Shown here: positions 1-64,000 of the stretch, piece by piece
How the letters are laid out: the number at the start of each line of letters is the position of its first letter
Numbering within the stretch: the stretch's first letter is position 1
Source: an uncultured delta proteobacterium
Lineage (GTDB): Bacteria > Myxococcota > Myxococcia > Myxococcales > Myxococcaceae
Assembly (NCBI GenBank): GCA_963776345.1
Contig: CAVZMH010000016.1
Span: forward strand, 224,001-288,000
Length of the DNA: 64,000 bases
Direction of reading: 5' to 3'
Program-made: the position numbers and the translations under genes
Notes under the pieces: model-generated
What the model saw: only the letters and a program-made list of their open reading frames with translations
Database searches by the model: none
What the model was told of the DNA's origin: nothing

Positions 1-76
1 CGAGGTGAACGCGGCCCTGCGGGAGTTCCTCAAGCCGCTCGACGCCGCCGCGGTGAAGAAGCGCAAGTCCGGATGA
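1..76 (+). CDS. 3' end of a gene entering the window, probably an alpha/beta-hydrolase
   Basis: Frame 2 reads EVNAALREFLKPLDAAAVKKRKSG*. EVNxxLxxFL is a typical final helix of alpha/beta hydrolases. The stop overlaps the next ATG (ATGA). Confidence 0.45.
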   Translation, partial: EVNAALREFLKPLDAAAVKKRKSG

Positions 77-1716
77 GGGCACGGGAGAGAGGCTCTGGCA
101 CAATGGGCGCGATGAGGGGACTGCACGCGGCGTTCCTGGGCATGTCGCTCACCGCGGCCGCTGGTCCGACGGATTCCGGGGCCACGCTCGAGGTGGCCAA
201 CCGCCGGGTGTTCACCTTCCGCGCCACCGCGGCCGGGAGCAGCCCCGCCGAGCGGCTAGCAAACGCCCGCGCACGCCTCGAGCAGCTCCCCACGCGAGGG
301 CCGTTGGAGATGGTCGAGACGCACCCGGTGCAGGTCGGGAGCGAGAAGGGCACCGCAGTCATGGTGGGGCCTCGCCTCGCCTTCGTCGTCGCCGAGGGCG
401 ATGTTGACCGCGAGGCCGGAGAGACCACCGAGGGGGTCGCGCGCCAGGTGGCGCGGACGCTGTCGGAGGCGCTCGGCGCGGAGCGGGAGCAGCGCTCGGT
501 GCGCCTGCTGCTCCGCTCGGTGCTCCGGGCGGTGCTGGGAACGCTCGTGGCCGCAGGGCTGCTCTGGCTCTTCATCCGGGGCAGGCGCGCCGCCCTCGGC
601 GGTGTGGCCCGGATCAGCCGGCGCGAGGGCTTCCGGCTCTGGGGCATCGACTTCGGGCCGATCATCCGCTCGGCCCTCCGCGGTCTGACATTCGTCGTCT
701 TCTGGGCCCTGGTTCTCTCGGCGACCGAGATCTGGGTCACCTATGTCCTCTCGGTCTTCCCGCTCACCCGCCCATGGTCCAACGCGCTCCTGGGCAGCGT
801 CCTGAAGCTGCTCGCCCGCCTGGGGAAGTCGCTCCTCGGCGGGCTGCCGGACCTCGTGACCGCCGTGGCCATCCTGCTCATCGGAAGGGCCGTGGCGGGG
901 TTCTTCTCCACCGTGGTGCAACGGGTCGAGGAGGGCACGAGCGTCGTGCCCGGCATCTACCCGGAGACCGCCGGAGCCACCCGGCGGCTGCTGGTGGGGG
1001 CGGTGTGGCTGGTCACCATCGCCGCGGCCTACCCCTACCTGCCTGGCTCGGGCTCCGAGGCCTTCAAGGGCCTGAGTCTGGTCGTGGGCCTCGGCCTCTC
1101 GCTCGGCTCCACCGGCATCGTGGCGCAGGCGATGAGCGGGCTGGTGGTCATCTACTCCCGGGCGCTCTCGCGTGGGGACTGCGTGCGGATCGGCGAGACG
1201 GAGGGAGTGGTGACCGAGGTCCACATCCTCTCCACGCGTCTGGTCACCATCCAAGGGGAGGAGGTCACCATCCCCAACACCGTGGTGGTGAACGGGCCGG
1301 TGAAGAACTTCGGCCGCGCGCGAGCGGGCCAGGGCGCGCTGGTCTCGGCCAGGGTGAGCATCGGGTATGACGCCCCGTGGCGGCAGGTCCACGCCCTCCT
1401 TCTCGGGGCCGCGAAGGAGACCGCCGGGCTGCGGTCCGAGCCCGCCCCATACGTCCTGCAGCGCGCGCTCGACGACTTCTACGTCCAGTACGAGCTGATC
1501 GCCGCGGTGGAGAAACCGGTCGACCGGCCCCTGGTCGCCTCGGCGCTGCACGCGCGCATCCAGGACGCGTTCAACGCCGCGGGGGTGCAGATCATGTCCC
1601 CCCACTTCGCGCTCCAGCCACGCAACCCGGTGCTCGGCGCCGCTCCGGTCAAGGAGGGCGCGGTGGAGGAGGCGCGGCCGGACCGCCCCGCCGCAGCGAC
1701 CGGCCCCGGCCGCTGA
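73..1716 (+). CDS. MscS-family mechanosensitive channel with periplasmic N-terminal domain
   Basis: Several TM helices, then GDCVRIG..EGVVTEV..LSTRL...GEEVTIPN and VSIGYDAPWRQV...IQDAFNAAGVQIMSPHF, which is the MscS cytoplasmic cage. The start may be at 103 or 112. Confidence 0.9.
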   Translation: MRARERGSGTMGAMRGLHAAFLGMSLTAAAGPTDSGATLEVANRRVFTFRATAAGSSPAERLANARARLEQLPTRGPLEMVETHPVQVGSEKGTAVMVGPRLAFVVAEGDVDREAGETTEGVARQVARTLSEALGAEREQRSVRLLLRSVLRAVLGTLVAAGLLWLFIRGRRAALGGVARISRREGFRLWGIDFGPIIRSALRGLTFVVFWALVLSATEIWVTYVLSVFPLTRPWSNALLGSVLKLLARLGKSLLGGLPDLVTAVAILLIGRAVAGFFSTVVQRVEEGTSVVPGIYPETAGATRRLLVGAVWLVTIAAAYPYLPGSGSEAFKGLSLVVGLGLSLGSTGIVAQAMSGLVVIYSRALSRGDCVRIGETEGVVTEVHILSTRLVTIQGEEVTIPNTVVVNGPVKNFGRARAGQGALVSARVSIGYDAPWRQVHALLLGAAKETAGLRSEPAPYVLQRALDDFYVQYELIAAVEKPVDRPLVASALHARIQDAFNAAGVQIMSPHFALQPRNPVLGAAPVKEGAVEEARPDRPAAATGPGR

Positions 1717-4491
1717 CCACGGCGAGGCCCGGGGGGGATTCAGCTCCCTGAGAATCTTGAGCACCTGCTCCTCGACACGGGGCGCGTAGAGCTTCTCCTC
1801 GGTGAGGGACCCGTCGAGCTGGATCACCCGGGCGATGGTTCCGGTCCAACCGGTCTGATGGCTCGCGCCGACGCCCGCGCCGTTGTCGCCGTGGAAGTAC
1901 TCGTAGAACAGGACGCAGTCGCGCCAGTGCGGATCGTTCTGGAACTTCTCCGATCCGCCGAACACCGGCCGCTTGCCGGAGGGGTCGCGCAGGAAGGTCC
2001 GGATCAGCCGCTCGGCGAGCTCGTGCGCCACCCCGAAGAGCGTGAGCTCCTTCCCCGAGCCGGTGGGACACTCCACCTTGAACGTGTCGCCGTAGTACGC
2101 GCCGAGCCGGAGCAGCGCGGCCCAGAGCAGGAGGTTCACCGGCATCCATACCGGTCCTCGCCAGTTGGAGTTTCCGCCGAACATCCCGCTGTCGGAATCA
2201 CCCGGGACGTAGCCCACCCGGAACTCCTGGCCACCGTGCTGGAACACGTAGGGATGCTCGAGGTGGTGACGCGAGAGGGCACGGATGCCGTGGGGACCGA
2301 GGAATTCCTTCTCGTCCAGCATCCGGCTCAGGATCCGGCGGAGCTTCTTCTCGTCGACGATGGAGACCATCCTCCGGCCGCCGACACCGGGCTCCGACGG
2401 CATGTGAATGTTGGCCGCGAGCTCGGGGTGACGGGGAACGAATTTCCAGGCGTTCTTCCTGAAGGTCGGCAGCCGCGCGAGGATGTCCTCGTCGAAGATC
2501 GCCACCGCACCCAGCGGCAGGAGACCCACCATGGAGCGGACCTTCAGCCGGGTGGCGCTCCCGTCCGGGAGCCGGAGGACGTCGTAGAAGAACCCGTCCT
2601 CCTCGTCCCACATGTCGTCGTGGTTCTCGCCCACCCGGTCCATGGCCGCCGAGATCCACAGGGTGTGCTCGAAGAACTTGCTGACGAACTCCTCGTAGGC
2701 CGGATTGTGCAGCGCCAGCTCCACGGCGATCCGCAGCATCTGCTGGCTGAAGAAGACCATCCAGGCGGTGCCGTCCGCCTGCTCCAGCGATCCGCCGGTG
2801 GGCAGCGGCGAGCTCCGGTCGAACACGCCGATGTTGTCCAGGCCGAGAAAGCCCCCCTCGAAGACGTTGTTCCCGCTGCGGTCCTTCCGGTTCACCCACC
2901 AGGTGAAGTTCACCAGCAGCTTGGAGAAGGCGTAGCCCAGGAAGGCGATGTCTCCCTTCCCGCCGTTCCGCTCCTTGTCCTGCAGGTAGACCTGCATCGT
3001 GGCGTGAGCGTGGACCGGCGGATTCACGTCGCCGAAGTTCCACTCGTACGCCGGCATCTGGCCGTTGGGATGCAGGTAGTCGTTCCGCAGCATGAGATCG
3101 AGCTGGGACTTGGCGAAGTCAGGGTCCACCATCGCCAGCGGGATCACGTGGAACGCCAGGTCCCAGGCCGCGTACCAGGGGTACTCCCACTTGTCCGGCA
3201 TGGAGATGATGTCGTCGTTCAGCATGTGGAACCACTCGGCGTTCCGCACTCGCTGCCGCAGCGCGGGGGGTGTGCCTGGGTCCACCCGGTGCTCCTTGAG
3301 CCAGGTCGAGAGGTCGTAGTGGAAGTACTGCTTGCTCCAGAGCATGCCGGCCAGCGCTTGCCGCATCACCCGCGCCCGGTCGGGGTCGCCCTTCACCGCC
3401 GGGGGGGTGATGGAGTCGTAGAAGGCATCGGCCTCGCGCAGGCGCTGGTCGAAGACGCCATCGAGGTCCTGGAAGGGCGCCGGGGTCTGCGCCGGGGCGC
3501 TCGGGGTGAGCCGCAGCCTGACGGTCCGGGTCTGGCCCGGGCCGACGGTGAGCGGGAGGTGCGCCGCGACCTTGGTGCCGCGCGCCGCCGGGTTCACCGC
3601 GTCCGTCCGGCCGTGGACCAGGAAGTCGTTGATCCCGTCCTTCACGTACGGGGAGACGTTGGGCTGTCCCCAGAGCCGCTGGTGATTGGTCTCGTTCTCG
3701 GTGAAGAGCAGCGTGGGCTTGCCGTCGCAGTACAGGAAGTGGTCGGGCAGCGACTCCTGGGAGGGCGAGACGGCGGGGTGCGCGGCGACCACGCTCGCGC
3801 CGGGATGCGGCACGCGCTCGAGGAGGGGCTTGCTGCCGTCGCTCCAGGACCAGGTGTTCCGGAACCACAGGGTGGGGAGCAGGTGGACCGTCGCCGCCTC
3901 CGGGCCGCGGTTGGCGACGTGGATCCGCACCAGGATGTCCTCCGGGCCCGCCTTGGCGTACTCGACGAAGACGTCGAAGTAGCGGTCCTCGGCGAAGGCG
4001 CCGGTGTCCAGCAGCTCGTATTCGAGCTCCTGCTTTCCGCGCGATCCGTTGGTGCGGACCAGGTCCTCGTACGGGAACCGGCGCTGCGGATACTTGTAGA
4101 GGTACTTCATGTACGAGTGCGTCGGAGTGCTGTCGAGGTAGAAGTAATATTCCTTCACGTCCTCGCCGTGGTTGCCCTCGCTGTTGGTGAGGCCGAAGAG
4201 CCGCTCCTTGACGATCGGATCGCGGCCGTTCCAGAGCGCGAGCGCGAAGCAGAGCCGCTGCTTGCTGTCCGAGATTCCCGCCAGACCGTCCTCGCCCCAG
4301 CGGTACGCGCGCGAGCGCGCCTGGTCGTGGGTGAAGTAGTTCCAGGCGTTCCCGTCCTCGCTGTAGTCCTCGCGGACGGTGCCCCACTGCCGTTCGCTGA
4401 GGTAAGGGCCCCACTGCTTCCAGTCGGCCCTTCCGCTGCGGCAGTCCTCGAGCCGGGCCTGTTCCGCATCGACGCGCTTGTCGGCCATCAT
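1649..4491 (-). CDS. MGH1-like glycoside hydrolase family 63 (glucosidase); 3' end uncertain because of a probable indel at the G7 run 1731-1737
   Basis: [74 protein letters not shown]. As assembled, the frame runs on to 256 antisense to mscS. One extra base in the homopolymer would give a stop at 1649. Confidence 0.85.
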
Positions 4492-4504
4492 TCTCTCCCC
4501 CCCG

Positions 4505-5326
4505 TCAGTACCGCGCCGGGACGAAGCGCCGGCCCTTCAGCGAGGCGCGATCGTCGTAGGCGTGCTTCTTCGACCGATCGGGCAGTTCCACCTTCTCGCG
4601 CGGAACCTTCCCGTAGGGGATCTGCCCGAGGAGGTGGTGGATGACGTTGAGCCGGGCGCGCTTCTTGTCGTCCGAGGGCACGATCAACCACGGGGAGGCC
4701 TTCGAATCGCTGGCGGCGAGCATCGCGTCCCGCGCCCGGGAGTACTCGAACCACCTGGTCCGCGACGGAAGGTCTGTCTTGCTCAGCTTCCACTGCCGCA
4801 ACGGGTCGTGGATGCGGGCCTTGAACCGCTTCGCCTGCTCGTCGTTGCTTACCTCGAGCCAGTACTTGAGGAGGATGATGCCGCTCTCGAGCAGGATCCG
4901 CTCGAACGCCGGGACCAGCTCCAGGAAGCGGTCGCGCTGGGCTGGGGTGCAGAAGCCCAGCACGTACTCGACGCCCGCCCGGTTGTACCAGCTGCGATCG
5001 AAGATCACGACCTCGCCCGCCGCCGGCATGTGAGGCAGGTACCGCTGGGCGTACATCTGCGACTTCTCGCGGTCCGAGGGAGCCGGCAGCGCGATGACCC
5101 GGAACACCCGGGGGCTCACCCGCTCGGTGATCGCCTTGATGGTCCCGCCCTTCCCTGCCCCGTCGCGACCCTCAAAGACCAGTACGACCTTGAGTCCCTT
5201 GTACTTGACCCACTCTTGAAGCTTGCAGAGCTCCGCCTGCAGCTTGAGCAATTCCTTCCGGTATTTCTTCCCACTCAGCTTCTCTTCTGCCGATTCACCT
5301 GCAACGGACCTGGGCATGGCCGGCAT
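4505..5326 (-). CDS. ppk2: Polyphosphate kinase 2
   Basis: Walker A FEGRDGAGKGG, FDRSWYNRAGVE, RQWKLS, SDDKKRARLN. Confidence 0.95.
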   Translation of the reverse strand: MPAMPRSVAGESAEEKLSGKKYRKELLKLQAELCKLQEWVKYKGLKVVLVFEGRDGAGKGGTIKAITERVSPRVFRVIALPAPSDREKSQMYAQRYLPHMPAAGEVVIFDRSWYNRAGVEYVLGFCTPAQRDRFLELVPAFERILLESGIILLKYWLEVSNDEQAKRFKARIHDPLRQWKLSKTDLPSRTRWFEYSRARDAMLAASDSKASPWLIVPSDDKKRARLNVIHHLLGQIPYGKVPREKVELPDRSKKHAYDDRASLKGRRFVPARY

Positions 5327-5352
5327 TGAGGCGCAGCCCGGGGCCCCGGGCC

Positions 5353-5399
5353 ATACGACCATCGTCCACTGTGGCCGCCTCCGAGCAGGGACTTACACT
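5353..5399 (+). promoter_or_regulatory. Putative activator box plus -10 element for the 5434 gene
   Basis: ATACGACCATCGTCCA (core 5357-5366), with TACACT starting 28 nt after the core end. Confidence 0.55.
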
Positions 5400-5433
5400 T
5401 ACAGCCTTGCTGACACCCGAGGGAGGTGCGCCC

Positions 5434-6843
5434 ATGGCTCGCAAGGAATCGTCTGCCCCGTCTTCGACCTGGGTGACTTGCACCGAGCTGCTGCTCGAGC
5501 TGGTCCGGCTCGACACTGCCTACGGCGACCTCTACCGCCAGCGCGCCCGCCAGCTCGCCGCCAAGGAGTTCTCGGCCTCGGACTTCAAGGCGCTGCAGAA
5601 CGCCGAGCAGGCCCTCCAGTCGCTCCCTGGAGACATCCGGCGGGCGATGGACGACGGCAAGTGGGAGCAGGTCAAGAAGCTGACCGACGAGCTCGGCGGC
5701 AAGCAGCGCTTCGTCCAGGAGCGTGGCTCGCTCCGCAAGTGCGGCGAGCGGCTGTACGAGGACGAGGCGATCCACGTCGACCCGTTCTCTCCGGGGTTCT
5801 ACTGGTACCACCGCCGCGAGGAGCGTTCCTTGCCGGGCCTCCGGGACGACGCGGTCAGCAAGCTGCAGCAGGCCGCCCGGATCGACCCGGAGTGGAAGCC
5901 GCTCTACGAGGATCGTGAGAAGTGTCTCAAGGCCGTGCGTCTGGCCGAGCCGTCGGCGAGCGCGTCCGCCGCCAAGGGCCGGGGTGAGATGGAGCAGCGG
6001 GCCCGCGAGGCACTCGCCTCCGGCAACCTCGAGGAGCTCCAGAAACTCGCCGGCAGCCTCGAGCAGGGAGGCGGCGGAGCGGCCGGACCGGGCACCGCCG
6101 AGGCGACGGAGGACGTGGAGCGGGAGCCGCTCCGGGCGCAGTTCACCCCCGAAACGCTGCAGAAGGCGAAGGCCCTGGGGCTCGAGCCCGAGCTTTTCGA
6201 GATCTCGAGCCTGCGCGCGAAGTCTCGCCCGCTTCTCCGCCACCTGTGGCACCCGGTCTTCTTCGAGGCGGAGGGCAACCTGGCGGGGGCCAGGGTCACC
6301 GCCGCACTGCCCAAGGACACCTCCGACGCACAGCGCGACCGCATCGTGATGTTCGTCACCCGGCCGGTGCTCAGCTCGGGCGGCGCGCGGTTCATCCCCC
6401 CGCTGGTGGATGAGGACATGCTGGTCGAGAGCTTCGAGGAGGGGCCGGCCGGCTCGGAGGTGGGGAAGAACGGGCTCGCCGAAGCCCTTGACCTGAATCG
6501 GCGCTGGGGGCTCCACCGGATGGAGATCGAGCGCACCCTGCAGAGCAAGGGGCCCGAGCTGGTGAAGTCGCTCGGGCTGGACCCCTGGAAGTACCGCTTG
6601 GTCTGCGTCCCGCCGGACGTCTTCGGCCCGCTCGGGCAGCGGCGCGGCTGGGGCAAGCAGGAGATCTGGACGCACCTCGACGGCTATCTCGCCACCCGCG
6701 AGCGCAAGCTCCTGGCCCTCGCCGGGGGCGACGTCCGCTACGGCGGCGTCATGGACATGGTGGGGGTCGGCATCGAGTACGACAGTGACCGTCTCCTGGT
6801 CCGCTTCGCCATCGTCGACCGGCGACGGATCCGGGCCTGGTGA
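5434..6843 (+). CDS. Hypothetical cytoplasmic protein (about 469 aa)
   Basis: GGAGG RBS before ATG 5434, host-like codon usage, helical N-terminal half, no recognisable motif. Confidence 0.8.
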   Translation: MARKESSAPSSTWVTCTELLLELVRLDTAYGDLYRQRARQLAAKEFSASDFKALQNAEQALQSLPGDIRRAMDDGKWEQVKKLTDELGGKQRFVQERGSLRKCGERLYEDEAIHVDPFSPGFYWYHRREERSLPGLRDDAVSKLQQAARIDPEWKPLYEDREKCLKAVRLAEPSASASAAKGRGEMEQRAREALASGNLEELQKLAGSLEQGGGGAAGPGTAEATEDVEREPLRAQFTPETLQKAKALGLEPELFEISSLRAKSRPLLRHLWHPVFFEAEGNLAGARVTAALPKDTSDAQRDRIVMFVTRPVLSSGGARFIPPLVDEDMLVESFEEGPAGSEVGKNGLAEALDLNRRWGLHRMEIERTLQSKGPELVKSLGLDPWKYRLVCVPPDVFGPLGQRRGWGKQEIWTHLDGYLATRERKLLALAGGDVRYGGVMDMVGVGIEYDSDRLLVRFAIVDRRRIRAW

Positions 6844-6850
6844 ACCGCGC

Positions 6851-8221
6851 TCAGAACGCCTCGCCGGCGCCGAAGTAGAAACCGCGGGTGTTGTTGGCGA
6901 ACGTCATGTCCAGGGTGATGTTGGTCCGCGACTGCCGGTTCATCATGATCCGCAGCCCGAACCCGCCAGCGACCTCCGGGTGCTCGAATAGCGATTCGCC
7001 GGCCTCGACGTACCCCTGGTAGCTCACCGGGGGCCGGGTGAACGTGGACAGGTTGGCGAAGACCACGCCACCGAGCAGGCCGTTGTCGGTGATGCGGAAC
7101 CGCCACTCCGCCTCGGTGTAGACCGCCGCCGTTCCCCGGAAGCGACCCTGGACCCAGCCACGCCCGGTGCGGTTGCGAGCGTCCCAGCCGATGGACGGCA
7201 GGGCCAGGTACGGCAGTGTGCCGCTCACCTGCCCCTGTGCGACGACCCAGAACGCCAGCACGTTGCGGGGGATGTCGGGCGAGAGTCCGATGTAGGTGCG
7301 GAACTCGCTGGAGACGAAGGAGGCCGCCTGGCTGTTTCCGAACCAGGTCGGGTTCCACTGGTAAGAGACGCTGGCGTAGACGCCGCGGTAGGCGTTGATG
7401 GTCGAGTCGCGCGTGTCGTAGAGCACGTTGAGACTGAGCCCGTTGGAGTTGTACGCCTTGGTTCCGAAACCGGCGATCTGGCTGTAGGCGTAGTGGCTGG
7501 TGACGGCTGGCGGGCTCGCTCCGAGGTCGAGGCGGAGATCCTCGATGCCGTAGTACCGATCGAACGACACACCCGGACCGACGTAGAGCTCGCCCCAGAC
7601 CTTCCTCAACGCGTTCTGGTGGAACCGGAGGAGGTTCATGTTCATCGGCTGCGCACCGTCGACGGCGGCGGTGGTGCCGATGCCGTTGAAGGTGAACCCC
7701 GAGCTGACCGGGGTGTGACCCGTGCCCAGGCCGAAGGTGTCCTGGTTGAAGAGCATGAAGCGCCAGTCGCCCTGGAACTCCCAGGTGTTCCCCGCGGTGA
7801 GGAAGGTGCTGTTGATCTGGGTGATGAACTGGTTCTTGGTCGTGTACAGCACCATCGCCTGGAGATTGGAGATGGTCGTGGTCTCCGGATCGCCCAGGTA
7901 GATGCCGAAGATCCCCACCGCGCCGAAGAGGAATCCGACGGTCGGGTTGTAGGCGAAGGCCGGGAGGATCGCGAGCAACGGCTCGAACGCCTTCGGGCGC
8001 GCGGCCTTCTTCTCCGACAGGCCAACGGCGATGAACAGGTCGGTCTCGTCGCGGTACGGCTCGCACCGTCCCGACTGGCAGACGGATCCGTGACCGGAGC
8101 GCGCGCGGCACTGCCCGTTGTCCTCGCAGGCGACCGGCGCATCCGCCTCCGCATGCACCGCCGGGCCGAGCGACAGCGCCGCCAGGAGACCGAGATCCCG
8201 GATGCCTCGAAGGTGCCCCAT
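6851..8221 (-). CDS. Omp85/BamA-TamA-family outer-membrane barrel without POTRA domains
   Basis: Signal peptide, YDTRDSTINAYRG, GRGWVQGRFRG (loop-6 RGF/Y-like), C-terminal FYFGAGEAF. Confidence 0.8.
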   Translation of the reverse strand: MGHLRGIRDLGLLAALSLGPAVHAEADAPVACEDNGQCRARSGHGSVCQSGRCEPYRDETDLFIAVGLSEKKAARPKAFEPLLAILPAFAYNPTVGFLFGAVGIFGIYLGDPETTTISNLQAMVLYTTKNQFITQINSTFLTAGNTWEFQGDWRFMLFNQDTFGLGTGHTPVSSGFTFNGIGTTAAVDGAQPMNMNLLRFHQNALRKVWGELYVGPGVSFDRYYGIEDLRLDLGASPPAVTSHYAYSQIAGFGTKAYNSNGLSLNVLYDTRDSTINAYRGVYASVSYQWNPTWFGNSQAASFVSSEFRTYIGLSPDIPRNVLAFWVVAQGQVSGTLPYLALPSIGWDARNRTGRGWVQGRFRGTAAVYTEAEWRFRITDNGLLGGVVFANLSTFTRPPVSYQGYVEAGESLFEHPEVAGGFGLRIMMNRQSRTNITLDMTFANNTRGFYFGAGEAF

Positions 8222-8281
8222 GCCGTCACCCCCAGGAACCGCGGGCGATCCCTACTCGAAGCGCATCCGCGGAGAATCGTT

Positions 8282-8324
8282 GGACCTTGGTCTCATTGTC
8301 GCCCCCGCGTCCCGCTGAGACCCT
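8282..8324 (+). promoter_or_regulatory. Activator box overlapping -35 of the DUF4136 operon promoter
   Basis: GGACCTTGGTCTCATTG, identical at 22302(-) and 23344(+), followed by TTGTCG-N17-GACCCT. Confidence 0.7.
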
Positions 8325-8354
8325 CACTCCATCTCGGGAGAGGAGGCCCGTTCA

Positions 8355-8981
8355 ATGTCCCGTGTCGGGAAGAACTTCGCACCACCCATCCTAGGCCTAG
8401 GCCTGCTGCTTGCCGCCTGTCACCCCACTGGCGCCGAGTACGTCTCCGATCTCGACGTGGTGGCCACCACCCACGACGCGACCTTCGACTTCGCCACCCC
8501 GAGTACCTACTCGCGACCGGACCGGATCTACCTGATCAGCGGCGATCCGACCTCGACGCCTCCGGATCGGCTGAATCCTCAGCTCGAGCAGCTCATCCTG
8601 AACACGCTGGACAACGAGATGAATGCGCTCGGGTACACGCTGGTCAGCGTGGGCCAGACGCCAGATCTCGTCATCACCGCCGGGGCGCTGAAGGTGACCA
8701 ACGTCAGCTACTACTACGGCTACTGGTGCGGCTACTGGGCGTACTACTACCCCTGCTATCCGTACTATCCGCCGGTCGTCGGCGTCAGCACCTACACGGT
8801 GGGGACGCTGCTGATCGACATGGCGCCGTACTCCGCCACGCCGCCCGACAATCAGATCAAGGGCGTGTGGACGGCCGTCATCCGCGGGGTCCAGACCGGG
8901 AGCCAGTCCACCGACCAGACCCGGATCGTCAACGGCATCTCGCAGGCATTCATCCAGTCTCCGTACCTGGGGCGGCCATGA
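8355..8981 (+). CDS. DUF4136-family lipoprotein
   Basis: Lipobox LLAAC, FDFATPSTY, GY...PDL, Tyr/Trp-rich loop, YTVGTLLIDM, VWTA, AFIQSPYL. Confidence 0.8.
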   Translation: MSRVGKNFAPPILGLGLLLAACHPTGAEYVSDLDVVATTHDATFDFATPSTYSRPDRIYLISGDPTSTPPDRLNPQLEQLILNTLDNEMNALGYTLVSVGQTPDLVITAGALKVTNVSYYYGYWCGYWAYYYPCYPYYPPVVGVSTYTVGTLLIDMAPYSATPPDNQIKGVWTAVIRGVQTGSQSTDQTRIVNGISQAFIQSPYLGRP

Positions 8982-9593
8982 GAACGCACCGCACGCTGAT
9001 TCCCTTCGCCGCAGCTCCTCGTCCTGCTCTCGGCCTCGACGGCACGCGCCCAGCTCCCGCCGACGCTGGTGGGCCTCTCGTACCAGTTCTCGATCCCCAT
9101 CGGAGAGACCTACAACTACACGCCGCCGGTGAGCTGGCGGGGCGTCGGTCTCGACGTGGCGAGCTTCATCCGGCCTGACCTGGCGGTGGGGCTGGCCTTC
9201 GGGTGGAACGTCTTCCACGAGAACGTCACCGGCACCATCAACTTCAGGGGCACCGACGTCTACGGAAACCAGGACCGCACCCTGAACATCTGGCCCACGC
9301 TGGCCAACGCCCGGTGGTTCCCGAAGATCTCCAGCAACCGCGACATCCAGCCGTACATCGGGGCGAACATCGGCGGCTACATCATCGAGCGGTACTTCGC
9401 CGTGGGCCTGACCTCCGCCGTGGAGACGCACTACCACTTCGGTCTCGCTCCGGAGATCGGCGTCTTCTTCCAGAACCCGGTGGGCGCCGTCTTCCTCAAC
9501 GCCCGCTACAACATGGCCTTCGCCGCCGGCGGAGTGCCCTTCCAGCAGTTCCTCAGCATCAGCCTGGGCTACGCCTGGGAACACCAGCGCTAG
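8978..9593 (+). CDS. OmpW/OmpA-like 8-stranded outer-membrane beta-barrel protein (frameshift near 9015)
   Basis: MRTHRTLIPFAA joins LLVLLSASTARAQ after a one-base shift and completes a signal peptide. Alternating strands, PYIGANIGG, C-terminal ISLGYAW. Confidence 0.75.
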
Positions 9594-9612
9594 CTCCACG
9601 GGAGAAGAGAAC

Positions 9613-10165
9613 GTGCGCTCCATCAAGAACTTCATGCTGACCGCGGCGGCCGTGCTCGGCACCGCCGCCCTCGCGCAGGCCCCCGCGCCTGCACCCGCCC
9701 CGGCCCCCGCGGCGCCGGCGGCGGCCCCCACCCAGGACGCGGCGGCCTCCCTGCTGAAGGTCTACGTGTTCCCGGCCAACAACCAGACGCCGGACCTGCA
9801 GGCCAAGGACTCCAACGACTGCTACACCTGGGCCAAGCAGCAGACCGGGGTCGACCCGACCAATCCCACGGTGCCGGCGAAGGCCGACACCAGCCAGGCC
9901 GGAAAGGGCTCGGCAGTGAAGGGCGCCGCGAAGGGCGCGGCGGCGGGTGCGGCCATCGGGGCCATTGCCGGTGACACCGGCAAGGGTGCGGCGATCGGCG
10001 CCGACCGCGGGCGGCATGGGCGGCGTCGGCGGCAAGAAGCAGGCCCAGCAGCAGGCCGAGGCCCAGGCCAAGCAGCAGCAGCAGGCGGCAGTGAACCAGC
10101 AGATGGACGCCTTCAAGAAGGCGTACACCGCCTGCATGGAAGGAAAGAAGTACACCGTCAAGTAG
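9613..10165 (+). CDS. Exported glycine-zipper protein (frameshift near 10003)
   Basis: YVFPANNQT..QAKD..DCYTWAKQQTGVDP, GAAKGAAAGAAIGAIAGDTGKGAAIGA. It continues in the next frame to FKKAYTACMEGKKYTVK*. Confidence 0.8.
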
Positions 10166-10212
10166 CTGTGGCAAGGTCCGGAGAGGCACCGGACACCTGA
10201 CGGAGGCGGTAC

Positions 10213-10563
10213 ATGGATCGACGGGGAGCTCTTCGCTGGGCCGTGGTGGGAAGCTTGGTCGCGCTCTCCGCGCCACGCGCGGCGGAGGAGCCGAAGCGGA
10301 TCGACATCAAGAACCTCAGCTGCGAGGCGTTCCTCGCGCAGCCCGAGGACATCCGGCCGATGCTCGTCGCCTGGGTGCACGGGTACTCGCACGCCAGCGG
10401 CGAGAACTGGGTGCTCGACCCCGCCATGGCCCGCACCTTCGTGACCTCGGTCCAGGAGCGGTGCACCAAGGCGCCGAAGGCCAGCTTCCGGTATCAGGTC
10501 CTGGAGACCGCCAAGGAGCGGCAGGCGGAGGCGAAGAAGGCGGCCAAGGCCGAGAAGAAGTGA
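10213..10563 (+). CDS. HdeA/HdeB-family periplasmic acid-stress chaperone-like protein
   Basis: Signal peptide, LSCEAFL...RPMLVAWVHG, second Cys in ERCTKAP, small helical protein. Confidence 0.65.
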   Translation: MDRRGALRWAVVGSLVALSAPRAAEEPKRIDIKNLSCEAFLAQPEDIRPMLVAWVHGYSHASGENWVLDPAMARTFVTSVQERCTKAPKASFRYQVLETAKERQAEAKKAAKAEKK

Positions 10564-10668
10564 GGCTCCGCCGACCTCGCGACGGCCGAAGCTGACGGGC
10601 CCGGAAGCGCGAGGGGATGCGACGGAAGGGTCGGATCGACAGAGGGACGCAGCGAGCGCCCCGGCGAG

Positions 10669-11488
10669 TCACTTGCCGAACTTGGAGCGCGAGGCCTTGG
10701 CGCGGATCCGTTCCACTTCTTTCTGGTCGACGTGCTTCCGGATCAGCGCCTGTACCGCGTAGCGAACCTGGCGATACTCATCGGCGCAGCCCTCGGCGCG
10801 CTCGTCCGGGAGCTTTCCCAGCTCCTTGGCGAAGGCGTAGCGCTTCGGGTCCGAGCCCCAGGCCAGGCAGAGCACGTTGTAGTACCGCTGGCGATCGATC
10901 CCATGCACGTCGGCGAAGTCGTCCTCGCCCGGCTTCCGGCCGGAGGAGTCCGTGTCGTACATGAAGGCGGTGGCGCGGAGCATTCGCTCGGCGAAGTCCC
11001 CGCCGAGCTGGATCGCGGCGTAGATCGCCACCTGGTCGGCGGCGTCCTCCTCTCGCCCAAGCACCGGAACGGCGAGGATGTTGAACACCGCGTGGGCGGT
11101 CTCGTGGAGAATGATGAACAGGAAGGGACCGATCACCGCCTGCTCCGGGGTGAGCTTGAAGCGCTCGGACTTCCCGGCGGCCTTCACGAAGTCGGCCGCC
11201 ATCTCGTAGCAGAAGGTGAGCACGTCCGTGTCACTGTCGTACCAGGCGTTGGACTCGCCGCAGCTTTCTCCCTTGAGGGTGACCGTCCTGGGGAGCTTGA
11301 GCGCCGACAGCATCTCCGCCGCGCCCTCGAGCATCGCGCCGCTCCTTCATCTTCGCCACCAGGGGAGCGAGCTCCGCGGTCTTGGCTTCCCCGTAGACGA
11401 CCTTGAACGAGGGCTTCTTGGCCGGTGAGGTCGCGCCTGCGCTCAGCAGCGCGGTCAGGAGAACCAGGGGAATGGTGCTCATCGACAT
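10669..11488 (-). CDS. DUF4344-family exported zinc metallopeptidase (frameshift near 11335)
   Basis: CGESNAWY, HETAH (HExxH), GREEDAADQ, FADVH, QRYYNVLCLAWG, RAEGC. The signal peptide lies in the upstream frame from 11488, which has a GAGGAG RBS. Confidence 0.8.
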
Positions 11489-11495
11489 GTGCTCC

Positions 11496-11912
11496 TCAGG
11501 GGTGAACGGCGGAGGAACGTCCGAGGGCGTGCATCACCGCGCCGATCAGGAGCGCCGGCTCGAACGGCTTCTGCAGGCACGGGACGTCGCCGAAGCCCCG
11601 GAGCCTGAGCGCTTCCCCGGCATCGATCCGGCCCGTGACGAAGATGGCGGGGAGCTGCTCCTTCCTGGCGCGTAGCCGTTCCAGCAGATCTGGGCCGCTC
11701 ATCCCCGGGAGCACCACGTCCACCACCAGGCAACTCGGCCGGAGCTCCTCGTAGCCGTGGAGCAGCTCCTCTGCGGTCGAGAACGACGCGACGCGGAGCC
11801 CGTCGGCGCGCAGCATCCGGCTCAGCGCTCTCCGGACGCCGGGGTCGTCATCGACGACCGCCACCGTCGGGCTCGGCAAGGGACGGGTCGAGACTCTCCG
11901 CGCCGCACACAT
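11496..11912 (-). CDS. Stand-alone response regulator receiver protein (FixJ-like REC)
   Basis: VAVVDDD, CLVVDVVLPGMSG, IFVTG, QKPF; no output domain. Confidence 0.85.
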   Translation of the reverse strand: MCAARRVSTRPLPSPTVAVVDDDPGVRRALSRMLRADGLRVASFSTAEELLHGYEELRPSCLVVDVVLPGMSGPDLLERLRARKEQLPAIFVTGRIDAGEALRLRGFGDVPCLQKPFEPALLIGAVMHALGRSSAVHP

Positions 11913-11942
11913 CCCAGTCCTCCACCACCCCAGGTTCCGCCA

Positions 11943-11989
11943 ACCCTAGGAACAGCTCGGACCGGGCTGCTATACGACGTTGGTCTCAT
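11943..11989 (-). promoter_or_regulatory. Activator box plus -10 for the REC-DUF4344 operon, between divergent genes
   Basis: Core GACGTTGGTC at 11976-11985. On the minus strand TAGGGT starts 28 nt after the core. Confidence 0.6.
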
Positions 11990-12008
11990 CCTCCGTCGGA
12001 CTCCTCGA

Positions 12009-13277
12009 ATGCCTTTCACCCTGATTGCCTTCGAGCAACCGGACCTCTTCGAGCAGCAGCTCTCCGAGCTGTCGGCGAGGTTCGTGTCGCTCCCGGCGGA
12101 GAAGGTGGACGGCGAGATTGACTGGGCGCTCCAGCTGCTGGTGCAGGCGTTGGGCATCGACAGGAGCAGCCTGGCCGAGCTGTCGGGGGACCAGCAGCGC
12201 ATCGAGGTTACCCACAGCCATTCCAACGACTCGACTCACCTGTTCGTCCAGGGAGACCTGGCTGCGGTCCTCCCCTGGTACGCGGCCAGGCTCCGCCAGG
12301 GCGAAATCCTGCGCTTCGACCGGCTTCCGGACGACCTTCCACCGGAGGCCAGCGCCGAACGGGAGTACTGCACTCGTGCAGGGTTACGCTCGCAGCTGAC
12401 CATTCCCTTCAGGGTGGGAGATCGCTTCCTCGGCGCGATCGGGTTCGCTTCCTTCCACCGGGAGGTCAACTGGTCGCCCCGCGTCATCCGCTCTCTGCGC
12501 CTGATCAGCGAGGTCTTCGCCAACGCCATCGCCAGGAAGGAGGCGGCGCACGCAGAGGCCCGGCTCCGGGAGCAGCTCGCGCACAGCGCCCGGGTGAATG
12601 CCGTGGGCGAGGTGGTGGCCTCCATCGCCCACGAGGTGAACCAGCCGCTCTTCGCCATCGTCAGCAACGCGCGGGCAGCCGGACAGCTGCTGGCCAGGGA
12701 GGTCCCGGACCTGGCTGAGATCGGAGCGGCGCTGGAAGACATCGTCCAGGATGCGAATCGGGCGAGCGCCGTCATCGCCCGCGTCCGGGGGTTTCTCCAG
12801 CAGAGACCCACCGAGCACCTGCCGATCGACGTGAGGACGGTGGTGGAGACGGTGGTGGCCTTTCTCGGCCCCGAGCTCGCGCGACGCCGGGTCAAGGTGG
12901 CGACGATCCTCGCCGAGGGCCTCCCTCCCATCCGGGGCGACGCCGTGCAGCTCCAGCAGGTCGTGGTCAATCTCCTGATCAACGGCGCCGATGCAATGGA
13001 GCGCCTGGATCCGAAGAAGCGGCGGATCGAGGTTCGGACCGAGCGCGACGGCGCCGAGCGAGTCCGCATCGACGTCGTGGACCACGGGCACGGCCTGGAC
13101 GACGCATCACGCCACCGTCTCTTCGAGGCCTTCTTCACCACCAAGCCCCAGGGGCTCGGCATGGGGCTCGCGATCTGCAAGTCCATCGTCGAGGCCCACG
13201 GTGGGCGGATCGCGCCGCTGGCGCAGCCTGGGCCGGGAACGACGATGCAGATCTGGCTCCCGGTCCATCGCGCTTGA
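12009..13277 (+). CDS. Cytoplasmic GAF-domain sensor histidine kinase
   Basis: GAF region, H-box SIAHEVNQPL, N-box QVVVNLLING, DHGHG, FFTTKPQGLGMGL; no TM helix. Confidence 0.9.
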   Translation: MPFTLIAFEQPDLFEQQLSELSARFVSLPAEKVDGEIDWALQLLVQALGIDRSSLAELSGDQQRIEVTHSHSNDSTHLFVQGDLAAVLPWYAARLRQGEILRFDRLPDDLPPEASAEREYCTRAGLRSQLTIPFRVGDRFLGAIGFASFHREVNWSPRVIRSLRLISEVFANAIARKEAAHAEARLREQLAHSARVNAVGEVVASIAHEVNQPLFAIVSNARAAGQLLAREVPDLAEIGAALEDIVQDANRASAVIARVRGFLQQRPTEHLPIDVRTVVETVVAFLGPELARRRVKVATILAEGLPPIRGDAVQLQQVVVNLLINGADAMERLDPKKRRIEVRTERDGAERVRIDVVDHGHGLDDASRHRLFEAFFTTKPQGLGMGLAICKSIVEAHGGRIAPLAQPGPGTTMQIWLPVHRA

Positions 13278-13399
13278 TCCGCGGACCGGTGCCGCCGGGG
13301 CGCAGGATTTGCGCGGCCGCGCGCCGACCGTCGCCCGATCTTCCAGGGGGTTCAAACGCCTCGTGCCCGCGCGGCATGCTTCGTGTATAGGGCCAATCC

Positions 13400-14071
13400 G
13401 TGGACATCCTGACTGATCTGCTTCCCTCCCCCGTTCCCGGTGCAGGCTCCTGGCCCGAAGTCTGGGTTCTGGATGATGACCCCGGGGTCCGTTCAGCGCT
13501 CGGACGGCTCCTGCGCTCGACGGCGCTCGCGGTCCAGACGTTCGGCTCGGCCGGCGAGTTGCTGCAGCAGCTCGAGCACCAGAGGCCACGCTGTCTGATC
13601 CTCGACCTCGCCCTTCCCGAGGTCACCGGCCTGGAGCTGCTGCACCTGCTCCAGTCGCGTGGCGAGGCCATCCCCGTGATCTTCGTCAGCGGCGAGGGAG
13701 ACGTGGGCAGCAGCGTGGAGGCGATGAAGGCAGGGGCCATCGACTTCCTGGAGAAGCCCGTGGACGCCGACGCCCTCCTCTCGGCCGTGATGCGTGCGCT
13801 GGCCCAGGAGGCGGAGTGGCGCCAGGCCCGGTCGACGATGGACGACGCCGCCCGGCTCCTCACCCGGCTGACCCCGCGCGAGCGGGAGGTCCTCTGTCAC
13901 GTGGCCAGGGGCAAGTCCAACAAGCGGATCGCCGCGGACCTCGGGACGAGCGAGAAGACCATCAAGGTCCACCGCGGGCGGGTGATGCACAAGCTCGGGG
14001 CCGGCTCCGTGGTCGACCTGGTGCACCTCGCCGAGCGATCGGGCGTCCTGCCGAGCGCCCTGCGCGCGTAG
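13400..14071 (+). CDS. FixJ/NodW/TodT-family response regulator (REC plus LuxR HTH)
   Basis: LDDD, ILDLALP, AMKAGAIDFLEKP, LTPREREV...NKRIAADLGTSEKTIKVHRGRVMHKL. Confidence 0.92.
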   Translation: MDILTDLLPSPVPGAGSWPEVWVLDDDPGVRSALGRLLRSTALAVQTFGSAGELLQQLEHQRPRCLILDLALPEVTGLELLHLLQSRGEAIPVIFVSGEGDVGSSVEAMKAGAIDFLEKPVDADALLSAVMRALAQEAEWRQARSTMDDAARLLTRLTPREREVLCHVARGKSNKRIAADLGTSEKTIKVHRGRVMHKLGAGSVVDLVHLAERSGVLPSALRA

Positions 14072-14088
14072 CCGCGCTGGCCAGACAA

Positions 14089-14123
14089 CCCGCGGGCGGA
14101 GCTTCCACCCGCGGGCTTCCATG
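14089..14123 (+). repeat. 35-bp direct repeat copy 1 (contains a hairpin)
   Basis: CCCGCGGGCGGAGCTTCCACCCGCGGGCTTCCATG, identical to 14893-14927. Confidence 0.9.
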
Positions 14124-14168
14124 GTGGTGAACCTGGTCCACCTCAGCGAGCTCTCCGTGGGGGGATAG
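14121..14168 (+). pseudogene. Remnant 3' tail of a FixJ-like regulator gene
   Basis: Reads MVVNLVHLSELSVGG*, resembling SVVDLVHLAERSGV at the end of the 13400 regulator. The DNA is also similar. Confidence 0.55.
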
Positions 14169-14188
14169 GCACCGACCGGGAGCGCGTC

Positions 14189-14232
14189 CGACCAAGATCC
14201 CAGTGACCTCTCCCGGGTTCCTCGCCTAGGGT
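14189..14232 (+). promoter_or_regulatory. Activator box plus -10 for the 14260 gene
   Basis: Core GACCAAGATC at 14190-14199, then GTGACC-N18-TAGGGT (-10 starts 28 nt after the core). Confidence 0.6.
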
Positions 14233-14259
14233 CGACCGAAGCCCGGGAGGACCGCACCG

Positions 14260-14883
14260 ATGAGCAGGACTCTCCGTCTGGCCACCATCCTCTCCCTCTG
14301 GGTCGGCGTGGTATCCCCGGCAACCGCCTCGGAGTCGTCGTCACCGACCGTCGGCGTCGGGGCGGGAGTGAACCTGGGGAACCTGTTCTCGGGCGGCTCG
14401 CTGTCGGCGTCGCCGGTCGCGGTGTACGTCCCGATCAACCTCGGCGACTCGTTTCGGATCGAGCCGTCGGTGGGCTACTGGTACGTCACCAGGGGAACCA
14501 CCGTCTCCGCGCCCGGCGGCCTGCTGTCCAAGGGCGGCTACATGGTGGAAGCGGCGGTGGGCGCCTTCTACCTCCTGCACCCTTCCCAACCCTTCACCGT
14601 GTACCTCGGTGGGAGGCTCGGGATCGCGTTCGTGGGCCACAGCTACTCCAACACCGAGGGGACGACCGTCACCTCGGCGAGCCAGTACAACGTCTTCGTC
14701 AATCCCACGCTCGGGCTCGAGTGGGCGGTGAGCCGTCACTTCTCGGTCGGAGCAGAGGCTGCCACGGCGTTCCACTTCTATTCCGACCCCAGCCTCAGCG
14801 TGGGGGACAGCTCGAGCTCGCTCAGCAGCAGCCGCTTCGGCACGGGCCTCGAGGCCATCGTGCTCCTGCGCCTGTACTTCTAG
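14260..14883 (+). CDS. Outer-membrane beta-barrel protein (OmpA-like 8-stranded)
   Basis: Signal peptide, amphipathic strands, LGLEWAVSRHFSVGAE, C-terminal LRLYF. Confidence 0.8.
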   Translation: MSRTLRLATILSLWVGVVSPATASESSSPTVGVGAGVNLGNLFSGGSLSASPVAVYVPINLGDSFRIEPSVGYWYVTRGTTVSAPGGLLSKGGYMVEAAVGAFYLLHPSQPFTVYLGGRLGIAFVGHSYSNTEGTTVTSASQYNVFVNPTLGLEWAVSRHFSVGAEAATAFHFYSDPSLSVGDSSSSLSSSRFGTGLEAIVLLRLYF

Positions 14884-14892
14884 AGAGAGGGG

Positions 14893-14927
14893 CCCGCGGG
14901 CGGAGCTTCCACCCGCGGGCTTCCATG
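14893..14927 (+). repeat. 35-bp direct repeat copy 2
   Basis: Identical to 14089-14123. Confidence 0.9.
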
Positions 14928-14959
14928 CGCGCGGCGCCGGATTCAGCTCCGGGCGCCGG

Positions 14960-15598
14960 TCACTTCGCGGGGGGCGGAGCCTTGGCGGGCGCCTTCTTCT
15001 TCGCCGGCGGCTTCTTCGGAGCCGCGGGCTGCACGGAGAGCGCCAGCGCCTCGGAGTACCGGGCGGTGATGGTGTCGCCGACCTTCACCTTCTCCCACCG
15101 CTCCGGATGCTGCATCTGGACCTCCACCGTGTTGCCACCGGAGCCCTTGATGGTGGCGATCTTGTGCTCCATGTCGATCGCCTCCACGATGCCCGTCAGC
15201 GTCACCGTCCGGGCCACCACGCCCTCGGGCTTCTTCCCGAGCTCGGAGCGCTCCATGGCCGTCGCCTCGGTGGGCTGCGGGAGCGGCTTGGTCGGGTCGG
15301 TCTCGGTGACCTCGACCGCGAGCGCCTCCTGGTACTGCACGATGACCTCGTCCCCGACCTTCACCTGAGGCAGGTTGCGCGCCTCCTTGCCCACCGTGAA
15401 GGCGTGGGTCTTCCCGTCGGCGGTCTCCAGCACCACGTGCCGGGTGGCCTGGTCGATCTCCTTCACCGTGGCCTTGACCGTCTTGATGTCCTTCTTCGAG
15501 TACGAGGCCTTGGGAGCCTTCGCCGGGGTCTCGGCCGCGAGGGCCGGGACGAAGGCCGCCAGCGCGGCGGCCAGGACTGCGGAGTTCAACGAACGCAT
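14960..15598 (-). CDS. Exported protein with two tandem OB-fold-like repeats
   Basis: Signal peptide. Repeated ATVKEID..TRHVVL...VKVGDEV / GIVEAID..KIATI...VKVGDTI, each ending in Y.EALA. Confidence 0.75.
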   Translation of the reverse strand: MRSLNSAVLAAALAAFVPALAAETPAKAPKASYSKKDIKTVKATVKEIDQATRHVVLETADGKTHAFTVGKEARNLPQVKVGDEVIVQYQEALAVEVTETDPTKPLPQPTEATAMERSELGKKPEGVVARTVTLTGIVEAIDMEHKIATIKGSGGNTVEVQMQHPERWEKVKVGDTITARYSEALALSVQPAAPKKPPAKKKAPAKAPPPAK

Positions 15599-15620
15599 CG
15601 AGTTCCTCCTTGGGTGACTG

Positions 15621-17066
15621 CTACCGCGGCTGATCCGCCGTGGGTTCGACAGGGGCCGGCGCCTCGGGCGGCGGGAGCTGCCAGCCGCCTCCGAGCGCCC
15701 GGTAAAGGGTGATGAACGCTGCCGTCCGCTGCGCGCGGACGGAGGTCAGGTTCAGCTCGGCCGGGAACAGGAGGTTCTGGGTATAGGTCACCTCGAGGTA
15801 GTTCGACACCCCGCCGTAGAACCGGTCCTCCGCCAGGCCCAGCGCTTCGGTGAGGCTCACCACCTGCTCCTCCCGCTGCTGGACGATGCCGTCAAGCCGC
15901 TGGACGTCATTCAGTCCGTCCGCCACCTCGCGAAAGGCGTTGAGCACCGTCTGCTCGTAGGTGTTCTTCGCCTCCTCCCACTGCGCGGAGGCGGCCTCCG
16001 CCTGCCCCCGCAGCGCGTCGCCCTGGAGGATGGGAGCGAGCCAGCTCGCGTTGCCTCCCACCCCCCAGACGAAGGACTTCGAGGGATCGAAGAGCTTGGT
16101 CAAGTCCGGAGAGGCGAGCCCGGCAAACGCGGTCAGGCTGAAGCGCGGGAAGAAGTCGGCCTTGGCTACCCCGATGCGGGCGTTGGCCGCGACCAGACGC
16201 TGCTCCACGGAGAGGACGTCGGGCCGGCGCTCGAGCAGCGTCGAGGGCAGGCCAGCCGGCACCGGCCCCGTGTCGTGGAGGCCGGGGACCACCTTCGACC
16301 GGGCGATGGGTCCGGGTGGGCGGCCCACCAGCAGCGACAGGAGGTTCTCCTGCCGCACGATGAGCCGTTCGGTGTCCTGGACCACCGCCTGGGCGTCGTG
16401 GACCTGGGCGCGCCCCGTGGTCACCGACAGCTTGTTCCCTGCCCCGCCCTGCAGCTGGTCGGTGTAGAGCTGCAGCGTGCGCTGGTAGTTCAGGACGGTG
16501 CGCCGGGCCACGTCGACCTGCGCATCGAGCTGCCGCAGCTGCACGTACGCCAGCGCGACATCGGCCACCAGGCTCACGGTGGCTGCGCGGCGCCCCTCCT
16601 CGGTGGCCAGGTACTCGGCGACCGATGCCTCGGTGCCACGGCGGATCCGGCCCCAGACGTCGATCTCCCAGGAGAGCTGGGCGTCGACCTCGAAGGCCGC
16701 GCCCGTCTTCGGGTCCTCGCTGGGGAAGGCCAGGTTTCCGCGCCCGTAGCTCGCCCCGGCATTGGCGCCCACCGCCGGGAGGATCTGCGCTTTCTGGATG
16801 CGGGCCAACGCCCGGGCCTGCTCCACCCGGGCCACCGCCGCGCGGAGGTCCCGGTTGTTCTGAACCGCCTCGCCGATGAGCGACTGCAGCTCCGGGTCCT
16901 TGAACACCGTCCACCACGGCAGGTCGGCGATGGTCGCAGTGTCCGTGGTGGGGGTCTGGTCCCGGTAGGCGGCCGGGGTCGGGACCACCGGTCGCTGGTA
17001 GTCCGGCCCCATCAGGCAGCTGGTGGTGGACAGCGCCAGGGTCACCGCGAGGAGCGCTCTCTTCAC
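15621..17066 (-). CDS. RND efflux outer-membrane lipoprotein (NodT/OprM family)
   Basis: Lipobox TTSC-LMGPDYQRP, WEIDVWGRIRR, PSTLLERRPDV, LYRALGGGW. Confidence 0.95.
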   Translation of the reverse strand: MKRALLAVTLALSTTSCLMGPDYQRPVVPTPAAYRDQTPTTDTATIADLPWWTVFKDPELQSLIGEAVQNNRDLRAAVARVEQARALARIQKAQILPAVGANAGASYGRGNLAFPSEDPKTGAAFEVDAQLSWEIDVWGRIRRGTEASVAEYLATEEGRRAATVSLVADVALAYVQLRQLDAQVDVARRTVLNYQRTLQLYTDQLQGGAGNKLSVTTGRAQVHDAQAVVQDTERLIVRQENLLSLLVGRPPGPIARSKVVPGLHDTGPVPAGLPSTLLERRPDVLSVEQRLVAANARIGVAKADFFPRFSLTAFAGLASPDLTKLFDPSKSFVWGVGGNASWLAPILQGDALRGQAEAASAQWEEAKNTYEQTVLNAFREVADGLNDVQRLDGIVQQREEQVVSLTEALGLAEDRFYGGVSNYLEVTYTQNLLFPAELNLTSVRAQRTAAFITLYRALGGGWQLPPPEAPAPVEPTADQPR

Positions 17067-20000
17067 GGCTCACCCTGAGCGACGGCGGTCGCCCCTCCTC
17101 CATGAGCCACGGTGGGCGTTGGCGCGGGACCCTTCTTCTCGCCCACGATCTTCCCCACCATCACGAAGAGCACCGGGATGATGAAGACGCCGAGTCCCGT
17201 CACCAGCGACATCCCGGCGATCACCGCCGTCCCGAGGATCCGCCGGGACGCCGCCCCGGCGCCGGCTGCCGTCCAGAGCGGCACGCAGCCGAGGATGAAG
17301 GCGAAGGAGGTCATGAGAATCGGCCGCAACCGGAGCCTGGCCCCCTCCAGCGCCGCCTCGACCAGCGGCTTGCCCTGGTCGTGCTGCATCTTGGCGAACT
17401 CGACGATCAGGATGGCGTTCTTCGCCGCCAGGCCGATCAGCATCACCAGGCCGATCTGCCCGTAGACGTCGAAGTCGAACCTGCGAACCATCAGCCCGAT
17501 GAACGCGCCCAGCACCGCGATCGGAGTGCTGAGGAGCACGCTGAACGGGAGCGACCAGCTCTCGTAGAGCGCGGCCAGGATGAGGAACACGAACACCAGG
17601 CTCATCCCGAAGACGGCCAGCGTCCCTCCCTCGGAGGCCTTCTGCTGGAACGAGAGGTTGGTCCAGGCGGTGCCGATCTCCGGAGGCAAGGTCTGCGCCG
17701 CCACCTCCTCGAAGGCCTTGAGCGCCTGACCGGAGCTGACTCCAGGAGCCACGCTCCCGATGACTTCGGCCGATCGAAAGAGGTTGAAGCGGACGGTGTA
17801 CTCGGGGCCGCTCACGTTCTTGACCGTGACCAGGGTCGAGAGGGGCACCATCTCACCCTTGCTGTTGCGGACGTAGAAGTTGCGGATGTCCTCCGCCTTG
17901 ATGCGCGACTCACCCTCGGACTGGAGGAAGACCTTCCACTGCCGGCCGAAGCGGGTGAAGTCGTTCACGTAGCTCCCGCCGAGGAAGGCCTGCATGGCCC
18001 CGTAGAGGTCCGTCAGCGCCACGCCCTGCTTCAGGACCTTGTCCTTGTCCACCTCGACGAAGATCTGCGGCACCGCGGGCGAGAAGTTGGCGGTCACCGC
18101 CTGGAACTCGGGGCGCTTCCGGGCCGCGGCCAGGAACTTGTTCACGTTCTCCGCCAGGAACTCGACCGACTTGCCACTCCGGTCCTGGATCATCATGTCC
18201 GCGCCGCCGGCGGTTCCGATGCCGGGAATGGCCGGAGGACCGAAGGCCAGGATGCGCGCTTCCGGAATCTGCGAGAAGGCGATGTTGAGCGCGCGGATGA
18301 TCCCCGCCGCCGATTCGTTCTCGTGCTTCCTCTCCGCCCACTCGTGGAAGGCGATGAAGACCGTCCCGGCGTAGCTCGCGGCGGTGCCGGTGAGGATGTT
18401 GTATCCGCTGATCACGGTGTAGCTCCGGATGCCCGGAGTCTTGGCCATGATCTCCTCGATCTTCTTCCCCACCTGCTTCGTGCGCTGGAGCGAGGCCGCA
18501 TCCGGCAGCTGGATGAAGGCGAGGGCGTAGCCCTGGTCCTCGTCGGGGACGAAGCCTGCGGGAATCCTCGAGCCGAAGAAGCCCGCCAGCACCGTTACGC
18601 CCCCGAGCAGCACCAAGGAGAGCACCATCTTCCGGACCATCCGCCCCGTGATGCTCACGTATCCGCCGGTCATCCGGTCGAACCAGGTGTTGAACTTGCC
18701 GCCCAGCCGCGCCACGAGACCCTGCTTCCCTTCCTCCTTGGGCTTGAGCAGCAGCGCCGAGAGCGCGGGGCTGAGGGTCAGGGCGTTGAACGCCGAGATG
18801 AGTACCGAGATGGCGATGGTGAGCGCGAACTGCTGGTACAGCCGGCCGGTGATGCCTCCGATGAAGGCCACCGGGATGAACACCGCGGAGAGGATGAGCG
18901 CGATGCCGATCACCGGACCCTGGACCTCGTGCATCGCCTTGAGTGTGGCCTCCTTCGGAGACAGCCCGTGGTGGATGTGTGACTCGACCGCCTCCACCAC
19001 CACGATCGCGTCGTCGACCACCAGACCGATGGCCAGGATGAGGCCGAACAGGGAGAGGGTGTTCAGCGAGAACCCCAGCATGGGGAACACCGCGAACGTG
19101 CCTACCAGCGACACCGGGACCGCGAGCAGCGGGATCAGCGTCGCCCTCCAGCTCTGGAGGAAGATGAAGACCACGATGATCACCAGGACCATCGCCTCGA
19201 GCAGCGTCTTCACGATCTCGTCCATGCCCTCGGTGATGGGCAGGGTCGTGTCGAGCGCGACCTCGTAGTCCAGGCCCTGGGGGAAGTCCTTCTTCAGCCC
19301 TGCCATCGTGGCCTTGATTCCGTCACCGACCTTGAGAGCGTTCGACCCGGGCGTCTGGTAGATGGAGATGACGCCGCCGGCCTTGCCGTTGTAGCGCCCA
19401 TCTTGCTGGTAGTTCAGCGAGCCCAGCTCGATGCGGGCCACGTCCTTGAGCCGCACCTGCGAGCCGTCCGGATTGGCGCGGACGACGATCTCTCCGAACT
19501 CCTCGGGGGTCACCAGCCGGCCCTGGGCGCGGACGGCGTAGGTGAACTTCTGTCCCTCCGGCGCCGGCTCGCCGCCGATCTGCCCGGCCGGGTTCACCAC
19601 GTTCTGCGTCTTGATGGCGGACTGGATCTCGTTGATGGTCAGATTGAGGCGGGTGAGCGTGTCCGGCTTCACCCAGATCCGCATCGCGTAGTCCGACGAG
19701 CCGAAGAGCACCACGTCGCCGACGCCCGGAACGCGCTTCAGCGCGTCGATGACGTTGATGGTGGCGTAGTTCCCGAGGAACCGCGCGTCGTAGCGATTGT
19801 CGGGCGAGAACAGCGAGACGATGATCAGCGGGAACGGCAGCTTCTTCTTGATCGTGACGCCGTAGTTCTTGACCTCCTGGGGCAGCGTCGCCTGCGCCTG
19901 GCTGTACCGGTTCTGGACCAGGACGTTGTCGATGTCGACGTTGGTCCCGAGCGCGAAGGTGACGATCTGGGTCAGCGTGCCGTCGTTGGCGTTGGTGCTC

Positions 20001-20239
20001 TGGAGGTAGAGCATGTTGTCCACGCCGTTCATCTGCTGCTCGATGGGCGTGGCCACCGACTGCTCGATGGTCAGCGCGTCGGCGCCGGTGTACGTCGTGG
20101 TCAGCTGGATCTGCGGCGGGACGATCTCCGGGAACTGCGCGATGGGCAGCCGCAGCGCGGCGACCGCGCCGCCGATCACCGTCACGATCGCGATGACGAT
20201 CGCGGTGATGGGATTCTTGACGAAGAAGGCGGAGATCAC
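17063..20239 (-). CDS. RND efflux permease (HAE1/AcrB family)
   Basis: AIGLVVDDAIVVVE, GLAAKNAILIVEFA, RLRPILMTSFAF; 1058 aa; atypical or uncertain start codon. Confidence 0.95.
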   Translation of the reverse strand: MISAFFVKNPITAIVIAIVTVIGGAVAALRLPIAQFPEIVPPQIQLTTTYTGADALTIEQSVATPIEQQMNGVDNMLYLQSTNANDGTLTQIVTFALGTNVDIDNVLVQNRYSQAQATLPQEVKNYGVTIKKKLPFPLIIVSLFSPDNRYDARFLGNYATINVIDALKRVPGVGDVVLFGSSDYAMRIWVKPDTLTRLNLTINEIQSAIKTQNVVNPAGQIGGEPAPEGQKFTYAVRAQGRLVTPEEFGEIVVRANPDGSQVRLKDVARIELGSLNYQQDGRYNGKAGGVISIYQTPGSNALKVGDGIKATMAGLKKDFPQGLDYEVALDTTLPITEGMDEIVKTLLEAMVLVIIVVFIFLQSWRATLIPLLAVPVSLVGTFAVFPMLGFSLNTLSLFGLILAIGLVVDDAIVVVEAVESHIHHGLSPKEATLKAMHEVQGPVIGIALILSAVFIPVAFIGGITGRLYQQFALTIAISVLISAFNALTLSPALSALLLKPKEEGKQGLVARLGGKFNTWFDRMTGGYVSITGRMVRKMVLSLVLLGGVTVLAGFFGSRIPAGFVPDEDQGYALAFIQLPDAASLQRTKQVGKKIEEIMAKTPGIRSYTVISGYNILTGTAASYAGTVFIAFHEWAERKHENESAAGIIRALNIAFSQIPEARILAFGPPAIPGIGTAGGADMMIQDRSGKSVEFLAENVNKFLAAARKRPEFQAVTANFSPAVPQIFVEVDKDKVLKQGVALTDLYGAMQAFLGGSYVNDFTRFGRQWKVFLQSEGESRIKAEDIRNFYVRNSKGEMVPLSTLVTVKNVSGPEYTVRFNLFRSAEVIGSVAPGVSSGQALKAFEEVAAQTLPPEIGTAWTNLSFQQKASEGGTLAVFGMSLVFVFLILAALYESWSLPFSVLLSTPIAVLGAFIGLMVRRFDFDVYGQIGLVMLIGLAAKNAILIVEFAKMQHDQGKPLVEAALEGARLRLRPILMTSFAFILGCVPLWTAAGAGAASRRILGTAVIAGMSLVTGLGVFIIPVLFVMVGKIVGEKKGPAPTPTVAHGGGATAVAQGEP

Positions 20240-20242
20240 GGG

Positions 20243-21430
20243 TCAGCCTCCCGCGTCCGGCGCCGGGGCGCTCCCCGCCTTGCCGGCGAAGGCCGGGTCC
20301 GGCTTCGCGGTGACCTTCAGCCCCTCCGAGACCTTCTGGAGCCCCTCGGTGATCACCCGCTCACCGGCGTTGACTCCCTTGGTGACCGCCCAGAGCTGGC
20401 CCGCCCGGGGACCCATGGTCACGGTCCGGATCTGCACCGTGTCCTCGGGGGTCACCACCGCCACCGTGTAGGAGCCCTGCAGCTCCTTCACCGCGGCCTC
20501 GGGCACCACCACCAGCGCCTTGCCGGTCTCCAGCTGAGGGATGCGAACCCGACCGTACTGCCCGGGCCGGAGGATTCGCTCCGGGTTCGGGAACACGGTC
20601 TGAACTTGAAGGGTGCCCGTCCCCTTCTGCACCTCACGGTTCAGGGCGATGAACCAGCCCTTGTGCTTGTAGACCGACCCGTCCGCCAGGACGAGAGCGA
20701 GCACCTGGCGCTCCGGGCCGGCATCGAGCGGGTCCAGCGTCTCGAGCGCCGCGGCCCGGCTGGCCACGCGCAGGTAATCCGCCTCGCTGATAGGAAAGGT
20801 GACCCGCATCGGGTCGAGCTGCGACACGGTGGTGAGCAGCGTGGGCTCGCCCTGCCCGACCAGGTTGCCGACGCGGACCAGCGGGGTCCCCGCCACGCCA
20901 TCCACGGGCGAGCTGATGCGGGTGTACGAGAGGTTCAGCTGGGCCTCGTCGACCGCGGCTCTGGCCGAGTCGACTGTCGCGGCGGCCGCGCGCTGGGACG
21001 CCTCCGCGTTGTCCAGGTCCTGCTGGCTGACCGCCTGCTTCGCGGCGAGTGGCCGGTAACGGTCCGCGGTCACCTTGGCCTGGCCAAGCGTGGCCTGCGC
21101 GCGGGCAAGCATAGCCTTCGCCTTGGCCAGGTCGTTCTGGTACTCGGCCGGGTCGATGGTGAAGAGGAGCTGGCCCTTCTTCACGAACGCCCCGTCGGCG
21201 TAGTCCTGGGTCTTGAGAAAGCCCTTCACCCGCGCCCGGATCTCGGCGTTCACGTATCCGTCGATGGTTCCCACCATCTCGGTCGAGAGGCTCAGGTCCT
21301 GCTGGACTGCCGGGGCCACCAGCACCGTGGGCGGAGGAAGCGGTGGCGGCGGCTTCTTGCAGCCCACCGCCACCAGCAACGCCCCGAGGGCCCCCGCGAT
21401 GACCGACCCAGTGACGCCTGTCCGCGCCAT
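20243..21430 (-). CDS. RND efflux membrane-fusion protein (AcrA family)
   Basis: Lipobox AVGC, EIRARVKG, LNLSYTRISSPVDG, LRPGQYGRV; GGAGGGAG RBS. Confidence 0.93.
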   Translation of the reverse strand: MARTGVTGSVIAGALGALLVAVGCKKPPPPLPPPTVLVAPAVQQDLSLSTEMVGTIDGYVNAEIRARVKGFLKTQDYADGAFVKKGQLLFTIDPAEYQNDLAKAKAMLARAQATLGQAKVTADRYRPLAAKQAVSQQDLDNAEASQRAAAATVDSARAAVDEAQLNLSYTRISSPVDGVAGTPLVRVGNLVGQGEPTLLTTVSQLDPMRVTFPISEADYLRVASRAAALETLDPLDAGPERQVLALVLADGSVYKHKGWFIALNREVQKGTGTLQVQTVFPNPERILRPGQYGRVRIPQLETGKALVVVPEAAVKELQGSYTVAVVTPEDTVQIRTVTMGPRAGQLWAVTKGVNAGERVITEGLQKVSEGLKVTAKPDPAFAGKAGSAPAPDAGG

Positions 21431-21516
21431 GCTCCCTCCCGGAGTGGCTCTACATCGTCGAGTTATCGACATCCCCGGGCCCTGTCGAGCGGGAGCGACG
21501 GGGAATCGCCGGTGCC

Positions 21517-22257
21517 TCAGCGGGCCGGCCCGGCTGCCGGCTGCGCCGAGGGGCTGTCCACGACCGGAGCCGGTTCCGCCGCGGTGAGCGCAATCTCGAT
21601 GCGCCGGTTCTGGCTCTTGCCCTCCGCCGTGTCGTTCGACGCCAGCGGCCGGTACTCCGAGAACCCGGCCGCGCCGAGCATCTGGGGCGCCACGCCCTGG
21701 GACTGGAGGTACCGGACGACGGTCACCGCCCGCGCCGTCGACAGGTCCCAGTTGTCCTTGAAGGCGCCCTTCTTGCCGGTCGGGACGTTGTCGGTGTACC
21801 CGGCGACGATCACCGTCTTCCCCTGGAGGCCCTGGAAGGCCTTGGCCACGGCGTCCAGCGCGGCCTGACCCTGCTTGTTGATGGCCGCCGAGCCCGAGGA
21901 GAAGACCACCTTGTCCTTGAGCTTCACGGTCATCTTGCCCTTGAGCTCGGAGATCTCGACCTGGCCGCTCTGGATCTGCTCCTTCAGCGAGCCGGCGAGC
22001 TCCTCGTACTGCTTGCTCTTCGCCTCGAGCTGGCCCTTCTCCTCGGTGAGCTGGGCGGTCGACTTGGTCAGCGCCTCGTTCTGCGCCTGGAGGTCGGCGA
22101 CCTTCTTCTCCAGGGCCGCGGTCTTCTGGGCCTCGTCCTGGTACTTCTTCAGGTTGTTTGCGGCATCACGCTGCGCTGCGGCGAACTCGTCCTTCGACGG
22201 ACCACAGGCCACGAGCAACAGCGCGAGCCCGACTGCAGCGAACATTCGGTTCGACAT
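21517..22257 (-). CDS. OmpA/MotB-family peptidoglycan-binding lipoprotein with coiled coil
   Basis: Lipobox LVAC, coiled coil, [25 protein letters not shown]. Confidence 0.9.
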
Positions 22258-22274
22258 GAGTCCTCCTCTGTTGA

Positions 22275-22320
22275 AGTCCATGCGTTTCCAGGCGATTCCG
22301 GCAATGAGACCAAGGTCCCA
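22275..22320 (-). promoter_or_regulatory. Activator box upstream of the OmpA/MotB gene and probably the RND operon
   Basis: The reverse complement reads TGGGACCTTGGTCTCATTGCCG, the same 17-mer as at 8282 and 23344. Confidence 0.7.
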
Positions 22321-22365
22321 GGCCCCCACGGTTCAATGGGTTGCGGGCCCCGCCCGGACGACGGC

Positions 22366-23092
22366 TCAGCGACGGGCGACCGCGGACGCGGCGGCTCCTC
22401 GGGGCGCAGCCACCAGCCGGTAGACCACCGCGCCCAGGGCGCCTCCGATGAGCGGCGCGACCCAGAACATCCACAGCTGCTCCAGCGCCCATCCGCCCAC
22501 CACCAGCGCCGGCCCCGTGCTCCGGGCCGGATTCACCGAGGTGTTGGTGACCGGGATGGAGACCAGGTGGATGAGCGTGAGGCAGAGGCCGATGGCGATG
22601 GGGGCGAGGCCCTTCGGGGCGCGCTCGTCGGTCGCGCCCATGATGACGAAGAGGAACATCCCGGTCATCACCACCTCGGTGAGGAACCCGGCGGCGAGCG
22701 AGTACTGCCCGGGCGAGTGCAGCCCGTAGCCGTTGCTGGCCAGCCCGCCCGCGGTGCTGAAGCCGGCCTTGCCGCTGGCGATGACGTACAGCGTCCCGGC
22801 GGCGAGCGCCCCGCCGATCACCTGGGCGATGACGTATGCCGGCAGCTCCGAGGCCTTGAACCGTCCGCCGACCACCAGGCCCACCGAGACGGCCGGGTTC
22901 AGGTGACAGCCCGAGACGTGCCCGATGGCGAAGGCCATGGTGAGCACCGTCAGCCCGAAGGCCAGCGACGACACCCAGCAGCCCGATGCCGACCCCCGGG
23001 AAGGCCGCGGCGAGCACCGCGCTCCCGCATCCTCCGAGCACCAGCCAGAACGTTCCAACCAGCTCAGCCGCCGCGCGTTGCCAGAGCGACAT
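22366..23092 (-). CDS. aqpZ: Aquaporin Z (frameshift near 22970)
   Basis: [41 protein letters not shown] (two NPA motifs), LASNGYG.HSP. Confidence 0.92.
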
Positions 23093-23343
23093 CCGGGACC
23101 CCCGAGGTGAGTTCGGCCGGGCGTCTAGCACGCCCGCTCGGGCGCGTCCCGCCGGAACGCCCTGTCCGGAAGGACAACGACGGGCCCGACTTCAAGATCC
23201 AGGTGACGGGCGACGGTTGCGGCCCGGATCGTCGGTCAACGGATCGAGCGGCGTGCGCGACGGCGCCGCGGCGGCGGACCCCCACATCCGGAATCCACGC
23301 CGACGTCAAGTCACGTCGGCGCGAGGGGCCGCGACTCTCGAGG

Positions 23344-23386
23344 GGACCTTGGTCTCATTGTTGCTTCCGCTCACCGCTGAGAAGGT
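23344..23386 (+). promoter_or_regulatory. Activator box overlapping -35 of the DszB-like gene promoter
   Basis: GGACCTTGGTCTCATTG, then TTGTTG-N17-GAAGGT. Confidence 0.7.
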
Positions 23387-23415
23387 CCCCTCGATCAAGG
23401 GAGAGGAGGAGCACC

Positions 23416-24579
23416 ATGCCCCATGGATCGCCAGCCGCCGCCAAGGACCTCAGCACCGTGCCGTTGAGCTGGAAGGAGGTCTACTACACCAATTGCCCCC
23501 TGGTCTCCGCCAGCAACGTCGACCAGGAGCTGGGCTGGACTCGCGAGGAGTACAAGAAGCTCGGCGTGCACTACTCGTTTCTCCGCTCGCGCACCGAGAA
23601 CAACTGGTACCCGCACTACATCCACAACCTCGACAACCTGATCCGCTTCGGAGGGCTGTTTCCCCCCATTCACGTTCAGGCGGACATCCGCCGGACGAGG
23701 CTCCTGGGCGTGACCCACGTCTACGAGGGCGGCTGCATGATGGTGCGCGCCAGGGACAAGATCTTCCGGATGACCGATCTCAAGGGAAAGAAGATCGGCC
23801 TGTCGAAGAGCCTCAACACCACCAAGTGCGACTGGTGGCGCATCCAGGAGGAGCAAGGCATCGAGCTGATGCTCAAGCTCAATGGAATGACCCGCGAGGA
23901 CATCCAGATCGTGGAGTTCCCCTACCCGGACGACTGGTACGACAAGCCGGAGATGGTGGGCCCGCCGATGGACAACCCATCCGAGCTGTGGCTCAAGCGC
24001 GACCACAAGCGCGATCTGGCGTTCCGTCCGCTGGAGACGGCCCTGGAGAAGGGCACCGTCGACGCGATCTACACCCAGAGCGGGCCCTTCCAGCATCTCC
24101 AGGAGGCGACCGGGAAGTTCAAGGCCATCGAGGACCTCTCCAGGTATCCCGACTGGACCTTGCAGGTGGCCAACGTCCCCGCGGTCATCACCTGCACCGA
24201 CGTGATGGCCGAGAAGCATCCCGACCTGGTGGTCACGTTCATGAAGGGCATGATCAAGGTGGGGCGCTGGGCCAACGAGCACAAGCACGCCGCGGCGGCG
24301 ATCCTCGACAAGCAGACGTTCTACCTCAACGTCGAGGACACCTACCGGGGCATCAAGAACGTCGACCTGGTGCCCAATCTGTCCGCCCAGAACCTCGCCG
24401 CCGTGGAGATCGGGAAGGACTTCATGCTGGGCCACGGCTACATCAAGCGCGACTTCGACGTCCACAAGTGGGCCGCGCCAGAGTTCCTCGAGCAGGCGGC
24501 GAAGGAGCTGCTCACGGAGCGCTGGCAGAAGGTGACCGGGGAGAAGCTCCCCACCGCGTCGACAGCACGGCTCGGGTGA
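23416..24579 (+). CDS. DszB-like desulfinase homologue (SsuA/NMT1 binding-protein fold, no signal peptide)
   Basis: YTNCP..., PHY, IRFGG..PP, RTRLLG.T, DLKGKKIG.S, LVPNL, WAAPEFL. These align by eye with DszB YSNCP/HF/TRFGGEIPP/RTRLLGIT/WAAPEFL. Confidence 0.75.
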   Translation: MPHGSPAAAKDLSTVPLSWKEVYYTNCPLVSASNVDQELGWTREEYKKLGVHYSFLRSRTENNWYPHYIHNLDNLIRFGGLFPPIHVQADIRRTRLLGVTHVYEGGCMMVRARDKIFRMTDLKGKKIGLSKSLNTTKCDWWRIQEEQGIELMLKLNGMTREDIQIVEFPYPDDWYDKPEMVGPPMDNPSELWLKRDHKRDLAFRPLETALEKGTVDAIYTQSGPFQHLQEATGKFKAIEDLSRYPDWTLQVANVPAVITCTDVMAEKHPDLVVTFMKGMIKVGRWANEHKHAAAAILDKQTFYLNVEDTYRGIKNVDLVPNLSAQNLAAVEIGKDFMLGHGYIKRDFDVHKWAAPEFLEQAAKELLTERWQKVTGEKLPTASTARLG

Positions 24580-24678
24580 TCCAGCGGCCCTCGGGGGTCT
24601 GCTGAGCGCGGATGGGGCTGGCCGGAGCCGGGCTGCCACCCGGCTCCTGCCCCCACCGAGCGCCGCACCGGAGGCAAC

Positions 24679-26370
24679 ATGAAAGTCGTCATCGTTGGCG
24701 GAGTGGCCGGCGGAGCCTCCTGTGCAGCGCGCCTGCGCAGGCTGGACGAGAAGGCCGAGATCCTCATGGTGGAGCGCGGACCGTACGTCTCGTACGCGAA
24801 CTGCGGGTTGCCCTACCACCTGTCGGGCGTGATCCCGAAGGAATCGAGCCTCCTGGTGGGATCGGAGCAGATGTTCCGCGGAACGTTCGGGATCGAGGTG
24901 CGAACGAACTGCGAGGCCATCGCCATCGCGCCGAAGAAGAAGACCCTGGACCTGCGCGATGTCGCGACGGGCAAGGTGACCACCGAGCGCTACGACAAGC
25001 TGGTGCTCTCGCCGGGCGCGGCGTCGATCCGCCCGCCCCTGCCTGGCATCGATCTGCCCGGGATCTTCCAGGTGCGGACCGTTCCCGACACGCGCTCGAT
25101 CCTCGAGTGGATCGAGCGGGGCACGAGCTTCCTGACGGGGATGTACAGCTACTCCGGCATCCAGTTCGTGAAGCCGACCCGGCGGGCGGTGGTGATCGGC
25201 GGCGGCTTCATCGGTCTGGAGACCGCGGAGAACCTGGCCCATGTCGGGTTCGAGGTGACGCTGGTCGAGATGCTCGACCAGGTCCTGGCTCCCCTCGACC
25301 GCGAGCTCGCGCACCTCGTCGAGGAGCACCTGAAGCGGCATGGCATCAAGCTGGCGCTCGCCGACGGGGTGAGCGGCTTCGCGCAGCTCGACGAGGGTGC
25401 CCTCGAGGTGAAGACGAAGTCCGGGAAGACGTACCCGGCGGACATCGTGATCCTCTCCCTCGGCGTCCGGCCTGACACCGCCCTGGCCAGGACGGCCGGG
25501 CTGGAGATCGGCGAGCGCGGCGGCATCCGCGTCGACGACCACCTGCGCACCAGCGACCCGGACATCTTCGCCGTCGGGGACGCCATCGAGGTCAAGGACT
25601 TCGTGACCGGTCAGGGGAGCCTGGTGGCGCTAGCCGGGCCCGCGAACAGGCAGGGCCGGATCGCAGCCGACGTGATCGCCGGGCGCGATTCCCGCTTCCG
25701 GGGCACCCAGGGCACCTCGATCATCGGCCTGTTCGGAGGCGCCGCCGCCTGGACCGGGGTCAGCGAGAAGACGCTCCAGAAGCTCGGGGACGAGGATTTC
25801 GAGAAGGTCTACCTCTTCCCGAACTCGCACGCCGGCTACTACCCGGGCGCCAAGATGCTCGCGTTGAAGGTTCTCTTCCGCAAGTCCAACGGACGTCTCC
25901 TGGGAGCACAGGCGCTCGGCGAGGACGGACCGGCGGTGGACAAGCGGATCAGCGCCCTTGCCCTGGCCCTTCAGATGGGCGCGACGGTTTACGACCTCGA
26001 GGAGGCAGAGCTCTGCTACGCGCCCCAGTTCGGCAGCGCGAAGGACCCGGTCAACTTCGCCGGAATGGTCGCCGCCGACGTCCTCCGCGGGGACATGCCG
26101 CTCGCCCACTGGCCCCTCACCAGCGGCGCGTTCCTCCTCGACGTGCGCCAGCCCGTCGAGCTGGCAGTGGAGAGCGTTCCGGGCGCGGTCAACATTCCGA
26201 TGGAGCAGCTCCGTTCGCGTCTCGGCGAGCTGCCCCGTGACCGCGAGATCATGGTCCTCTGCCGTTCCGCCCAGCGCGCCTACTACGCGACACGGATCCT
26301 GGTGCAGAACGGGTTCAAGGCCCGGAACGTCTCCGGCGGGATGCTGTCGCGCGCGCTTTCCGAGGGATGA
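24679..26370 (+). CDS. CoA-disulfide/persulfide reductase with C-terminal rhodanese (CoADR-RHD)
   Basis: GGVAGG, SYANCGLPY, GGGFIGLE, YAPQF, rhodanese LCRSAQRAY. Confidence 0.92.
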   Translation: MKVVIVGGVAGGASCAARLRRLDEKAEILMVERGPYVSYANCGLPYHLSGVIPKESSLLVGSEQMFRGTFGIEVRTNCEAIAIAPKKKTLDLRDVATGKVTTERYDKLVLSPGAASIRPPLPGIDLPGIFQVRTVPDTRSILEWIERGTSFLTGMYSYSGIQFVKPTRRAVVIGGGFIGLETAENLAHVGFEVTLVEMLDQVLAPLDRELAHLVEEHLKRHGIKLALADGVSGFAQLDEGALEVKTKSGKTYPADIVILSLGVRPDTALARTAGLEIGERGGIRVDDHLRTSDPDIFAVGDAIEVKDFVTGQGSLVALAGPANRQGRIAADVIAGRDSRFRGTQGTSIIGLFGGAAAWTGVSEKTLQKLGDEDFEKVYLFPNSHAGYYPGAKMLALKVLFRKSNGRLLGAQALGEDGPAVDKRISALALALQMGATVYDLEEAELCYAPQFGSAKDPVNFAGMVAADVLRGDMPLAHWPLTSGAFLLDVRQPVELAVESVPGAVNIPMEQLRSRLGELPRDREIMVLCRSAQRAYYATRILVQNGFKARNVSGGMLSRALSEG

Positions 26371-26433
26371 ACACGATCGAGAGCGGTCCCTCCCGCACGC
26401 AGGGACGGCTGCTCCGGGGAAAGGCCGTGGACC

Positions 26434-26958
26434 ATGGAAGCTTCCGAGATCAAGAAAGGGACTCTCAAACAAAAGCTCTTTCACGAGCTGGGTGAGTACG
26501 GCATCAACATCATCTATCTGACCCTGGTGTTCGCCGCGTTCACCGAGTACCGAAGGCTCCTCCTCGCCGCGCACGACATCACCTACGAAAACTACTGGGT
26601 GGCGCTGATCGAGGCGGTGGTCCTGGGCAAGGTCATCATGATCGGCAGCGTCGCCCGCCTCGGTCGTGGCCTCGAATCGAAGCCCTTGATCTTCCCGACC
26701 CTCTACAAGACGGTCGTCTTCATTCTCTTCGTGGCGCTGTTCAAGCTCCTCGAGCACGGGCTCAAGGGACTGTGGAAAGGACAGGGGTTCATGGGAGGAC
26801 TCGTCGAGCTGTTCGCGAAGGGATCCCATGAATTGCTCGCCAACAGCCTGGTGGTGTTCGTGGCCCTGGTCCCGTTCTTTGCCGTGAAGGAGCTGGGGCG
26901 AGTGCTGGGAGAGCAGAAGATAAGAGATCTGTTCTTCCGGAGGACCGCCGAGCCGTGA
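26434..26958 (+). CDS. Hypothetical 4-TM membrane protein, paralogue of 62167-62682
   Basis: Hydrophobic helices; IEAVVLGKVIMIG and FVALVPFFA..EL are shared with the paralogue. Confidence 0.8.
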   Translation: MEASEIKKGTLKQKLFHELGEYGINIIYLTLVFAAFTEYRRLLLAAHDITYENYWVALIEAVVLGKVIMIGSVARLGRGLESKPLIFPTLYKTVVFILFVALFKLLEHGLKGLWKGQGFMGGLVELFAKGSHELLANSLVVFVALVPFFAVKELGRVLGEQKIRDLFFRRTAEP

Positions 26959-28793
26959 GTCAGGCGAGCGGGGTCGGTGCGCCGACGACTGGAGGGCGCG
27001 ACGGGAGCAACCTCCTGCGTCGGTACTTCCCGATCCTCACCTGGGGCGCCCAGTACTCCTGGCGCACGTTCTCCGACGACCTGCTCGTGGCGGCGATCGT
27101 CACCGTCATGCTGATCCCGCAGTCTCTGGCCTATGCGCTGCTGGCGGGGCTGCCGCCACAGGTCGGGCTCTATGCCTCGATCGCCCCGCTGGTGCTCTAC
27201 GCGATCTTCGGCACCTCACGCGCCCTGGCGGTCGGTCCGGTCGCGGTGGCCAGCCTCATGACCGCGACCGCGGCAGGGGCGGTCGCCGCGCAGGGGACCC
27301 CGGAGTACCTCGGGGCTGCCATCGGGCTCGCCCTGATCTCGGGGCTGCTGCTCGTCGCCATGGGCCTGATGCGGCTGGGCTTCCTCTCGAACTTCCTCAG
27401 CCACCCGGTCATCTCGGGCTTCATCAGCGCCTCGGCGATCCAGATCACCGCGGGCCAGCTCGCGCCCCTGCTCGGCGTCCGTGCAGAGGGCGAAAACCTG
27501 GTGGACCTGCTGAAGTCCATGTGGCCGAGCCTCCGTCACGTCAATCCCCACACCGCGGCGATCGGCGGCGCGTCGCTGCTCTTTCTCTTCTGGGTGCGTG
27601 GCGGCCTCGCGCCCTTGCTGCGCCGCTTCGGCCTCGGGGCCCGGACCGCGGACATGCTGGCGAAGCTGGGGCCCGTGGTGGCCATCGCCATGACCACCCT
27701 GGCCGCCTGGGGCTTCGGGCTCGCCGAGCGCGGTGTCAGGATCGTCGGCACCGTCCCGGCAGGTCTGCCCCGCCTCGCCCTACCGCCGCTGGACCGGGGG
27801 CTGTGGACCGGTCTTCTCGTCCCCGCGCTGCTGATCTCCATCGTGGGCTACGTGGAGTCGATCTCCGTCGCCTTGACGCTCGCGGCCAAGCGCCGCCAGC
27901 GGGTGGATCCCGACCAGGAGCTGATCGCGCTCGGCGCCTCGAACCTCGGCGCTGCTCTCTCGGGCGGATTTCCGGTCACTGGCGGCTTCGCACGTTCGGT
28001 CGTGAACTTCGATGCCGGCGCCAAGACCCCGGCAGCGGGCGCCCTCACCGCCGTCGGCATCGCGCTCGCGACGCTATTCCTCACCCCGCTGCTGTACTTC
28101 CTTCCCAATGCGACTCTCGCCGCCACGATCATCGTCGCGGTCCTGTCGCTGGTGGACGTCGGCGCCCTCAGGCGCACCTATGCCTATTCCAGGGCCGACG
28201 CCGCGGCGATGGCCTCGACCATCGTCCTCACCCTGGTGGAGGGCGTGGAGGCCGGGCTCGTCGCGGGGGTGAGTCTCTCGATCTTTCTCCACCTCTATCG
28301 AACGTCGAGGCCCCATGTGGCGGTCGTCGGCCAGCTCCCGGGAACGGAACACTTTCTCAACGAGGAGCGCCATGCGGTGGTGACCGATCCGGAGATCGTG
28401 TCGCTCCGGGTGGACGCGAGCCTCTACTTCCCCAACGCCCGGTTCCTCGAGGAGCAGATCAACGAGGCGGTTGCCGCCCACCCGGCGGTCCGCCACGTCA
28501 TCCTGGTGTGTTCGGCGGTGAACGCCATCGACGCCTCTGCCCTCGAGAGCCTCGAGGCGATCAACCACCGCCTGGCAGACGGTGGGATCGCCTTTCACCT
28601 CTCCGAGGTGAAGGGCCCGGTCATGGACGGCCTGAAGCGGTCGCATCTCCTCGGGCAGCTGACCGGCGGCGTGCACCTGACCCAGTACCAGGCCGTCGCC
28701 AGCATCAACCCCGAGCTGGCGCGGCGCGCGCTCGACGCCCCGGGACCGGCGGTGCTCCCCGGCACCCCGGAAATTGGACCAGTGAACGTCTGA
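26955..28793 (+). CDS. sulP: SulP-family sulfate/anion permease with STAS domain
   Basis: LIPQSLAYALLAGLPPQVGLY, GGFARSVVN, STAS RVDASLYFPNA...AIDASAL. Confidence 0.93.
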   Translation: MSQASGVGAPTTGGRDGSNLLRRYFPILTWGAQYSWRTFSDDLLVAAIVTVMLIPQSLAYALLAGLPPQVGLYASIAPLVLYAIFGTSRALAVGPVAVASLMTATAAGAVAAQGTPEYLGAAIGLALISGLLLVAMGLMRLGFLSNFLSHPVISGFISASAIQITAGQLAPLLGVRAEGENLVDLLKSMWPSLRHVNPHTAAIGGASLLFLFWVRGGLAPLLRRFGLGARTADMLAKLGPVVAIAMTTLAAWGFGLAERGVRIVGTVPAGLPRLALPPLDRGLWTGLLVPALLISIVGYVESISVALTLAAKRRQRVDPDQELIALGASNLGAALSGGFPVTGGFARSVVNFDAGAKTPAAGALTAVGIALATLFLTPLLYFLPNATLAATIIVAVLSLVDVGALRRTYAYSRADAAAMASTIVLTLVEGVEAGLVAGVSLSIFLHLYRTSRPHVAVVGQLPGTEHFLNEERHAVVTDPEIVSLRVDASLYFPNARFLEEQINEAVAAHPAVRHVILVCSAVNAIDASALESLEAINHRLADGGIAFHLSEVKGPVMDGLKRSHLLGQLTGGVHLTQYQAVASINPELARRALDAPGPAVLPGTPEIGPVNV

Positions 28794-28913
28794 CGCCGCC
28801 CCGAAGGTCTGGACGGCTCCAGGAGGCTTGCTGCAGCCCCGCGAGGCTGTGCTGGAGACGAAGGATCTCTGGCGGCACGACTGACCGCGCCCCAGGCGGT
28901 ACAGTCCGGAGCC

Positions 28914-29405
28914 ATGGAGGAGCCGCGAGCGGCACCCGGCGTGGGTGCGCACGAGAGCAGCGAGTTCGCCCGCGAGTGGAGCGAGATCCTCAACGAGATC
29001 CGAGTCGCCCTGCCGGGGGTCCAGTTGCTCTTCGGCTTCCTGCTGGCCGCGCCATTCACCGACGCCTTCCGCGAGATGAGCGACGTCATCCGGTACGGCT
29101 ACTTCACCTGCTTCCTGACGACGACTGCCTCCTGCGCCTTCCTCATCGCGCCGTCGGTGTACCACCGCCTTCACTGGCGGCGTGACGTCCGGGACAAGGA
29201 GCAGATGCTACGCACGTGCAACCGGCTGGCCATCGTGGGCGTGGTGCTGCTGGCGGGCGCCATGATCAGCGCGGTCTACGTGATCAGCCTGGCGATCGCC
29301 GGGCACACCCCGGCCGTGCTGGTCAGCGTCGCCTCCGGCCTGCTGTTCACGGCGCTGTGGTTCGTGCTGCCGGTGCTGCGGCGCGGCGCCGAGCGCCAGC
29401 GCTAG
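28914..29405 (+). CDS. DUF6328-family membrane protein
   Basis: EILNEIRVALPGVQLLFGFLL..PF...F, LIAPSVYHR, LWFVLP. Confidence 0.8.
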   Translation: MEEPRAAPGVGAHESSEFAREWSEILNEIRVALPGVQLLFGFLLAAPFTDAFREMSDVIRYGYFTCFLTTTASCAFLIAPSVYHRLHWRRDVRDKEQMLRTCNRLAIVGVVLLAGAMISAVYVISLAIAGHTPAVLVSVASGLLFTALWFVLPVLRRGAERQR

Positions 29406-29426
29406 CGCCGCACCCACGACCCTGCG

Positions 29427-31043
29427 TCAGCGAGGCGACTCCTTCGCCCGTGCGGCGAGGATGGCATCGGCGGCACGGACCCCCCAGGCCTGCGCCTCCT
29501 CGAACAGCGCCATCCCTGACAGGTCGGTGTGAGCGAAGTGCAGCCGTCCGAGCGGCGCCCGGGCGGCCTCGAGCGTCCCGCTCCGGAGGAGGCCCGGCAC
29601 TGGCCGGACCATGGCGTGCCCCCAGCGCCAGACGTCGAGCCGCTCGACCAGCGACTCGAGGTCCGGGTGCGCACGGCGCAGATCCGCCAGCACCACCTCC
29701 GCCCAGTGCCTCCAGTCGGCGGAGAGGAGGAGCTCGCGCGCCGCTCTCGGCTCGGCGTCGGTCAGCGGCAGGTACCAGGTCCAGACCGTGCGGCCGTGAT
29801 CGCGCCCGCTCTGGTGCGTGGCCACCACGTAGCCCAGGCTTCGCGAGTCGTGGAGGACGTTGTCCCAGGCCAGGGGGAAGCCCCGCTCCGCCGGCCGGGC
29901 GCGCAACGTGAGATTGGCCACCACCCACGGGCTGTAGCCGAAGGCGGCCAGGTGCGGAGGAGGACGCTCGCGGTACGGCGCCACCAGCCGGCCGGCCAGG
30001 AGCTGCGGCAGCGCGAAGACGGCGTGGCCGGCGTCGATGACGAAGGCCTCCTCTCGCGCCGTGTCCCATGCGTGCACCTCGACCCCGCTCGGCCCGGGCA
30101 CGACGTCGGTGACCATGACCCCGGTGCGGACCCGCTGGCCCGCGCTCTTCTCGAGGTGGGCGACCAGGGCCCCGTTCCCCGCCGGCCAGGTGACCAGCTC
30201 GGCAGCGTGCGCTCCGGGCCTCTCCACGCGCGAGGCGAAGTAGAAGGCCCCGGCCCACGCGGAGATGGTCTCCAGCCGGCAGCCGTAGTCGTCGCGGCAG
30301 GCGTACTCCACGTACCAGCGGAGCCGGGGGCTGGTGAGCCCGCGCCGGTCGAGGAGCTCGGCCATGGACATCCGGTCGAGCGCATCGACCTCGGGCAGCC
30401 GGCCGCAGGCCGCGGTGGGGAGGACGAAGGCGCGGCGTCCCTCGGCGTCGCGCATGCCGACGAACCGGTCCATCTCCGCCTCGAAGGCCCGGAGCTGGCG
30501 CAGGTCCTCGGGGCTGGCGGCGTACCGCGGGTACAGGCCCTCGGACCAGGCGCCGCCGAAGAAGAGCCTCTCTTGTGGAGCCCGGCAGAGGAACTGCTCG
30601 CCCACCACCGGGCGCCCCTCGGCGTCCAGGCCCTCGACGATCTGCATCTCCCGGAGCAGCGCGGCGAGGTCGCTGCCCGCGTCGAGCGGCGCCGCCACGT
30701 AGTGCGCACCCCAGGGGAACGCGCTGACCGCATTCTCGCCGCTCCGGCTCGTTCCCCCCGCCCGGTCCTCGAGCTCCAGCACGGTGAAGTCGCGGAATCC
30801 CTTCCGTTCCAGCCGCCACGCCGCCGACAGCCCCGCCACCCCGGCGCCGAGGATGGCCACCCCCACCTTCTCGCGGCGGGACGGCGGCGGCCGGAACCCG
30901 TCCCGGAGCCGGTGCCCACCTCCGGCGCTCTGACCGAGCAGCTCGCCCTCGAAGCGGATGGCGGGGGCACGCCGGCACGCGGCCGCCGCGACGCCGGCGC
31001 CGAGACAGGCGCTGAAGAGCTCGCGGCGGGAGATCCGGTTCAT
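29427..31043 (-). CDS. Tat-exported FAD-dependent amine-oxidase-like oxidoreductase
   Basis: SRRELF twin-arginine signal, GAGVAG, WGAHY, CRDDYG, WGHAM, FAHTDLSG..LFEEA. Confidence 0.85.
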   Translation of the reverse strand: MNRISRRELFSACLGAGVAAAACRRAPAIRFEGELLGQSAGGGHRLRDGFRPPPSRREKVGVAILGAGVAGLSAAWRLERKGFRDFTVLELEDRAGGTSRSGENAVSAFPWGAHYVAAPLDAGSDLAALLREMQIVEGLDAEGRPVVGEQFLCRAPQERLFFGGAWSEGLYPRYAASPEDLRQLRAFEAEMDRFVGMRDAEGRRAFVLPTAACGRLPEVDALDRMSMAELLDRRGLTSPRLRWYVEYACRDDYGCRLETISAWAGAFYFASRVERPGAHAAELVTWPAGNGALVAHLEKSAGQRVRTGVMVTDVVPGPSGVEVHAWDTAREEAFVIDAGHAVFALPQLLAGRLVAPYRERPPPHLAAFGYSPWVVANLTLRARPAERGFPLAWDNVLHDSRSLGYVVATHQSGRDHGRTVWTWYLPLTDAEPRAARELLLSADWRHWAEVVLADLRRAHPDLESLVERLDVWRWGHAMVRPVPGLLRSGTLEAARAPLGRLHFAHTDLSGMALFEEAQAWGVRAADAILAARAKESPR

Positions 31044-31053
31044 CGCTCCCCGG

Positions 31054-32598
31054 TCAGTTCCAGCGCTTCCACTCCCGCTCGTACTCCTGGACGAGAATCT
31101 GGTTGTCCAGCCGGTTCACCTCGGCCGGCACCCGGGCCATGTCCGCGGGGAAGACGAACATCGCCGCCATCGACGCGTCGTCGAGGAAATGGGCCTCCAC
31201 CGGGGGCAGCTTCGCGGGGACCTCGAAGGGCGCGTCGCGGGCGAGGAGGAAGCCCCACTCGCCGAAGCTGGGGACCGCGGCGTGGTACCCGCGCACCGCG
31301 AAGCCGGCCGCCTCCAGGGTCTGCGCCACACACCAGTACGAGCTCCGCGCCATCAGCGGGCTCGTGCCCTGCACCGCCACCGGAGCGCCGGGGCGGAGCG
31401 CGCGCCGGAGCAGCCGGTAGAAGTGCGTGGTGTAGAGCTTCCCCAGCGCGAAGTTGTTCGGGTCGGGGAAGTCGACGATGGCGGCGTCGAAGCGCCCGTG
31501 GTCGCGCGCGAGCCAGAGGTAGGCGTCCTCGTTGGTGACTCGGACCCGCGGGGAGAAGAGGCTGTCCCGGTTCAGCTCCCGCAGCAGGGGGAAGCTCCGG
31601 GCGAGCCCGGTCATCGCCGGGTCGAGGTCCACCAGCTGGATCTCCTCCACGCCCGGGTACTTGAGCAGCTCGCGGACCGCGAGGCCGTCGCCGCCGCCGA
31701 GCACCAGCACTCGCCGGGCCCCGGGCGCGAGGCTCATCGCCGGGTGGACCAGCGCCTCGTGGTAGCGCGCCTCGTCGGCGCTCGCGAACTGGAGGTTTCC
31801 GTTGAGGAAGAGCTGGAAGCCGGCGCGGCCGCGGGTGACGACGATGCGCTGGTACGGCGAGCTCCGGGCGAAGATCACCTCGTCGGCGTACATGCCCTCC
31901 TCGGCCAGCGCGGTCAGCCGGTCCGCTCCCGCCACCCCCGCCACCAGGAGCGCGAGGACGGCCAGCGCCTTGATCTGGAGATCCCTCCTGCGGGGGATGA
32001 CCGAGCGGAGGAGGTGGGTGCTCCACAGCCCGACCGCCGCGTTCAGCACGCCGAAGACCAGGCCGGTGCGCACCAGCCCCAGCCGGGGCACGAGCAGGAG
32101 CGGAAAGAGGAGCGAGGCGAGCAGCGCGCCCAGGTAGTCGACGGTGAGCACGCGGGCGATGAGGTCCTTGAAGGGGAGCTGGTCCCGGAGCACGCGGAGC
32201 AGCAGCGGGATCTCCAGGCCGACCAGCGTCCCCACCGCGGCCACGAACCCGTAGAGCACGCCCCGGAAGAAGGACAGGTGGGCGAAGGCCAGGAACAGCG
32301 CCGGCGCGGCCAGCCCGCCCACCAGCGCCACCCCCAGCTCCACCTCCACGAATCGCCGGGCGACCTGGGTCTCCAGCTTCCCGGACAGCCAGCTCCCCAG
32401 GCCCATGGCGGAGAGGTAGAGCCCGATGACGGTCGAGAACTGCACCACCGAGTCGCCGAGCAGATAGCTGGCCAGCGTCCCGGCGAGCAGCTCGTAGACC
32501 AGGCCGCACACCGCGATGATCAGCGCGGTGACGAGCAGCAGCTTCGCATCGAGCGCCTCGGGCCTCCTCCGCCCGGGCGCCGCGGCGTCGGCGTCCAT
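31054..32598 (-). CDS. speE: Membrane-anchored polyamine aminopropyltransferase (spermidine synthase family)
   Basis: About seven N-terminal TM helices, SPYQRI, LFLNGNLQF, DEARYHEALVHP, VLGGGDG, IVDFPDP, VPSFGEWGF. Confidence 0.9.
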   Translation of the reverse strand: MDADAAAPGRRRPEALDAKLLLVTALIIAVCGLVYELLAGTLASYLLGDSVVQFSTVIGLYLSAMGLGSWLSGKLETQVARRFVEVELGVALVGGLAAPALFLAFAHLSFFRGVLYGFVAAVGTLVGLEIPLLLRVLRDQLPFKDLIARVLTVDYLGALLASLLFPLLLVPRLGLVRTGLVFGVLNAAVGLWSTHLLRSVIPRRRDLQIKALAVLALLVAGVAGADRLTALAEEGMYADEVIFARSSPYQRIVVTRGRAGFQLFLNGNLQFASADEARYHEALVHPAMSLAPGARRVLVLGGGDGLAVRELLKYPGVEEIQLVDLDPAMTGLARSFPLLRELNRDSLFSPRVRVTNEDAYLWLARDHGRFDAAIVDFPDPNNFALGKLYTTHFYRLLRRALRPGAPVAVQGTSPLMARSSYWCVAQTLEAAGFAVRGYHAAVPSFGEWGFLLARDAPFEVPAKLPPVEAHFLDDASMAAMFVFPADMARVPAEVNRLDNQILVQEYEREWKRWN

Positions 32599-32599
32599 G

Positions 32600-32815
32600 T
32601 CAGCCGTGGATGGCGGCGCTGATGATCAGCGACAGCCCGATGATCATCGAGCCGATGACCACGCCCAGCGCGGTGTTCTGGTCCTCCTCCAGCTCCTTCC
32701 GCAGCGAGAAGGGCGACACCCTGGCGATCACGAAGAACGCCACGGCGAAGACGACGATCCCCACCACCGAGAAGACGACCACCTCGATCAGCGCCCTCAC
32801 CGTGTGTTCCGGCAT
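32600..32815 (-). CDS. DUF350-family small membrane protein
   Basis: Two TM helices around P.SLRKELEEDQNTALGV, ending IISAAIHG; GGAGG RBS. Confidence 0.85.
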   Translation of the reverse strand: MPEHTVRALIEVVVFSVVGIVVFAVAFFVIARVSPFSLRKELEEDQNTALGVVIGSMIIGLSLIISAAIHG

Positions 32816-32837
32816 GATGTCCTCCAGACCGTCGTCG

Positions 32838-33020
32838 CTACTTTCCACCCGAGAAGCCGCTGTGCCAGAAGTGGTACGACCGGTAGCCCCCGGGAGAAGA
32901 GCGCACGCTCGGGTCGATGCGCTGGTGCGGGGGCGTGACCATCCGCCAGCCGCTGACGCTGCCCCAGACGAAGGCCCCCAGCGTCGCGAGCACCCACAAC
33001 CGGTAGAGCCAGGTCATCAT
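32838..33020 (-). CDS. Small membrane-anchored protein of the DUF4178/DUF350 operon
   Basis: TGATG coupling to the upstream gene; MMTWLYRLW...SVRSSPGGYRSYHFWHSGFSGGK*. Confidence 0.7.
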   Translation of the reverse strand: MMTWLYRLWVLATLGAFVWGSVSGWRMVTPPHQRIDPSVRSSPGGYRSYHFWHSGFSGGK

Positions 33021-34957
33021 CAGTCGTCGCCGCCGGAGCCGAGATTGGAGTTCTCCCAGCGCGCACGCTCGAAGGCCGCCGCACGCAGGGGGTAGGCGAG
33101 GGGCCAGGAGAGGAGCGCCAGGCAGCCGAGGAACTGCCAGATGCTGAAGTTCTCGCCGCGCAGCCGCAGACGGATGCTCGGCGGCGGCCGACCCTGCTCC
33201 CACTGGAGGTCGGCCCGGAGGATCGCCGCCCCCGGGCCGGGCCCGCCGATGGCCACCGAGCCAGCACGGTGGTCCTCGGTCCAGCGCTCGCCGTCCTCGA
33301 CGCCGGCGTAGTAGCTGGACTCCACGGCGAAGGGCGCGGCCTCGCCGCTGTCGGTGTTGATCACCGCCCCCTCGGCGTACGCCCAGGTCCCGACCGCGTC
33401 GCTCGACAGGTCCACCCGGAGCGCGCCCTTCCCGCCCAGGGTGAACTCCGGCGAGAGGTAGCCGTGCATCCGCTCACCGCCCGGGCTGGGCTCGGCGTCT
33501 CCGCCCAGGAGATCCTCCGGGGTGAAGGACCGATCGACCAGGACGCGCCCCGGCCGGGCGGCAAAGGCGCCGAGGAGCACCAGCAGGCCGAGGATGCCGC
33601 CCGCCATCCAGCGGCGCAGCGTCCGCCACGTCGCCTGGTGGGGCCAGGGCTGGAGCTCCCCCACTCCCTGCGGCCGCTCCTGCACCAGCCCGGGCCGGCC
33701 GAAGGCGTTGGCCACCTCGGCCCGCTCGAGGTGCTCGAGGTGCGTCCAGTTCACCTCGCCGTCGCCGAGCTCGCGGGCGAGGCCCTCGGGCGGGCGGATG
33801 TACTCGTCGACCTGGACCTCGTCGCCGGCCTGGACCGCCCAGTAGAACTCGCCCAGGACCTGGTCCACCCTGCCCTTCACGGACGAGAAATGCCGGAACC
33901 GCTTCCCCTGGTACTCGGCGTCGTCGGCGGCGAGGACCTCGCCCACCGAGATGGCGGTGGCCAGCTGCCAGTGCCCCTCGCTCTCCACCAGCCAGGCGAA
34001 GCCCTGTGCCTTCTCCTCCCAGAGCAGGTACTCGCCCCAGGGGTAGCGCACGCCGTCCACAGTGCAGCTGCGGAGCATCCACCCCACGAGCAGGAACTGC
34101 CGGCCACGCAGGAGCCCGGCCGAGCCGAGCGGGATGCGTGGCTCCTTCCGTCCGCGCTCCAGCGCCCCGATGACCCGGAAGGCGCCCTGGCTGGTGTCGA
34201 GGAGGTGGTTGCAGCTCTCGCACACCACCCGGACGCTCTGGTCCGGGACGCGGACCGAGAGAGGCGCTCCGCAGTTCGGGCAGGTGAGCTTCTCGCCGCG
34301 GGGCGCCTGCCGCGCCGGCGGCTGGTCCGGCCTCTCGCCCAGGTGCAGCGCCTCGAACGGAACCTCACGTCCGGCGTAGAGGACGGCCTCTCCGGTCCCG
34401 TCGCCGAAGTCGAGGGTGGCGAATCCGCCCTTCTCGCTCTCGCAGTCGGCGGTGAGTGGGGATTCACCGGGGGTCACCGGGTCGGGCAGCTCACCCTGCG
34501 CGCCGACGATGCGCGCCTGCTTCACGTCGCTCACCGTGAAGCGGCCGAGCCCCTGGATGAAGAAGCTCTGGCCCGGCTCGACCCCGCGGCGGGGCAGCGG
34601 GCGCGGCGACATCCTCATGGTGACGTAGAAGCGCCCCTGCGCCTCGGCCAGCCAGCCCCAGCGGCCGTCGGCGAAGGCGAGGTACCACTCGTCCCAGACC
34701 CCCTGCTGCCACTCGTACTGGAGGCGGCCGATGACCTCGAACGCGAGCTGGCCGATGACCCCGTGGCTCCCCAGCCCGATGCGCGATCCGGTGGGGATGA
34801 GGTCCGCCACCTTGCCCACCGCCGCGAAGTCCTGGCCCGACCGGACGACGATCGCCTGGCAGTGGCTGCACACGGTCGCCCGGGAGGCGCCGAGCTTGAA
34901 CTCGATGGCGGCTCCGCAGTTGGGGCATCGGCCCTGGCGCGCCGGGGACTCGGTCAT
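33020..34957 (-). CDS. Tandem DUF4178-domain protein with zinc ribbons
   Basis: CPNCGA..CSHC and CPNCGA..CESC ribbons, each followed by W.E(W/Y)(Y/L)...G..WL.E..G; C-terminal TM segments. Confidence 0.85.
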   Translation of the reverse strand: MTESPARQGRCPNCGAAIEFKLGASRATVCSHCQAIVVRSGQDFAAVGKVADLIPTGSRIGLGSHGVIGQLAFEVIGRLQYEWQQGVWDEWYLAFADGRWGWLAEAQGRFYVTMRMSPRPLPRRGVEPGQSFFIQGLGRFTVSDVKQARIVGAQGELPDPVTPGESPLTADCESEKGGFATLDFGDGTGEAVLYAGREVPFEALHLGERPDQPPARQAPRGEKLTCPNCGAPLSVRVPDQSVRVVCESCNHLLDTSQGAFRVIGALERGRKEPRIPLGSAGLLRGRQFLLVGWMLRSCTVDGVRYPWGEYLLWEEKAQGFAWLVESEGHWQLATAISVGEVLAADDAEYQGKRFRHFSSVKGRVDQVLGEFYWAVQAGDEVQVDEYIRPPEGLARELGDGEVNWTHLEHLERAEVANAFGRPGLVQERPQGVGELQPWPHQATWRTLRRWMAGGILGLLVLLGAFAARPGRVLVDRSFTPEDLLGGDAEPSPGGERMHGYLSPEFTLGGKGALRVDLSSDAVGTWAYAEGAVINTDSGEAAPFAVESSYYAGVEDGERWTEDHRAGSVAIGGPGPGAAILRADLQWEQGRPPPSIRLRLRGENFSIWQFLGCLALLSWPLAYPLRAAAFERARWENSNLGSGGDD

Positions 34958-35325
34958 GGGCGGGGCCCGGGGCGGGCGATGCGCCGCACCTCCACCCGCT
35001 CGGCGCCGAGGAGCTCCGCCAGCCGCTCCGCCCACGGCCAGTCCGGCCGCGGCCGGCAGCAGTAGAGGTTGAAGGCCGCGTAGCCGGTCTCCGGGAAGGT
35101 GTGCGCGGTGAGGTGCGACTCGGAGAGGAGCTGCACGGCGGTGACGCCGCCGTGTCCGGGGAAGGCGTGGACACTCGCCGGCGCGACCGGGTGGAGGCGG
35201 AGCTCGTCCATCGCCCGGACGAAGAGGGCGGAGAGCTGTGCCGGGCTCTGGAGCGCGGCGGGCTCGCAGCCGAAGGCGTCCACCACCCACTCGACTCCGT
35301 CGCCAAGGACGAGGGGAACTCCCAT
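34954..35325 (-). CDS. speD: S-adenosylmethionine decarboxylase proenzyme (short SpeH type)
   Basis: GGVTAVQLLSESHLTAHTFPE (ESH self-cleavage site), FNLYCC. Confidence 0.9.
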   Translation of the reverse strand: MGVPLVLGDGVEWVVDAFGCEPAALQSPAQLSALFVRAMDELRLHPVAPASVHAFPGHGGVTAVQLLSESHLTAHTFPETGYAAFNLYCCRPRPDWPWAERLAELLGAERVEVRRIARPGPRP

Positions 35326-35711
35326 CGGCCAGCGCTTATAGCGAAGGGGGCTGCCGTTTCACTCGAGAGCGGGCCGGCGCACGGCGACCGTTCCCTCCGG
35401 TGACGCCTCGACGGAGCGCCTGGCGGTCGCGATGCAGGAGGAATGCAGGAGGAGACGCGCGAGCAGCGAGTGCAGCCGCGGCGCGTCGACCGCGAGCCGC
35501 GGGCACGCGGAGCGCCGACGGAGCAACTCGTCCTGCTGCTCGCAGAGGCAGCGATCGGTCCGAGCCTCGTCGCGCAAGATCTGCGCGTCGTTCACGAGCC
35601 CCAGGTGAATCTGCGCCTCGCATCGAGGGAACTCGCAGGGTTGCGGCGAGATCGTCTCGGCACGAGCGATGCTCGTGGCTGCTGCAGGAGGACTGACCGA
35701 TGCGCGTGCCC

Positions 35712-36107
35712 GTGAGTCATGAACTCGTTGCTCGACATTCGGTGTCCCGGGTCCTGTTCCATGCATTCGCGGCCGGGGCGCTGAGCGCCGTGCTCCTGCT
35801 CATCCTGGATTCGGTCTTTCGGCTGCCGGTGGCCAGCGCGCTCTACCTCGCGGGGGCACCCGCGGTCTCCGCACTGGTGGCGGCCCACTACTTCTGGCGG
35901 GGTGAGGCCGAGGAGCCGTTGATTGCGGCGATCTCCTTCACCGGAGTCGCGGCCGTCCTCGACCTGGTGCTGGCTGCCCTCGCGCGCGGCCGGATCGACC
36001 TGCTCGACCCGGCGTTCAGCTTCGGGCTTCCGCTCATGCTCGTCTTCGGTACGACCGGCTTGACGGGTGAGCTCGTTCCCACGATCCGCCGGAGCAGGTC
36101 GGCCTGA
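35712..36107 (+). CDS. Hypothetical membrane protein
   Basis: Four hydrophobic segments; start codon uncertain. Confidence 0.55.
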   Translation: MSHELVARHSVSRVLFHAFAAGALSAVLLLILDSVFRLPVASALYLAGAPAVSALVAAHYFWRGEAEEPLIAAISFTGVAAVLDLVLAALARGRIDLLDPAFSFGLPLMLVFGTTGLTGELVPTIRRSRSA

Positions 36108-36254
36108 GCAGGGGGCATCGTCGCCGCTGCGGCCGCCGGGCGCGCCTGGTACGCTTCGCGTCGGTAGGCTCCGGGATCCGCAACGGAGCCTCGGGCGGGT
36201 GTCATCAGAGGAGGCCCGGAGCTCGGTGCTTCGGCCCTTCCTGGGAGGGAGCAC

Positions 36255-36731
36255 ATGGAAACGACTCGACTGCTCGGGCTCGTGGGCTTGTCCGCACTGA
36301 TGGCCTGCGCGACGGAGAAGGCGGCACCTGCGCCGCCGCGCACGTTCATGGTGTCGTTGACCCCCGGCGCCGGGACACCCCCATGCGCGTCGGCGGGTAC
36401 CAACGCGTCGGGCACGGCCACGATCGCCGTTGCGCCGGACGATTCGTCGATCAACGTGATGGTGAGCTACACCGGTCTCTCGGGAGAGCCGACGGCCGCG
36501 CACCTCCACTCCGGTGCCGCATCCGCTCCGGGCCCGATGGTGCTGCCCTTCTCCGGCTCGCTGGCCTCGCCGTTCAGCAAGACGTTCACCGCCGCTGATT
36601 ACGTCGCGGCTCCGGGCGCCCCACCCGACTTCCGCAGCTTCGTGACTGCCTTGAAAGGCGGCGGTGCGGCCTACGTCAACGTCCACACCGCGGCCTGCAA
36701 GCCAGGAGAGATCCGGGGCGAGATTCAGTAG
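36255..36731 (+). CDS. CHRD-domain lipoprotein
   Basis: Lipobox LMAC, ASGTA, TAAHLHSG..GP, YVNVHT...PGEIRGEI. Confidence 0.88.
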   Translation: METTRLLGLVGLSALMACATEKAAPAPPRTFMVSLTPGAGTPPCASAGTNASGTATIAVAPDDSSINVMVSYTGLSGEPTAAHLHSGAASAPGPMVLPFSGSLASPFSKTFTAADYVAAPGAPPDFRSFVTALKGGGAAYVNVHTAACKPGEIRGEIQ

Positions 36732-36809
36732 CCGGCTCCGAGGTCGCGCTCCGGCACGACGGACGATCTCGACGGCCATCGGCGGCCCATGCGCCTGATG
36801 GGCTCGCAG

Positions 36810-36852
36810 AATGGGGAACGTCCGCCCGAAAAATGGGGAGCGCTCCCGATGT
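36810..36852 (+). promoter_or_regulatory. Tandem AATGGGGA repeats with a palindrome; candidate LuxR-type operator
   Basis: AATGGGGAACGTCCGCCCGA and AATGGGGAGCGCTCCCGA 22 bp apart; GGGAGCGCTCCC palindrome at 36836-36847. Confidence 0.5.
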
Positions 36853-36974
36853 GGGGGGCTCCGCGAGGCACCTACGGTCGCGGTCGCCCAGGCACCTGCC
36901 TGGGGCCCGAGGCGCAGACCGCGGCAGACATTCCGCGGTGGGTTCGCGCCGTACCACACCGTGGGAGGAGCACC

Positions 36975-37553
36975 ATGAAGTTCATCTCAGCCTGTTTCAC
37001 ACTGTCCGGAACGCTGACGCTCATCGCAGCGTGCGGCGGTGCACCGGGCTCGCCCGTCACCGACGCGCCCGCAGCCCTCACCGCGAGCTCGCGCAGCGCG
37101 CACCCGAACGAGGACGAAGCCGAGGATGATGGGCACCGGCGATGCCCGAAGGCGGCCGAGTTCGACGGAGTGAGCGAGCGAATCGAGCACCAGCTCAACA
37201 TCGCCCGGCACGCCGTCTGCAAGTACCGCCGGCTCGAGGCTGCGCTCGCCGCCGGCTACGTGGACTCCGGCCTCCCCTGCATCCCCGGCCAGGGTTACCA
37301 CTACATCAAGAGCGCCCTGGTCGGGACGACCGACATCCGCGAGCCCTCGGTGCTCATGTACACCGCGGATGGCGAGCTCAACGGCCCGGAGTGGATCGCG
37401 CCGGAGAGCGCCTTTCCGACGCCGCCCTCGATCTTCGGCCAGAGCCTGCACAGCGAGGACGAGCTCGGGCTGTGGATCCTCCACGTCTGGGTCTGGAAGC
37501 TGAACGCGAACGGGGTGTTCGACGACGTCAATCCCCAGGTCACCTGCCCCTAG
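36975..37553 (+). CDS. Hypothetical lipoprotein with conserved-looking His motifs
   Basis: GGAGGAG RBS, lipobox IAAC, GYHY, PSVLMY, LHVWVWK.N.NGVF...NP.VTC. Confidence 0.75.
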   Translation: MKFISACFTLSGTLTLIAACGGAPGSPVTDAPAALTASSRSAHPNEDEAEDDGHRRCPKAAEFDGVSERIEHQLNIARHAVCKYRRLEAALAAGYVDSGLPCIPGQGYHYIKSALVGTTDIREPSVLMYTADGELNGPEWIAPESAFPTPPSIFGQSLHSEDELGLWILHVWVWKLNANGVFDDVNPQVTCP

Positions 37554-38640
37554 GCACGCGGCGGGCCGCCGGCGCCTTCCCGGCCACCGGAGCCGCCGCC
37601 CCGCCGAGCCGCGCGGCGTGGGCGACGGCCTCCAGGCGGCTTCGCGCGCCGAGCTTGGCGAGGAGCGACGAGACGTGGTGGTCGACGGTCTTGGCCGAGA
37701 TGAACAGCCTCCGGGCGATCTCCACGTTGCGCAGGCCGACGCCGACCAGCTCCAGCACCTCGCGCTCGCGCGTGGTGAGCAGCGCCGGGTGGGCTCGCGT
37801 GGTCCGGCGCTGTCCCCTGGGGACCCTCTTCACTCCCAGCTCGCGCAGGTGCTGGATCGCGAGCGCGGCAGCAGGTCGCGCGCCGAGTCGATCCAGCTCG
37901 GCCCAGGCCTGCCGCAGAGGCATCTCCTCCCTCGCATCGAGGAGCGCGATGGCCGCCTCGTACGGCTGGCCGATCGCCCGCCACGCCTCGCTGGCGCCCT
38001 GCCAGTCTCCCGACATCTGCAGCGCGTAGGGCCGGGGCGCCGGCGCCCGCGGGCGTCCCCCACCGGCCCTCCAGATCCAGAACGCGAGCTCGCCCGCGAG
38101 CCACCGGTGTCGACACCGCGCAGCCTCCGCGTGGGCCTCCTCGGCCTCCTCCCGCGCCAGCCGCTCGTTCCCCGAGAGCCACGCGGCCTCGGCCCGGGCC
38201 GCGCGGAGCGGGCCGATGCGCAGCACCTCTCTCATGGGCAACGCCTCGCCTAGCGCCTCGTCGAGCGCCTGCGCGACCCCGGGGTCGCCCCGGCGCGCCC
38301 GCACCCGTCCGAGGACGGCGAGCGGGATCACCCGGCTGATGGGCAGCAGCTCGGGCCGGCGCAGCAGGCTCTCGGCGAGCTCCGCGGCCTCGGTGAACCG
38401 CCCCTGGTCGCAGCGCAGCGTCGCTTTCCACCCGAGGACGAGAACCCTCCAGACGTCGAGATCGTGCCCCTCGGCGAACTCCAGCGCCTCGGCCAGGCCT
38501 TGCTCGACGGTCGCGTGCTCGTGATCACGGACGCCGCTGATGGCGCGGTTGGTCAGGACGCGAGCCACGGCCTCGTCGAGGTGGGCTCTGCGGCCGAGCT
38601 CCAGAGCCTCGGCGAGATGGCGTGCTCGCCAGCCACGCGT
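37540..38640 (-). pseudogene. N-terminally truncated large LuxR-family regulator (helical repeats plus LuxR HTH)
   Basis: LTTREREVL...RNVEIARRLFISAKTVDHHVSSLLAKL and PYEAAIAL. No in-frame start is evident before the homologous region, and no ATPase domain is present. Confidence 0.6.
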
Positions 38641-38661
38641 TCGGCGATGCCTGGAGGTTCG

Positions 38662-38934
38662 ATGCCTCGTTATCTGGTCCAGCGAAGCTTCCCCGACGGT
38701 CTGCAGATCCCGATGGACGAGAGCGGCGAGAAGGCCTGCCTCGCCGTCGTGGAGACCAACGCCGGCGACGGAGTCACCTGGCTGCACTCGTACGTCGCCG
38801 TCGACCGGCGCTCGACGTTCTGCATCTACGACGCGGCCTCGCCCGAGGCGATCCGCCGCACGGCCGCACGCAACAGGCTCCCGCTGGACTCCATCACCGA
38901 GGTCCGGGTGCTGGACCCGTACTTCCATCGCTAG
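38662..38934 (+). CDS. DUF4242 (SCO4226-like nickel-binding) protein
   Basis: MPRYLVQR.F, GVTWLHSYV..D...TFCIYDA.SPEAIR...RN.LP.D.ITEV; GGAGG RBS. Confidence 0.85.
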   Translation: MPRYLVQRSFPDGLQIPMDESGEKACLAVVETNAGDGVTWLHSYVAVDRRSTFCIYDAASPEAIRRTAARNRLPLDSITEVRVLDPYFHR

Positions 38935-39093
38935 CGACTCCAGCCACGGCCCTATTTTGCGACGCTGACGGCCGCCGACGTCTCGAATCGTACCGCGCCG
39001 GCTGTGGGTCACGGTGGTACAGCGGTTTCGACACCAGCGCTCGATTCCGCCGGCCTGTTCAGAGGCCTCGGAACATGCTTGTAACCTGGGCCC

Positions 39094-40770
39094 ATGGGAG
39101 CTCGTTTCTCGACCGCGCTGTTGCTGCTCTCGCTCGCGGGTTGCACCGGATCGATCACTGGCCCTCAGGCGCCAGCATCATCACCCTCGACATCACCGTC
39201 GACGCCACCGACGCAGACGCCGAGCGGCCGCTACGTGTGCAACGACAAGATTCACCCCGCGGTGACCCAGGCCCGGCGGCTGACCGAGGTGGAGTACCAG
39301 AACGCCATCTCGGACGTGTTCGACGGCCGCCTGGCTCCCAGTACCAAGTACCCGGGCTCGGCGGGCAAGTCGGTCACGGGCTTCTCGACCGAGGCGGTCT
39401 TCAACGACATCGGAGCAAGCGGAGCCGAGCAACTGATGTTCGCGGCCGAGGACGTGGCGCTGCAGTTGCCCGCGGCGCTGGCCCAGATGACTCCCTGTGC
39501 AACGTCGGCTCCCAATGAAGCCTGCGCGAACACCTTCCTCGATACCTACGGCACCCGGGCCTACCGGCGGCCGCTGTCGACCGCCGAGCGCACCGAGCTG
39601 CTGGACGAATACCGGGCCGGAGTGGCCTCGGGTGCCAGCTTCACCGAGTCGATGGCCATGCTGGTGGACCACCTGCTGCAGATGCCGCAGTTCCTGTACC
39701 TGGCCGAAGGCGCGGCCGGCGCGGACCGGCCGCTCAATGGCTACGAGCTGGCCAGCCGGCTGTCGTTCATGCTGACGGATTCGATCCCCGACGATGCGCT
39801 GCTGGCGGCCGCGCCCGGCCTGACCGACCCGGCGACGCTCACCGCGCAGGCCACCCGGCTGCTGGCTTCGACCAAGGCCAACACCAACATCGCTCGCTTC
39901 TTCCGGGAGTGGACGGGCACCGTCCAGGTGTCGGCGGCCGACAAGAACCCGACCGCCTTCCCCTTCTTCAACGACGCGTATGCCCAGTCGATGAACGACT
40001 CGTTCGATCGGTTCGTGATCGACCAGCTTCGCAACCAGGGCACCTTGCGCACGCTGTTGCGCAGCACCGACGCCTTCGTCGACCCCACGATGGCCTCGTT
40101 CTTCGGGGTGACCGCTCCGCCCCAGGGCCAGTGGGCCAAGGTCTCGCTCGACCGCCAGCGCTACTCCGGAGTGGTGACGCAGCCGGCGATGCTGGCCTCG
40201 CTGGCTCACGAGAGCGAGACGTCGTTCGTCTTTCGCGGCCGCTTCATTCGCAAGCACCTCCTGTGCGAGAACCTGGGGGCTCCGCCGGCCGACGCGCAGT
40301 CGGTCTTTGGCTCGCTGCCCCTGCCGCCCAACCCCACCGGCAAGGACATCTCGGCGGTGGTGGTGGCGCGCGCCGAATGTTCAGGGTGCCACTCACTGAT
40401 GAACCCGGCCGGGCTGGCGTTCGAACAGTTCGACGCGGTGGGCCGGTACCGCACCACCTACGGCAGTGGCAAGACCATCGACCCGTCGGGCATCCTGCCC
40501 AACGTCGGGGCGAAGCCGGGGGTGGCCGGGCACGATCTGACGTTTGCCGACCAGACCGCGATGATGGAGCAGCTGGCGAACGAGCCCCAGGTCTCCGTCT
40601 GCATGGCGACCCAGGTGTTTCGCTTCACCGTCTCACGAATGGACACGCCGGCCGACGCCTGCGCGATTCAAGCCATCGGCGATGCGCTCACCGCATCGGG
40701 TGGCACGCTCAGCCAGGCGATCATGACGATGACTGCCACCGACGCGTTCACCCACCGGAGTGACCTGTGA
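39094..40770 (+). CDS. DUF1592/DUF1588/DUF1595 multidomain lipoprotein with CxxCH motif
   Basis: Lipobox LAGC, RRLTEVEYQNAI, RAYRRPL, YELASRLSF, RGRFIRKHLLC, CSGCH..MNPAG.AFEQFDAVG. Confidence 0.88.
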   Translation: MGARFSTALLLLSLAGCTGSITGPQAPASSPSTSPSTPPTQTPSGRYVCNDKIHPAVTQARRLTEVEYQNAISDVFDGRLAPSTKYPGSAGKSVTGFSTEAVFNDIGASGAEQLMFAAEDVALQLPAALAQMTPCATSAPNEACANTFLDTYGTRAYRRPLSTAERTELLDEYRAGVASGASFTESMAMLVDHLLQMPQFLYLAEGAAGADRPLNGYELASRLSFMLTDSIPDDALLAAAPGLTDPATLTAQATRLLASTKANTNIARFFREWTGTVQVSAADKNPTAFPFFNDAYAQSMNDSFDRFVIDQLRNQGTLRTLLRSTDAFVDPTMASFFGVTAPPQGQWAKVSLDRQRYSGVVTQPAMLASLAHESETSFVFRGRFIRKHLLCENLGAPPADAQSVFGSLPLPPNPTGKDISAVVVARAECSGCHSLMNPAGLAFEQFDAVGRYRTTYGSGKTIDPSGILPNVGAKPGVAGHDLTFADQTAMMEQLANEPQVSVCMATQVFRFTVSRMDTPADACAIQAIGDALTASGGTLSQAIMTMTATDAFTHRSDL

Positions 40771-42272
40771 GCCAGCGAATCGATCGCCGCCGCTTCCTGA
40801 TCGGCTCGGGTGGCTCGCTCCTGGTCCTGCCGATGCTCGAGGCCCTGGCGCCGCGCATCGCGTTTGCCCAGACCGCGGCACCTCCCAAGCGCCTGGTGGT
40901 GGTGTTCCACCCCCACGGCCGCGTGGTGGGGCCGGGCAGCAAAGAGAACTGGTCGCCGCGGACCACCACCGGCCCGCTGCCGCCCGTGGGGACGGCGCCC
41001 AGCGTCGCGCTGGCGGCCCTGGCGCCGATCAGCAACGAGATCGTCACGCTGTCGAACATCGACAACGTCGTGCGGCACACCTCGGGCGACGCCGACGGCC
41101 ACGCCAGCGCCAGCGCCACCTGCATGACGTGTGTGGTGCCAAACGGAGGCAACGCGAAGGGGCCGTCGCTCGACTACGTGGCGGGCCTGCGGCTGCGCTC
41201 GAGCGCGGCCCAGAAGATGGCCATCGTCATCCCTGCGCAGGCGGCGCCCTTCGACAACTCGGTCACCGAGAACAACGTGTTCCTGGGACCCAACGGCACG
41301 CCAGGCAACTACCAGACCATCGACCCGGTGCAGCTGATTCGCGACCTCTTCGCCTCGGTGCAGGTTGGCGCGCCGCCACCACCGCCGCCGACGCCCACCT
41401 TGCAGGACCGCCTCACCGCTCGGCGCGGCAGCATCCTCGACGCCGTCGCCAAGGGCTTCTCCAGCTTTCGCGCCAGCCTGAATTCAGCGGACCAGGCGCG
41501 ACTGGACCAGCACGCTCAATTCATTCGCGACACCGAGCTGCGCTACCCAGCGGTGCCCCCCACCACGCCGCCTGCCCCGCTCAGTTGTTCGCCTCCGGCG
41601 ACGAGCTCGGTGCCGAACTACAACTGGCCCAACTTTCGAAAGGGCGAGCACGACGACGTCTTCGCGCAGACCCAGATCGAGAGCCTGGTGCAGGCGCTGG
41701 CCTGCGATGTCACCCGCACCGCCAGCTTGAACTTCTGGGCCCAGTTCGACCCCGGCTTCGTCACCGAGTTCGCGCCGGCGACCAGCCCGTACATTGGCGG
41801 CAACTGGCACGCCAGCGTTCACGGCGACGGCAGCCCCAATGACCCCAGCCCCGCCAGCCTCACCAAGGGCTTCGGCTTCTACGCCAAGTACTACACCAAG
41901 CTGATCCAGCGCCTGGCCGCCGTTCAGGACATCGATGGCAGCCGGCTGCTCGACAACACCCTGGTGGTGTGGGTGAGCGACCTGGGCTACGGCTCGGGGC
42001 ACTACTGCTACAACTACCCGGTGGTGCTGGCGGGCATGAAGAGCGCCTTCCCGAAGGGGCAGGGCCGGCACGTGGTGGGCCAGGTCAACTCGCTGGGCGA
42101 CCTTTACGCCCAGGTGCTGCGCATGCTCGGCGGCTCCGACACCACCTTCGGCTCGACCGGCACCGTGGCCAGCGCCGCGGGCTCGACCAGCATCAACCTC
42201 ATGGCGCAGCTGGGCCGGCCGGGGCTGATCAACAAGGACACGCCGCTGCACTTCGGCCCGCTCGACCTGTAG
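40767..42272 (+). CDS. DUF1552-family Tat-exported protein
   Basis: IDRRRFL..., LPMLE, PKRLVV..HPHG, ALACDVTR, LLDNTLVVWVSD. Confidence 0.88.
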   Translation: MSQRIDRRRFLIGSGGSLLVLPMLEALAPRIAFAQTAAPPKRLVVVFHPHGRVVGPGSKENWSPRTTTGPLPPVGTAPSVALAALAPISNEIVTLSNIDNVVRHTSGDADGHASASATCMTCVVPNGGNAKGPSLDYVAGLRLRSSAAQKMAIVIPAQAAPFDNSVTENNVFLGPNGTPGNYQTIDPVQLIRDLFASVQVGAPPPPPPTPTLQDRLTARRGSILDAVAKGFSSFRASLNSADQARLDQHAQFIRDTELRYPAVPPTTPPAPLSCSPPATSSVPNYNWPNFRKGEHDDVFAQTQIESLVQALACDVTRTASLNFWAQFDPGFVTEFAPATSPYIGGNWHASVHGDGSPNDPSPASLTKGFGFYAKYYTKLIQRLAAVQDIDGSRLLDNTLVVWVSDLGYGSGHYCYNYPVVLAGMKSAFPKGQGRHVVGQVNSLGDLYAQVLRMLGGSDTTFGSTGTVASAAGSTSINLMAQLGRPGLINKDTPLHFGPLDL

Positions 42273-42311
42273 CGGTTCTCGGGGCGCCTTCAGCGCCCGC
42301 CGTCGCTTTCA

Positions 42312-42342
42312 ACCACACCCCGAACGGCCCGGAGGGTGTGGT
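42312..42342 (+). terminator. Stem-loop after the DUF1552 gene
   Basis: ACCACACCC...GGGTGTGGT 9-bp inverted repeat; weak U tract. Confidence 0.4.
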
Positions 42343-42623
42343 GTTCTCCCGGTGGACCTCGACGTGCCGTTTCCGGCATGCACCGCGACGGTCCCGATGC
42401 TCTTCTACGCCGGGGGCGGACCCAGCGGCCGGGTCCGCGCCGTGCGGCGCCCCCGCCGCCGCTCAGGGCGCCAGCCGCATCAGCAGCAGCATCCGGGGCA
42501 ACGGACGACCCAGTCAATGCTGGTCGGCTGGCGACGCGCGCACTTGCCATGTGCATTGATTGGATCTGATCTCCCGCCCGAGCACGCGAGCTGCTGCCGC
42601 GTCGTCGAAACTGGGAGGCGTCC

Positions 42624-44756
42624 ATGTCCGCTCTTGGCTGGGGCCGAGCCGTCGTCGTGCTCGCAGTGGCTTCGTTGGCCGGCTGCAACTCCGGGACGGC
42701 TCCTCAGGGACCCTCAGGGCCACAGGGCCTGAGCGGCGCGACCGCTCCACAGGCTCCGACGGCGGGACCTGCATCACCGACGTGCCCTGGCCCTACCATC
42801 TGCGGGAAGTCTTGTACCCTCGACGCCTTCGGGACTCCCATCTACTGCTCGAATGGGCAATGCGTCTGCCCGCCCGGATACGACACGGAGCCCGGGCCGC
42901 CACTGTCGTGCCAGCCCCGTCGACCCGAGTTCATGGGCTCGTCATCCGATGTCGCGGCTTGCCCGGGCAGCTGCACGACCACACCCTGGGGGATCGCCGG
43001 CGCCATCTTGAACCCATTCGACCTGGTTGCCGTGCATGGAACCGCCCCGGGCGGAGAGGCGTTCATGCCGGTGTGGGGCTATCAGGCGAACGTCTGCGGA
43101 GTTCATGGACTGCCGACGACGGATGCCGATGGAACTTCGATCCGAAGCTGGGCGACGTGCACCCCGAACCCACACGATCTCTGCTTTGGCGTCCAGGACT
43201 CGGACGAGGCGGACTTCGATCCGCCGTCGTGCAATGCCACCGAGGGGTGCGGCGACACCTTCTGCACCTCTGACTTCACGAGCGCGTGGCCCTACCTGGA
43301 CAACAATGCCAAGTGCACGGCTGGCAGCGGCACGTTCATCGACGGGTTCACCGATCCCTCGAGAATCGACTTCGTGAACAACGTCAGCGTCTACCGGGCT
43401 CCGATCGTGTGGGAGACCAAGAGCGACGAGGGCCTGGATGACGACTACACGATGAACATGCACTCCTCGGGAGGGGAGCTCTACGACACCCAGCACGCCG
43501 ATGCCCGGGTGCATATCGAGTTCGACTCGGACGAGACGATCGATCACTTCACCGATGACTCCTTCGGCGCGGCGAACCAGTGGTGGAGGGCACTGCGCGC
43601 GGTGGTGGACTCCCGGGATGACGAGCAGCGGGATCGCGACGTCCGGTGCTTCATGAGGGCCTTCGTCAACCCTACCCTGACCTGTCCCCAGCCCGATGGC
43701 GTGGAGCCGCCCGGACACGACCCGGTGGCGGTCGTCGTCGGCATCCCGGGCATCGATTGCGCCGACCACCCTGACGCCAACACATCCGAGATCCATCCCG
43801 CGTATGCAGTGGCGATCCGGATCCAGGAGGACCCGAGCAAGCCCGAGCAATGGGCCTTCTTCTACCGGAGGCGCGGCAACAACGGCGGTTGCGGGAGCAA
43901 GAGCTATGGGCGCTGCAGCACGACGTTCCAGTTGCCGCTCTCGTTCCCCGCAGTTCCCTCCGGGAAGGTCCTCAAGTCCGCGGAGGTCCATGTGGCCGCC
44001 CACCCGTGGGCGGTCGACGACTCGCCCGGTCCGGGTGTCACGGTCGACGGCCACTTCGACCTGGCCAACGGGACCGTTCTCACCATCGACCTGCCCGGGG
44101 AGGACGAAGGCGTGGTCGGGCTGGTCACCGTGACGCCCGTCGTCGACACCACGCCACCGCAGATCGCCTGCCCCGCGAACATCACCACGCCGCAAGACCC
44201 GGGGACGTGCACGGCGGTGACGACGTTCTCGCCGACGTTCTCGGACGATTGTTCCGCGAGCATGGTCTGTGACCCGCCGTCAGGTACGGCCTTCCCGCTC
44301 GGGACCACGACGGACACCTGCACGGTGACGGACCAGGGGGGGCTCTCGGCGAGTTGCAGCTTCACCGTGACCGTGACCGACACCGTGCCACCGGTGATCG
44401 TCTCGATCGTGGCCAGTCCCGGCACTCTCTGGCCGCCGAATCACAAGCTCGTGCCCGTCTCGATCACCGCCTCCGCGACCGACAACTGCGACCCGTCGCC
44501 GAACTGCAGGATCGTCTCGGTGACCGCCAACGAGCCCGTTCTGGGCCCCGGCAGCGGCAACACCGACCCTGACTGGATCATCACCGATCCCGGGCCGAAG
44601 GTGAGTCCAGCGATGCTGGGCGTCGAGCTGCGCGCCGAGCGTGCGGGGGGTGGCACCGGACGGGTCTATACGATCGACACCACCTGCGCCGACGCGTCGG
44701 GCAACACCACCGCCGGCGCCACGACGGTGACCGTCGCTCACGACCAGGGTCATTGA
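42624..44756 (+). CDS. Cys-rich exported lipoprotein with HYR domain
   Basis: Lipobox LAGC, GPxGPx, EGF-like Cys cluster, DTTPPQIACP..PSGTAFPLGTTT..CSFTVTV, C-terminal LWPPNHKL domain. Confidence 0.8.
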   Translation: MSALGWGRAVVVLAVASLAGCNSGTAPQGPSGPQGLSGATAPQAPTAGPASPTCPGPTICGKSCTLDAFGTPIYCSNGQCVCPPGYDTEPGPPLSCQPRRPEFMGSSSDVAACPGSCTTTPWGIAGAILNPFDLVAVHGTAPGGEAFMPVWGYQANVCGVHGLPTTDADGTSIRSWATCTPNPHDLCFGVQDSDEADFDPPSCNATEGCGDTFCTSDFTSAWPYLDNNAKCTAGSGTFIDGFTDPSRIDFVNNVSVYRAPIVWETKSDEGLDDDYTMNMHSSGGELYDTQHADARVHIEFDSDETIDHFTDDSFGAANQWWRALRAVVDSRDDEQRDRDVRCFMRAFVNPTLTCPQPDGVEPPGHDPVAVVVGIPGIDCADHPDANTSEIHPAYAVAIRIQEDPSKPEQWAFFYRRRGNNGGCGSKSYGRCSTTFQLPLSFPAVPSGKVLKSAEVHVAAHPWAVDDSPGPGVTVDGHFDLANGTVLTIDLPGEDEGVVGLVTVTPVVDTTPPQIACPANITTPQDPGTCTAVTTFSPTFSDDCSASMVCDPPSGTAFPLGTTTDTCTVTDQGGLSASCSFTVTVTDTVPPVIVSIVASPGTLWPPNHKLVPVSITASATDNCDPSPNCRIVSVTANEPVLGPGSGNTDPDWIITDPGPKVSPAMLGVELRAERAGGGTGRVYTIDTTCADASGNTTAGATTVTVAHDQGH

Positions 44757-44819
44757 CGTCGGCGCCGGCTTACCCTGGTGTGCGGCTTCGTCGTTGAACG
44801 TTGGACCGCCGCCCTCGCC

Positions 44820-46772
44820 TCAGAAGTAGTAGCGCGCGTCGAAGTGGACGCGGAGGTAGATCTGCCACCCGGTGGCCAGGGTGGGCGTGGGACCGGTGGC
44901 CGCCGGCAGGGCGAGCTTGGAGACGTAGCGGGCCTGGTTCGGGAACTCGACGCCCCAGCCCAGCTGGACGGCGAAGGTGAGCGCCTGGTTCGTGGCGAAC
45001 TCGCGCAGGGGCCGGTACTCGAAGGTGGGAAAATCGAACGACAGGACGCGGTAGGAGAGAAAGATCAGGTCGCTCTGGTAGGGCACCGTGGCGCCCGGGG
45101 CGGCAAGTCCCACCGCCTCGACCGGGGTTCCGAAGTAGCCGAACAGCGTCACCCCCACCTCGCGTCCGAGCAGGAACTGGAACGCGCCGAAGCGGGTGAT
45201 GAACGCCTGCTGCCAGGGGAGCAGCCCGCCGCTCGCAGCGACGATGCCCATGTTCACCATGGCGTCCGGTGCTGCCCAGCTGAGGATCGGGGCCGCGAGG
45301 AGCAGATCGAAGGGGATGAGGTAGAACGGGACGCGCAACCGGAAGGTGAGGCCCGACCGGCCGGGCACCACCGCGGCGCCAGCCTCCGCGAGGGCTGGCT
45401 GCGCCCCGCCGTACTGGGCCGTGTCGTAGGTGAATCCGACACCGAGAAAGGCCTGGCCCGCGCCCGTGGAGGCGGTGAGCGCCTCCAGGCCGAGGCCCAC
45501 GCGAAACTCGATCTCCGCGCCGCCCCACCACCGGGCGCTGGCGCCGCTGGACTGGAATCCGCCGAACTCCAACCCGCCGGTGAGGTCCCCGGAGAAGCCG
45601 ACGAAGGGGCCGATCTCCTGCCGGAAGTGCGGCAGGTGGACGTCGTCCTCGGCCCGGCCCGGCATCGGGGTCTCCCTGGCCACCTCCAGCGCCACCGCCG
45701 CGGTCTCGGCCGTCACGGTCTCCGTCGCCTGCAGGGTGGCGGTGCACGAGTTGTAGACCGTCGCTTCGCTGGCGGCGGTGGCGGCGACGGCGGTCGCGGC
45801 CTTGGCGGAGGGCGTTCGCTCCCGTGTGGCGTCGAAGATCTGTCCGAGGCTCATCGCCACCACCCGCGCGGTCCGCCTCAGGTCCGCGGGGCGCATGTAC
45901 CCGTCACCGAGCAGGGTGAAACGGGTTCCGTTCCAGGCCGAGGTGTCGAGCCCGAACTCCGAATAGTAGTCGTGTGTCCCCTTCCGCTCGGCGACGCTGC
46001 CCCAGCTGCCGGCCACATGGCCGGCGGCGAAGGAGTCCTCGAGGAAATGGAGGGCGAACGCCTCGGTGGCCAGCACCTTGCGCGCCAGCTCCGCGCGCGC
46101 CGCGGGGTCGGTGGCCGCCGCCCACTGGCGTACCAGCCCGAGCGCGCCGAGGTGGTAGTAGAGGTAGAGGCCGAGCGCATTGGGCTCGGCATGGGCTCCG
46201 AGTGTCCGGGTGAGGTAATCCCTCGGGTCGTCCGAGGTCCGGGTGGTGAGGAAGTGCCCGTTGTTGGCTCCGGCGCGCGTCGTGTACTCACGGTCCACGA
46301 ACTGGAGCTTGAGGTTGTTGAGCGCCGCCGCGTTCTGCTTCGCTTCGCGGGAGGTGGCGTTGTCCAGCCCGACCTTCGTCTCGGCGCTCACCCGGGCCAC
46401 CTTCAGGATCCAGTCGCTGGGAAGCGTGGTGGCCACCAGCTGGTCCGGCGAGCACGAGTGGTCCCCGGCGATGCCAGCCCAGGCAGCCAGGTCGATGCAG
46501 ACCGGGACTGAACGGCCGTCCCCGTCGACCATGGTCGCGCAGTAGCGGGACTCGCGACCGCTGCGTGCGTCCGCCCAGAGCGCGGCGAAGAGCTGCTGCT
46601 GGTCGGCGGGCAGGTCCTTGAGGGCCTCGGCGAGGATGTCGCGGTGCTCGGGGTAGATCCACGCGCCCGCGGGCCCGGGGAGCAGGGCCACCGCCAGCCC
46701 GAACGTCAAGGCGATTCGTGTCCAGCTCGGCCGGCACGCACTGAGGAGGCGTTGTGGAGGCCGAGCGCTCAC
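44820..46772 (-). CDS. Zn-dependent phospholipase C/S1-P1-like domain fused to a C-terminal beta-rich (barrel-like) region
   Basis: Signal ends AGA|WIYPEH; ALHFLEDSFAAGH, THDYY; C-terminal YLRVHFDARYYF. Start codon uncertain. Confidence 0.65.
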   Translation of the reverse strand: MSARPPQRLLSACRPSWTRIALTFGLAVALLPGPAGAWIYPEHRDILAEALKDLPADQQQLFAALWADARSGRESRYCATMVDGDGRSVPVCIDLAAWAGIAGDHSCSPDQLVATTLPSDWILKVARVSAETKVGLDNATSREAKQNAAALNNLKLQFVDREYTTRAGANNGHFLTTRTSDDPRDYLTRTLGAHAEPNALGLYLYYHLGALGLVRQWAAATDPAARAELARKVLATEAFALHFLEDSFAAGHVAGSWGSVAERKGTHDYYSEFGLDTSAWNGTRFTLLGDGYMRPADLRRTARVVAMSLGQIFDATRERTPSAKAATAVAATAASEATVYNSCTATLQATETVTAETAAVALEVARETPMPGRAEDDVHLPHFRQEIGPFVGFSGDLTGGLEFGGFQSSGASARWWGGAEIEFRVGLGLEALTASTGAGQAFLGVGFTYDTAQYGGAQPALAEAGAAVVPGRSGLTFRLRVPFYLIPFDLLLAAPILSWAAPDAMVNMGIVAASGGLLPWQQAFITRFGAFQFLLGREVGVTLFGYFGTPVEAVGLAAPGATVPYQSDLIFLSYRVLSFDFPTFEYRPLREFATNQALTFAVQLGWGVEFPNQARYVSKLALPAATGPTPTLATGWQIYLRVHFDARYYF

Positions 46773-46960
46773 CTGCGGCGAACCAGAACATTGGCACCAC
46801 GCACCACGCAAGGACGTCGAGGCGCAAGCACCCGCCGCGAGCGGGACGACGCATCGCGGAAGGCGCGGGCACCATCCAGCTCGCGCCTGAGGACGAAGCG
46901 GGCCACAGAAGCACGCCGGCCCTTGTCTGAATCGGGAAAGCGGGAGGCGCGCTCGATGGG

Positions 46961-48421
46961 TCAGGGTTTGGTGGTCTCGAGTGGCTGGCGCGCGGTCGCG
47001 CGGTCCTGCTGCGCCGCCGCGACCAGCCGGTAGGCAACGTAGTACTTGAAGATGTTGGAGACGTAGGTGACGGTCTCCTGGCCGATCCGGTCGGCCGCCA
47101 CGTACTCCACGTTCTTGAACCAGCGGTTGGGGTCCAGCCCGCGCCTGGCAGCTTCCCTTCGCAGCGACTGGATGCGATTCGGACCGGCGTTGTACGAGGC
47201 AAAGGCGAAGAGCGCCTTCACCAGCGGGTCGAGCCCCGGTTCGTCGAAGTAGCTGTCCTCCACGTGGCGGAGGTACTTCACGCCGCCGTGGATGTTCGGC
47301 TCCAGCTCCCGGATGTCGCCGACCTTCATCTGCGCGCCCGTCGCCGGCATGAGCTGCATGACGCCGACGGCACCGACGTGGCTCGTGGCGCCCTGGTCGA
47401 GCCGGGACTCCTGGTACGCCTGCGCCATCACCAGGAGATAGTCGACGTCGTACTTCTGCCCGTACTTCCGGAAGAGCTCGACCGTCTGCTCGAACTTCCG
47501 GAGCTCCCTTCCCGAGGTGGCGGGGAGCACCGAGGAAGGGTTTCCCTGGTAGCGCCGGAACAGCGTGTTCCCGAACGAAGTTCCCTTCCGGTGCCTCCGG
47601 ATGAACGAGTCCGTGACCGCCTTCAGCTGCGGGCTGTCCTTCCGGATCATCCACGCGGCTGCTCCGCCGCTGATCACCGAAACCGACGGGTCGAACGACA
47701 ACTGGGTGTAGAGCCGTTTCCAGAAGGTTGCATGGAAGTCGTCGCAGATCGTGGTGGGGATGAGACCGGCGTTCACCATCTCCAGCACGTCCTCGTCCTC
47801 CAGCTCCTCGGGGACTGGAACCAGCTTCACCGGCTGCTTGCCTTGCTCGACCAGCCGGCGGTTGAGCGCCTCGAGGTGCTCCCGGTAGCTCGACGACTGC
47901 CGGACGTGGACCTCCTGTCCGGACAGCTGGTCCACGCTCGAGATCGTCGGCCCGGACGGTCCGGTGACCACCAGCTCGCTGACGTCCTCGAGCACGGGGA
48001 GGGTGAAGTCCACCAGCTGGCTGCGCTCCGGAGTGATGAGGAGGTTGGCGGCAGCGATGTCACCCCGTCCTTCCAGCAGCGCGGGGATGAGCTGGTCTCG
48101 CGTCACCGGGATGAACACCACGTGAAACCGGAGCGCCTTCTTCTTGAGGCGGCTGTTCACGTCATCCTCGAACGCCTGAAGCCCCTCGTATGTCGCGCCG
48201 CGCTGCCTTCCCCGATCCACGAAGAAGAGGGTCCGGCTGTAGACGACCAGCGCCCGCAGCACCCCGCGCCGCTGGATCTCCTCCCAGTCACCCTTGACGG
48301 GCGCGAGCAACACCTGCTTGGCGGAGTCCCCCCTGGGGGGCGCGGGGGAGTCGGTCTGGGCCGTAGCTAGCTTCCCGGCCAGCAGGACGGCGAGGACTCC
48401 GGCGCGAGACGCGCGGCCCAT
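46961..48421 (-). CDS. MltF-like lytic transglycosylase (SBP family 3 plus SLT domain)
   Basis: GRGDIAAANL, AYQESRL, GAVGVMQLMPAT, ASYNAGP, ETVTYV. Confidence 0.9.
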   Translation of the reverse strand: MGRASRAGVLAVLLAGKLATAQTDSPAPPRGDSAKQVLLAPVKGDWEEIQRRGVLRALVVYSRTLFFVDRGRQRGATYEGLQAFEDDVNSRLKKKALRFHVVFIPVTRDQLIPALLEGRGDIAAANLLITPERSQLVDFTLPVLEDVSELVVTGPSGPTISSVDQLSGQEVHVRQSSSYREHLEALNRRLVEQGKQPVKLVPVPEELEDEDVLEMVNAGLIPTTICDDFHATFWKRLYTQLSFDPSVSVISGGAAAWMIRKDSPQLKAVTDSFIRRHRKGTSFGNTLFRRYQGNPSSVLPATSGRELRKFEQTVELFRKYGQKYDVDYLLVMAQAYQESRLDQGATSHVGAVGVMQLMPATGAQMKVGDIRELEPNIHGGVKYLRHVEDSYFDEPGLDPLVKALFAFASYNAGPNRIQSLRREAARRGLDPNRWFKNVEYVAADRIGQETVTYVSNIFKYYVAYRLVAAAQQDRATARQPLETTKP

Positions 48422-48483
48422 GGCCCTCCCATACCACGCATCCAGGTGGCACTCCCCGCGGCGAGCGCTAGTCTGGGCCTCCG

Positions 48484-50955
48484 ATGCGGTTCCTCCTCCT
48501 CGTCGCCCTTCTCCAGTGGCCGCTCGGGTCAGAGGATTCTTCGCCGGCTGCCGCGCCCGCCCCTGTGCCCGAGGTGCGCGATGCCGGCCCCGCGGCAATC
48601 TTGCTCCCGGAGGTTCTCCGCTCGGCCGAGAAGGCCCACGGCGCCCTCAAGTCGATGGCGAAGCCCCTCGCGGACCGCCAGCTGATCGAGGAGGTCCAGA
48701 AGGAGCTCCCCACGCTGGTGTCGAGCATCGATCCACTGACCGGAAAGGGTCCGCTGTCCCCGAAACAGGACCTCACCGATGTCCGCCCGGTGCTGCAGCG
48801 GGCGGACGATACGCTCTCCACGTGGGACGAGGGGTTCGAGTCGGCCGTCCAGGCCGTCTACGAGAACAGTCGAGAGCTCCGGCGCATGGACGAGGTCTGG
48901 TCGCTCACCGAGGCCCAGGCCCGTGAAGATGGAGCCCCCACCGCGGTCCTGGAGCGCATCGCCGCGCTGCGCGCCTCCATCGATGCGACGGCCGCACAGG
49001 CGCGGGCTCAGCTCGGTCAGCTGCTGACCACGCAGAACCAGGTGGCCACCGTCCGGATGCGCATCGCCGACGCGCTGGCCAGCGTGAAGGAGGCGGAGGC
49101 GCTCCAGGCCGAGCAGCTCTTCGAGGTGGAGAGCGTCCCGTTCTGGAAGCTGCTCTCCCGCCCCACGCAGGTGGAGAAGGTCCGGCAGCAGATCCTCCAC
49201 ACGCTCCGCACCCACGCCACCGCGCTGAAGGACTTCGTCCGGGGCCAGAGCACCCGAGTCCTGCTACTCCTCGGCTTCCTGGTGGTCCTCACCATCGCTC
49301 TCTGGCGGGGACGGGAGCGGCTCGAAGCGGAGAGGGCCAGCGATCCCAGCATCTCGACCGTGGTCGATGTGCTCCGGCACCCGTTCGCGACGGCCGTGCT
49401 CCTGGCCCTCACCGCCGCCATGGTCTGGCTCCAGCCGCGACCGCTGGTCGTCTCCCAGGTCCTCCTCCTCGGGATGCTGGCTGCCTTCTTTGCCGCAGCG
49501 CAGAGCCTCATCCCGGCCCGGGCCCGGCGCTCGGCCTACGCCCTGGGGATCATCATCGCCATCCACACCGTCTCCTCCCTCGCGCCCGACCTGTCGCTGC
49601 TACGGCGGGTCATCATGCTGGCCGTCAGCCTCTCGGCGACCGCGGTCCTGGTGGGGGAGCTTCGCCGGCGCGGCTGGGAGGCGGAGATTGCGTCGAAGCG
49701 CTGGCGGTCGCTCTTCCGCGCGGCACTGATCGCGGGGACGATCCTTCTCCTCGGCTCGCTGGTGGCCAACCTCGTCGGGAACATGGCGCTCGCACGGTTG
49801 CTGGCCAGCGGCACGCTGTACAGCGGGGCGCTGCTGCTCCTGCTCTCCGGAGTCCTTCAGGTCATCCAGGGCCTCTGGGTGATCGTGCTCCGCAGCCCCA
49901 GGGTGAGTCGCAGGCCACTGTTCGCCGACAACGTCGAGCTGTTCCAGCAGCGCGGAACGAACTACCTCCGCTGGGCCGTCGGCCTGCTCTGGCTCTTCGC
50001 GACCGTTCGGCTCTTCCGCATCGATACGCCGATCTGGGAGGCGGTGCAGCGGATCATCTCGTGGCGTGCGCGGACGGGCTCGCTCGACCTGTCGCTCGGC
50101 GACGTGCTGGCATTCGCCATCACCCTGTGGATTGCGGTGCTGCTGGGGCGGCTGGTGGGGTTCGTCCTCAGCGAGGGCCTCAAGACCCGCGGCCTGGGCC
50201 GCGGAGTGCACACCGCCATCTCCCGGACCGCGACCTACGCCGTGGTCGCCGTGGGCACGGTGATCGCCGTCCTCGCCTCGGGCACGGAGCTGACCCGGCT
50301 CACGGTCCTCATCGGCACCCTCGGGGTGGGCATCGGCTTCGGCCTGCAGGACGTGGTGAACAACTTCGTCTCCGGACTGATCCTCCTCTATGAGCGCCCG
50401 GTTCAGGTGGGCGACGTCATCGAGGTGGGGGACGTGCAGGGAACCGTGCGGCGGATCGGCATCCGCTCCAGCACGGTGGCCACCGACCAGGGCTCCGAGG
50501 TGGTGGTCCCCAACGCGCACCTCATCTCCAACGAGGTGACCAACTGGACGCTCTCCGACAAACGGCGCCGGACCGACATCGACGTGGGTGTTGCCGAGGC
50601 GGCCTCGCCCGAGCGCGTCCGGGAGCTGCTGCTCCAGGTCGCCCTGGCCCATCCCGAGGTGCTGAAAGCTCCCGAGCCGCTCGCGCTCTTCGCCGGCTTC
50701 GGAAACAGCGCGCTGAACTTCCAGCTCCAGATCTGGACGCCGGAGGAGATCCGTGACCGGGTGGCGAGCGAGCTGCGCACCGCGATCGGTCGGGTCCTGG
50801 GCGAGGCCGGCATTCACTTCCCGCAGAACGAGGTGCACCTGGTCTCGGTCGCTCCGTCCCTGCCCGAGCTGCTCGGCGGCGCGGGGAGCGCCGGAGCGGG
50901 CCTCGGGCTCCGGCAAGAAGGAATGACCCGGGGGATTGGCCGAAAGTCGTACTGA
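48484..50955 (+). CDS. Large MscS/MscK-like mechanosensitive channel
   Basis: Periplasmic coiled coil, many TMs, GVGIGFGLQDVVNNFVSGLILLYERPVQVGD, VVVPN..LISNEVTNWT. Confidence 0.92.
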   Translation: MRFLLLVALLQWPLGSEDSSPAAAPAPVPEVRDAGPAAILLPEVLRSAEKAHGALKSMAKPLADRQLIEEVQKELPTLVSSIDPLTGKGPLSPKQDLTDVRPVLQRADDTLSTWDEGFESAVQAVYENSRELRRMDEVWSLTEAQAREDGAPTAVLERIAALRASIDATAAQARAQLGQLLTTQNQVATVRMRIADALASVKEAEALQAEQLFEVESVPFWKLLSRPTQVEKVRQQILHTLRTHATALKDFVRGQSTRVLLLLGFLVVLTIALWRGRERLEAERASDPSISTVVDVLRHPFATAVLLALTAAMVWLQPRPLVVSQVLLLGMLAAFFAAAQSLIPARARRSAYALGIIIAIHTVSSLAPDLSLLRRVIMLAVSLSATAVLVGELRRRGWEAEIASKRWRSLFRAALIAGTILLLGSLVANLVGNMALARLLASGTLYSGALLLLLSGVLQVIQGLWVIVLRSPRVSRRPLFADNVELFQQRGTNYLRWAVGLLWLFATVRLFRIDTPIWEAVQRIISWRARTGSLDLSLGDVLAFAITLWIAVLLGRLVGFVLSEGLKTRGLGRGVHTAISRTATYAVVAVGTVIAVLASGTELTRLTVLIGTLGVGIGFGLQDVVNNFVSGLILLYERPVQVGDVIEVGDVQGTVRRIGIRSSTVATDQGSEVVVPNAHLISNEVTNWTLSDKRRRTDIDVGVAEAASPERVRELLLQVALAHPEVLKAPEPLALFAGFGNSALNFQLQIWTPEEIRDRVASELRTAIGRVLGEAGIHFPQNEVHLVSVAPSLPELLGGAGSAGAGLGLRQEGMTRGIGRKSY

Positions 50956-50981
50956 GAGTCTGCCGATCCGGTACCTAAGGT
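50938..50981 (+). promoter_or_regulatory. Degenerate activator box plus -10 for the DUF502 gene
   Basis: Core GCCGAAAGTC at 50939-50948; TAAGGT starts 28 nt after the core. Confidence 0.45.
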
Positions 50982-51003
50982 GCCTCCCGCAAGGGGTCTG
51001 CAC

Positions 51004-51654
51004 ATGAAGAACATCGGAGCGTTCCTGCTTCAGAGGCTCATCGCCGGGCTTCTGGTCATCGCACCCGTCTATCTGTCCATCCTCCTGCTGTTGAAGGGGA
51101 TCGGTTCCCTGGTGCGACTGGTGGCTCCAGTCGCCGCGCTCCTCCCGGACTGGCTTCCGGGCGAGGAGCTGGTGGCGCTGCTGCTCGTCCTCGCGATCTG
51201 CCTGTTCGTCGGGCTCCTCCTGGTGACGCCGCCCGGACGGTCCGCGCGGGCCTGGGTCGAGCGCACGGTGTTCGAGCGCCTCCCGGGCTACGGGCTCATC
51301 CGGAGCCTTGCGCTGCAAGTTGCCGGGCAGGGGCAGGACACCACCTGGACCCCCGCACTGGTGGAGATCGAGGATGCGCTCGTCCCGGGCTTCATCATCG
51401 AGGAGCTCCCCGACGGCCGATACACGGTCTTCGTCCCGTCTGTGCCCACCCCCCTCGCCGGTGCGGTCTATGTGCTGGATCGCGCGCGCGTTCACCCCAC
51501 CGACGTTTCCTTCGCCGAGGCGATCAAGGTGGTGACGCGCTGGGGCCACGGCGCCGGGGGATTGGTCGAGGCGATGGAGCGTACGGGCGACGGGAGAGTC
51601 GCTCCGGTGACGCCGGCTGCCGGCGTCACGACGGTGCCACCGAGGGCACCCTGA
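51004..51654 (+). CDS. DUF502-family membrane protein
   Basis: GLLVIAP, ERLPGY..IRS, TVFVPSVPTPLAG. Confidence 0.85.
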   Translation: MKNIGAFLLQRLIAGLLVIAPVYLSILLLLKGIGSLVRLVAPVAALLPDWLPGEELVALLLVLAICLFVGLLLVTPPGRSARAWVERTVFERLPGYGLIRSLALQVAGQGQDTTWTPALVEIEDALVPGFIIEELPDGRYTVFVPSVPTPLAGAVYVLDRARVHPTDVSFAEAIKVVTRWGHGAGGLVEAMERTGDGRVAPVTPAAGVTTVPPRAP

Positions 51655-51679
51655 CTTCCTAGTTTCCAGGGGGTGGAGA

Positions 51680-54600
51680 ATGGGCGCTTCCGCGCTACTC
51701 GCTCTCATCATCGCGGCAGGCGACTCACCTGCGGCGGCCGGGGAGAGCGCTCCGTTCTCCCTGACTCTCCAGGGCGCGGCCAGCCTCGGCACGTACGAGG
51801 CGGCGGTGAACTGGACGCTCATCCGGCTCATTCGCTTCAACCGCCTCGAGGAGGACGGGCAGCGCGGTCGCCGCCCCCATCTCGAAGCGCTCTCCGGGTC
51901 CTCGGCAGGGAGCGTCAACGCCCTCCTCGCCGCGGCGCTGTGGTGCGAGGCCGACGACGAGGTGGAGAACCTCTCCGTGGACCGGAATCTCCTCCGCGAT
52001 GTCTGGCTGCCGATCGGCCTGGACCAGCTCCTTCCTGGCGACCCGGCCCTGTACACTCCCTCGGACGGCCTGTTCGCCTCGTCCGCCTTCACCCCGGTCG
52101 TGGACAGCGTGCAGAGCCGCGTCTTCTCCGGAAAGGGGCTTCGCTTCAAGCCTGGATGCCGCGTGCCGGTGGGATTCACCATGACCCGCGTCGTGCCCCA
52201 GCTCCGCACCATCTCCGGCCTGCGGGTGAAGTCACAGCAGACGGTGGTGCCACTGGTCTTCGAGGTGGATCCAACCGGGGTTCCCAGGCTCCGCCGCGAC
52301 ACCGGGCTGCGGTCCACCGGGCTGGCAGCAGACACGGCCACTCTGGCCGATGCCGCGGATGCCTCGGGTCCATACATTTCCCCCGGCCAGGCGATCCAGG
52401 CGTTGCTGGCCTCGGCGGCGTTCCCGGTCGCCTTCGGAGCACGACCGGTGTGCGAGTGCCGCCGGGCGTGCGGGGATGGGCAGCGCGAGGTCACCCCCGA
52501 TCAGTGCCCGGGGCCCCTGCCCGGGAAGCCGCTCGGCGGTCTGACCTGCTCCGCCTACAGCGCCGCCCGGGGTGGCCAGGAGTTCAAGCTCTGCCGGAGC
52601 AACTTCATCGACGGCGGATTCCTGGACAACGCGCCGGTGGGGCTGGCCATCGAGCAGGCAGAGGCCTTCTCTTCACCCCGGACACTTCGCCCCCTCACGG
52701 TGTTGCTCATCGATCCCAGCATCCGACGGCCGCGGGAGGAACCTCCGCCTGCGCCGGAAAGAGCCGTCCAGGGATTCAGCGACGCGGTGCAGATGGGCAG
52801 CGACCTGGTGAACACCGCGCGCGAGCAGCGGCTCGCCGAGGCCATCGTCTCCCGGCACTGGAATCTCACCACCCGGGCACTCCTCTTTAGAGCGGCATCG
52901 GCGCTCGCCGCCTATGCATCCATCATCTCCCAGCTGGAAGGCGGGCAGGCTTCGATCGGTGCCGAACCGGCGGCCCTGGCATGGAGGCCGGCAGGCCAGG
53001 AGCGCGGACCGCTCGGCCGCTTCATCGCCCGCTGTCTGCGGCGCCGTCCACTCGGTGGCGCCGAGCTGGAGGCCTGCGCGGCAACCGTCCGGGGCAAGGG
53101 CGGGAACATCCTGGCAGGGCTCGACGCCGGAGCCCGTGCCCAGGGCGCCACGCCCCTGTCCCCCGACGAGGTGGTTCGCTTCGCCGAAGATCTGGTCTCC
53201 TTCATCGAGGGCCTGGGTTCGACGGAAAGAGGGACCGGTCTTCCCCTCCGGTCCACGGTGGCAGCTGGGGCGCTCGACTTCCTCGCCGACGAGCTGGTTC
53301 CCTATGGCCTTCACGAAGGTGCGCAGAGTCCGCTCCTCCGGATGCGCGCTGCCTGTCTGCGCTCCGCGTCCGCGGTGCAAGGGCTCGCCGCTCACGCCAT
53401 CGAGGCCTCCCGCCCCGTCCTTGCCGATGCGCTCCACGAGCTGATCGCGCCAGGAGCCCCTTCCGGCATTGCCGAGCCCGCGGCACAGGCGCTGGACATG
53501 CTCGCGACCCGTTCGAGCACCCAGCTCTTTTCCGGCGGGCTGCTCTCCTTCCTCCGGACGGCTCTCGCCGGGGTCCCCGAAACGAGCCTTCCGGAGCCGA
53601 CGCGGGCTGCCGCGCGCCGCGTCGCGCTGGTCGGCGAGCTGCGGCCACGTCTCGCCGGCCTGAGCGATGCCGCGCTGCAGCTCTCCCAGGATGCGAGCGA
53701 GATCCAGTCCGACGTGCGCGGCCAGAGGCGCCTGCTGCTCGCCACGCGGTTCACCCCCTTGGCCGGGGAAATGCTGGAGCACTTCGCTGGCTTCATGGAC
53801 CGTCCGCTGCGCGAGCTCGACTACTACACCGGCATCTACGAAGGGTTGCACGGGATGGCCATTCTGATCTGCGCCCAGCAGGATCCGTATCTCGCGTCCC
53901 GTCCATTGCCCGTATTGAAGGCGGACGGAAGCGGGGAGCCCGACCCCTCCAGCGAGCAGACCCAGCGTTGCCTCGGCGCGGCGATGGGAAAGGCCATCGA
54001 GTACCTCCAGATCCTCGCCTCCCCCAAGGCAGGACCGGTGGTGCGAGCGCTCGCCCGCCGAGAGCTGGCGGCGTACCTGGGAAGCTCGGCCGAGGCGGAG
54101 CGCATGGCAACGACCCCGGAGTGGAGCTGGCTCGGTGCGCCACCTGACCTCCGCGCCCACGGAGCGATGGGCATTGCCCTGGCCGTGCTCCTCGAGCCGG
54201 CGGTGCCGTGCACCGTGTCTGTCCAGGAAGCTCTCTGCCCGAAGTACCTGACGTTCGAGGAATTCCTCGAGCGGCTGCGGGTCGCCGGCTACCGGCCCGA
54301 ATCCAAGGCGATGGAGGCCGCGCTGGCCGGCCAGGGGCGCTGGCTGTCGCAGACCGTGCGGCGTGCGCTCGACCGGGCCGCGACGGTCGAGATCGCCCAG
54401 GCTGCGTCGGAGTCGGCCTCCACCGAGTCGGCCTCCACCCGCAAGCTGATGAACGCGGTCCTCGGCGGCGGCGAGACGGCGAGCCGCGCTGCGGAGCGGG
54501 CGGGGGACGTCTCCTTTCAGCTCGATCCCTCGACCATCCCCCTCCACCCGCTGGCCGACGGGTCGTACGCTCCCATCGTCCTCGCCCACCTCGTGCCCTA

Positions 54601-55000
54601 CCGGGTGGCGCTGGACGTGGTGGGTGGAAGCATTGCCCTGAGCTGGCTCGAGCCACGGCTCCAGCTCGGTCGATGGTTCTCGGTGGAGTCGACCCTGCAG
54701 GTCATCGACATCCAGTTCAGCTCGGGTGTCGTGTCCAGCACGCTCGGAGCACGGGGCGTGCTGCATCTCGGTCCGGTGGGAATCGGCTCAGGGCCTCGGT
54801 GGTCGCTGGCCTGGGGCGGTGGGTCCCAGTTCGGCGTGGAGTTCGACCTGACGCTGCTACAAGACAGGGTCGGCGTGTCGTTCGGATTCCGGGACCTGAG
54901 CGGGGGGAACTGGAACACTCCCTTCGTCGCGCTGACCATCGCCGACCTGAACGGCATGCTGTACTGGCTCGTTCCCCCGGCTTGGCGCTCGGGACGGTGA
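51680..55000 (+). CDS. Exported patatin-like phospholipase with C-terminal beta-rich domain
   Basis: QGAASLGTYE, GSSAG nucleophile elbow, ASAAFPVAF, DGGFLDNAP, HFAGFMDRPLRELDYYTG. Confidence 0.85.
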   Translation: MGASALLALIIAAGDSPAAAGESAPFSLTLQGAASLGTYEAAVNWTLIRLIRFNRLEEDGQRGRRPHLEALSGSSAGSVNALLAAALWCEADDEVENLSVDRNLLRDVWLPIGLDQLLPGDPALYTPSDGLFASSAFTPVVDSVQSRVFSGKGLRFKPGCRVPVGFTMTRVVPQLRTISGLRVKSQQTVVPLVFEVDPTGVPRLRRDTGLRSTGLAADTATLADAADASGPYISPGQAIQALLASAAFPVAFGARPVCECRRACGDGQREVTPDQCPGPLPGKPLGGLTCSAYSAARGGQEFKLCRSNFIDGGFLDNAPVGLAIEQAEAFSSPRTLRPLTVLLIDPSIRRPREEPPPAPERAVQGFSDAVQMGSDLVNTAREQRLAEAIVSRHWNLTTRALLFRAASALAAYASIISQLEGGQASIGAEPAALAWRPAGQERGPLGRFIARCLRRRPLGGAELEACAATVRGKGGNILAGLDAGARAQGATPLSPDEVVRFAEDLVSFIEGLGSTERGTGLPLRSTVAAGALDFLADELVPYGLHEGAQSPLLRMRAACLRSASAVQGLAAHAIEASRPVLADALHELIAPGAPSGIAEPAAQALDMLATRSSTQLFSGGLLSFLRTALAGVPETSLPEPTRAAARRVALVGELRPRLAGLSDAALQLSQDASEIQSDVRGQRRLLLATRFTPLAGEMLEHFAGFMDRPLRELDYYTGIYEGLHGMAILICAQQDPYLASRPLPVLKADGSGEPDPSSEQTQRCLGAAMGKAIEYLQILASPKAGPVVRALARRELAAYLGSSAEAERMATTPEWSWLGAPPDLRAHGAMGIALAVLLEPAVPCTVSVQEALCPKYLTFEEFLERLRVAGYRPESKAMEAALAGQGRWLSQTVRRALDRAATVEIAQAASESASTESASTRKLMNAVLGGGETASRAAERAGDVSFQLDPSTIPLHPLADGSYAPIVLAHLVPYRVALDVVGGSIALSWLEPRLQLGRWFSVESTLQVIDIQFSSGVVSSTLGARGVLHLGPVGIGSGPRWSLAWGGGSQFGVEFDLTLLQDRVGVSFGFRDLSGGNWNTPFVALTIADLNGMLYWLVPPAWRSGR

Positions 55001-55125
55001 GGTCCCAGCTTCCCGGACGGCGGCTACAGGCCGACTGGATCCGCTGCCTCGGCCATCCTCCGCTGCGCGTGGCCGGGCCAGATTCGCTGCGACACGTGCA
55101 ACGGCCGGGCGTATGGTCCCCCGCC

Positions 55126-55659
55126 ATGCGCCCATCAAAACTGCTCGTCACGGTGGCCCTCGTCGTCGGTTCCGTCGCGCTGGCCGATGACAGCGAGCTG
55201 ATCTCCGATGCGCGGGCCACCATCGCGACGTTCAAGAAGACCGACCCCAAGATCGAGAAGTTCTTCAGCTCGGCCGCGGGCTACGCGGTGTTCCCCACCA
55301 TTGCCAAGGCAGCGATAGGGGTGGGCGGCGCGGGTGGCAGCGGCGTGCTCTTCGTGGGTGGCCAGCCGGTGGGGAAGTCGTCCATGGGCCAGGCCAGCAT
55401 CGGGCTCCAGCTCGGCGGCCAGACCTACTCGGAGGTCGTCTTCTTCGAGACCCCGTCTTCGCTGAGCGACTTCAAGAAGGGGAACTTCGCCCTGGCGGCG
55501 CAGGCCTCGGCGGTGGCCCTCTCGGCCGGAGCGTCGGCCAACGCCAAGTACGAGAAGGGCGTGGCGATCTTCACCGCCACCAAGGGTGGGCTCATGTACG
55601 AGGCGAGCGTGGGCGGGCAGAAGTTCGGGTACGAGCCGTTCGGAGCGGCGAAGAAGTGA
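55126..55659 (+). CDS. Ysc84/SYLF-domain lipid-binding exported protein
   Basis: GYAVFPTIAKAAIGVGG..GSG, SIGLQLGGQTYSEV, KGGLMYEASVGGQKF. Confidence 0.88.
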   Translation: MRPSKLLVTVALVVGSVALADDSELISDARATIATFKKTDPKIEKFFSSAAGYAVFPTIAKAAIGVGGAGGSGVLFVGGQPVGKSSMGQASIGLQLGGQTYSEVVFFETPSSLSDFKKGNFALAAQASAVALSAGASANAKYEKGVAIFTATKGGLMYEASVGGQKFGYEPFGAAKK

Positions 55660-55955
55660 TCTCTCGCAGTCCCCTCCACGGGTCGGGCCACACCACGCGC
55701 TGAGCCGTACGGCGGAGAGGCCCTCGCGGCGGCCGCCCCGACGCTCGGCGCGATCGCGCGGATCTACTTCGGGCAGGGAGTGACGGGGTGCACCGTAATC
55801 CGCCGGTTCTTCCTGCGGCGTCCTCCAGCGCCTTGGCTCCCACCGAAGGCGGAGCCCGCGGCCGGATAGAACAGACCAGGGGATCCCGCGCGGTTGGCCT
55901 AGGAGGCGAGCGGAAGCCGTGAACGATCGCCCATCGTCCCGCGATCACCGCCGCT

Positions 55956-55988
55956 GGACCTGGGCCCGCGGGCGGGCGGCCCAGGTCC
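55956..55988. terminator. 11-bp inverted repeat between convergent genes
   Basis: GGACCTGGGCC...GGCCCAGGTCC. Confidence 0.4.
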
Positions 55989-56055
55989 CCACATCCGGGT
56001 CGCCGTTCGAGCGCGGCCCGGCGGCGGTGCCGTGTGTCTGCCCTGCTGCCTCCGG

Positions 56056-56382
56056 CTACTTCGCGGGGGTCGTGGCCGGCGGAGGCGTCGTGGCGGGAGC
56101 AGTTGCCGGCGCAGCGGCTGGAGCCGCAGCGGGGGGTGGCGCTGCGAGGCCTTGCTTGTAGGTCTGCTCGCTCACCTCCGATATTTCCGAATTCTGGATG
56201 GTGACGGTGCTCGAGGTCTGAGCGTCGGTCAGCGTGACCGCGCCGCCCTCCTTCTTGATGCTCTCCGAGTAATAGACCTTCCCCGTGCTTGGGTCTTTCA
56301 CCATGTAGTACTTGGCGCTGCCGCAAGCGACGCCTGCTCCGAGGATCACGACGAACCAGCCACCTCTGAGAATCCGCTTCAT
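56056..56382 (-). CDS. Small lipoprotein with Pro/Ala tail
   Basis: GGAGG RBS, lipobox GVAC, YYMVKDPSTGKVYYS. Confidence 0.75.
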   Translation of the reverse strand: MKRILRGGWFVVILGAGVACGSAKYYMVKDPSTGKVYYSESIKKEGGAVTLTDAQTSSTVTIQNSEISEVSEQTYKQGLAAPPPAAAPAAAPATAPATTPPPATTPAK

Positions 56383-56452
56383 TGGCTTCCCTCCATCCAC
56401 GGCCAAGGGGACGACTCTTCTGCGACCTGCGCGGGCTTAGTTCGAAATCCAC

Positions 56453-56760
56453 GGAAGAACAAACCGGATTCTCGGGGCCAGGGCGTGGGGCCAGAGGGGG
56501 GCAGGACGGGGGTGCCCGAAGGGGCTCGGCGTGGGTGCTCAGCGCTGCCGAGGGCAGAGCAGTCCCAGGCCCGTCGTCAGGCCGGGGCGAGCCTCGAACC
56601 TCGGACGGCACTCACCAGAGGCTGCGTTGGGGCGGGGAGGTTGCCGGGGCGAGGGGGAGAGGCCTGGAAGAAAGCCGCAGGCGCTCCAGGATGACCTAGG
56701 CGGCGGCGGCGCGGAGGACGCAGGCCACGACGCGCGTGTGGCCGGCGCAGCGGGGGAGGC
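56453..56760 (-). mobile_element. Decayed IS91/ISCR-like transposase 3' remnant with oriIS-like end
   Basis: PRCAGHTRVVACVLRAAAA*VILERLRLSSRPLPLAPATSPPQRSLW* (internal TAG at 56696), followed by GGTTTGTTCTTCC at 56453-56465. Confidence 0.55.
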
Positions 56761-56799
56761 CAATCGGGGCGGAGCTACCGGTTGGAACTCGAAAGGGCG

Positions 56800-56828
56800 A
56801 CGGCCGCCCGGTTGTCCAAGGCGGCCGT
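56800..56828 (-). terminator. Hairpin just downstream of the tRNA fragment
   Basis: ACGGCCGCC...GGCGGCCGT followed on the minus strand by CGCCCTTT. Confidence 0.5.
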
Positions 56829-56846
56829 AGGTCTGCTGTGAGTCGA

Positions 56847-56893
<47 letters not shown>

Positions 56894-57140
56894 GGATCGC
56901 CGACCGGGCAGGCGGGCGTCATGATTGGGTTTCTCTGGAATTGCGTCGAGTTGCGTGTGGACTGAGTCCACGTCAGGGGCCACCGGTCCATCCGAATCCC
57001 CTCGAGTCTGGACACGTCTAGGACGCGGCTAGGCCCACCGGACGACGGTTCCGCGCTGGCGCGGAACCAGGGTGGAACTAGAGATCGTCAGCCGCGTCGA
57101 GATGGAGATGCTCAGACTGCGGCAGCGAACGTCAGTGGCC

Positions 57141-59549
57141 TCACTGGCCGGCAGTGGCCCCCTTCCCTTCCTCCTCCCGGAGCCGCTGGAGTTCCTCCGG
57201 GGAGAGCTTCTCTGGCTCGAGCACCACCACCACCTTCTTCAGCGTGCCGTTGAAGGCGTAAGGCATCTTCGCAGCGTACTCCTCGACGACCGGCGTTCCG
57301 ATGTCTTCCCCGACGTCGAACGTCTCATCGAGTGAGAATCGGCTTCGGACAGTCGCCGGGATGTGCCCCGCGGCCACCTGACTGCCGTCGACGAAGAGCG
57401 TGGCCTCGCCTCCCTTGCCCGCGCCGCCGCCGTTGTACTTGAAGCTGACGCGAACGACGTGGTTCCCGGGGGATAGGGCAACCTCCGAGGCCACCTTGGT
57501 CTTGTGGCGCGGCTGGTTCGAGAGCGCGTACGCGAATCGCGGCTTGCCGTCGTCGAGCCACAGCGCCCAACCCCCGAAGCGCCCGCCGATCGTCGCCAGC
57601 ACCCCCGAGGCTCCGCTCGACGGGACGGCAATCTCGGCACCCACGGCAAATGACTTGTTCTTGAAGTTCGGCGCGGACCCCTCGGGGATGCGGATGGCCC
57701 CCGGGTAGTACGTGAACTCGCTTCGCCCGCGGGTCAGGCTGGGCCGGATGGCCGGATCGACGCGCGAAGCGAAGCTCGCGTCGAGCGGATAGACGTTGTA
57801 CTTCCTGGCCTCGGCATCGAAGGCCGCCTGTAGCTCCTTGAGCTTGGCGGGATTCTTCTCGGCCAGGTTCGTAGCCTGACTGAAGTCGCTGCGGACGTCG
57901 TACAGCTCCCACTTGAAGTCGTCGGGACTCGGCTCCTGGCCGATCGTCACCCAGGGCAAACGGAGCGGCGTCGTGCTGGCCATCCAGCCGTCCTTGTAGA
58001 TGCCGCGATTGCCCACCAGCTCGAAGTACTGCGTCGTGTGGCGGGTTGGCGCCCTGGGGTCGTTGAAGGTGTAGACCAGGCTGGTGCCGTCGAGGCGCTT
58101 CTGCTTCACGCCGTCGATCGTGGACGGAGGCTGGATCCGTGCCGCCTCGTAGATGGTGGGCACGATGTCGATGACGCTGCTGAACTGGGTGCGGAGCCCG
58201 CCCTTGTCCTTGATCCGGCCAGGCCAGGCGATGAGCATCCCGTTCCGGGTGCCGCCGAAGTGCGAGGCCACCTGCTTGGCCCACTGCAAGGGGGAGTCCA
58301 TGGCATGGGCCCACCCCACCGGATAATGGTTGTAGGTCAGCGGCCCTCCCAGCGAGTCGTACATCGATAACAAGTAAGGGAGCGGCTCCTCGACACCGTT
58401 GGCCGCCGTGGCGACCTCGTTGGTCGTCCCCTGGAGCGTGCCCTCGGCGCTGGCCCCGTTGTCCCCCATGATGAAGATCACCAGCGTGTTGTCCGCCTGC
58501 CCTCCCTCTCGCACCGCATCAAGAAGGCGGCCTATCTGAAAGTCGGCGTGCGAGAGGGCGCCCGCATAGACCTCCATCATGTGGGCATAGAGGCGCTTCT
58601 GGTCCGCGGAAAGGGTGTCCCAGGCGGGAATCTGTTCGGGCCGCTTGCTGAGCTGCGTCCCGGCAGGGACAACCCCCAGCGTGAGCTGTCGAGCCAGCGT
58701 CTCCTCGCGGACGCGGTCCCAGCCCTGGTCGAACTTGCCCTTGTACCGGTCGATCCACTCCTTGGGAGCGTGGTGCGGCGCATGCGCCGTCCCGGTGGCG
58801 TAGTAGAGGAACCAGGGCTTGTGGGGCGCGAGCGAGTGCTGCATCTCGAGCCAGGCGATGGCCCGGTCCGCCAGGTCGCGGTCGAGGATGTAGTCCGGCT
58901 TGCCGAGGTAGGGTTCGATGGGGACATTGTTCTCGAACAGCGCTGGGTGCCACTGGTCGCTGTCGCCGCCGACGAAGCCGTAGAAGTACTCGAACCCGAG
59001 ACCGGTGGGCCAGAGGTCGAACGGGCCCGCCCGACTGGACATCCAGTCAGGGACGTTGTGCATCTTTCCGAACCACGAGGTGTTGTAACCGTGGCCCCTC
59101 AGCACCTGCGCGACCGTGCCGCAGTTCCTGGGTACCAGCGAGTTGTAGCCCGGGTACCCGGTGGCCATCTCGGTGATCACCCCGCTGGCGCAACTGTGGT
59201 GGTTGCGTCCCGAGATGAGCGCCGCGCGGGTCGGCGAGCACAGGGCGGTGGTGTGGAAGGTGTTGTAGCGAAGCCCGGCATCCGCCACGCGCTGGAAGGT
59301 CGGGGTCTGGATCGGGCCACCGAAGGTCGAGCTCGCCCCGAAGCCGACGTCGTCGGTGAGGATGAGCAGGACGTTCGGGGCGCCCGCCGGGGCCTCCACG
59401 CCCTTCGGAAAATCGGGCTTCGAGTCCTTGACCGTCCGGCCGATCTTTCCCCGGAAGGGCTGGTCGGCCGGGGGCAGCGGTTGTGCCACTGCCGCCATTG
59501 TGGACAAACACACCGAGACGACGACAACGAAGCGTCCGCCAGCTCTCAC
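57141..59549 (-). CDS. Exported arylsulfatase (formylglycine-dependent)
   Basis: PNVLLILTDDVGF, CSPTRAALISGR, FGKMH, AHAPHH, GDNG; GAGGAGG RBS before GTG. Confidence 0.93.
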   Translation of the reverse strand: MRAGGRFVVVVSVCLSTMAAVAQPLPPADQPFRGKIGRTVKDSKPDFPKGVEAPAGAPNVLLILTDDVGFGASSTFGGPIQTPTFQRVADAGLRYNTFHTTALCSPTRAALISGRNHHSCASGVITEMATGYPGYNSLVPRNCGTVAQVLRGHGYNTSWFGKMHNVPDWMSSRAGPFDLWPTGLGFEYFYGFVGGDSDQWHPALFENNVPIEPYLGKPDYILDRDLADRAIAWLEMQHSLAPHKPWFLYYATGTAHAPHHAPKEWIDRYKGKFDQGWDRVREETLARQLTLGVVPAGTQLSKRPEQIPAWDTLSADQKRLYAHMMEVYAGALSHADFQIGRLLDAVREGGQADNTLVIFIMGDNGASAEGTLQGTTNEVATAANGVEEPLPYLLSMYDSLGGPLTYNHYPVGWAHAMDSPLQWAKQVASHFGGTRNGMLIAWPGRIKDKGGLRTQFSSVIDIVPTIYEAARIQPPSTIDGVKQKRLDGTSLVYTFNDPRAPTRHTTQYFELVGNRGIYKDGWMASTTPLRLPWVTIGQEPSPDDFKWELYDVRSDFSQATNLAEKNPAKLKELQAAFDAEARKYNVYPLDASFASRVDPAIRPSLTRGRSEFTYYPGAIRIPEGSAPNFKNKSFAVGAEIAVPSSGASGVLATIGGRFGGWALWLDDGKPRFAYALSNQPRHKTKVASEVALSPGNHVVRVSFKYNGGGAGKGGEATLFVDGSQVAAGHIPATVRSRFSLDETFDVGEDIGTPVVEEYAAKMPYAFNGTLKKVVVVLEPEKLSPEELQRLREEEGKGATAGQ

Positions 59550-59778
59550 GGTGCCCTCCTCCGGGGCGCCCCCGTTTGAGTCCAGGCCCCCGGCGGGGCT
59601 AGCACCAAACGAGCCGCCTTCACACCGGCGGGTGAGTATCCCGGCCGATGGGTCCATCATGAGCAGCGCGGGCGCAGTGCCTGATTCCTAGGCCGTTCGG
59701 TGAGGCGAGGGGGACGCGGGCGCCCACCGGATCCACGGAAGCTCCGTGACCGCCGCTGGTGCTATCGTTCTCCCCTTC

Positions 59779-60252
59779 ATGCGTTCCCCGGACGCGGATC
59801 CTAGCGACGGCGAGCGCCACGGCGGGCAGCGGGCCGGACTTGCCGCCCAGGTGGCAGATGCCCTGGTGACGCGTCTGGTCGACACGCGGCTCGCCGGGGC
59901 GCTTATCGAGCGCGTCCTGGAGGCGCTCATGGAGAGCCCGGCCCTCGAGCAGCTGGTGGTCCGGCTGCTGACACAGCTCGAGGACAGCCCGGCTATCGAC
60001 GCCCTGGTGGACCAACAGGTCGGGCGAGTACTCCAGGCTCTGGAGAAGAGCGAGGCCGTCCGCCAGCTGGTGCGCGAACAGGCTGGCGCCTACCTGGAGT
60101 ACATCACCGAACATCCGGAGCCGGTCCAGCAGCTCATCCAGGACCAGAGCCGCGGGATGGCGCGCGACTTCCAGGAGCGAGTGCGTGCCGCTGCGCGAGA
60201 CGCCGATGATGCGGTCGAGTCCTGGGTGCGTCGCGTGTTGAGGAGATCATGA
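59779..60252 (+). CDS. Hypothetical helical protein coupled to the RDD gene
   Basis: Amphipathic helical repeats; ATGA overlap with 60249. Confidence 0.65.
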   Translation: MRSPDADPSDGERHGGQRAGLAAQVADALVTRLVDTRLAGALIERVLEALMESPALEQLVVRLLTQLEDSPAIDALVDQQVGRVLQALEKSEAVRQLVREQAGAYLEYITEHPEPVQQLIQDQSRGMARDFQERVRAAARDADDAVESWVRRVLRRS

Positions 60253-60770
60253 CCCACCGATACGCCGGCCTGGCGAGTCGAGGAGCGGCGCTTGGGCTGG
60301 ACCTTGTGCTGCTGGCGGTCCTGGTGGCTGGTACCAGCTGGCTGGCGCAGCAGCTCGTGCTGCTCGACCCACAGCGTTGCCCACCGGCGCAAGCGTGGTG
60401 GCAGTTGCGCCGTCACCTCTGCCAGTTCATTCCGTACGTGGCCCCGGCGGCGGGGGTCGTGTTCTCGCCGCTGTACCGCGTGGGCTTCTGGACGCTCACC
60501 GGGCAGACGCCGGGCATGGTGCTCCTGGGCCTGCGGGTCCTCCGGGCCGACGGTGGGAGAGTGGGCCTGTTGGTTGCGCTGAAGCGGTTCATTGGACTCA
60601 TGCTGAGCGTGTCGACGCTTGGGATTGGCTTCCTGATGGTTCTGGTGACCGAGCGCCGGCGGGCCCTGCACGACCTGCTGGCTGGAACGGTGGTCGTCTA
60701 CGACTGGGGTACCCGGGTCCGCGCACCGCGCAGTCGCTCCCGACTCCTCAGCGCTGAGGCTAGATCGTGA
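60249..60770 (+). CDS. RDD-family membrane protein
   Basis: YAGLASRGAALGLD, GQTPGM..LGLRV, RRALHDLLAGTVVV. Confidence 0.88.
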   Translation: MTHRYAGLASRGAALGLDLVLLAVLVAGTSWLAQQLVLLDPQRCPPAQAWWQLRRHLCQFIPYVAPAAGVVFSPLYRVGFWTLTGQTPGMVLLGLRVLRADGGRVGLLVALKRFIGLMLSVSTLGIGFLMVLVTERRRALHDLLAGTVVVYDWGTRVRAPRSRSRLLSAEARS

Positions 60771-60865
60771 CAGGCCCCGGAGCGCGACCTCCAGGCCCTG
60801 AACTGAAAGGCGAAGGGCCGGAAGCCGCGCGGCGGACACCCGAGCGGCTCCGGCCCCATCACCCG

Positions 60866-62155
60866 ATGGCTGAACGCAAACGTCCTTGGCGGTGGCGTCT
60901 CCTTCCGGCGGCTGCCGTGGCGACGCTTGTCGCAGGCGCGGCCTGGGCGTTCGTTGCCGCCGGGATTCCTCCTCGCACAGTCACCCTGGCGACCGGTCCG
61001 CCGGGGAGCGCCTATGCAGCACTCGGGGAGAGATACCGCGTTACCCTCGCTCGCTCCGGCGTCGACCTCAGGCTGGTTCCGACCGCCGGCGACGTCGAGA
61101 ACCTGGCGAGGCTCCGCGATCCGCGATCGGGTGTGAGCGTCGGCTTCGTGATGGCTGGCCTGTCGGGCGCGTCCGAGGCATCCGAGCTGGAGACACTCGG
61201 GACCATCGCCTACGAGCCGGTGTGGGTGTTCGAGCGAAGCGCGGCGACCAGCCTGACTCTCGCCGGAGTCGCCGGAAGGCGGATCTCAATCGGCGCTCAG
61301 GGGAGCGGGACCCGGGTGATGGCGGAGAGGCTCATGGCTTTGTCGGGCATCGACATCCACGGGGCCAGCGAGGTGGACCTACCCCAGAGCGAGGCGGCGG
61401 AACGGCTGCTCCGGGGTGACCTTGAGGTCCTGGCGGTGGTGGATGCCTGGGACTCCCCGGTGGTCCGAAAGCTGGTGGCCGCGCCCCAGATTTCTCTGGT
61501 CAGCTTTCGCAGGGCCGACGCCTTCGTGGCACTGAACCCGGAGCTGACGAAGCTGGTCTTGCCAATGGGCGTCGGCGACCTCCGGGCAAACCGCCCGCCC
61601 GAGGACGTGCTGCTCATCGCCCCCAAGGGCAGCCTGGTGGTGCGGCGCGACCTCCACGACGCCATCCAGTACCTGCTCCTCGATGCCGCGGCTCAAATCC
61701 ACGCCCATCCCGGCATCTTCCAGAGGGCCGGGGCATTCCCGGCGGCCGAGTCGATCGATTTTCCCTTGAGCGACGAGGCCGCTCGGTACCACAAGTCCGG
61801 CCGCCCGTTCCTCCAGCGCTACCTTCCATTCTGGATGGCGGTCCTCTTCGAGCGGCTGCTCCTCCTTCTCATTCCATTGGTGGGCCTGGTGCTTCCGCTC
61901 GCCCGGGCGCTGCCTGGCGCGTACCGGAGCCTCGTCGAAGGGCGGATCCTCGCGCTCTACGGCGAGCTGAAGCTGCTCGAAACCGAGCTAGAGAGCCGAG
62001 CCAGCGGAGAGTCACGGGCCGAGCTAGCGCCGCGCCTCGATGCGCTCGAGCGCCGCGCGGGTCAGCTGCGGGTCCCTCGGAAGTACTTCCAGATGCTCTA
62101 CAACCTCAGGGTCCACATCCGATTGGTGCACGATCGCGTCCTCGGCCGCGCCTGA
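60866..62155 (+). CDS. TAXI-family solute-binding protein with C-terminal TM/coiled region
   Basis: TLATGPPGSAY, TAGDVENL, YEPVWVF, ISIGAQGSGT, PFLQRYLPFW. The start may be at 60767. Confidence 0.85.
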   Translation: MAERKRPWRWRLLPAAAVATLVAGAAWAFVAAGIPPRTVTLATGPPGSAYAALGERYRVTLARSGVDLRLVPTAGDVENLARLRDPRSGVSVGFVMAGLSGASEASELETLGTIAYEPVWVFERSAATSLTLAGVAGRRISIGAQGSGTRVMAERLMALSGIDIHGASEVDLPQSEAAERLLRGDLEVLAVVDAWDSPVVRKLVAAPQISLVSFRRADAFVALNPELTKLVLPMGVGDLRANRPPEDVLLIAPKGSLVVRRDLHDAIQYLLLDAAAQIHAHPGIFQRAGAFPAAESIDFPLSDEAARYHKSGRPFLQRYLPFWMAVLFERLLLLLIPLVGLVLPLARALPGAYRSLVEGRILALYGELKLLETELESRASGESRAELAPRLDALERRAGQLRVPRKYFQMLYNLRVHIRLVHDRVLGRA

Positions 62156-62166
62156 CGGCTGCGCGT

Positions 62167-62682
62167 CTACTTCCGGATCGGACGGAAGAAGAGCGCAGCG
62201 AGGCTGTCGGCCCGGAAGTGTTTTCGCAGCTCCCCGAATGCAAAGAAGGGGATCAAGGCGACGAACATCATGATTGCTCGAGCCACGGCCTCGTCACGGT
62301 CGCGCGGCGTGATGCCACGGAACGCCTCGAACAGCGCCTCGTGGTGGAGAACCCGCTTCACCGCCGTCTCAAGGATGCTGAAGGCGAAGAAGAGCAGCCC
62401 GAAGAGCAGGGACTTACGGAGAGCCACCCAAAAGAGGGGGGCGGCCGTCTCTCGCTCGCCGACGTGGAGCGCCTCGCCGATGAGGACGATCTTTCCCAGG
62501 ATGAGCCCCTCGACGATGGCCGAGCCATAGGAGAAGTAGACCCCGTACTCGGCCAGGATGAGGTGCCGGTAGAGCGTGAAGGCGCCGATGAACGCCGTCA
62601 TGTAGGCGGAGACAAGCAGGTAGTCCTTGAACTCGCGCCGCACCCTCGTCTTCAAGCTCGCGGGTTCTGTTCGGGTACTCAT
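62167..62682 (-). CDS. Hypothetical 4-TM membrane protein, paralogue of 26434-26958
   Basis: VEGLILGKIVLIG, FVALIPFFAFGEL, LFFR. Confidence 0.8.
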   Translation of the reverse strand: MSTRTEPASLKTRVRREFKDYLLVSAYMTAFIGAFTLYRHLILAEYGVYFSYGSAIVEGLILGKIVLIGEALHVGERETAAPLFWVALRKSLLFGLLFFAFSILETAVKRVLHHEALFEAFRGITPRDRDEAVARAIMMFVALIPFFAFGELRKHFRADSLAALFFRPIRK

Positions 62683-62795
62683 AGCGATCCGACCTCTCGC
62701 GCAGCGCCGGGGCTCTCGCCGCGCGCTCTAGAGGCCCCTCCCCCTCGTCCGGAGCCGTTTTGAGCCCGATCCGCCTCATCCCAGTGAGCGTGGGC

Positions 62796-63854
62796 TCACC
62801 AGTAGTAGCGGACCCCGATCGTCGCCAGCCAGGTGCTCCAGCTCACGTTGACGCTGGGCTGGACCTTGAACCGCCGCGCGACGAGCTGGAGCCCGAGCGC
62901 CAGATGCGGGCGGCCGGTGTAGAAGATGCCGCCGCCGAGATCGCTCACGTGCTGCAGATTGGTCCCGCCCGTGGGCGCGTTCCAGGCGAAGACTCCCTGT
63001 AGGCCGATCGGAACGCTGGAGATGGTGTAGAAGTCGAAGTCGAGCGCCACGCCGAGCCCGAAGCTCTGACCGCTGAAGGTTCCCGCGTTCTGGTCCTGGG
63101 TGACGAATGCGTACGAGACGTTGGCCGTGATGCCGAACGGACGCCACGGCGCCCAGTTCATCGCCAGCGCCGGCTGGATGGAGTACGAGTTGTTCTTCCC
63201 GAAGACGCCTCCCTCGCCGACCACGCAGTTCCCCTGCTGGCAGCTCTTGATGATGCTGCTGATCCCGCTCCCGATGGTGAGCGCCAGGCCCGGGCCGATG
63301 GCCCCGTCGAGGAGCAAGCCCACCTTGATCGAATCGCCGATGGGCAGGCTGGCGGTGAATCCCAGGGTGGCACCGGTGGAGAGGGCCGTTCCAATCACCA
63401 GCGCCGACGAGCCGTTGATGCCGGAGTAGACCAGCTCCTCGATGCTGAACCGCACCGAGAAATGGTCGAGAAAGGAGTACTCGTAGCCGAGGATCGCCCC
63501 GACGCCGGCGTAATTGAAGGTCCCGCTGTACAGCTTGTCGCCAATCTGTGCGGACCCGGTCGTGGTCCCGTAGGCCGTCTCGAGGAACGTCCCAAAGCTC
63601 GTGGTGGTCAGCGCCCCGGCGACCCGGTTGGAGGGCAGGAAGACGTGACCGTTGAGCACCCGCCCCGAGGGTGCGTCGGTTTCTCGCGGCACCAGCGGTT
63701 CCCCCTCCGATGTCGGGGCGGCCGGTGCCGGCGTCACCGTGGTCGGAGTTGCCGAGGGAGGGGTCGTCGACGTGCTGGCCTGCGCGTCATCCGTGGCCGC
63801 GGTTCCCGCCGTCAGGAGCCCGAGTACGGCCACCAAGGGGATCAGGGGTTGCAT
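62796..63854 (-). CDS. Hypothetical outer-membrane beta-barrel protein
   Basis: Signal peptide, Pro/Thr linker, amphipathic strands, C-terminal IGVRYYW. Confidence 0.7.
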   Translation of the reverse strand: MQPLIPLVAVLGLLTAGTAATDDAQASTSTTPPSATPTTVTPAPAAPTSEGEPLVPRETDAPSGRVLNGHVFLPSNRVAGALTTTSFGTFLETAYGTTTGSAQIGDKLYSGTFNYAGVGAILGYEYSFLDHFSVRFSIEELVYSGINGSSALVIGTALSTGATLGFTASLPIGDSIKVGLLLDGAIGPGLALTIGSGISSIIKSCQQGNCVVGEGGVFGKNNSYSIQPALAMNWAPWRPFGITANVSYAFVTQDQNAGTFSGQSFGLGVALDFDFYTISSVPIGLQGVFAWNAPTGGTNLQHVSDLGGGIFYTGRPHLALGLQLVARRFKVQPSVNVSWSTWLATIGVRYYW

Positions 63855-64000
63855 GGGCCGTTTCTCCTGACCAGAGCTTCGAACCGTCTCGCTGAAGGTG
63901 CGTTCTCGCACATCGGCGCATCCTCTGGTGCACACCAAGGGCCCATGGCGACCGCCTCGTCCGAACCTGAGCCCGCCGTCGCCCGCATCGGAGACCACCA

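What the first reader, a model, noticed from the sequence alone, without database searches (positions are those of the whole stretch)
5353..50981. A recurring operator box with fixed promoter geometry points to an uncharacterised envelope-stress regulon
Seen: the 17-mer GGACCTTGGTCTCATTG occurs identically at 8282(+), 22302-22318(-) and 23344(+). Variants of its near-palindromic core GACCWWGGTC lie at 5357 (GACCATCGTC), 11976 (GACGTTGGTC), 14190 (GACCAAGATC) and 50939 (GCCGAAAGTC), with a weaker one at 63933(-). In four cases a TAnnnT hexamer starts exactly 28 nt after the core (TACACT 5394, TAGGGT 11948(-), TAGGGT 14227, TAAGGT 50976). In two more, a GAnnnT preceded by TG starts 27 nt after it. 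Each box is about 50-70 nt from a start codon. Established: an activator centred near -44 beside a poor -35 is class II geometry. FixJ-family StyR/TodT bind palindromes with an ACCATGGT-like core (recalled, not checked). Inference: one regulator co-activates the DUF4136/OMP/Gly-zipper genes, REC-metallopeptidase, an OMP, the OmpA lipoprotein (probably with the RND operon), the DszB-like sulfur module, DUF502 and an unknown protein.
Basis: partly seen in the sequence, partly recalled or inferred. Interest (0 to 1): 0.85.

Follow-up and report, generated by a model that had tools for sequence, protein, structure and literature searches.

The report
Operator of a FixJ-type regulator
A short DNA palindrome in front of several genes in this uncultured soil-type myxobacterium is real and conserved, and is likely the docking site from which a neighbouring two-component regulator would switch on a set of exported, transport and stress-survival genes, an ordinary kind of gene switch that recurs in many bacterial phyla.

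Summary
The box is real. The 17-mer occurs three times in the window and four times in the 5.1-Mb genome, all within 24 kb. A -10-like hexamer follows after 26-27 nt, so the box would be centred at -43.5/-44.5 (class II geometry). Its likely binder is the StyR/FixJ-type regulator at 13400. Box and regulator co-occur in 11 of 12 congeners. Its recognition helix nearly equals that of EL222, whose published consensus the 17-mers match exactly. One helix residue covaries with the base at +/-5. The commonest target across phyla is a stand-alone receiver gene (FixT-like, feedback inferred). 'Envelope stress' is not supported as the signal: targets are export-rich, but the kinase is soluble, and genome-wide targets include acid-survival, sulfur and osmotic genes. 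Binding, start sites and signal are untested. This scan found the same kind of box and regulator before on other DNA (at least eight notes). I found no paper on the regulon. Verdict: new member of a known kind.

The parts
5351..5372 (+). operator box (core 5357-5366) upstream of an unknown 469-aa protein (5434-6843); -10-like TACACT at 5394-5399
   Evidence: rank 17 genome-wide; box present in 3 of 3 full-length congener orthologues, scores 11-17
8277..8298 (+). operator box (core 8283-8292); extended -10-like TG-a-GACCCT at 8319-8324
   Evidence: GACCTTGGTCTCATTGT invariant in 6 of 6 aligned promoters
8355..10563 (+). predicted target operon: DUF4136 lipoprotein, beta-barrel-like protein, Gly-zipper protein, HdeA-family protein
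   Evidence: Pfam; operon inferred from spacing
10669..11912 (-). predicted target unit: stand-alone receiver protein (11496-11912, acidic pocket DDD, D65, K115) and DUF4344 putative metallopeptidase (10669-11334)
11943..11991 (-). autoregulatory box (core 11976-11985) with -10-like TAGGGT at 11948-11943, between the divergent receiver and kinase genes; 23 nt before the kinase ATG
   Evidence: box and hexamer conserved at fixed spacing with variable spacer in 10 of 10 aligned sequences
12009..13277 (+). soluble GAF-HisKA-HATPase sensor kinase; invariant GAF His69
13400..14071 (+). StyR/FixJ-type response regulator, recognition helix SEKTIKVHRGRVM; predicted binder of the box
14184..14232 (+). 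weak box (core 14190-14199) with TAGGGT at 14227, upstream of beta-barrel-like gene 14260-14883
   Evidence: rank 103; a strong box lies upstream of the one congener orthologue found
15621..21430 (-). RND efflux operon (MFP, AcrB-type, OEP); co-regulation inferred only
   Evidence: congeners carry a separate degenerate box 62-65 nt upstream of the MFP gene, decayed here
21517..22257 (-). OmpA/MotB-like lipoprotein, predicted target
22302..22323 (-). operator box (core 22308-22317), 50 nt before the OmpA-like ATG; only a weak -10 (TGGACT)
   Evidence: invariant in 7 of 7 aligned promoters
23339..23386 (+). operator box (core 23345-23354) with extended -10-like TG-a-GAAGGT at 23381-23386
   Evidence: 85% alike over 39 nt to the 8282 promoter
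23416..28793 (+). predicted target operon: DszB-like protein, CoA-disulfide reductase-rhodanese, membrane protein, SulP transporter
   Evidence: no orthologue in the congener loci fetched
50933..50981 (+). operator box (core 50939-50948, inside the last codons of mscS) with TAAGGT at 50976, upstream of DUF502 gene 51004-51654
   Evidence: rank 22
63933..63942 (-). unconfirmed candidate site
   Evidence: rank 701, no -10 at the expected offset

Best explanation
The repeated palindrome is a conserved promoter element that is likely the binding site of the StyR/FixJ-type response regulator encoded at 13400-14071, which would activate these promoters from about -44 once the adjacent soluble GAF kinase phosphorylates it. 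Shown: the motif AT-N-R-GACC-WW-GGTC-Y-N-AT, its intergenic position, its conservation, a -10-like hexamer 26-27 nt downstream, and co-occurrence with regulators bearing the EKT[IV]KxHR helix. Inferred: a phosphorylated dimer binds the 7-2-7-like site overlapping the -35 region and recruits sigma-70-type RNA polymerase (class II). It would switch on about 20-30 units: lipoproteins, beta-barrels, transporters, sulfur-scavenging and acid-survival genes. It would also switch on a stand-alone receiver that probably damps the kinase, as FixT does. The input is more likely a cytoplasmic cue read by the GAF domain (acid or low-oxygen metabolite, my odds about 0.35-0.4) than envelope damage (about 0.15).
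For: Motif: 27 of 28 sites scoring >=13 with an independently trained matrix are intergenic, against 14.7% intergenic DNA; 10 of the 28 lie in C16:220-315 kb, 0.5 expected. De novo, GACC-N2-GGTC is the top dyad in intergenic DNA of 61 non-myxobacterial regulator loci (22 observed, 2.7 expected). Geometry: nAnnnT at offset 26 in 24 and at offset 27 in 12 of 51 gene-facing sites in other phyla, background 0.057 per offset; NarL activating sites lie at -40 to -49 and -38 to -47 (PMC4549865, passages). Binder: regulator and pattern occur in the same 11 of 12 congeners; of 18 other-genus genomes none has the regulator at E<=1e-30 and one has the pattern. The box lies near 27 of 31 non-myxobacterial regulators with Lys at helix position 2, against 1 of 11 hydrophobic, 0 of 2 with Glu replacing the second Lys, and 3 of 16 with R/E/Q. 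The +/-5 base is G in 19 of 24 half-sites beside Lys regulators and 1 of 16 beside others. G116, found by its boxes alone, has an EKTVKAHR regulator 1.9 kb away. The best PDB match of the DNA-binding domain is EL222 (helix SEKTVKMHRG), whose consensus RGNCYWWRGNCY (PMC10521638, passages) the three 17-mers match with 0 mismatches. The genome has no LOV motif and 13400 is its only intact EKT[IV]KxHR regulator.
Against: No binding, start-site or expression data. Loci L051-L130 were selected by a helix-derived pattern, so they are biased to this family. The hydrophobic-helix group is a single clade, so the covariation rests on a few independent events. The -10 signal is weaker in this genome (2 at offset 26 and 6 at 27, of 27 sites) and also appears in 14 and 8 of 95 orientations with no gene called. 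The 22308 promoter lacks a recognisable -10. One genome with a Lys helix (G038) had 0 matches to the strict pattern, and L196, with Arg at position 2, has G-type sites nearby. A paralogue on C9 is frameshifted, but aqpZ is frameshifted too, so that break may be an assembly error and a second binder may exist. The signal is inferred from target lists only.
Confidence: 0.82

Rival explanations
1. The box is an operator, but it is bound by another LuxR/NarL-family protein of the genome (20 GerE-domain matches), with 13400 only a neighbour or a target.
For: The genome holds 20 GerE matches. The core resembles the DosR box (PMC5999986, passages), bound by a NarL-type protein. Other NarL-type regulators were not tested for co-occurrence.
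Against: A regex over six frames found only KxHR-type helices in 70 of 80 loci, another type in 2 and none in 8. Helix residue and +/-5 base covary. The helix matches EL222 and its sites.
Confidence: 0.08
2. The regulon is specifically an envelope-stress response (Cpx/Rcs/sigma-E-like).
For: 14 of 25 first genes have an N-terminal hydrophobic stretch against 24% genome-wide. Targets include lipoproteins, beta-barrels, RND parts and MscL; some homologous kinases have MASE1 or periplasmic domains.
Against: The local kinase has no membrane segment (maximum 19-residue hydropathy 1.1). No DegP, DsbA or Psp-type gene is among the 25 first genes listed (family expectations recalled). Cytoplasmic targets are present: pyruvate carboxylase, DszB-like protein, molybdopterin oxidoreductase.
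Confidence: 0.15
3. The box is mainly a repressor site or a promoter element of an alternative sigma factor, not an activator site.
For: At 11976 the box is 23 nt before the kinase ATG and could repress that promoter. A fixed spacing to a -10 is also what a sigma -35 element gives.
Against: The element is a palindrome, a 26-27 nt spacer is too long for a -35/-10 pair, and no sigma-70 consensus promoter was found in 8000-24700. An EL222 site overlapping -35 activates in E. coli (PMC5001607, passages).
Confidence: 0.07
4. The copies are remnants of local duplication or a small repeat, without regulatory function.
For: All four exact 17-mers lie within 24 kb, and 8282 and 23344 share 39 nt at 85%.
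Against: The box is invariant while flanks diverge in orthologous promoters. The same motif arises de novo in other phyla with the same spacing.
Confidence: 0.03

Closest known systems
EL222 (Erythrobacter litoralis LOV-HTH) and its RGNCYWWRGNCY sites
   Same: Best PDB match to the DNA-binding domain (E 6.5e-13, helix SEKTVKMHRG against SEKTIKVHRG). The three 17-mers match the consensus exactly, and 21 of 28 genome sites have at most 1 mismatch. Activates from a site overlapping -35.
   Different: The input here is a receiver domain with a kinase, not a LOV domain. The box has extra conserved AT...AT flanks. Targets differ.
StyS/StyR (Pseudomonas fluorescens ST) and TodS/TodT
   Same: Best full-length PDB match (1yio, E 1.3e-48); the activating site STY2 lies about -40 (PMC2442086, abstract and passages).
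   Different: The StyR helix has Val where this one has Lys (AEVTVKVHRH). It controls aromatic catabolism. The STY2 sequence could not be checked here.
FixL/FixJ with FixT feedback (Caulobacter, rhizobia)
   Same: FixJ-family regulator with a co-regulated stand-alone receiver; FixT is a negative-feedback inhibitor of FixL (PMC7078487, abstract).
   Different: Below the NCBIfam FixJ cut-off (183 against 255 bits); FixJ helix is PRTIEVYRA. The kinase has GAF, not PAS. The receiver has no conserved four-Cys pattern in the alignment.
DosS/DosR (DevR) and the Dev box of Mycobacterium tuberculosis
   Same: GGAC-N4-GTCC-type core (TTGGGGACTAAAGTCCCTAA); helix lysines K179 and K182 align with EKTIK (PMC5999986, passages); GAF kinase.
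   Different: Distant regulator (E 2.6e-10); N183 is Val here; flanks differ; no USP-type genes among the targets scanned.
NarL 7-2-7 class II promoters (napF, yeaR)
   Same: 7-2-7 layout and position (-40 to -49 and -38 to -47; PMC4549865, passages).
   Different: Different heptamer sequence and helix; nitrate-respiration regulon.

Membership tests
FixJ/StyR subfamily response regulator (13400 gene) | REC domain plus LuxR-type HTH with intact phospho-acceptor residues | tested here: met
   PF00072 and PF00196; DDD, D69, S97, K119 present; StyR and FixJ are the top PDB hits
FixJ proper (FixLJ oxygen system) | NCBIfam FixJ cut-off, TIEVYR-type helix, PAS-heme kinase | tested here: not met
   183 against 255 bits; helix differs; kinase has GAF
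EL222-type recognition | EKTVK-x-HRG helix and RGNCYWWRGNCY site | tested here: met
EL222 (LOV-HTH) protein | LOV domain | tested here: not met
   no NCRFLQ-type motif in six frames of the genome (motif recalled)
StyR/TodT box | published STY2/TodT site sequence | tested here: inconclusive
   sequence not found in the papers available
Class II activator site | palindrome centred near -41 to -45 relative to a -10 element | tested here: met
   26-27 nt spacer to nAnnnT; position computed from the hexamer, not from mapped starts
Class II activator site | binding and activation in vitro or in vivo | not testable with these tools
   needs EMSA, start-site mapping and reporters
DosR regulon | DosR orthologue with K179/K182/N183 and Dev box flanks | tested here: not met
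   only the two lysines are shared; distant PDB match
FixT-like feedback receiver (11496-11912) | stand-alone receiver transcribed under control of the cognate regulator | tested here: met
   conserved box and -10; 12 of 57 scanned targets in other phyla are stand-alone receivers; control itself inferred
FixT-like feedback receiver (11496-11912) | inhibits the kinase; Fe-S-binding Cys motif | tested here: inconclusive
   no conserved Cys motif; inhibition untested
Envelope-stress regulon (Cpx/Rcs/sigma-E type) | membrane or periplasmic sensor and chaperone/protease targets | tested here: not met
   soluble kinase; no such first gene among 25 targets except HdeA within an operon

The most novel reading that the evidence does not exclude
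A mobile, cross-phylum stress regulon built on one regulator subfamily: interchangeable sensors (GAF, MASE1, PAS, periplasmic binding domains) feed an EL222-like DNA-binding domain that reads the same operator in Myxococcota, Rokubacteria, Verrucomicrobiota, Acidobacteriota, Omnitrophota, Eisenbacteria, Planctomycetota and Pseudomonadota. It has a built-in FixT-like brake and a one-residue recognition code (Lys reads G, Glu reads C, Ile/Leu/Gln/Arg go with T or A at +/-5). It would give a shared acid or low-oxygen survival context to many uncharacterised families (DUF4136, DUF4344, DUF3300, DUF3313, DUF1254, DUF502).
Probability: 0.4. Interest if true: 0.62.

Novelty: new member of a known kind. 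Interest (0 to 1): 0.42.

Why it matters
The switch itself is conventional. Its value is as a handle: one searchable operator groups many unknown lipoproteins, beta-barrels and transporters of uncultured soil bacteria into a single regulon, and predicts start sites that can be tested. The helix-to-base covariation offers a testable recognition rule for StyR/EL222-type DNA-binding domains, and natural variants of the EL222 site used in optogenetics.

Tried and rejected
No RNA holder was listed for window 8100-14900; this says nothing on expression. Literature: five searches for the box, the regulator family or the DUF set gave no paper on this regulon; one search listed two unrelated papers and one paper noting DUF3300/DUF2950 co-localisation (PMC4653623, passage). 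The library lacks most subscription journals, and supplements were not read. A search for AspT/AspD acid resistance gave one off-topic listing, so that role is recalled knowledge. A strict box-plus-TAnnnT pattern found 0 of 6 genomes, including this one: too strict. The idea that Arg in HRxR defines binders was dropped because G116 has HRAAVM with two perfect boxes; Lys at helix position 2 fits better. In a 91-genome order sample, single 1-mismatch sites (6 genomes) did not exceed about 30 control hits, so single sites are not evidence. A CTGA-N10-TCAG dyad proved to be mostly a repeat element in two Acidobacteriota loci. The kinase model (pLDDT 84.9) and fold search returned kinase cores only and did not identify the GAF ligand; the GAF region had no PDB sequence match. 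The Atlas search for the 5434 protein gave only TPR-like leads under 0.9. No complex prediction was run. Gene calls came from my own simple codon-model callers, so some starts are off.
Full report
Setting. The window is G000:C16:224001-288000 of a 5.1-Mb, about 69% GC genome. Most of the closest homologues of its regulator are in Myxococcaceae metagenome-assembled genomes. I called genes with my own codon model (4534 genes, 14.7% intergenic).

Observation. The 17-mer is at the three stated places, against 0.11 expected. A fourth exact copy lies just left of the window, so all four genome copies fall within 24 kb. The 10-nt core alone is weak evidence: 12 of 44 copies are intergenic, against 7 of 7 for the core plus TCA. 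To avoid circularity I built a matrix only from intergenic DNA of 61 non-myxobacterial loci around homologous regulators. There, GACC-N2-GGTC was the top spaced palindrome without any seed (22 observed, 2.7 expected). Applied to this genome the matrix gives 28 sites scoring 13 or more, 27 of them intergenic; the exception is 50939, in the last codons of mscS. Ten of the 28 sites lie in C16:220-315 kb, where 0.5 are expected.

Conservation and geometry. In orthologous promoters the box stays fixed while flanks drift: receiver/kinase interval, 10 sequences; OmpA-like gene, 7; DUF4136 gene, 6. In one search the TAGGGT hexamer is conserved at fixed distance across a variable spacer. Among gene-facing sites 35-130 nt from a start, nAnnnT begins after 26 nt in 24 and after 27 nt in 12 of 51 sites in other phyla (background 0.057 per offset). 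The figures are 11 and 13 of 63 in congeners and 2 and 6 of 27 in this genome. Orientations with no called gene also show 14 and 8 of 95, probably missed or distant genes. Taking the hexamer's first base as -12 puts the box centre at -43.5 or -44.5. NarL activating sites at napF and yeaR lie at -40 to -49 and -38 to -47 (PMC4549865, passages), and StyR's STY2 lies near -40 (PMC2442086, abstract and passages).

Which protein binds. The 13400 gene encodes a REC plus LuxR-HTH protein closest to StyR (E 1.3e-48) and FixJ, below the FixJ cut-off. It and the pattern GACCWWGGTCYCAT occur in the same 11 of 12 congeners; among 18 other-genus genomes none has the regulator at E<=1e-30 and one has the pattern; the reversed control gave 1 hit in 31 genomes. 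These kin are not independent. Near homologues in other phyla a matrix seeded from this genome found 60 sites against a control mean of 6.4 (maximum 22). Sites occur near 27 of 31 regulators with Lys at helix position 2, 1 of 11 with a hydrophobic residue, 0 of 2 with Glu for the second Lys and 3 of 16 with R/E/Q; one locus gave no helix. The hydrophobic group is one clade on the tree, so this is a few events, not dozens. With the +/-5 to +/-7 columns neutralised, 20 of 40 non-myxobacterial receiver promoters scored 9 or more and the rest were dropped. In those, the +/-5 base was G in 19 of 24 half-sites for Lys regulators and 1 of 16 for others, with C in 4 of 4 for Glu. Whole-genome counts agree: 6, 2, 0, 15 and 6 sites in five Lys-type genomes, against 1, 0, 0, 0 and 2 in five divergent ones. 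In a 61-genome family sample only two genomes had 2 or more sites, both with helix matches; five other helix-positive genomes had none. In a 91-genome order sample G116 had two perfect boxes and no pattern hit; fetching it revealed an EKTVKAHR regulator 1.9 kb away, with kinase and stand-alone receiver arranged around a box as in the window. The DNA-binding domain's best PDB match is EL222. EL222's consensus is RGNCYWWRGNCY (PMC10521638, passages); the three 17-mers match it exactly, and an EL222 site overlapping -35 activates transcription (PMC5001607, passages). DosR uses the equivalent lysines on a GGAC-N4-GTCC core (PMC5999986, passages). The genome has no LOV motif. Its only other EKT[IV]KxHR helix, on C9, is in a frameshifted gene, though aqpZ is also frameshifted, so assembly error is possible.

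The regulon. In the window: an unknown 469-aa protein; DUF4136, barrel, Gly-zipper and HdeA; receiver and DUF4344; a barrel; an OmpA-like lipoprotein; a DszB-like, CoA-disulfide reductase and SulP module; and DUF502. Elsewhere in the genome, sites precede glutaminase/asparaginase with DcaP, two Asp:Ala antiporters with an AspD-like aminotransferase (score 12.8), sulfatases, MscL/LysM (11.5), a transglycosylase-associated protein, a second OmpA-like gene, a molybdopterin oxidoreductase, CorA, an M13 peptidase and pyruvate carboxylase. In other phyla I scanned 57 of 75 box-adjacent genes: 12 are stand-alone receivers, and others include kinases, RND parts, sulfatases, DUF1254, DUF3300, DUF3313, DUF4136, PPK2, MscS, carbonic anhydrase and a Na+/H+ exchanger. 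A regulator-induced stand-alone receiver recalls FixT, a feedback inhibitor of FixL (PMC7078487, abstract); that role is inferred here.

Signal. First genes are export-rich (14 of 25 against 1090 of 4534, crude test), but the kinase is soluble, with a GAF domain carrying an invariant His69. Distant relatives of this GAF are annotated as FhlA-like activators. Structure search did not name a ligand. HdeA, glutaminase/asparaginase and aspartate decarboxylation with antiport are acid-survival functions (recalled). I therefore favour a cytoplasmic acid or low-oxygen cue (about 0.35-0.4) over envelope damage (about 0.15). Homologous systems use other sensors, so the input may vary by lineage.

Novelty. 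Mechanistically this is a conventional class II operator of a StyR/FixJ/EL222-type regulator. Five literature searches found no description of the regulon, within a library that lacks most subscription journals. Earlier unchecked notes of this scan report the same kind of box and regulator in other genomes; they are not independent support, and one of them named EL222 before I tested it. Verdict: new member of a known kind, interest 0.42.

Noticed in passing
window 8282-8320 and 23344-23382: The two promoters are 85% alike over 39 nt (box, spacer, extended -10). The DszB-like module had no orthologue in the congener loci fetched, so it may have joined the regulon by promoter copying.
   Followed up: partly
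window 14089-14123 and 14893-14927: An identical 35-nt hairpin-like direct repeat flanks the beta-barrel-like gene 14260-14883, which was found in only one congener locus.
   Followed up: no
window 22366-23092 (-): The aquaporin Z gene changes frame near 22970 in this assembly; pseudogene or assembly error.
   Followed up: partly
G000:C9:63518-64109 (L169): A paralogue of the 13400 regulator with a near-identical recognition helix is frameshifted, next to an HdeD/DUF308 gene.
   Followed up: partly
G000:C16:223105 and 223126 (L160): Two box cores 21 nt apart between divergent genes just left of the window; a similar pair lies 24 nt apart in L188.
   Followed up: no
G000:C22:66555 (L166): A GACCTAGGTCCCAT box 180 nt upstream of pyruvate carboxylase; the same 14-mer occurs once in several congeners, neighbours not checked.
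   Followed up: no
window 23416-24579: The DszB-like protein keeps the Cys, His and Arg that align with DszB C27, H60 and R70 (catalytic role recalled) and shows no signal peptide.
   Followed up: partly
G039:C91 (L187-L191): Eleven of that genome's 15 box matches lie on one 109-kb contig with two EKT[IV]KIHR regulators: an island like this window.
   Followed up: partly
L094 11396-12799; L099 1705-5810: A repeated CCTGAGGCGTRAGCCTCAGG palindrome, REP-like, in two Acidobacteriota loci.
   Followed up: no
L197 9055: In cultured Microvirga lotononidis a regulator with Ile at helix position 2 has an A/T-variant box with CATACT downstream; a possible bench model for the recognition rule.
   Followed up: partly
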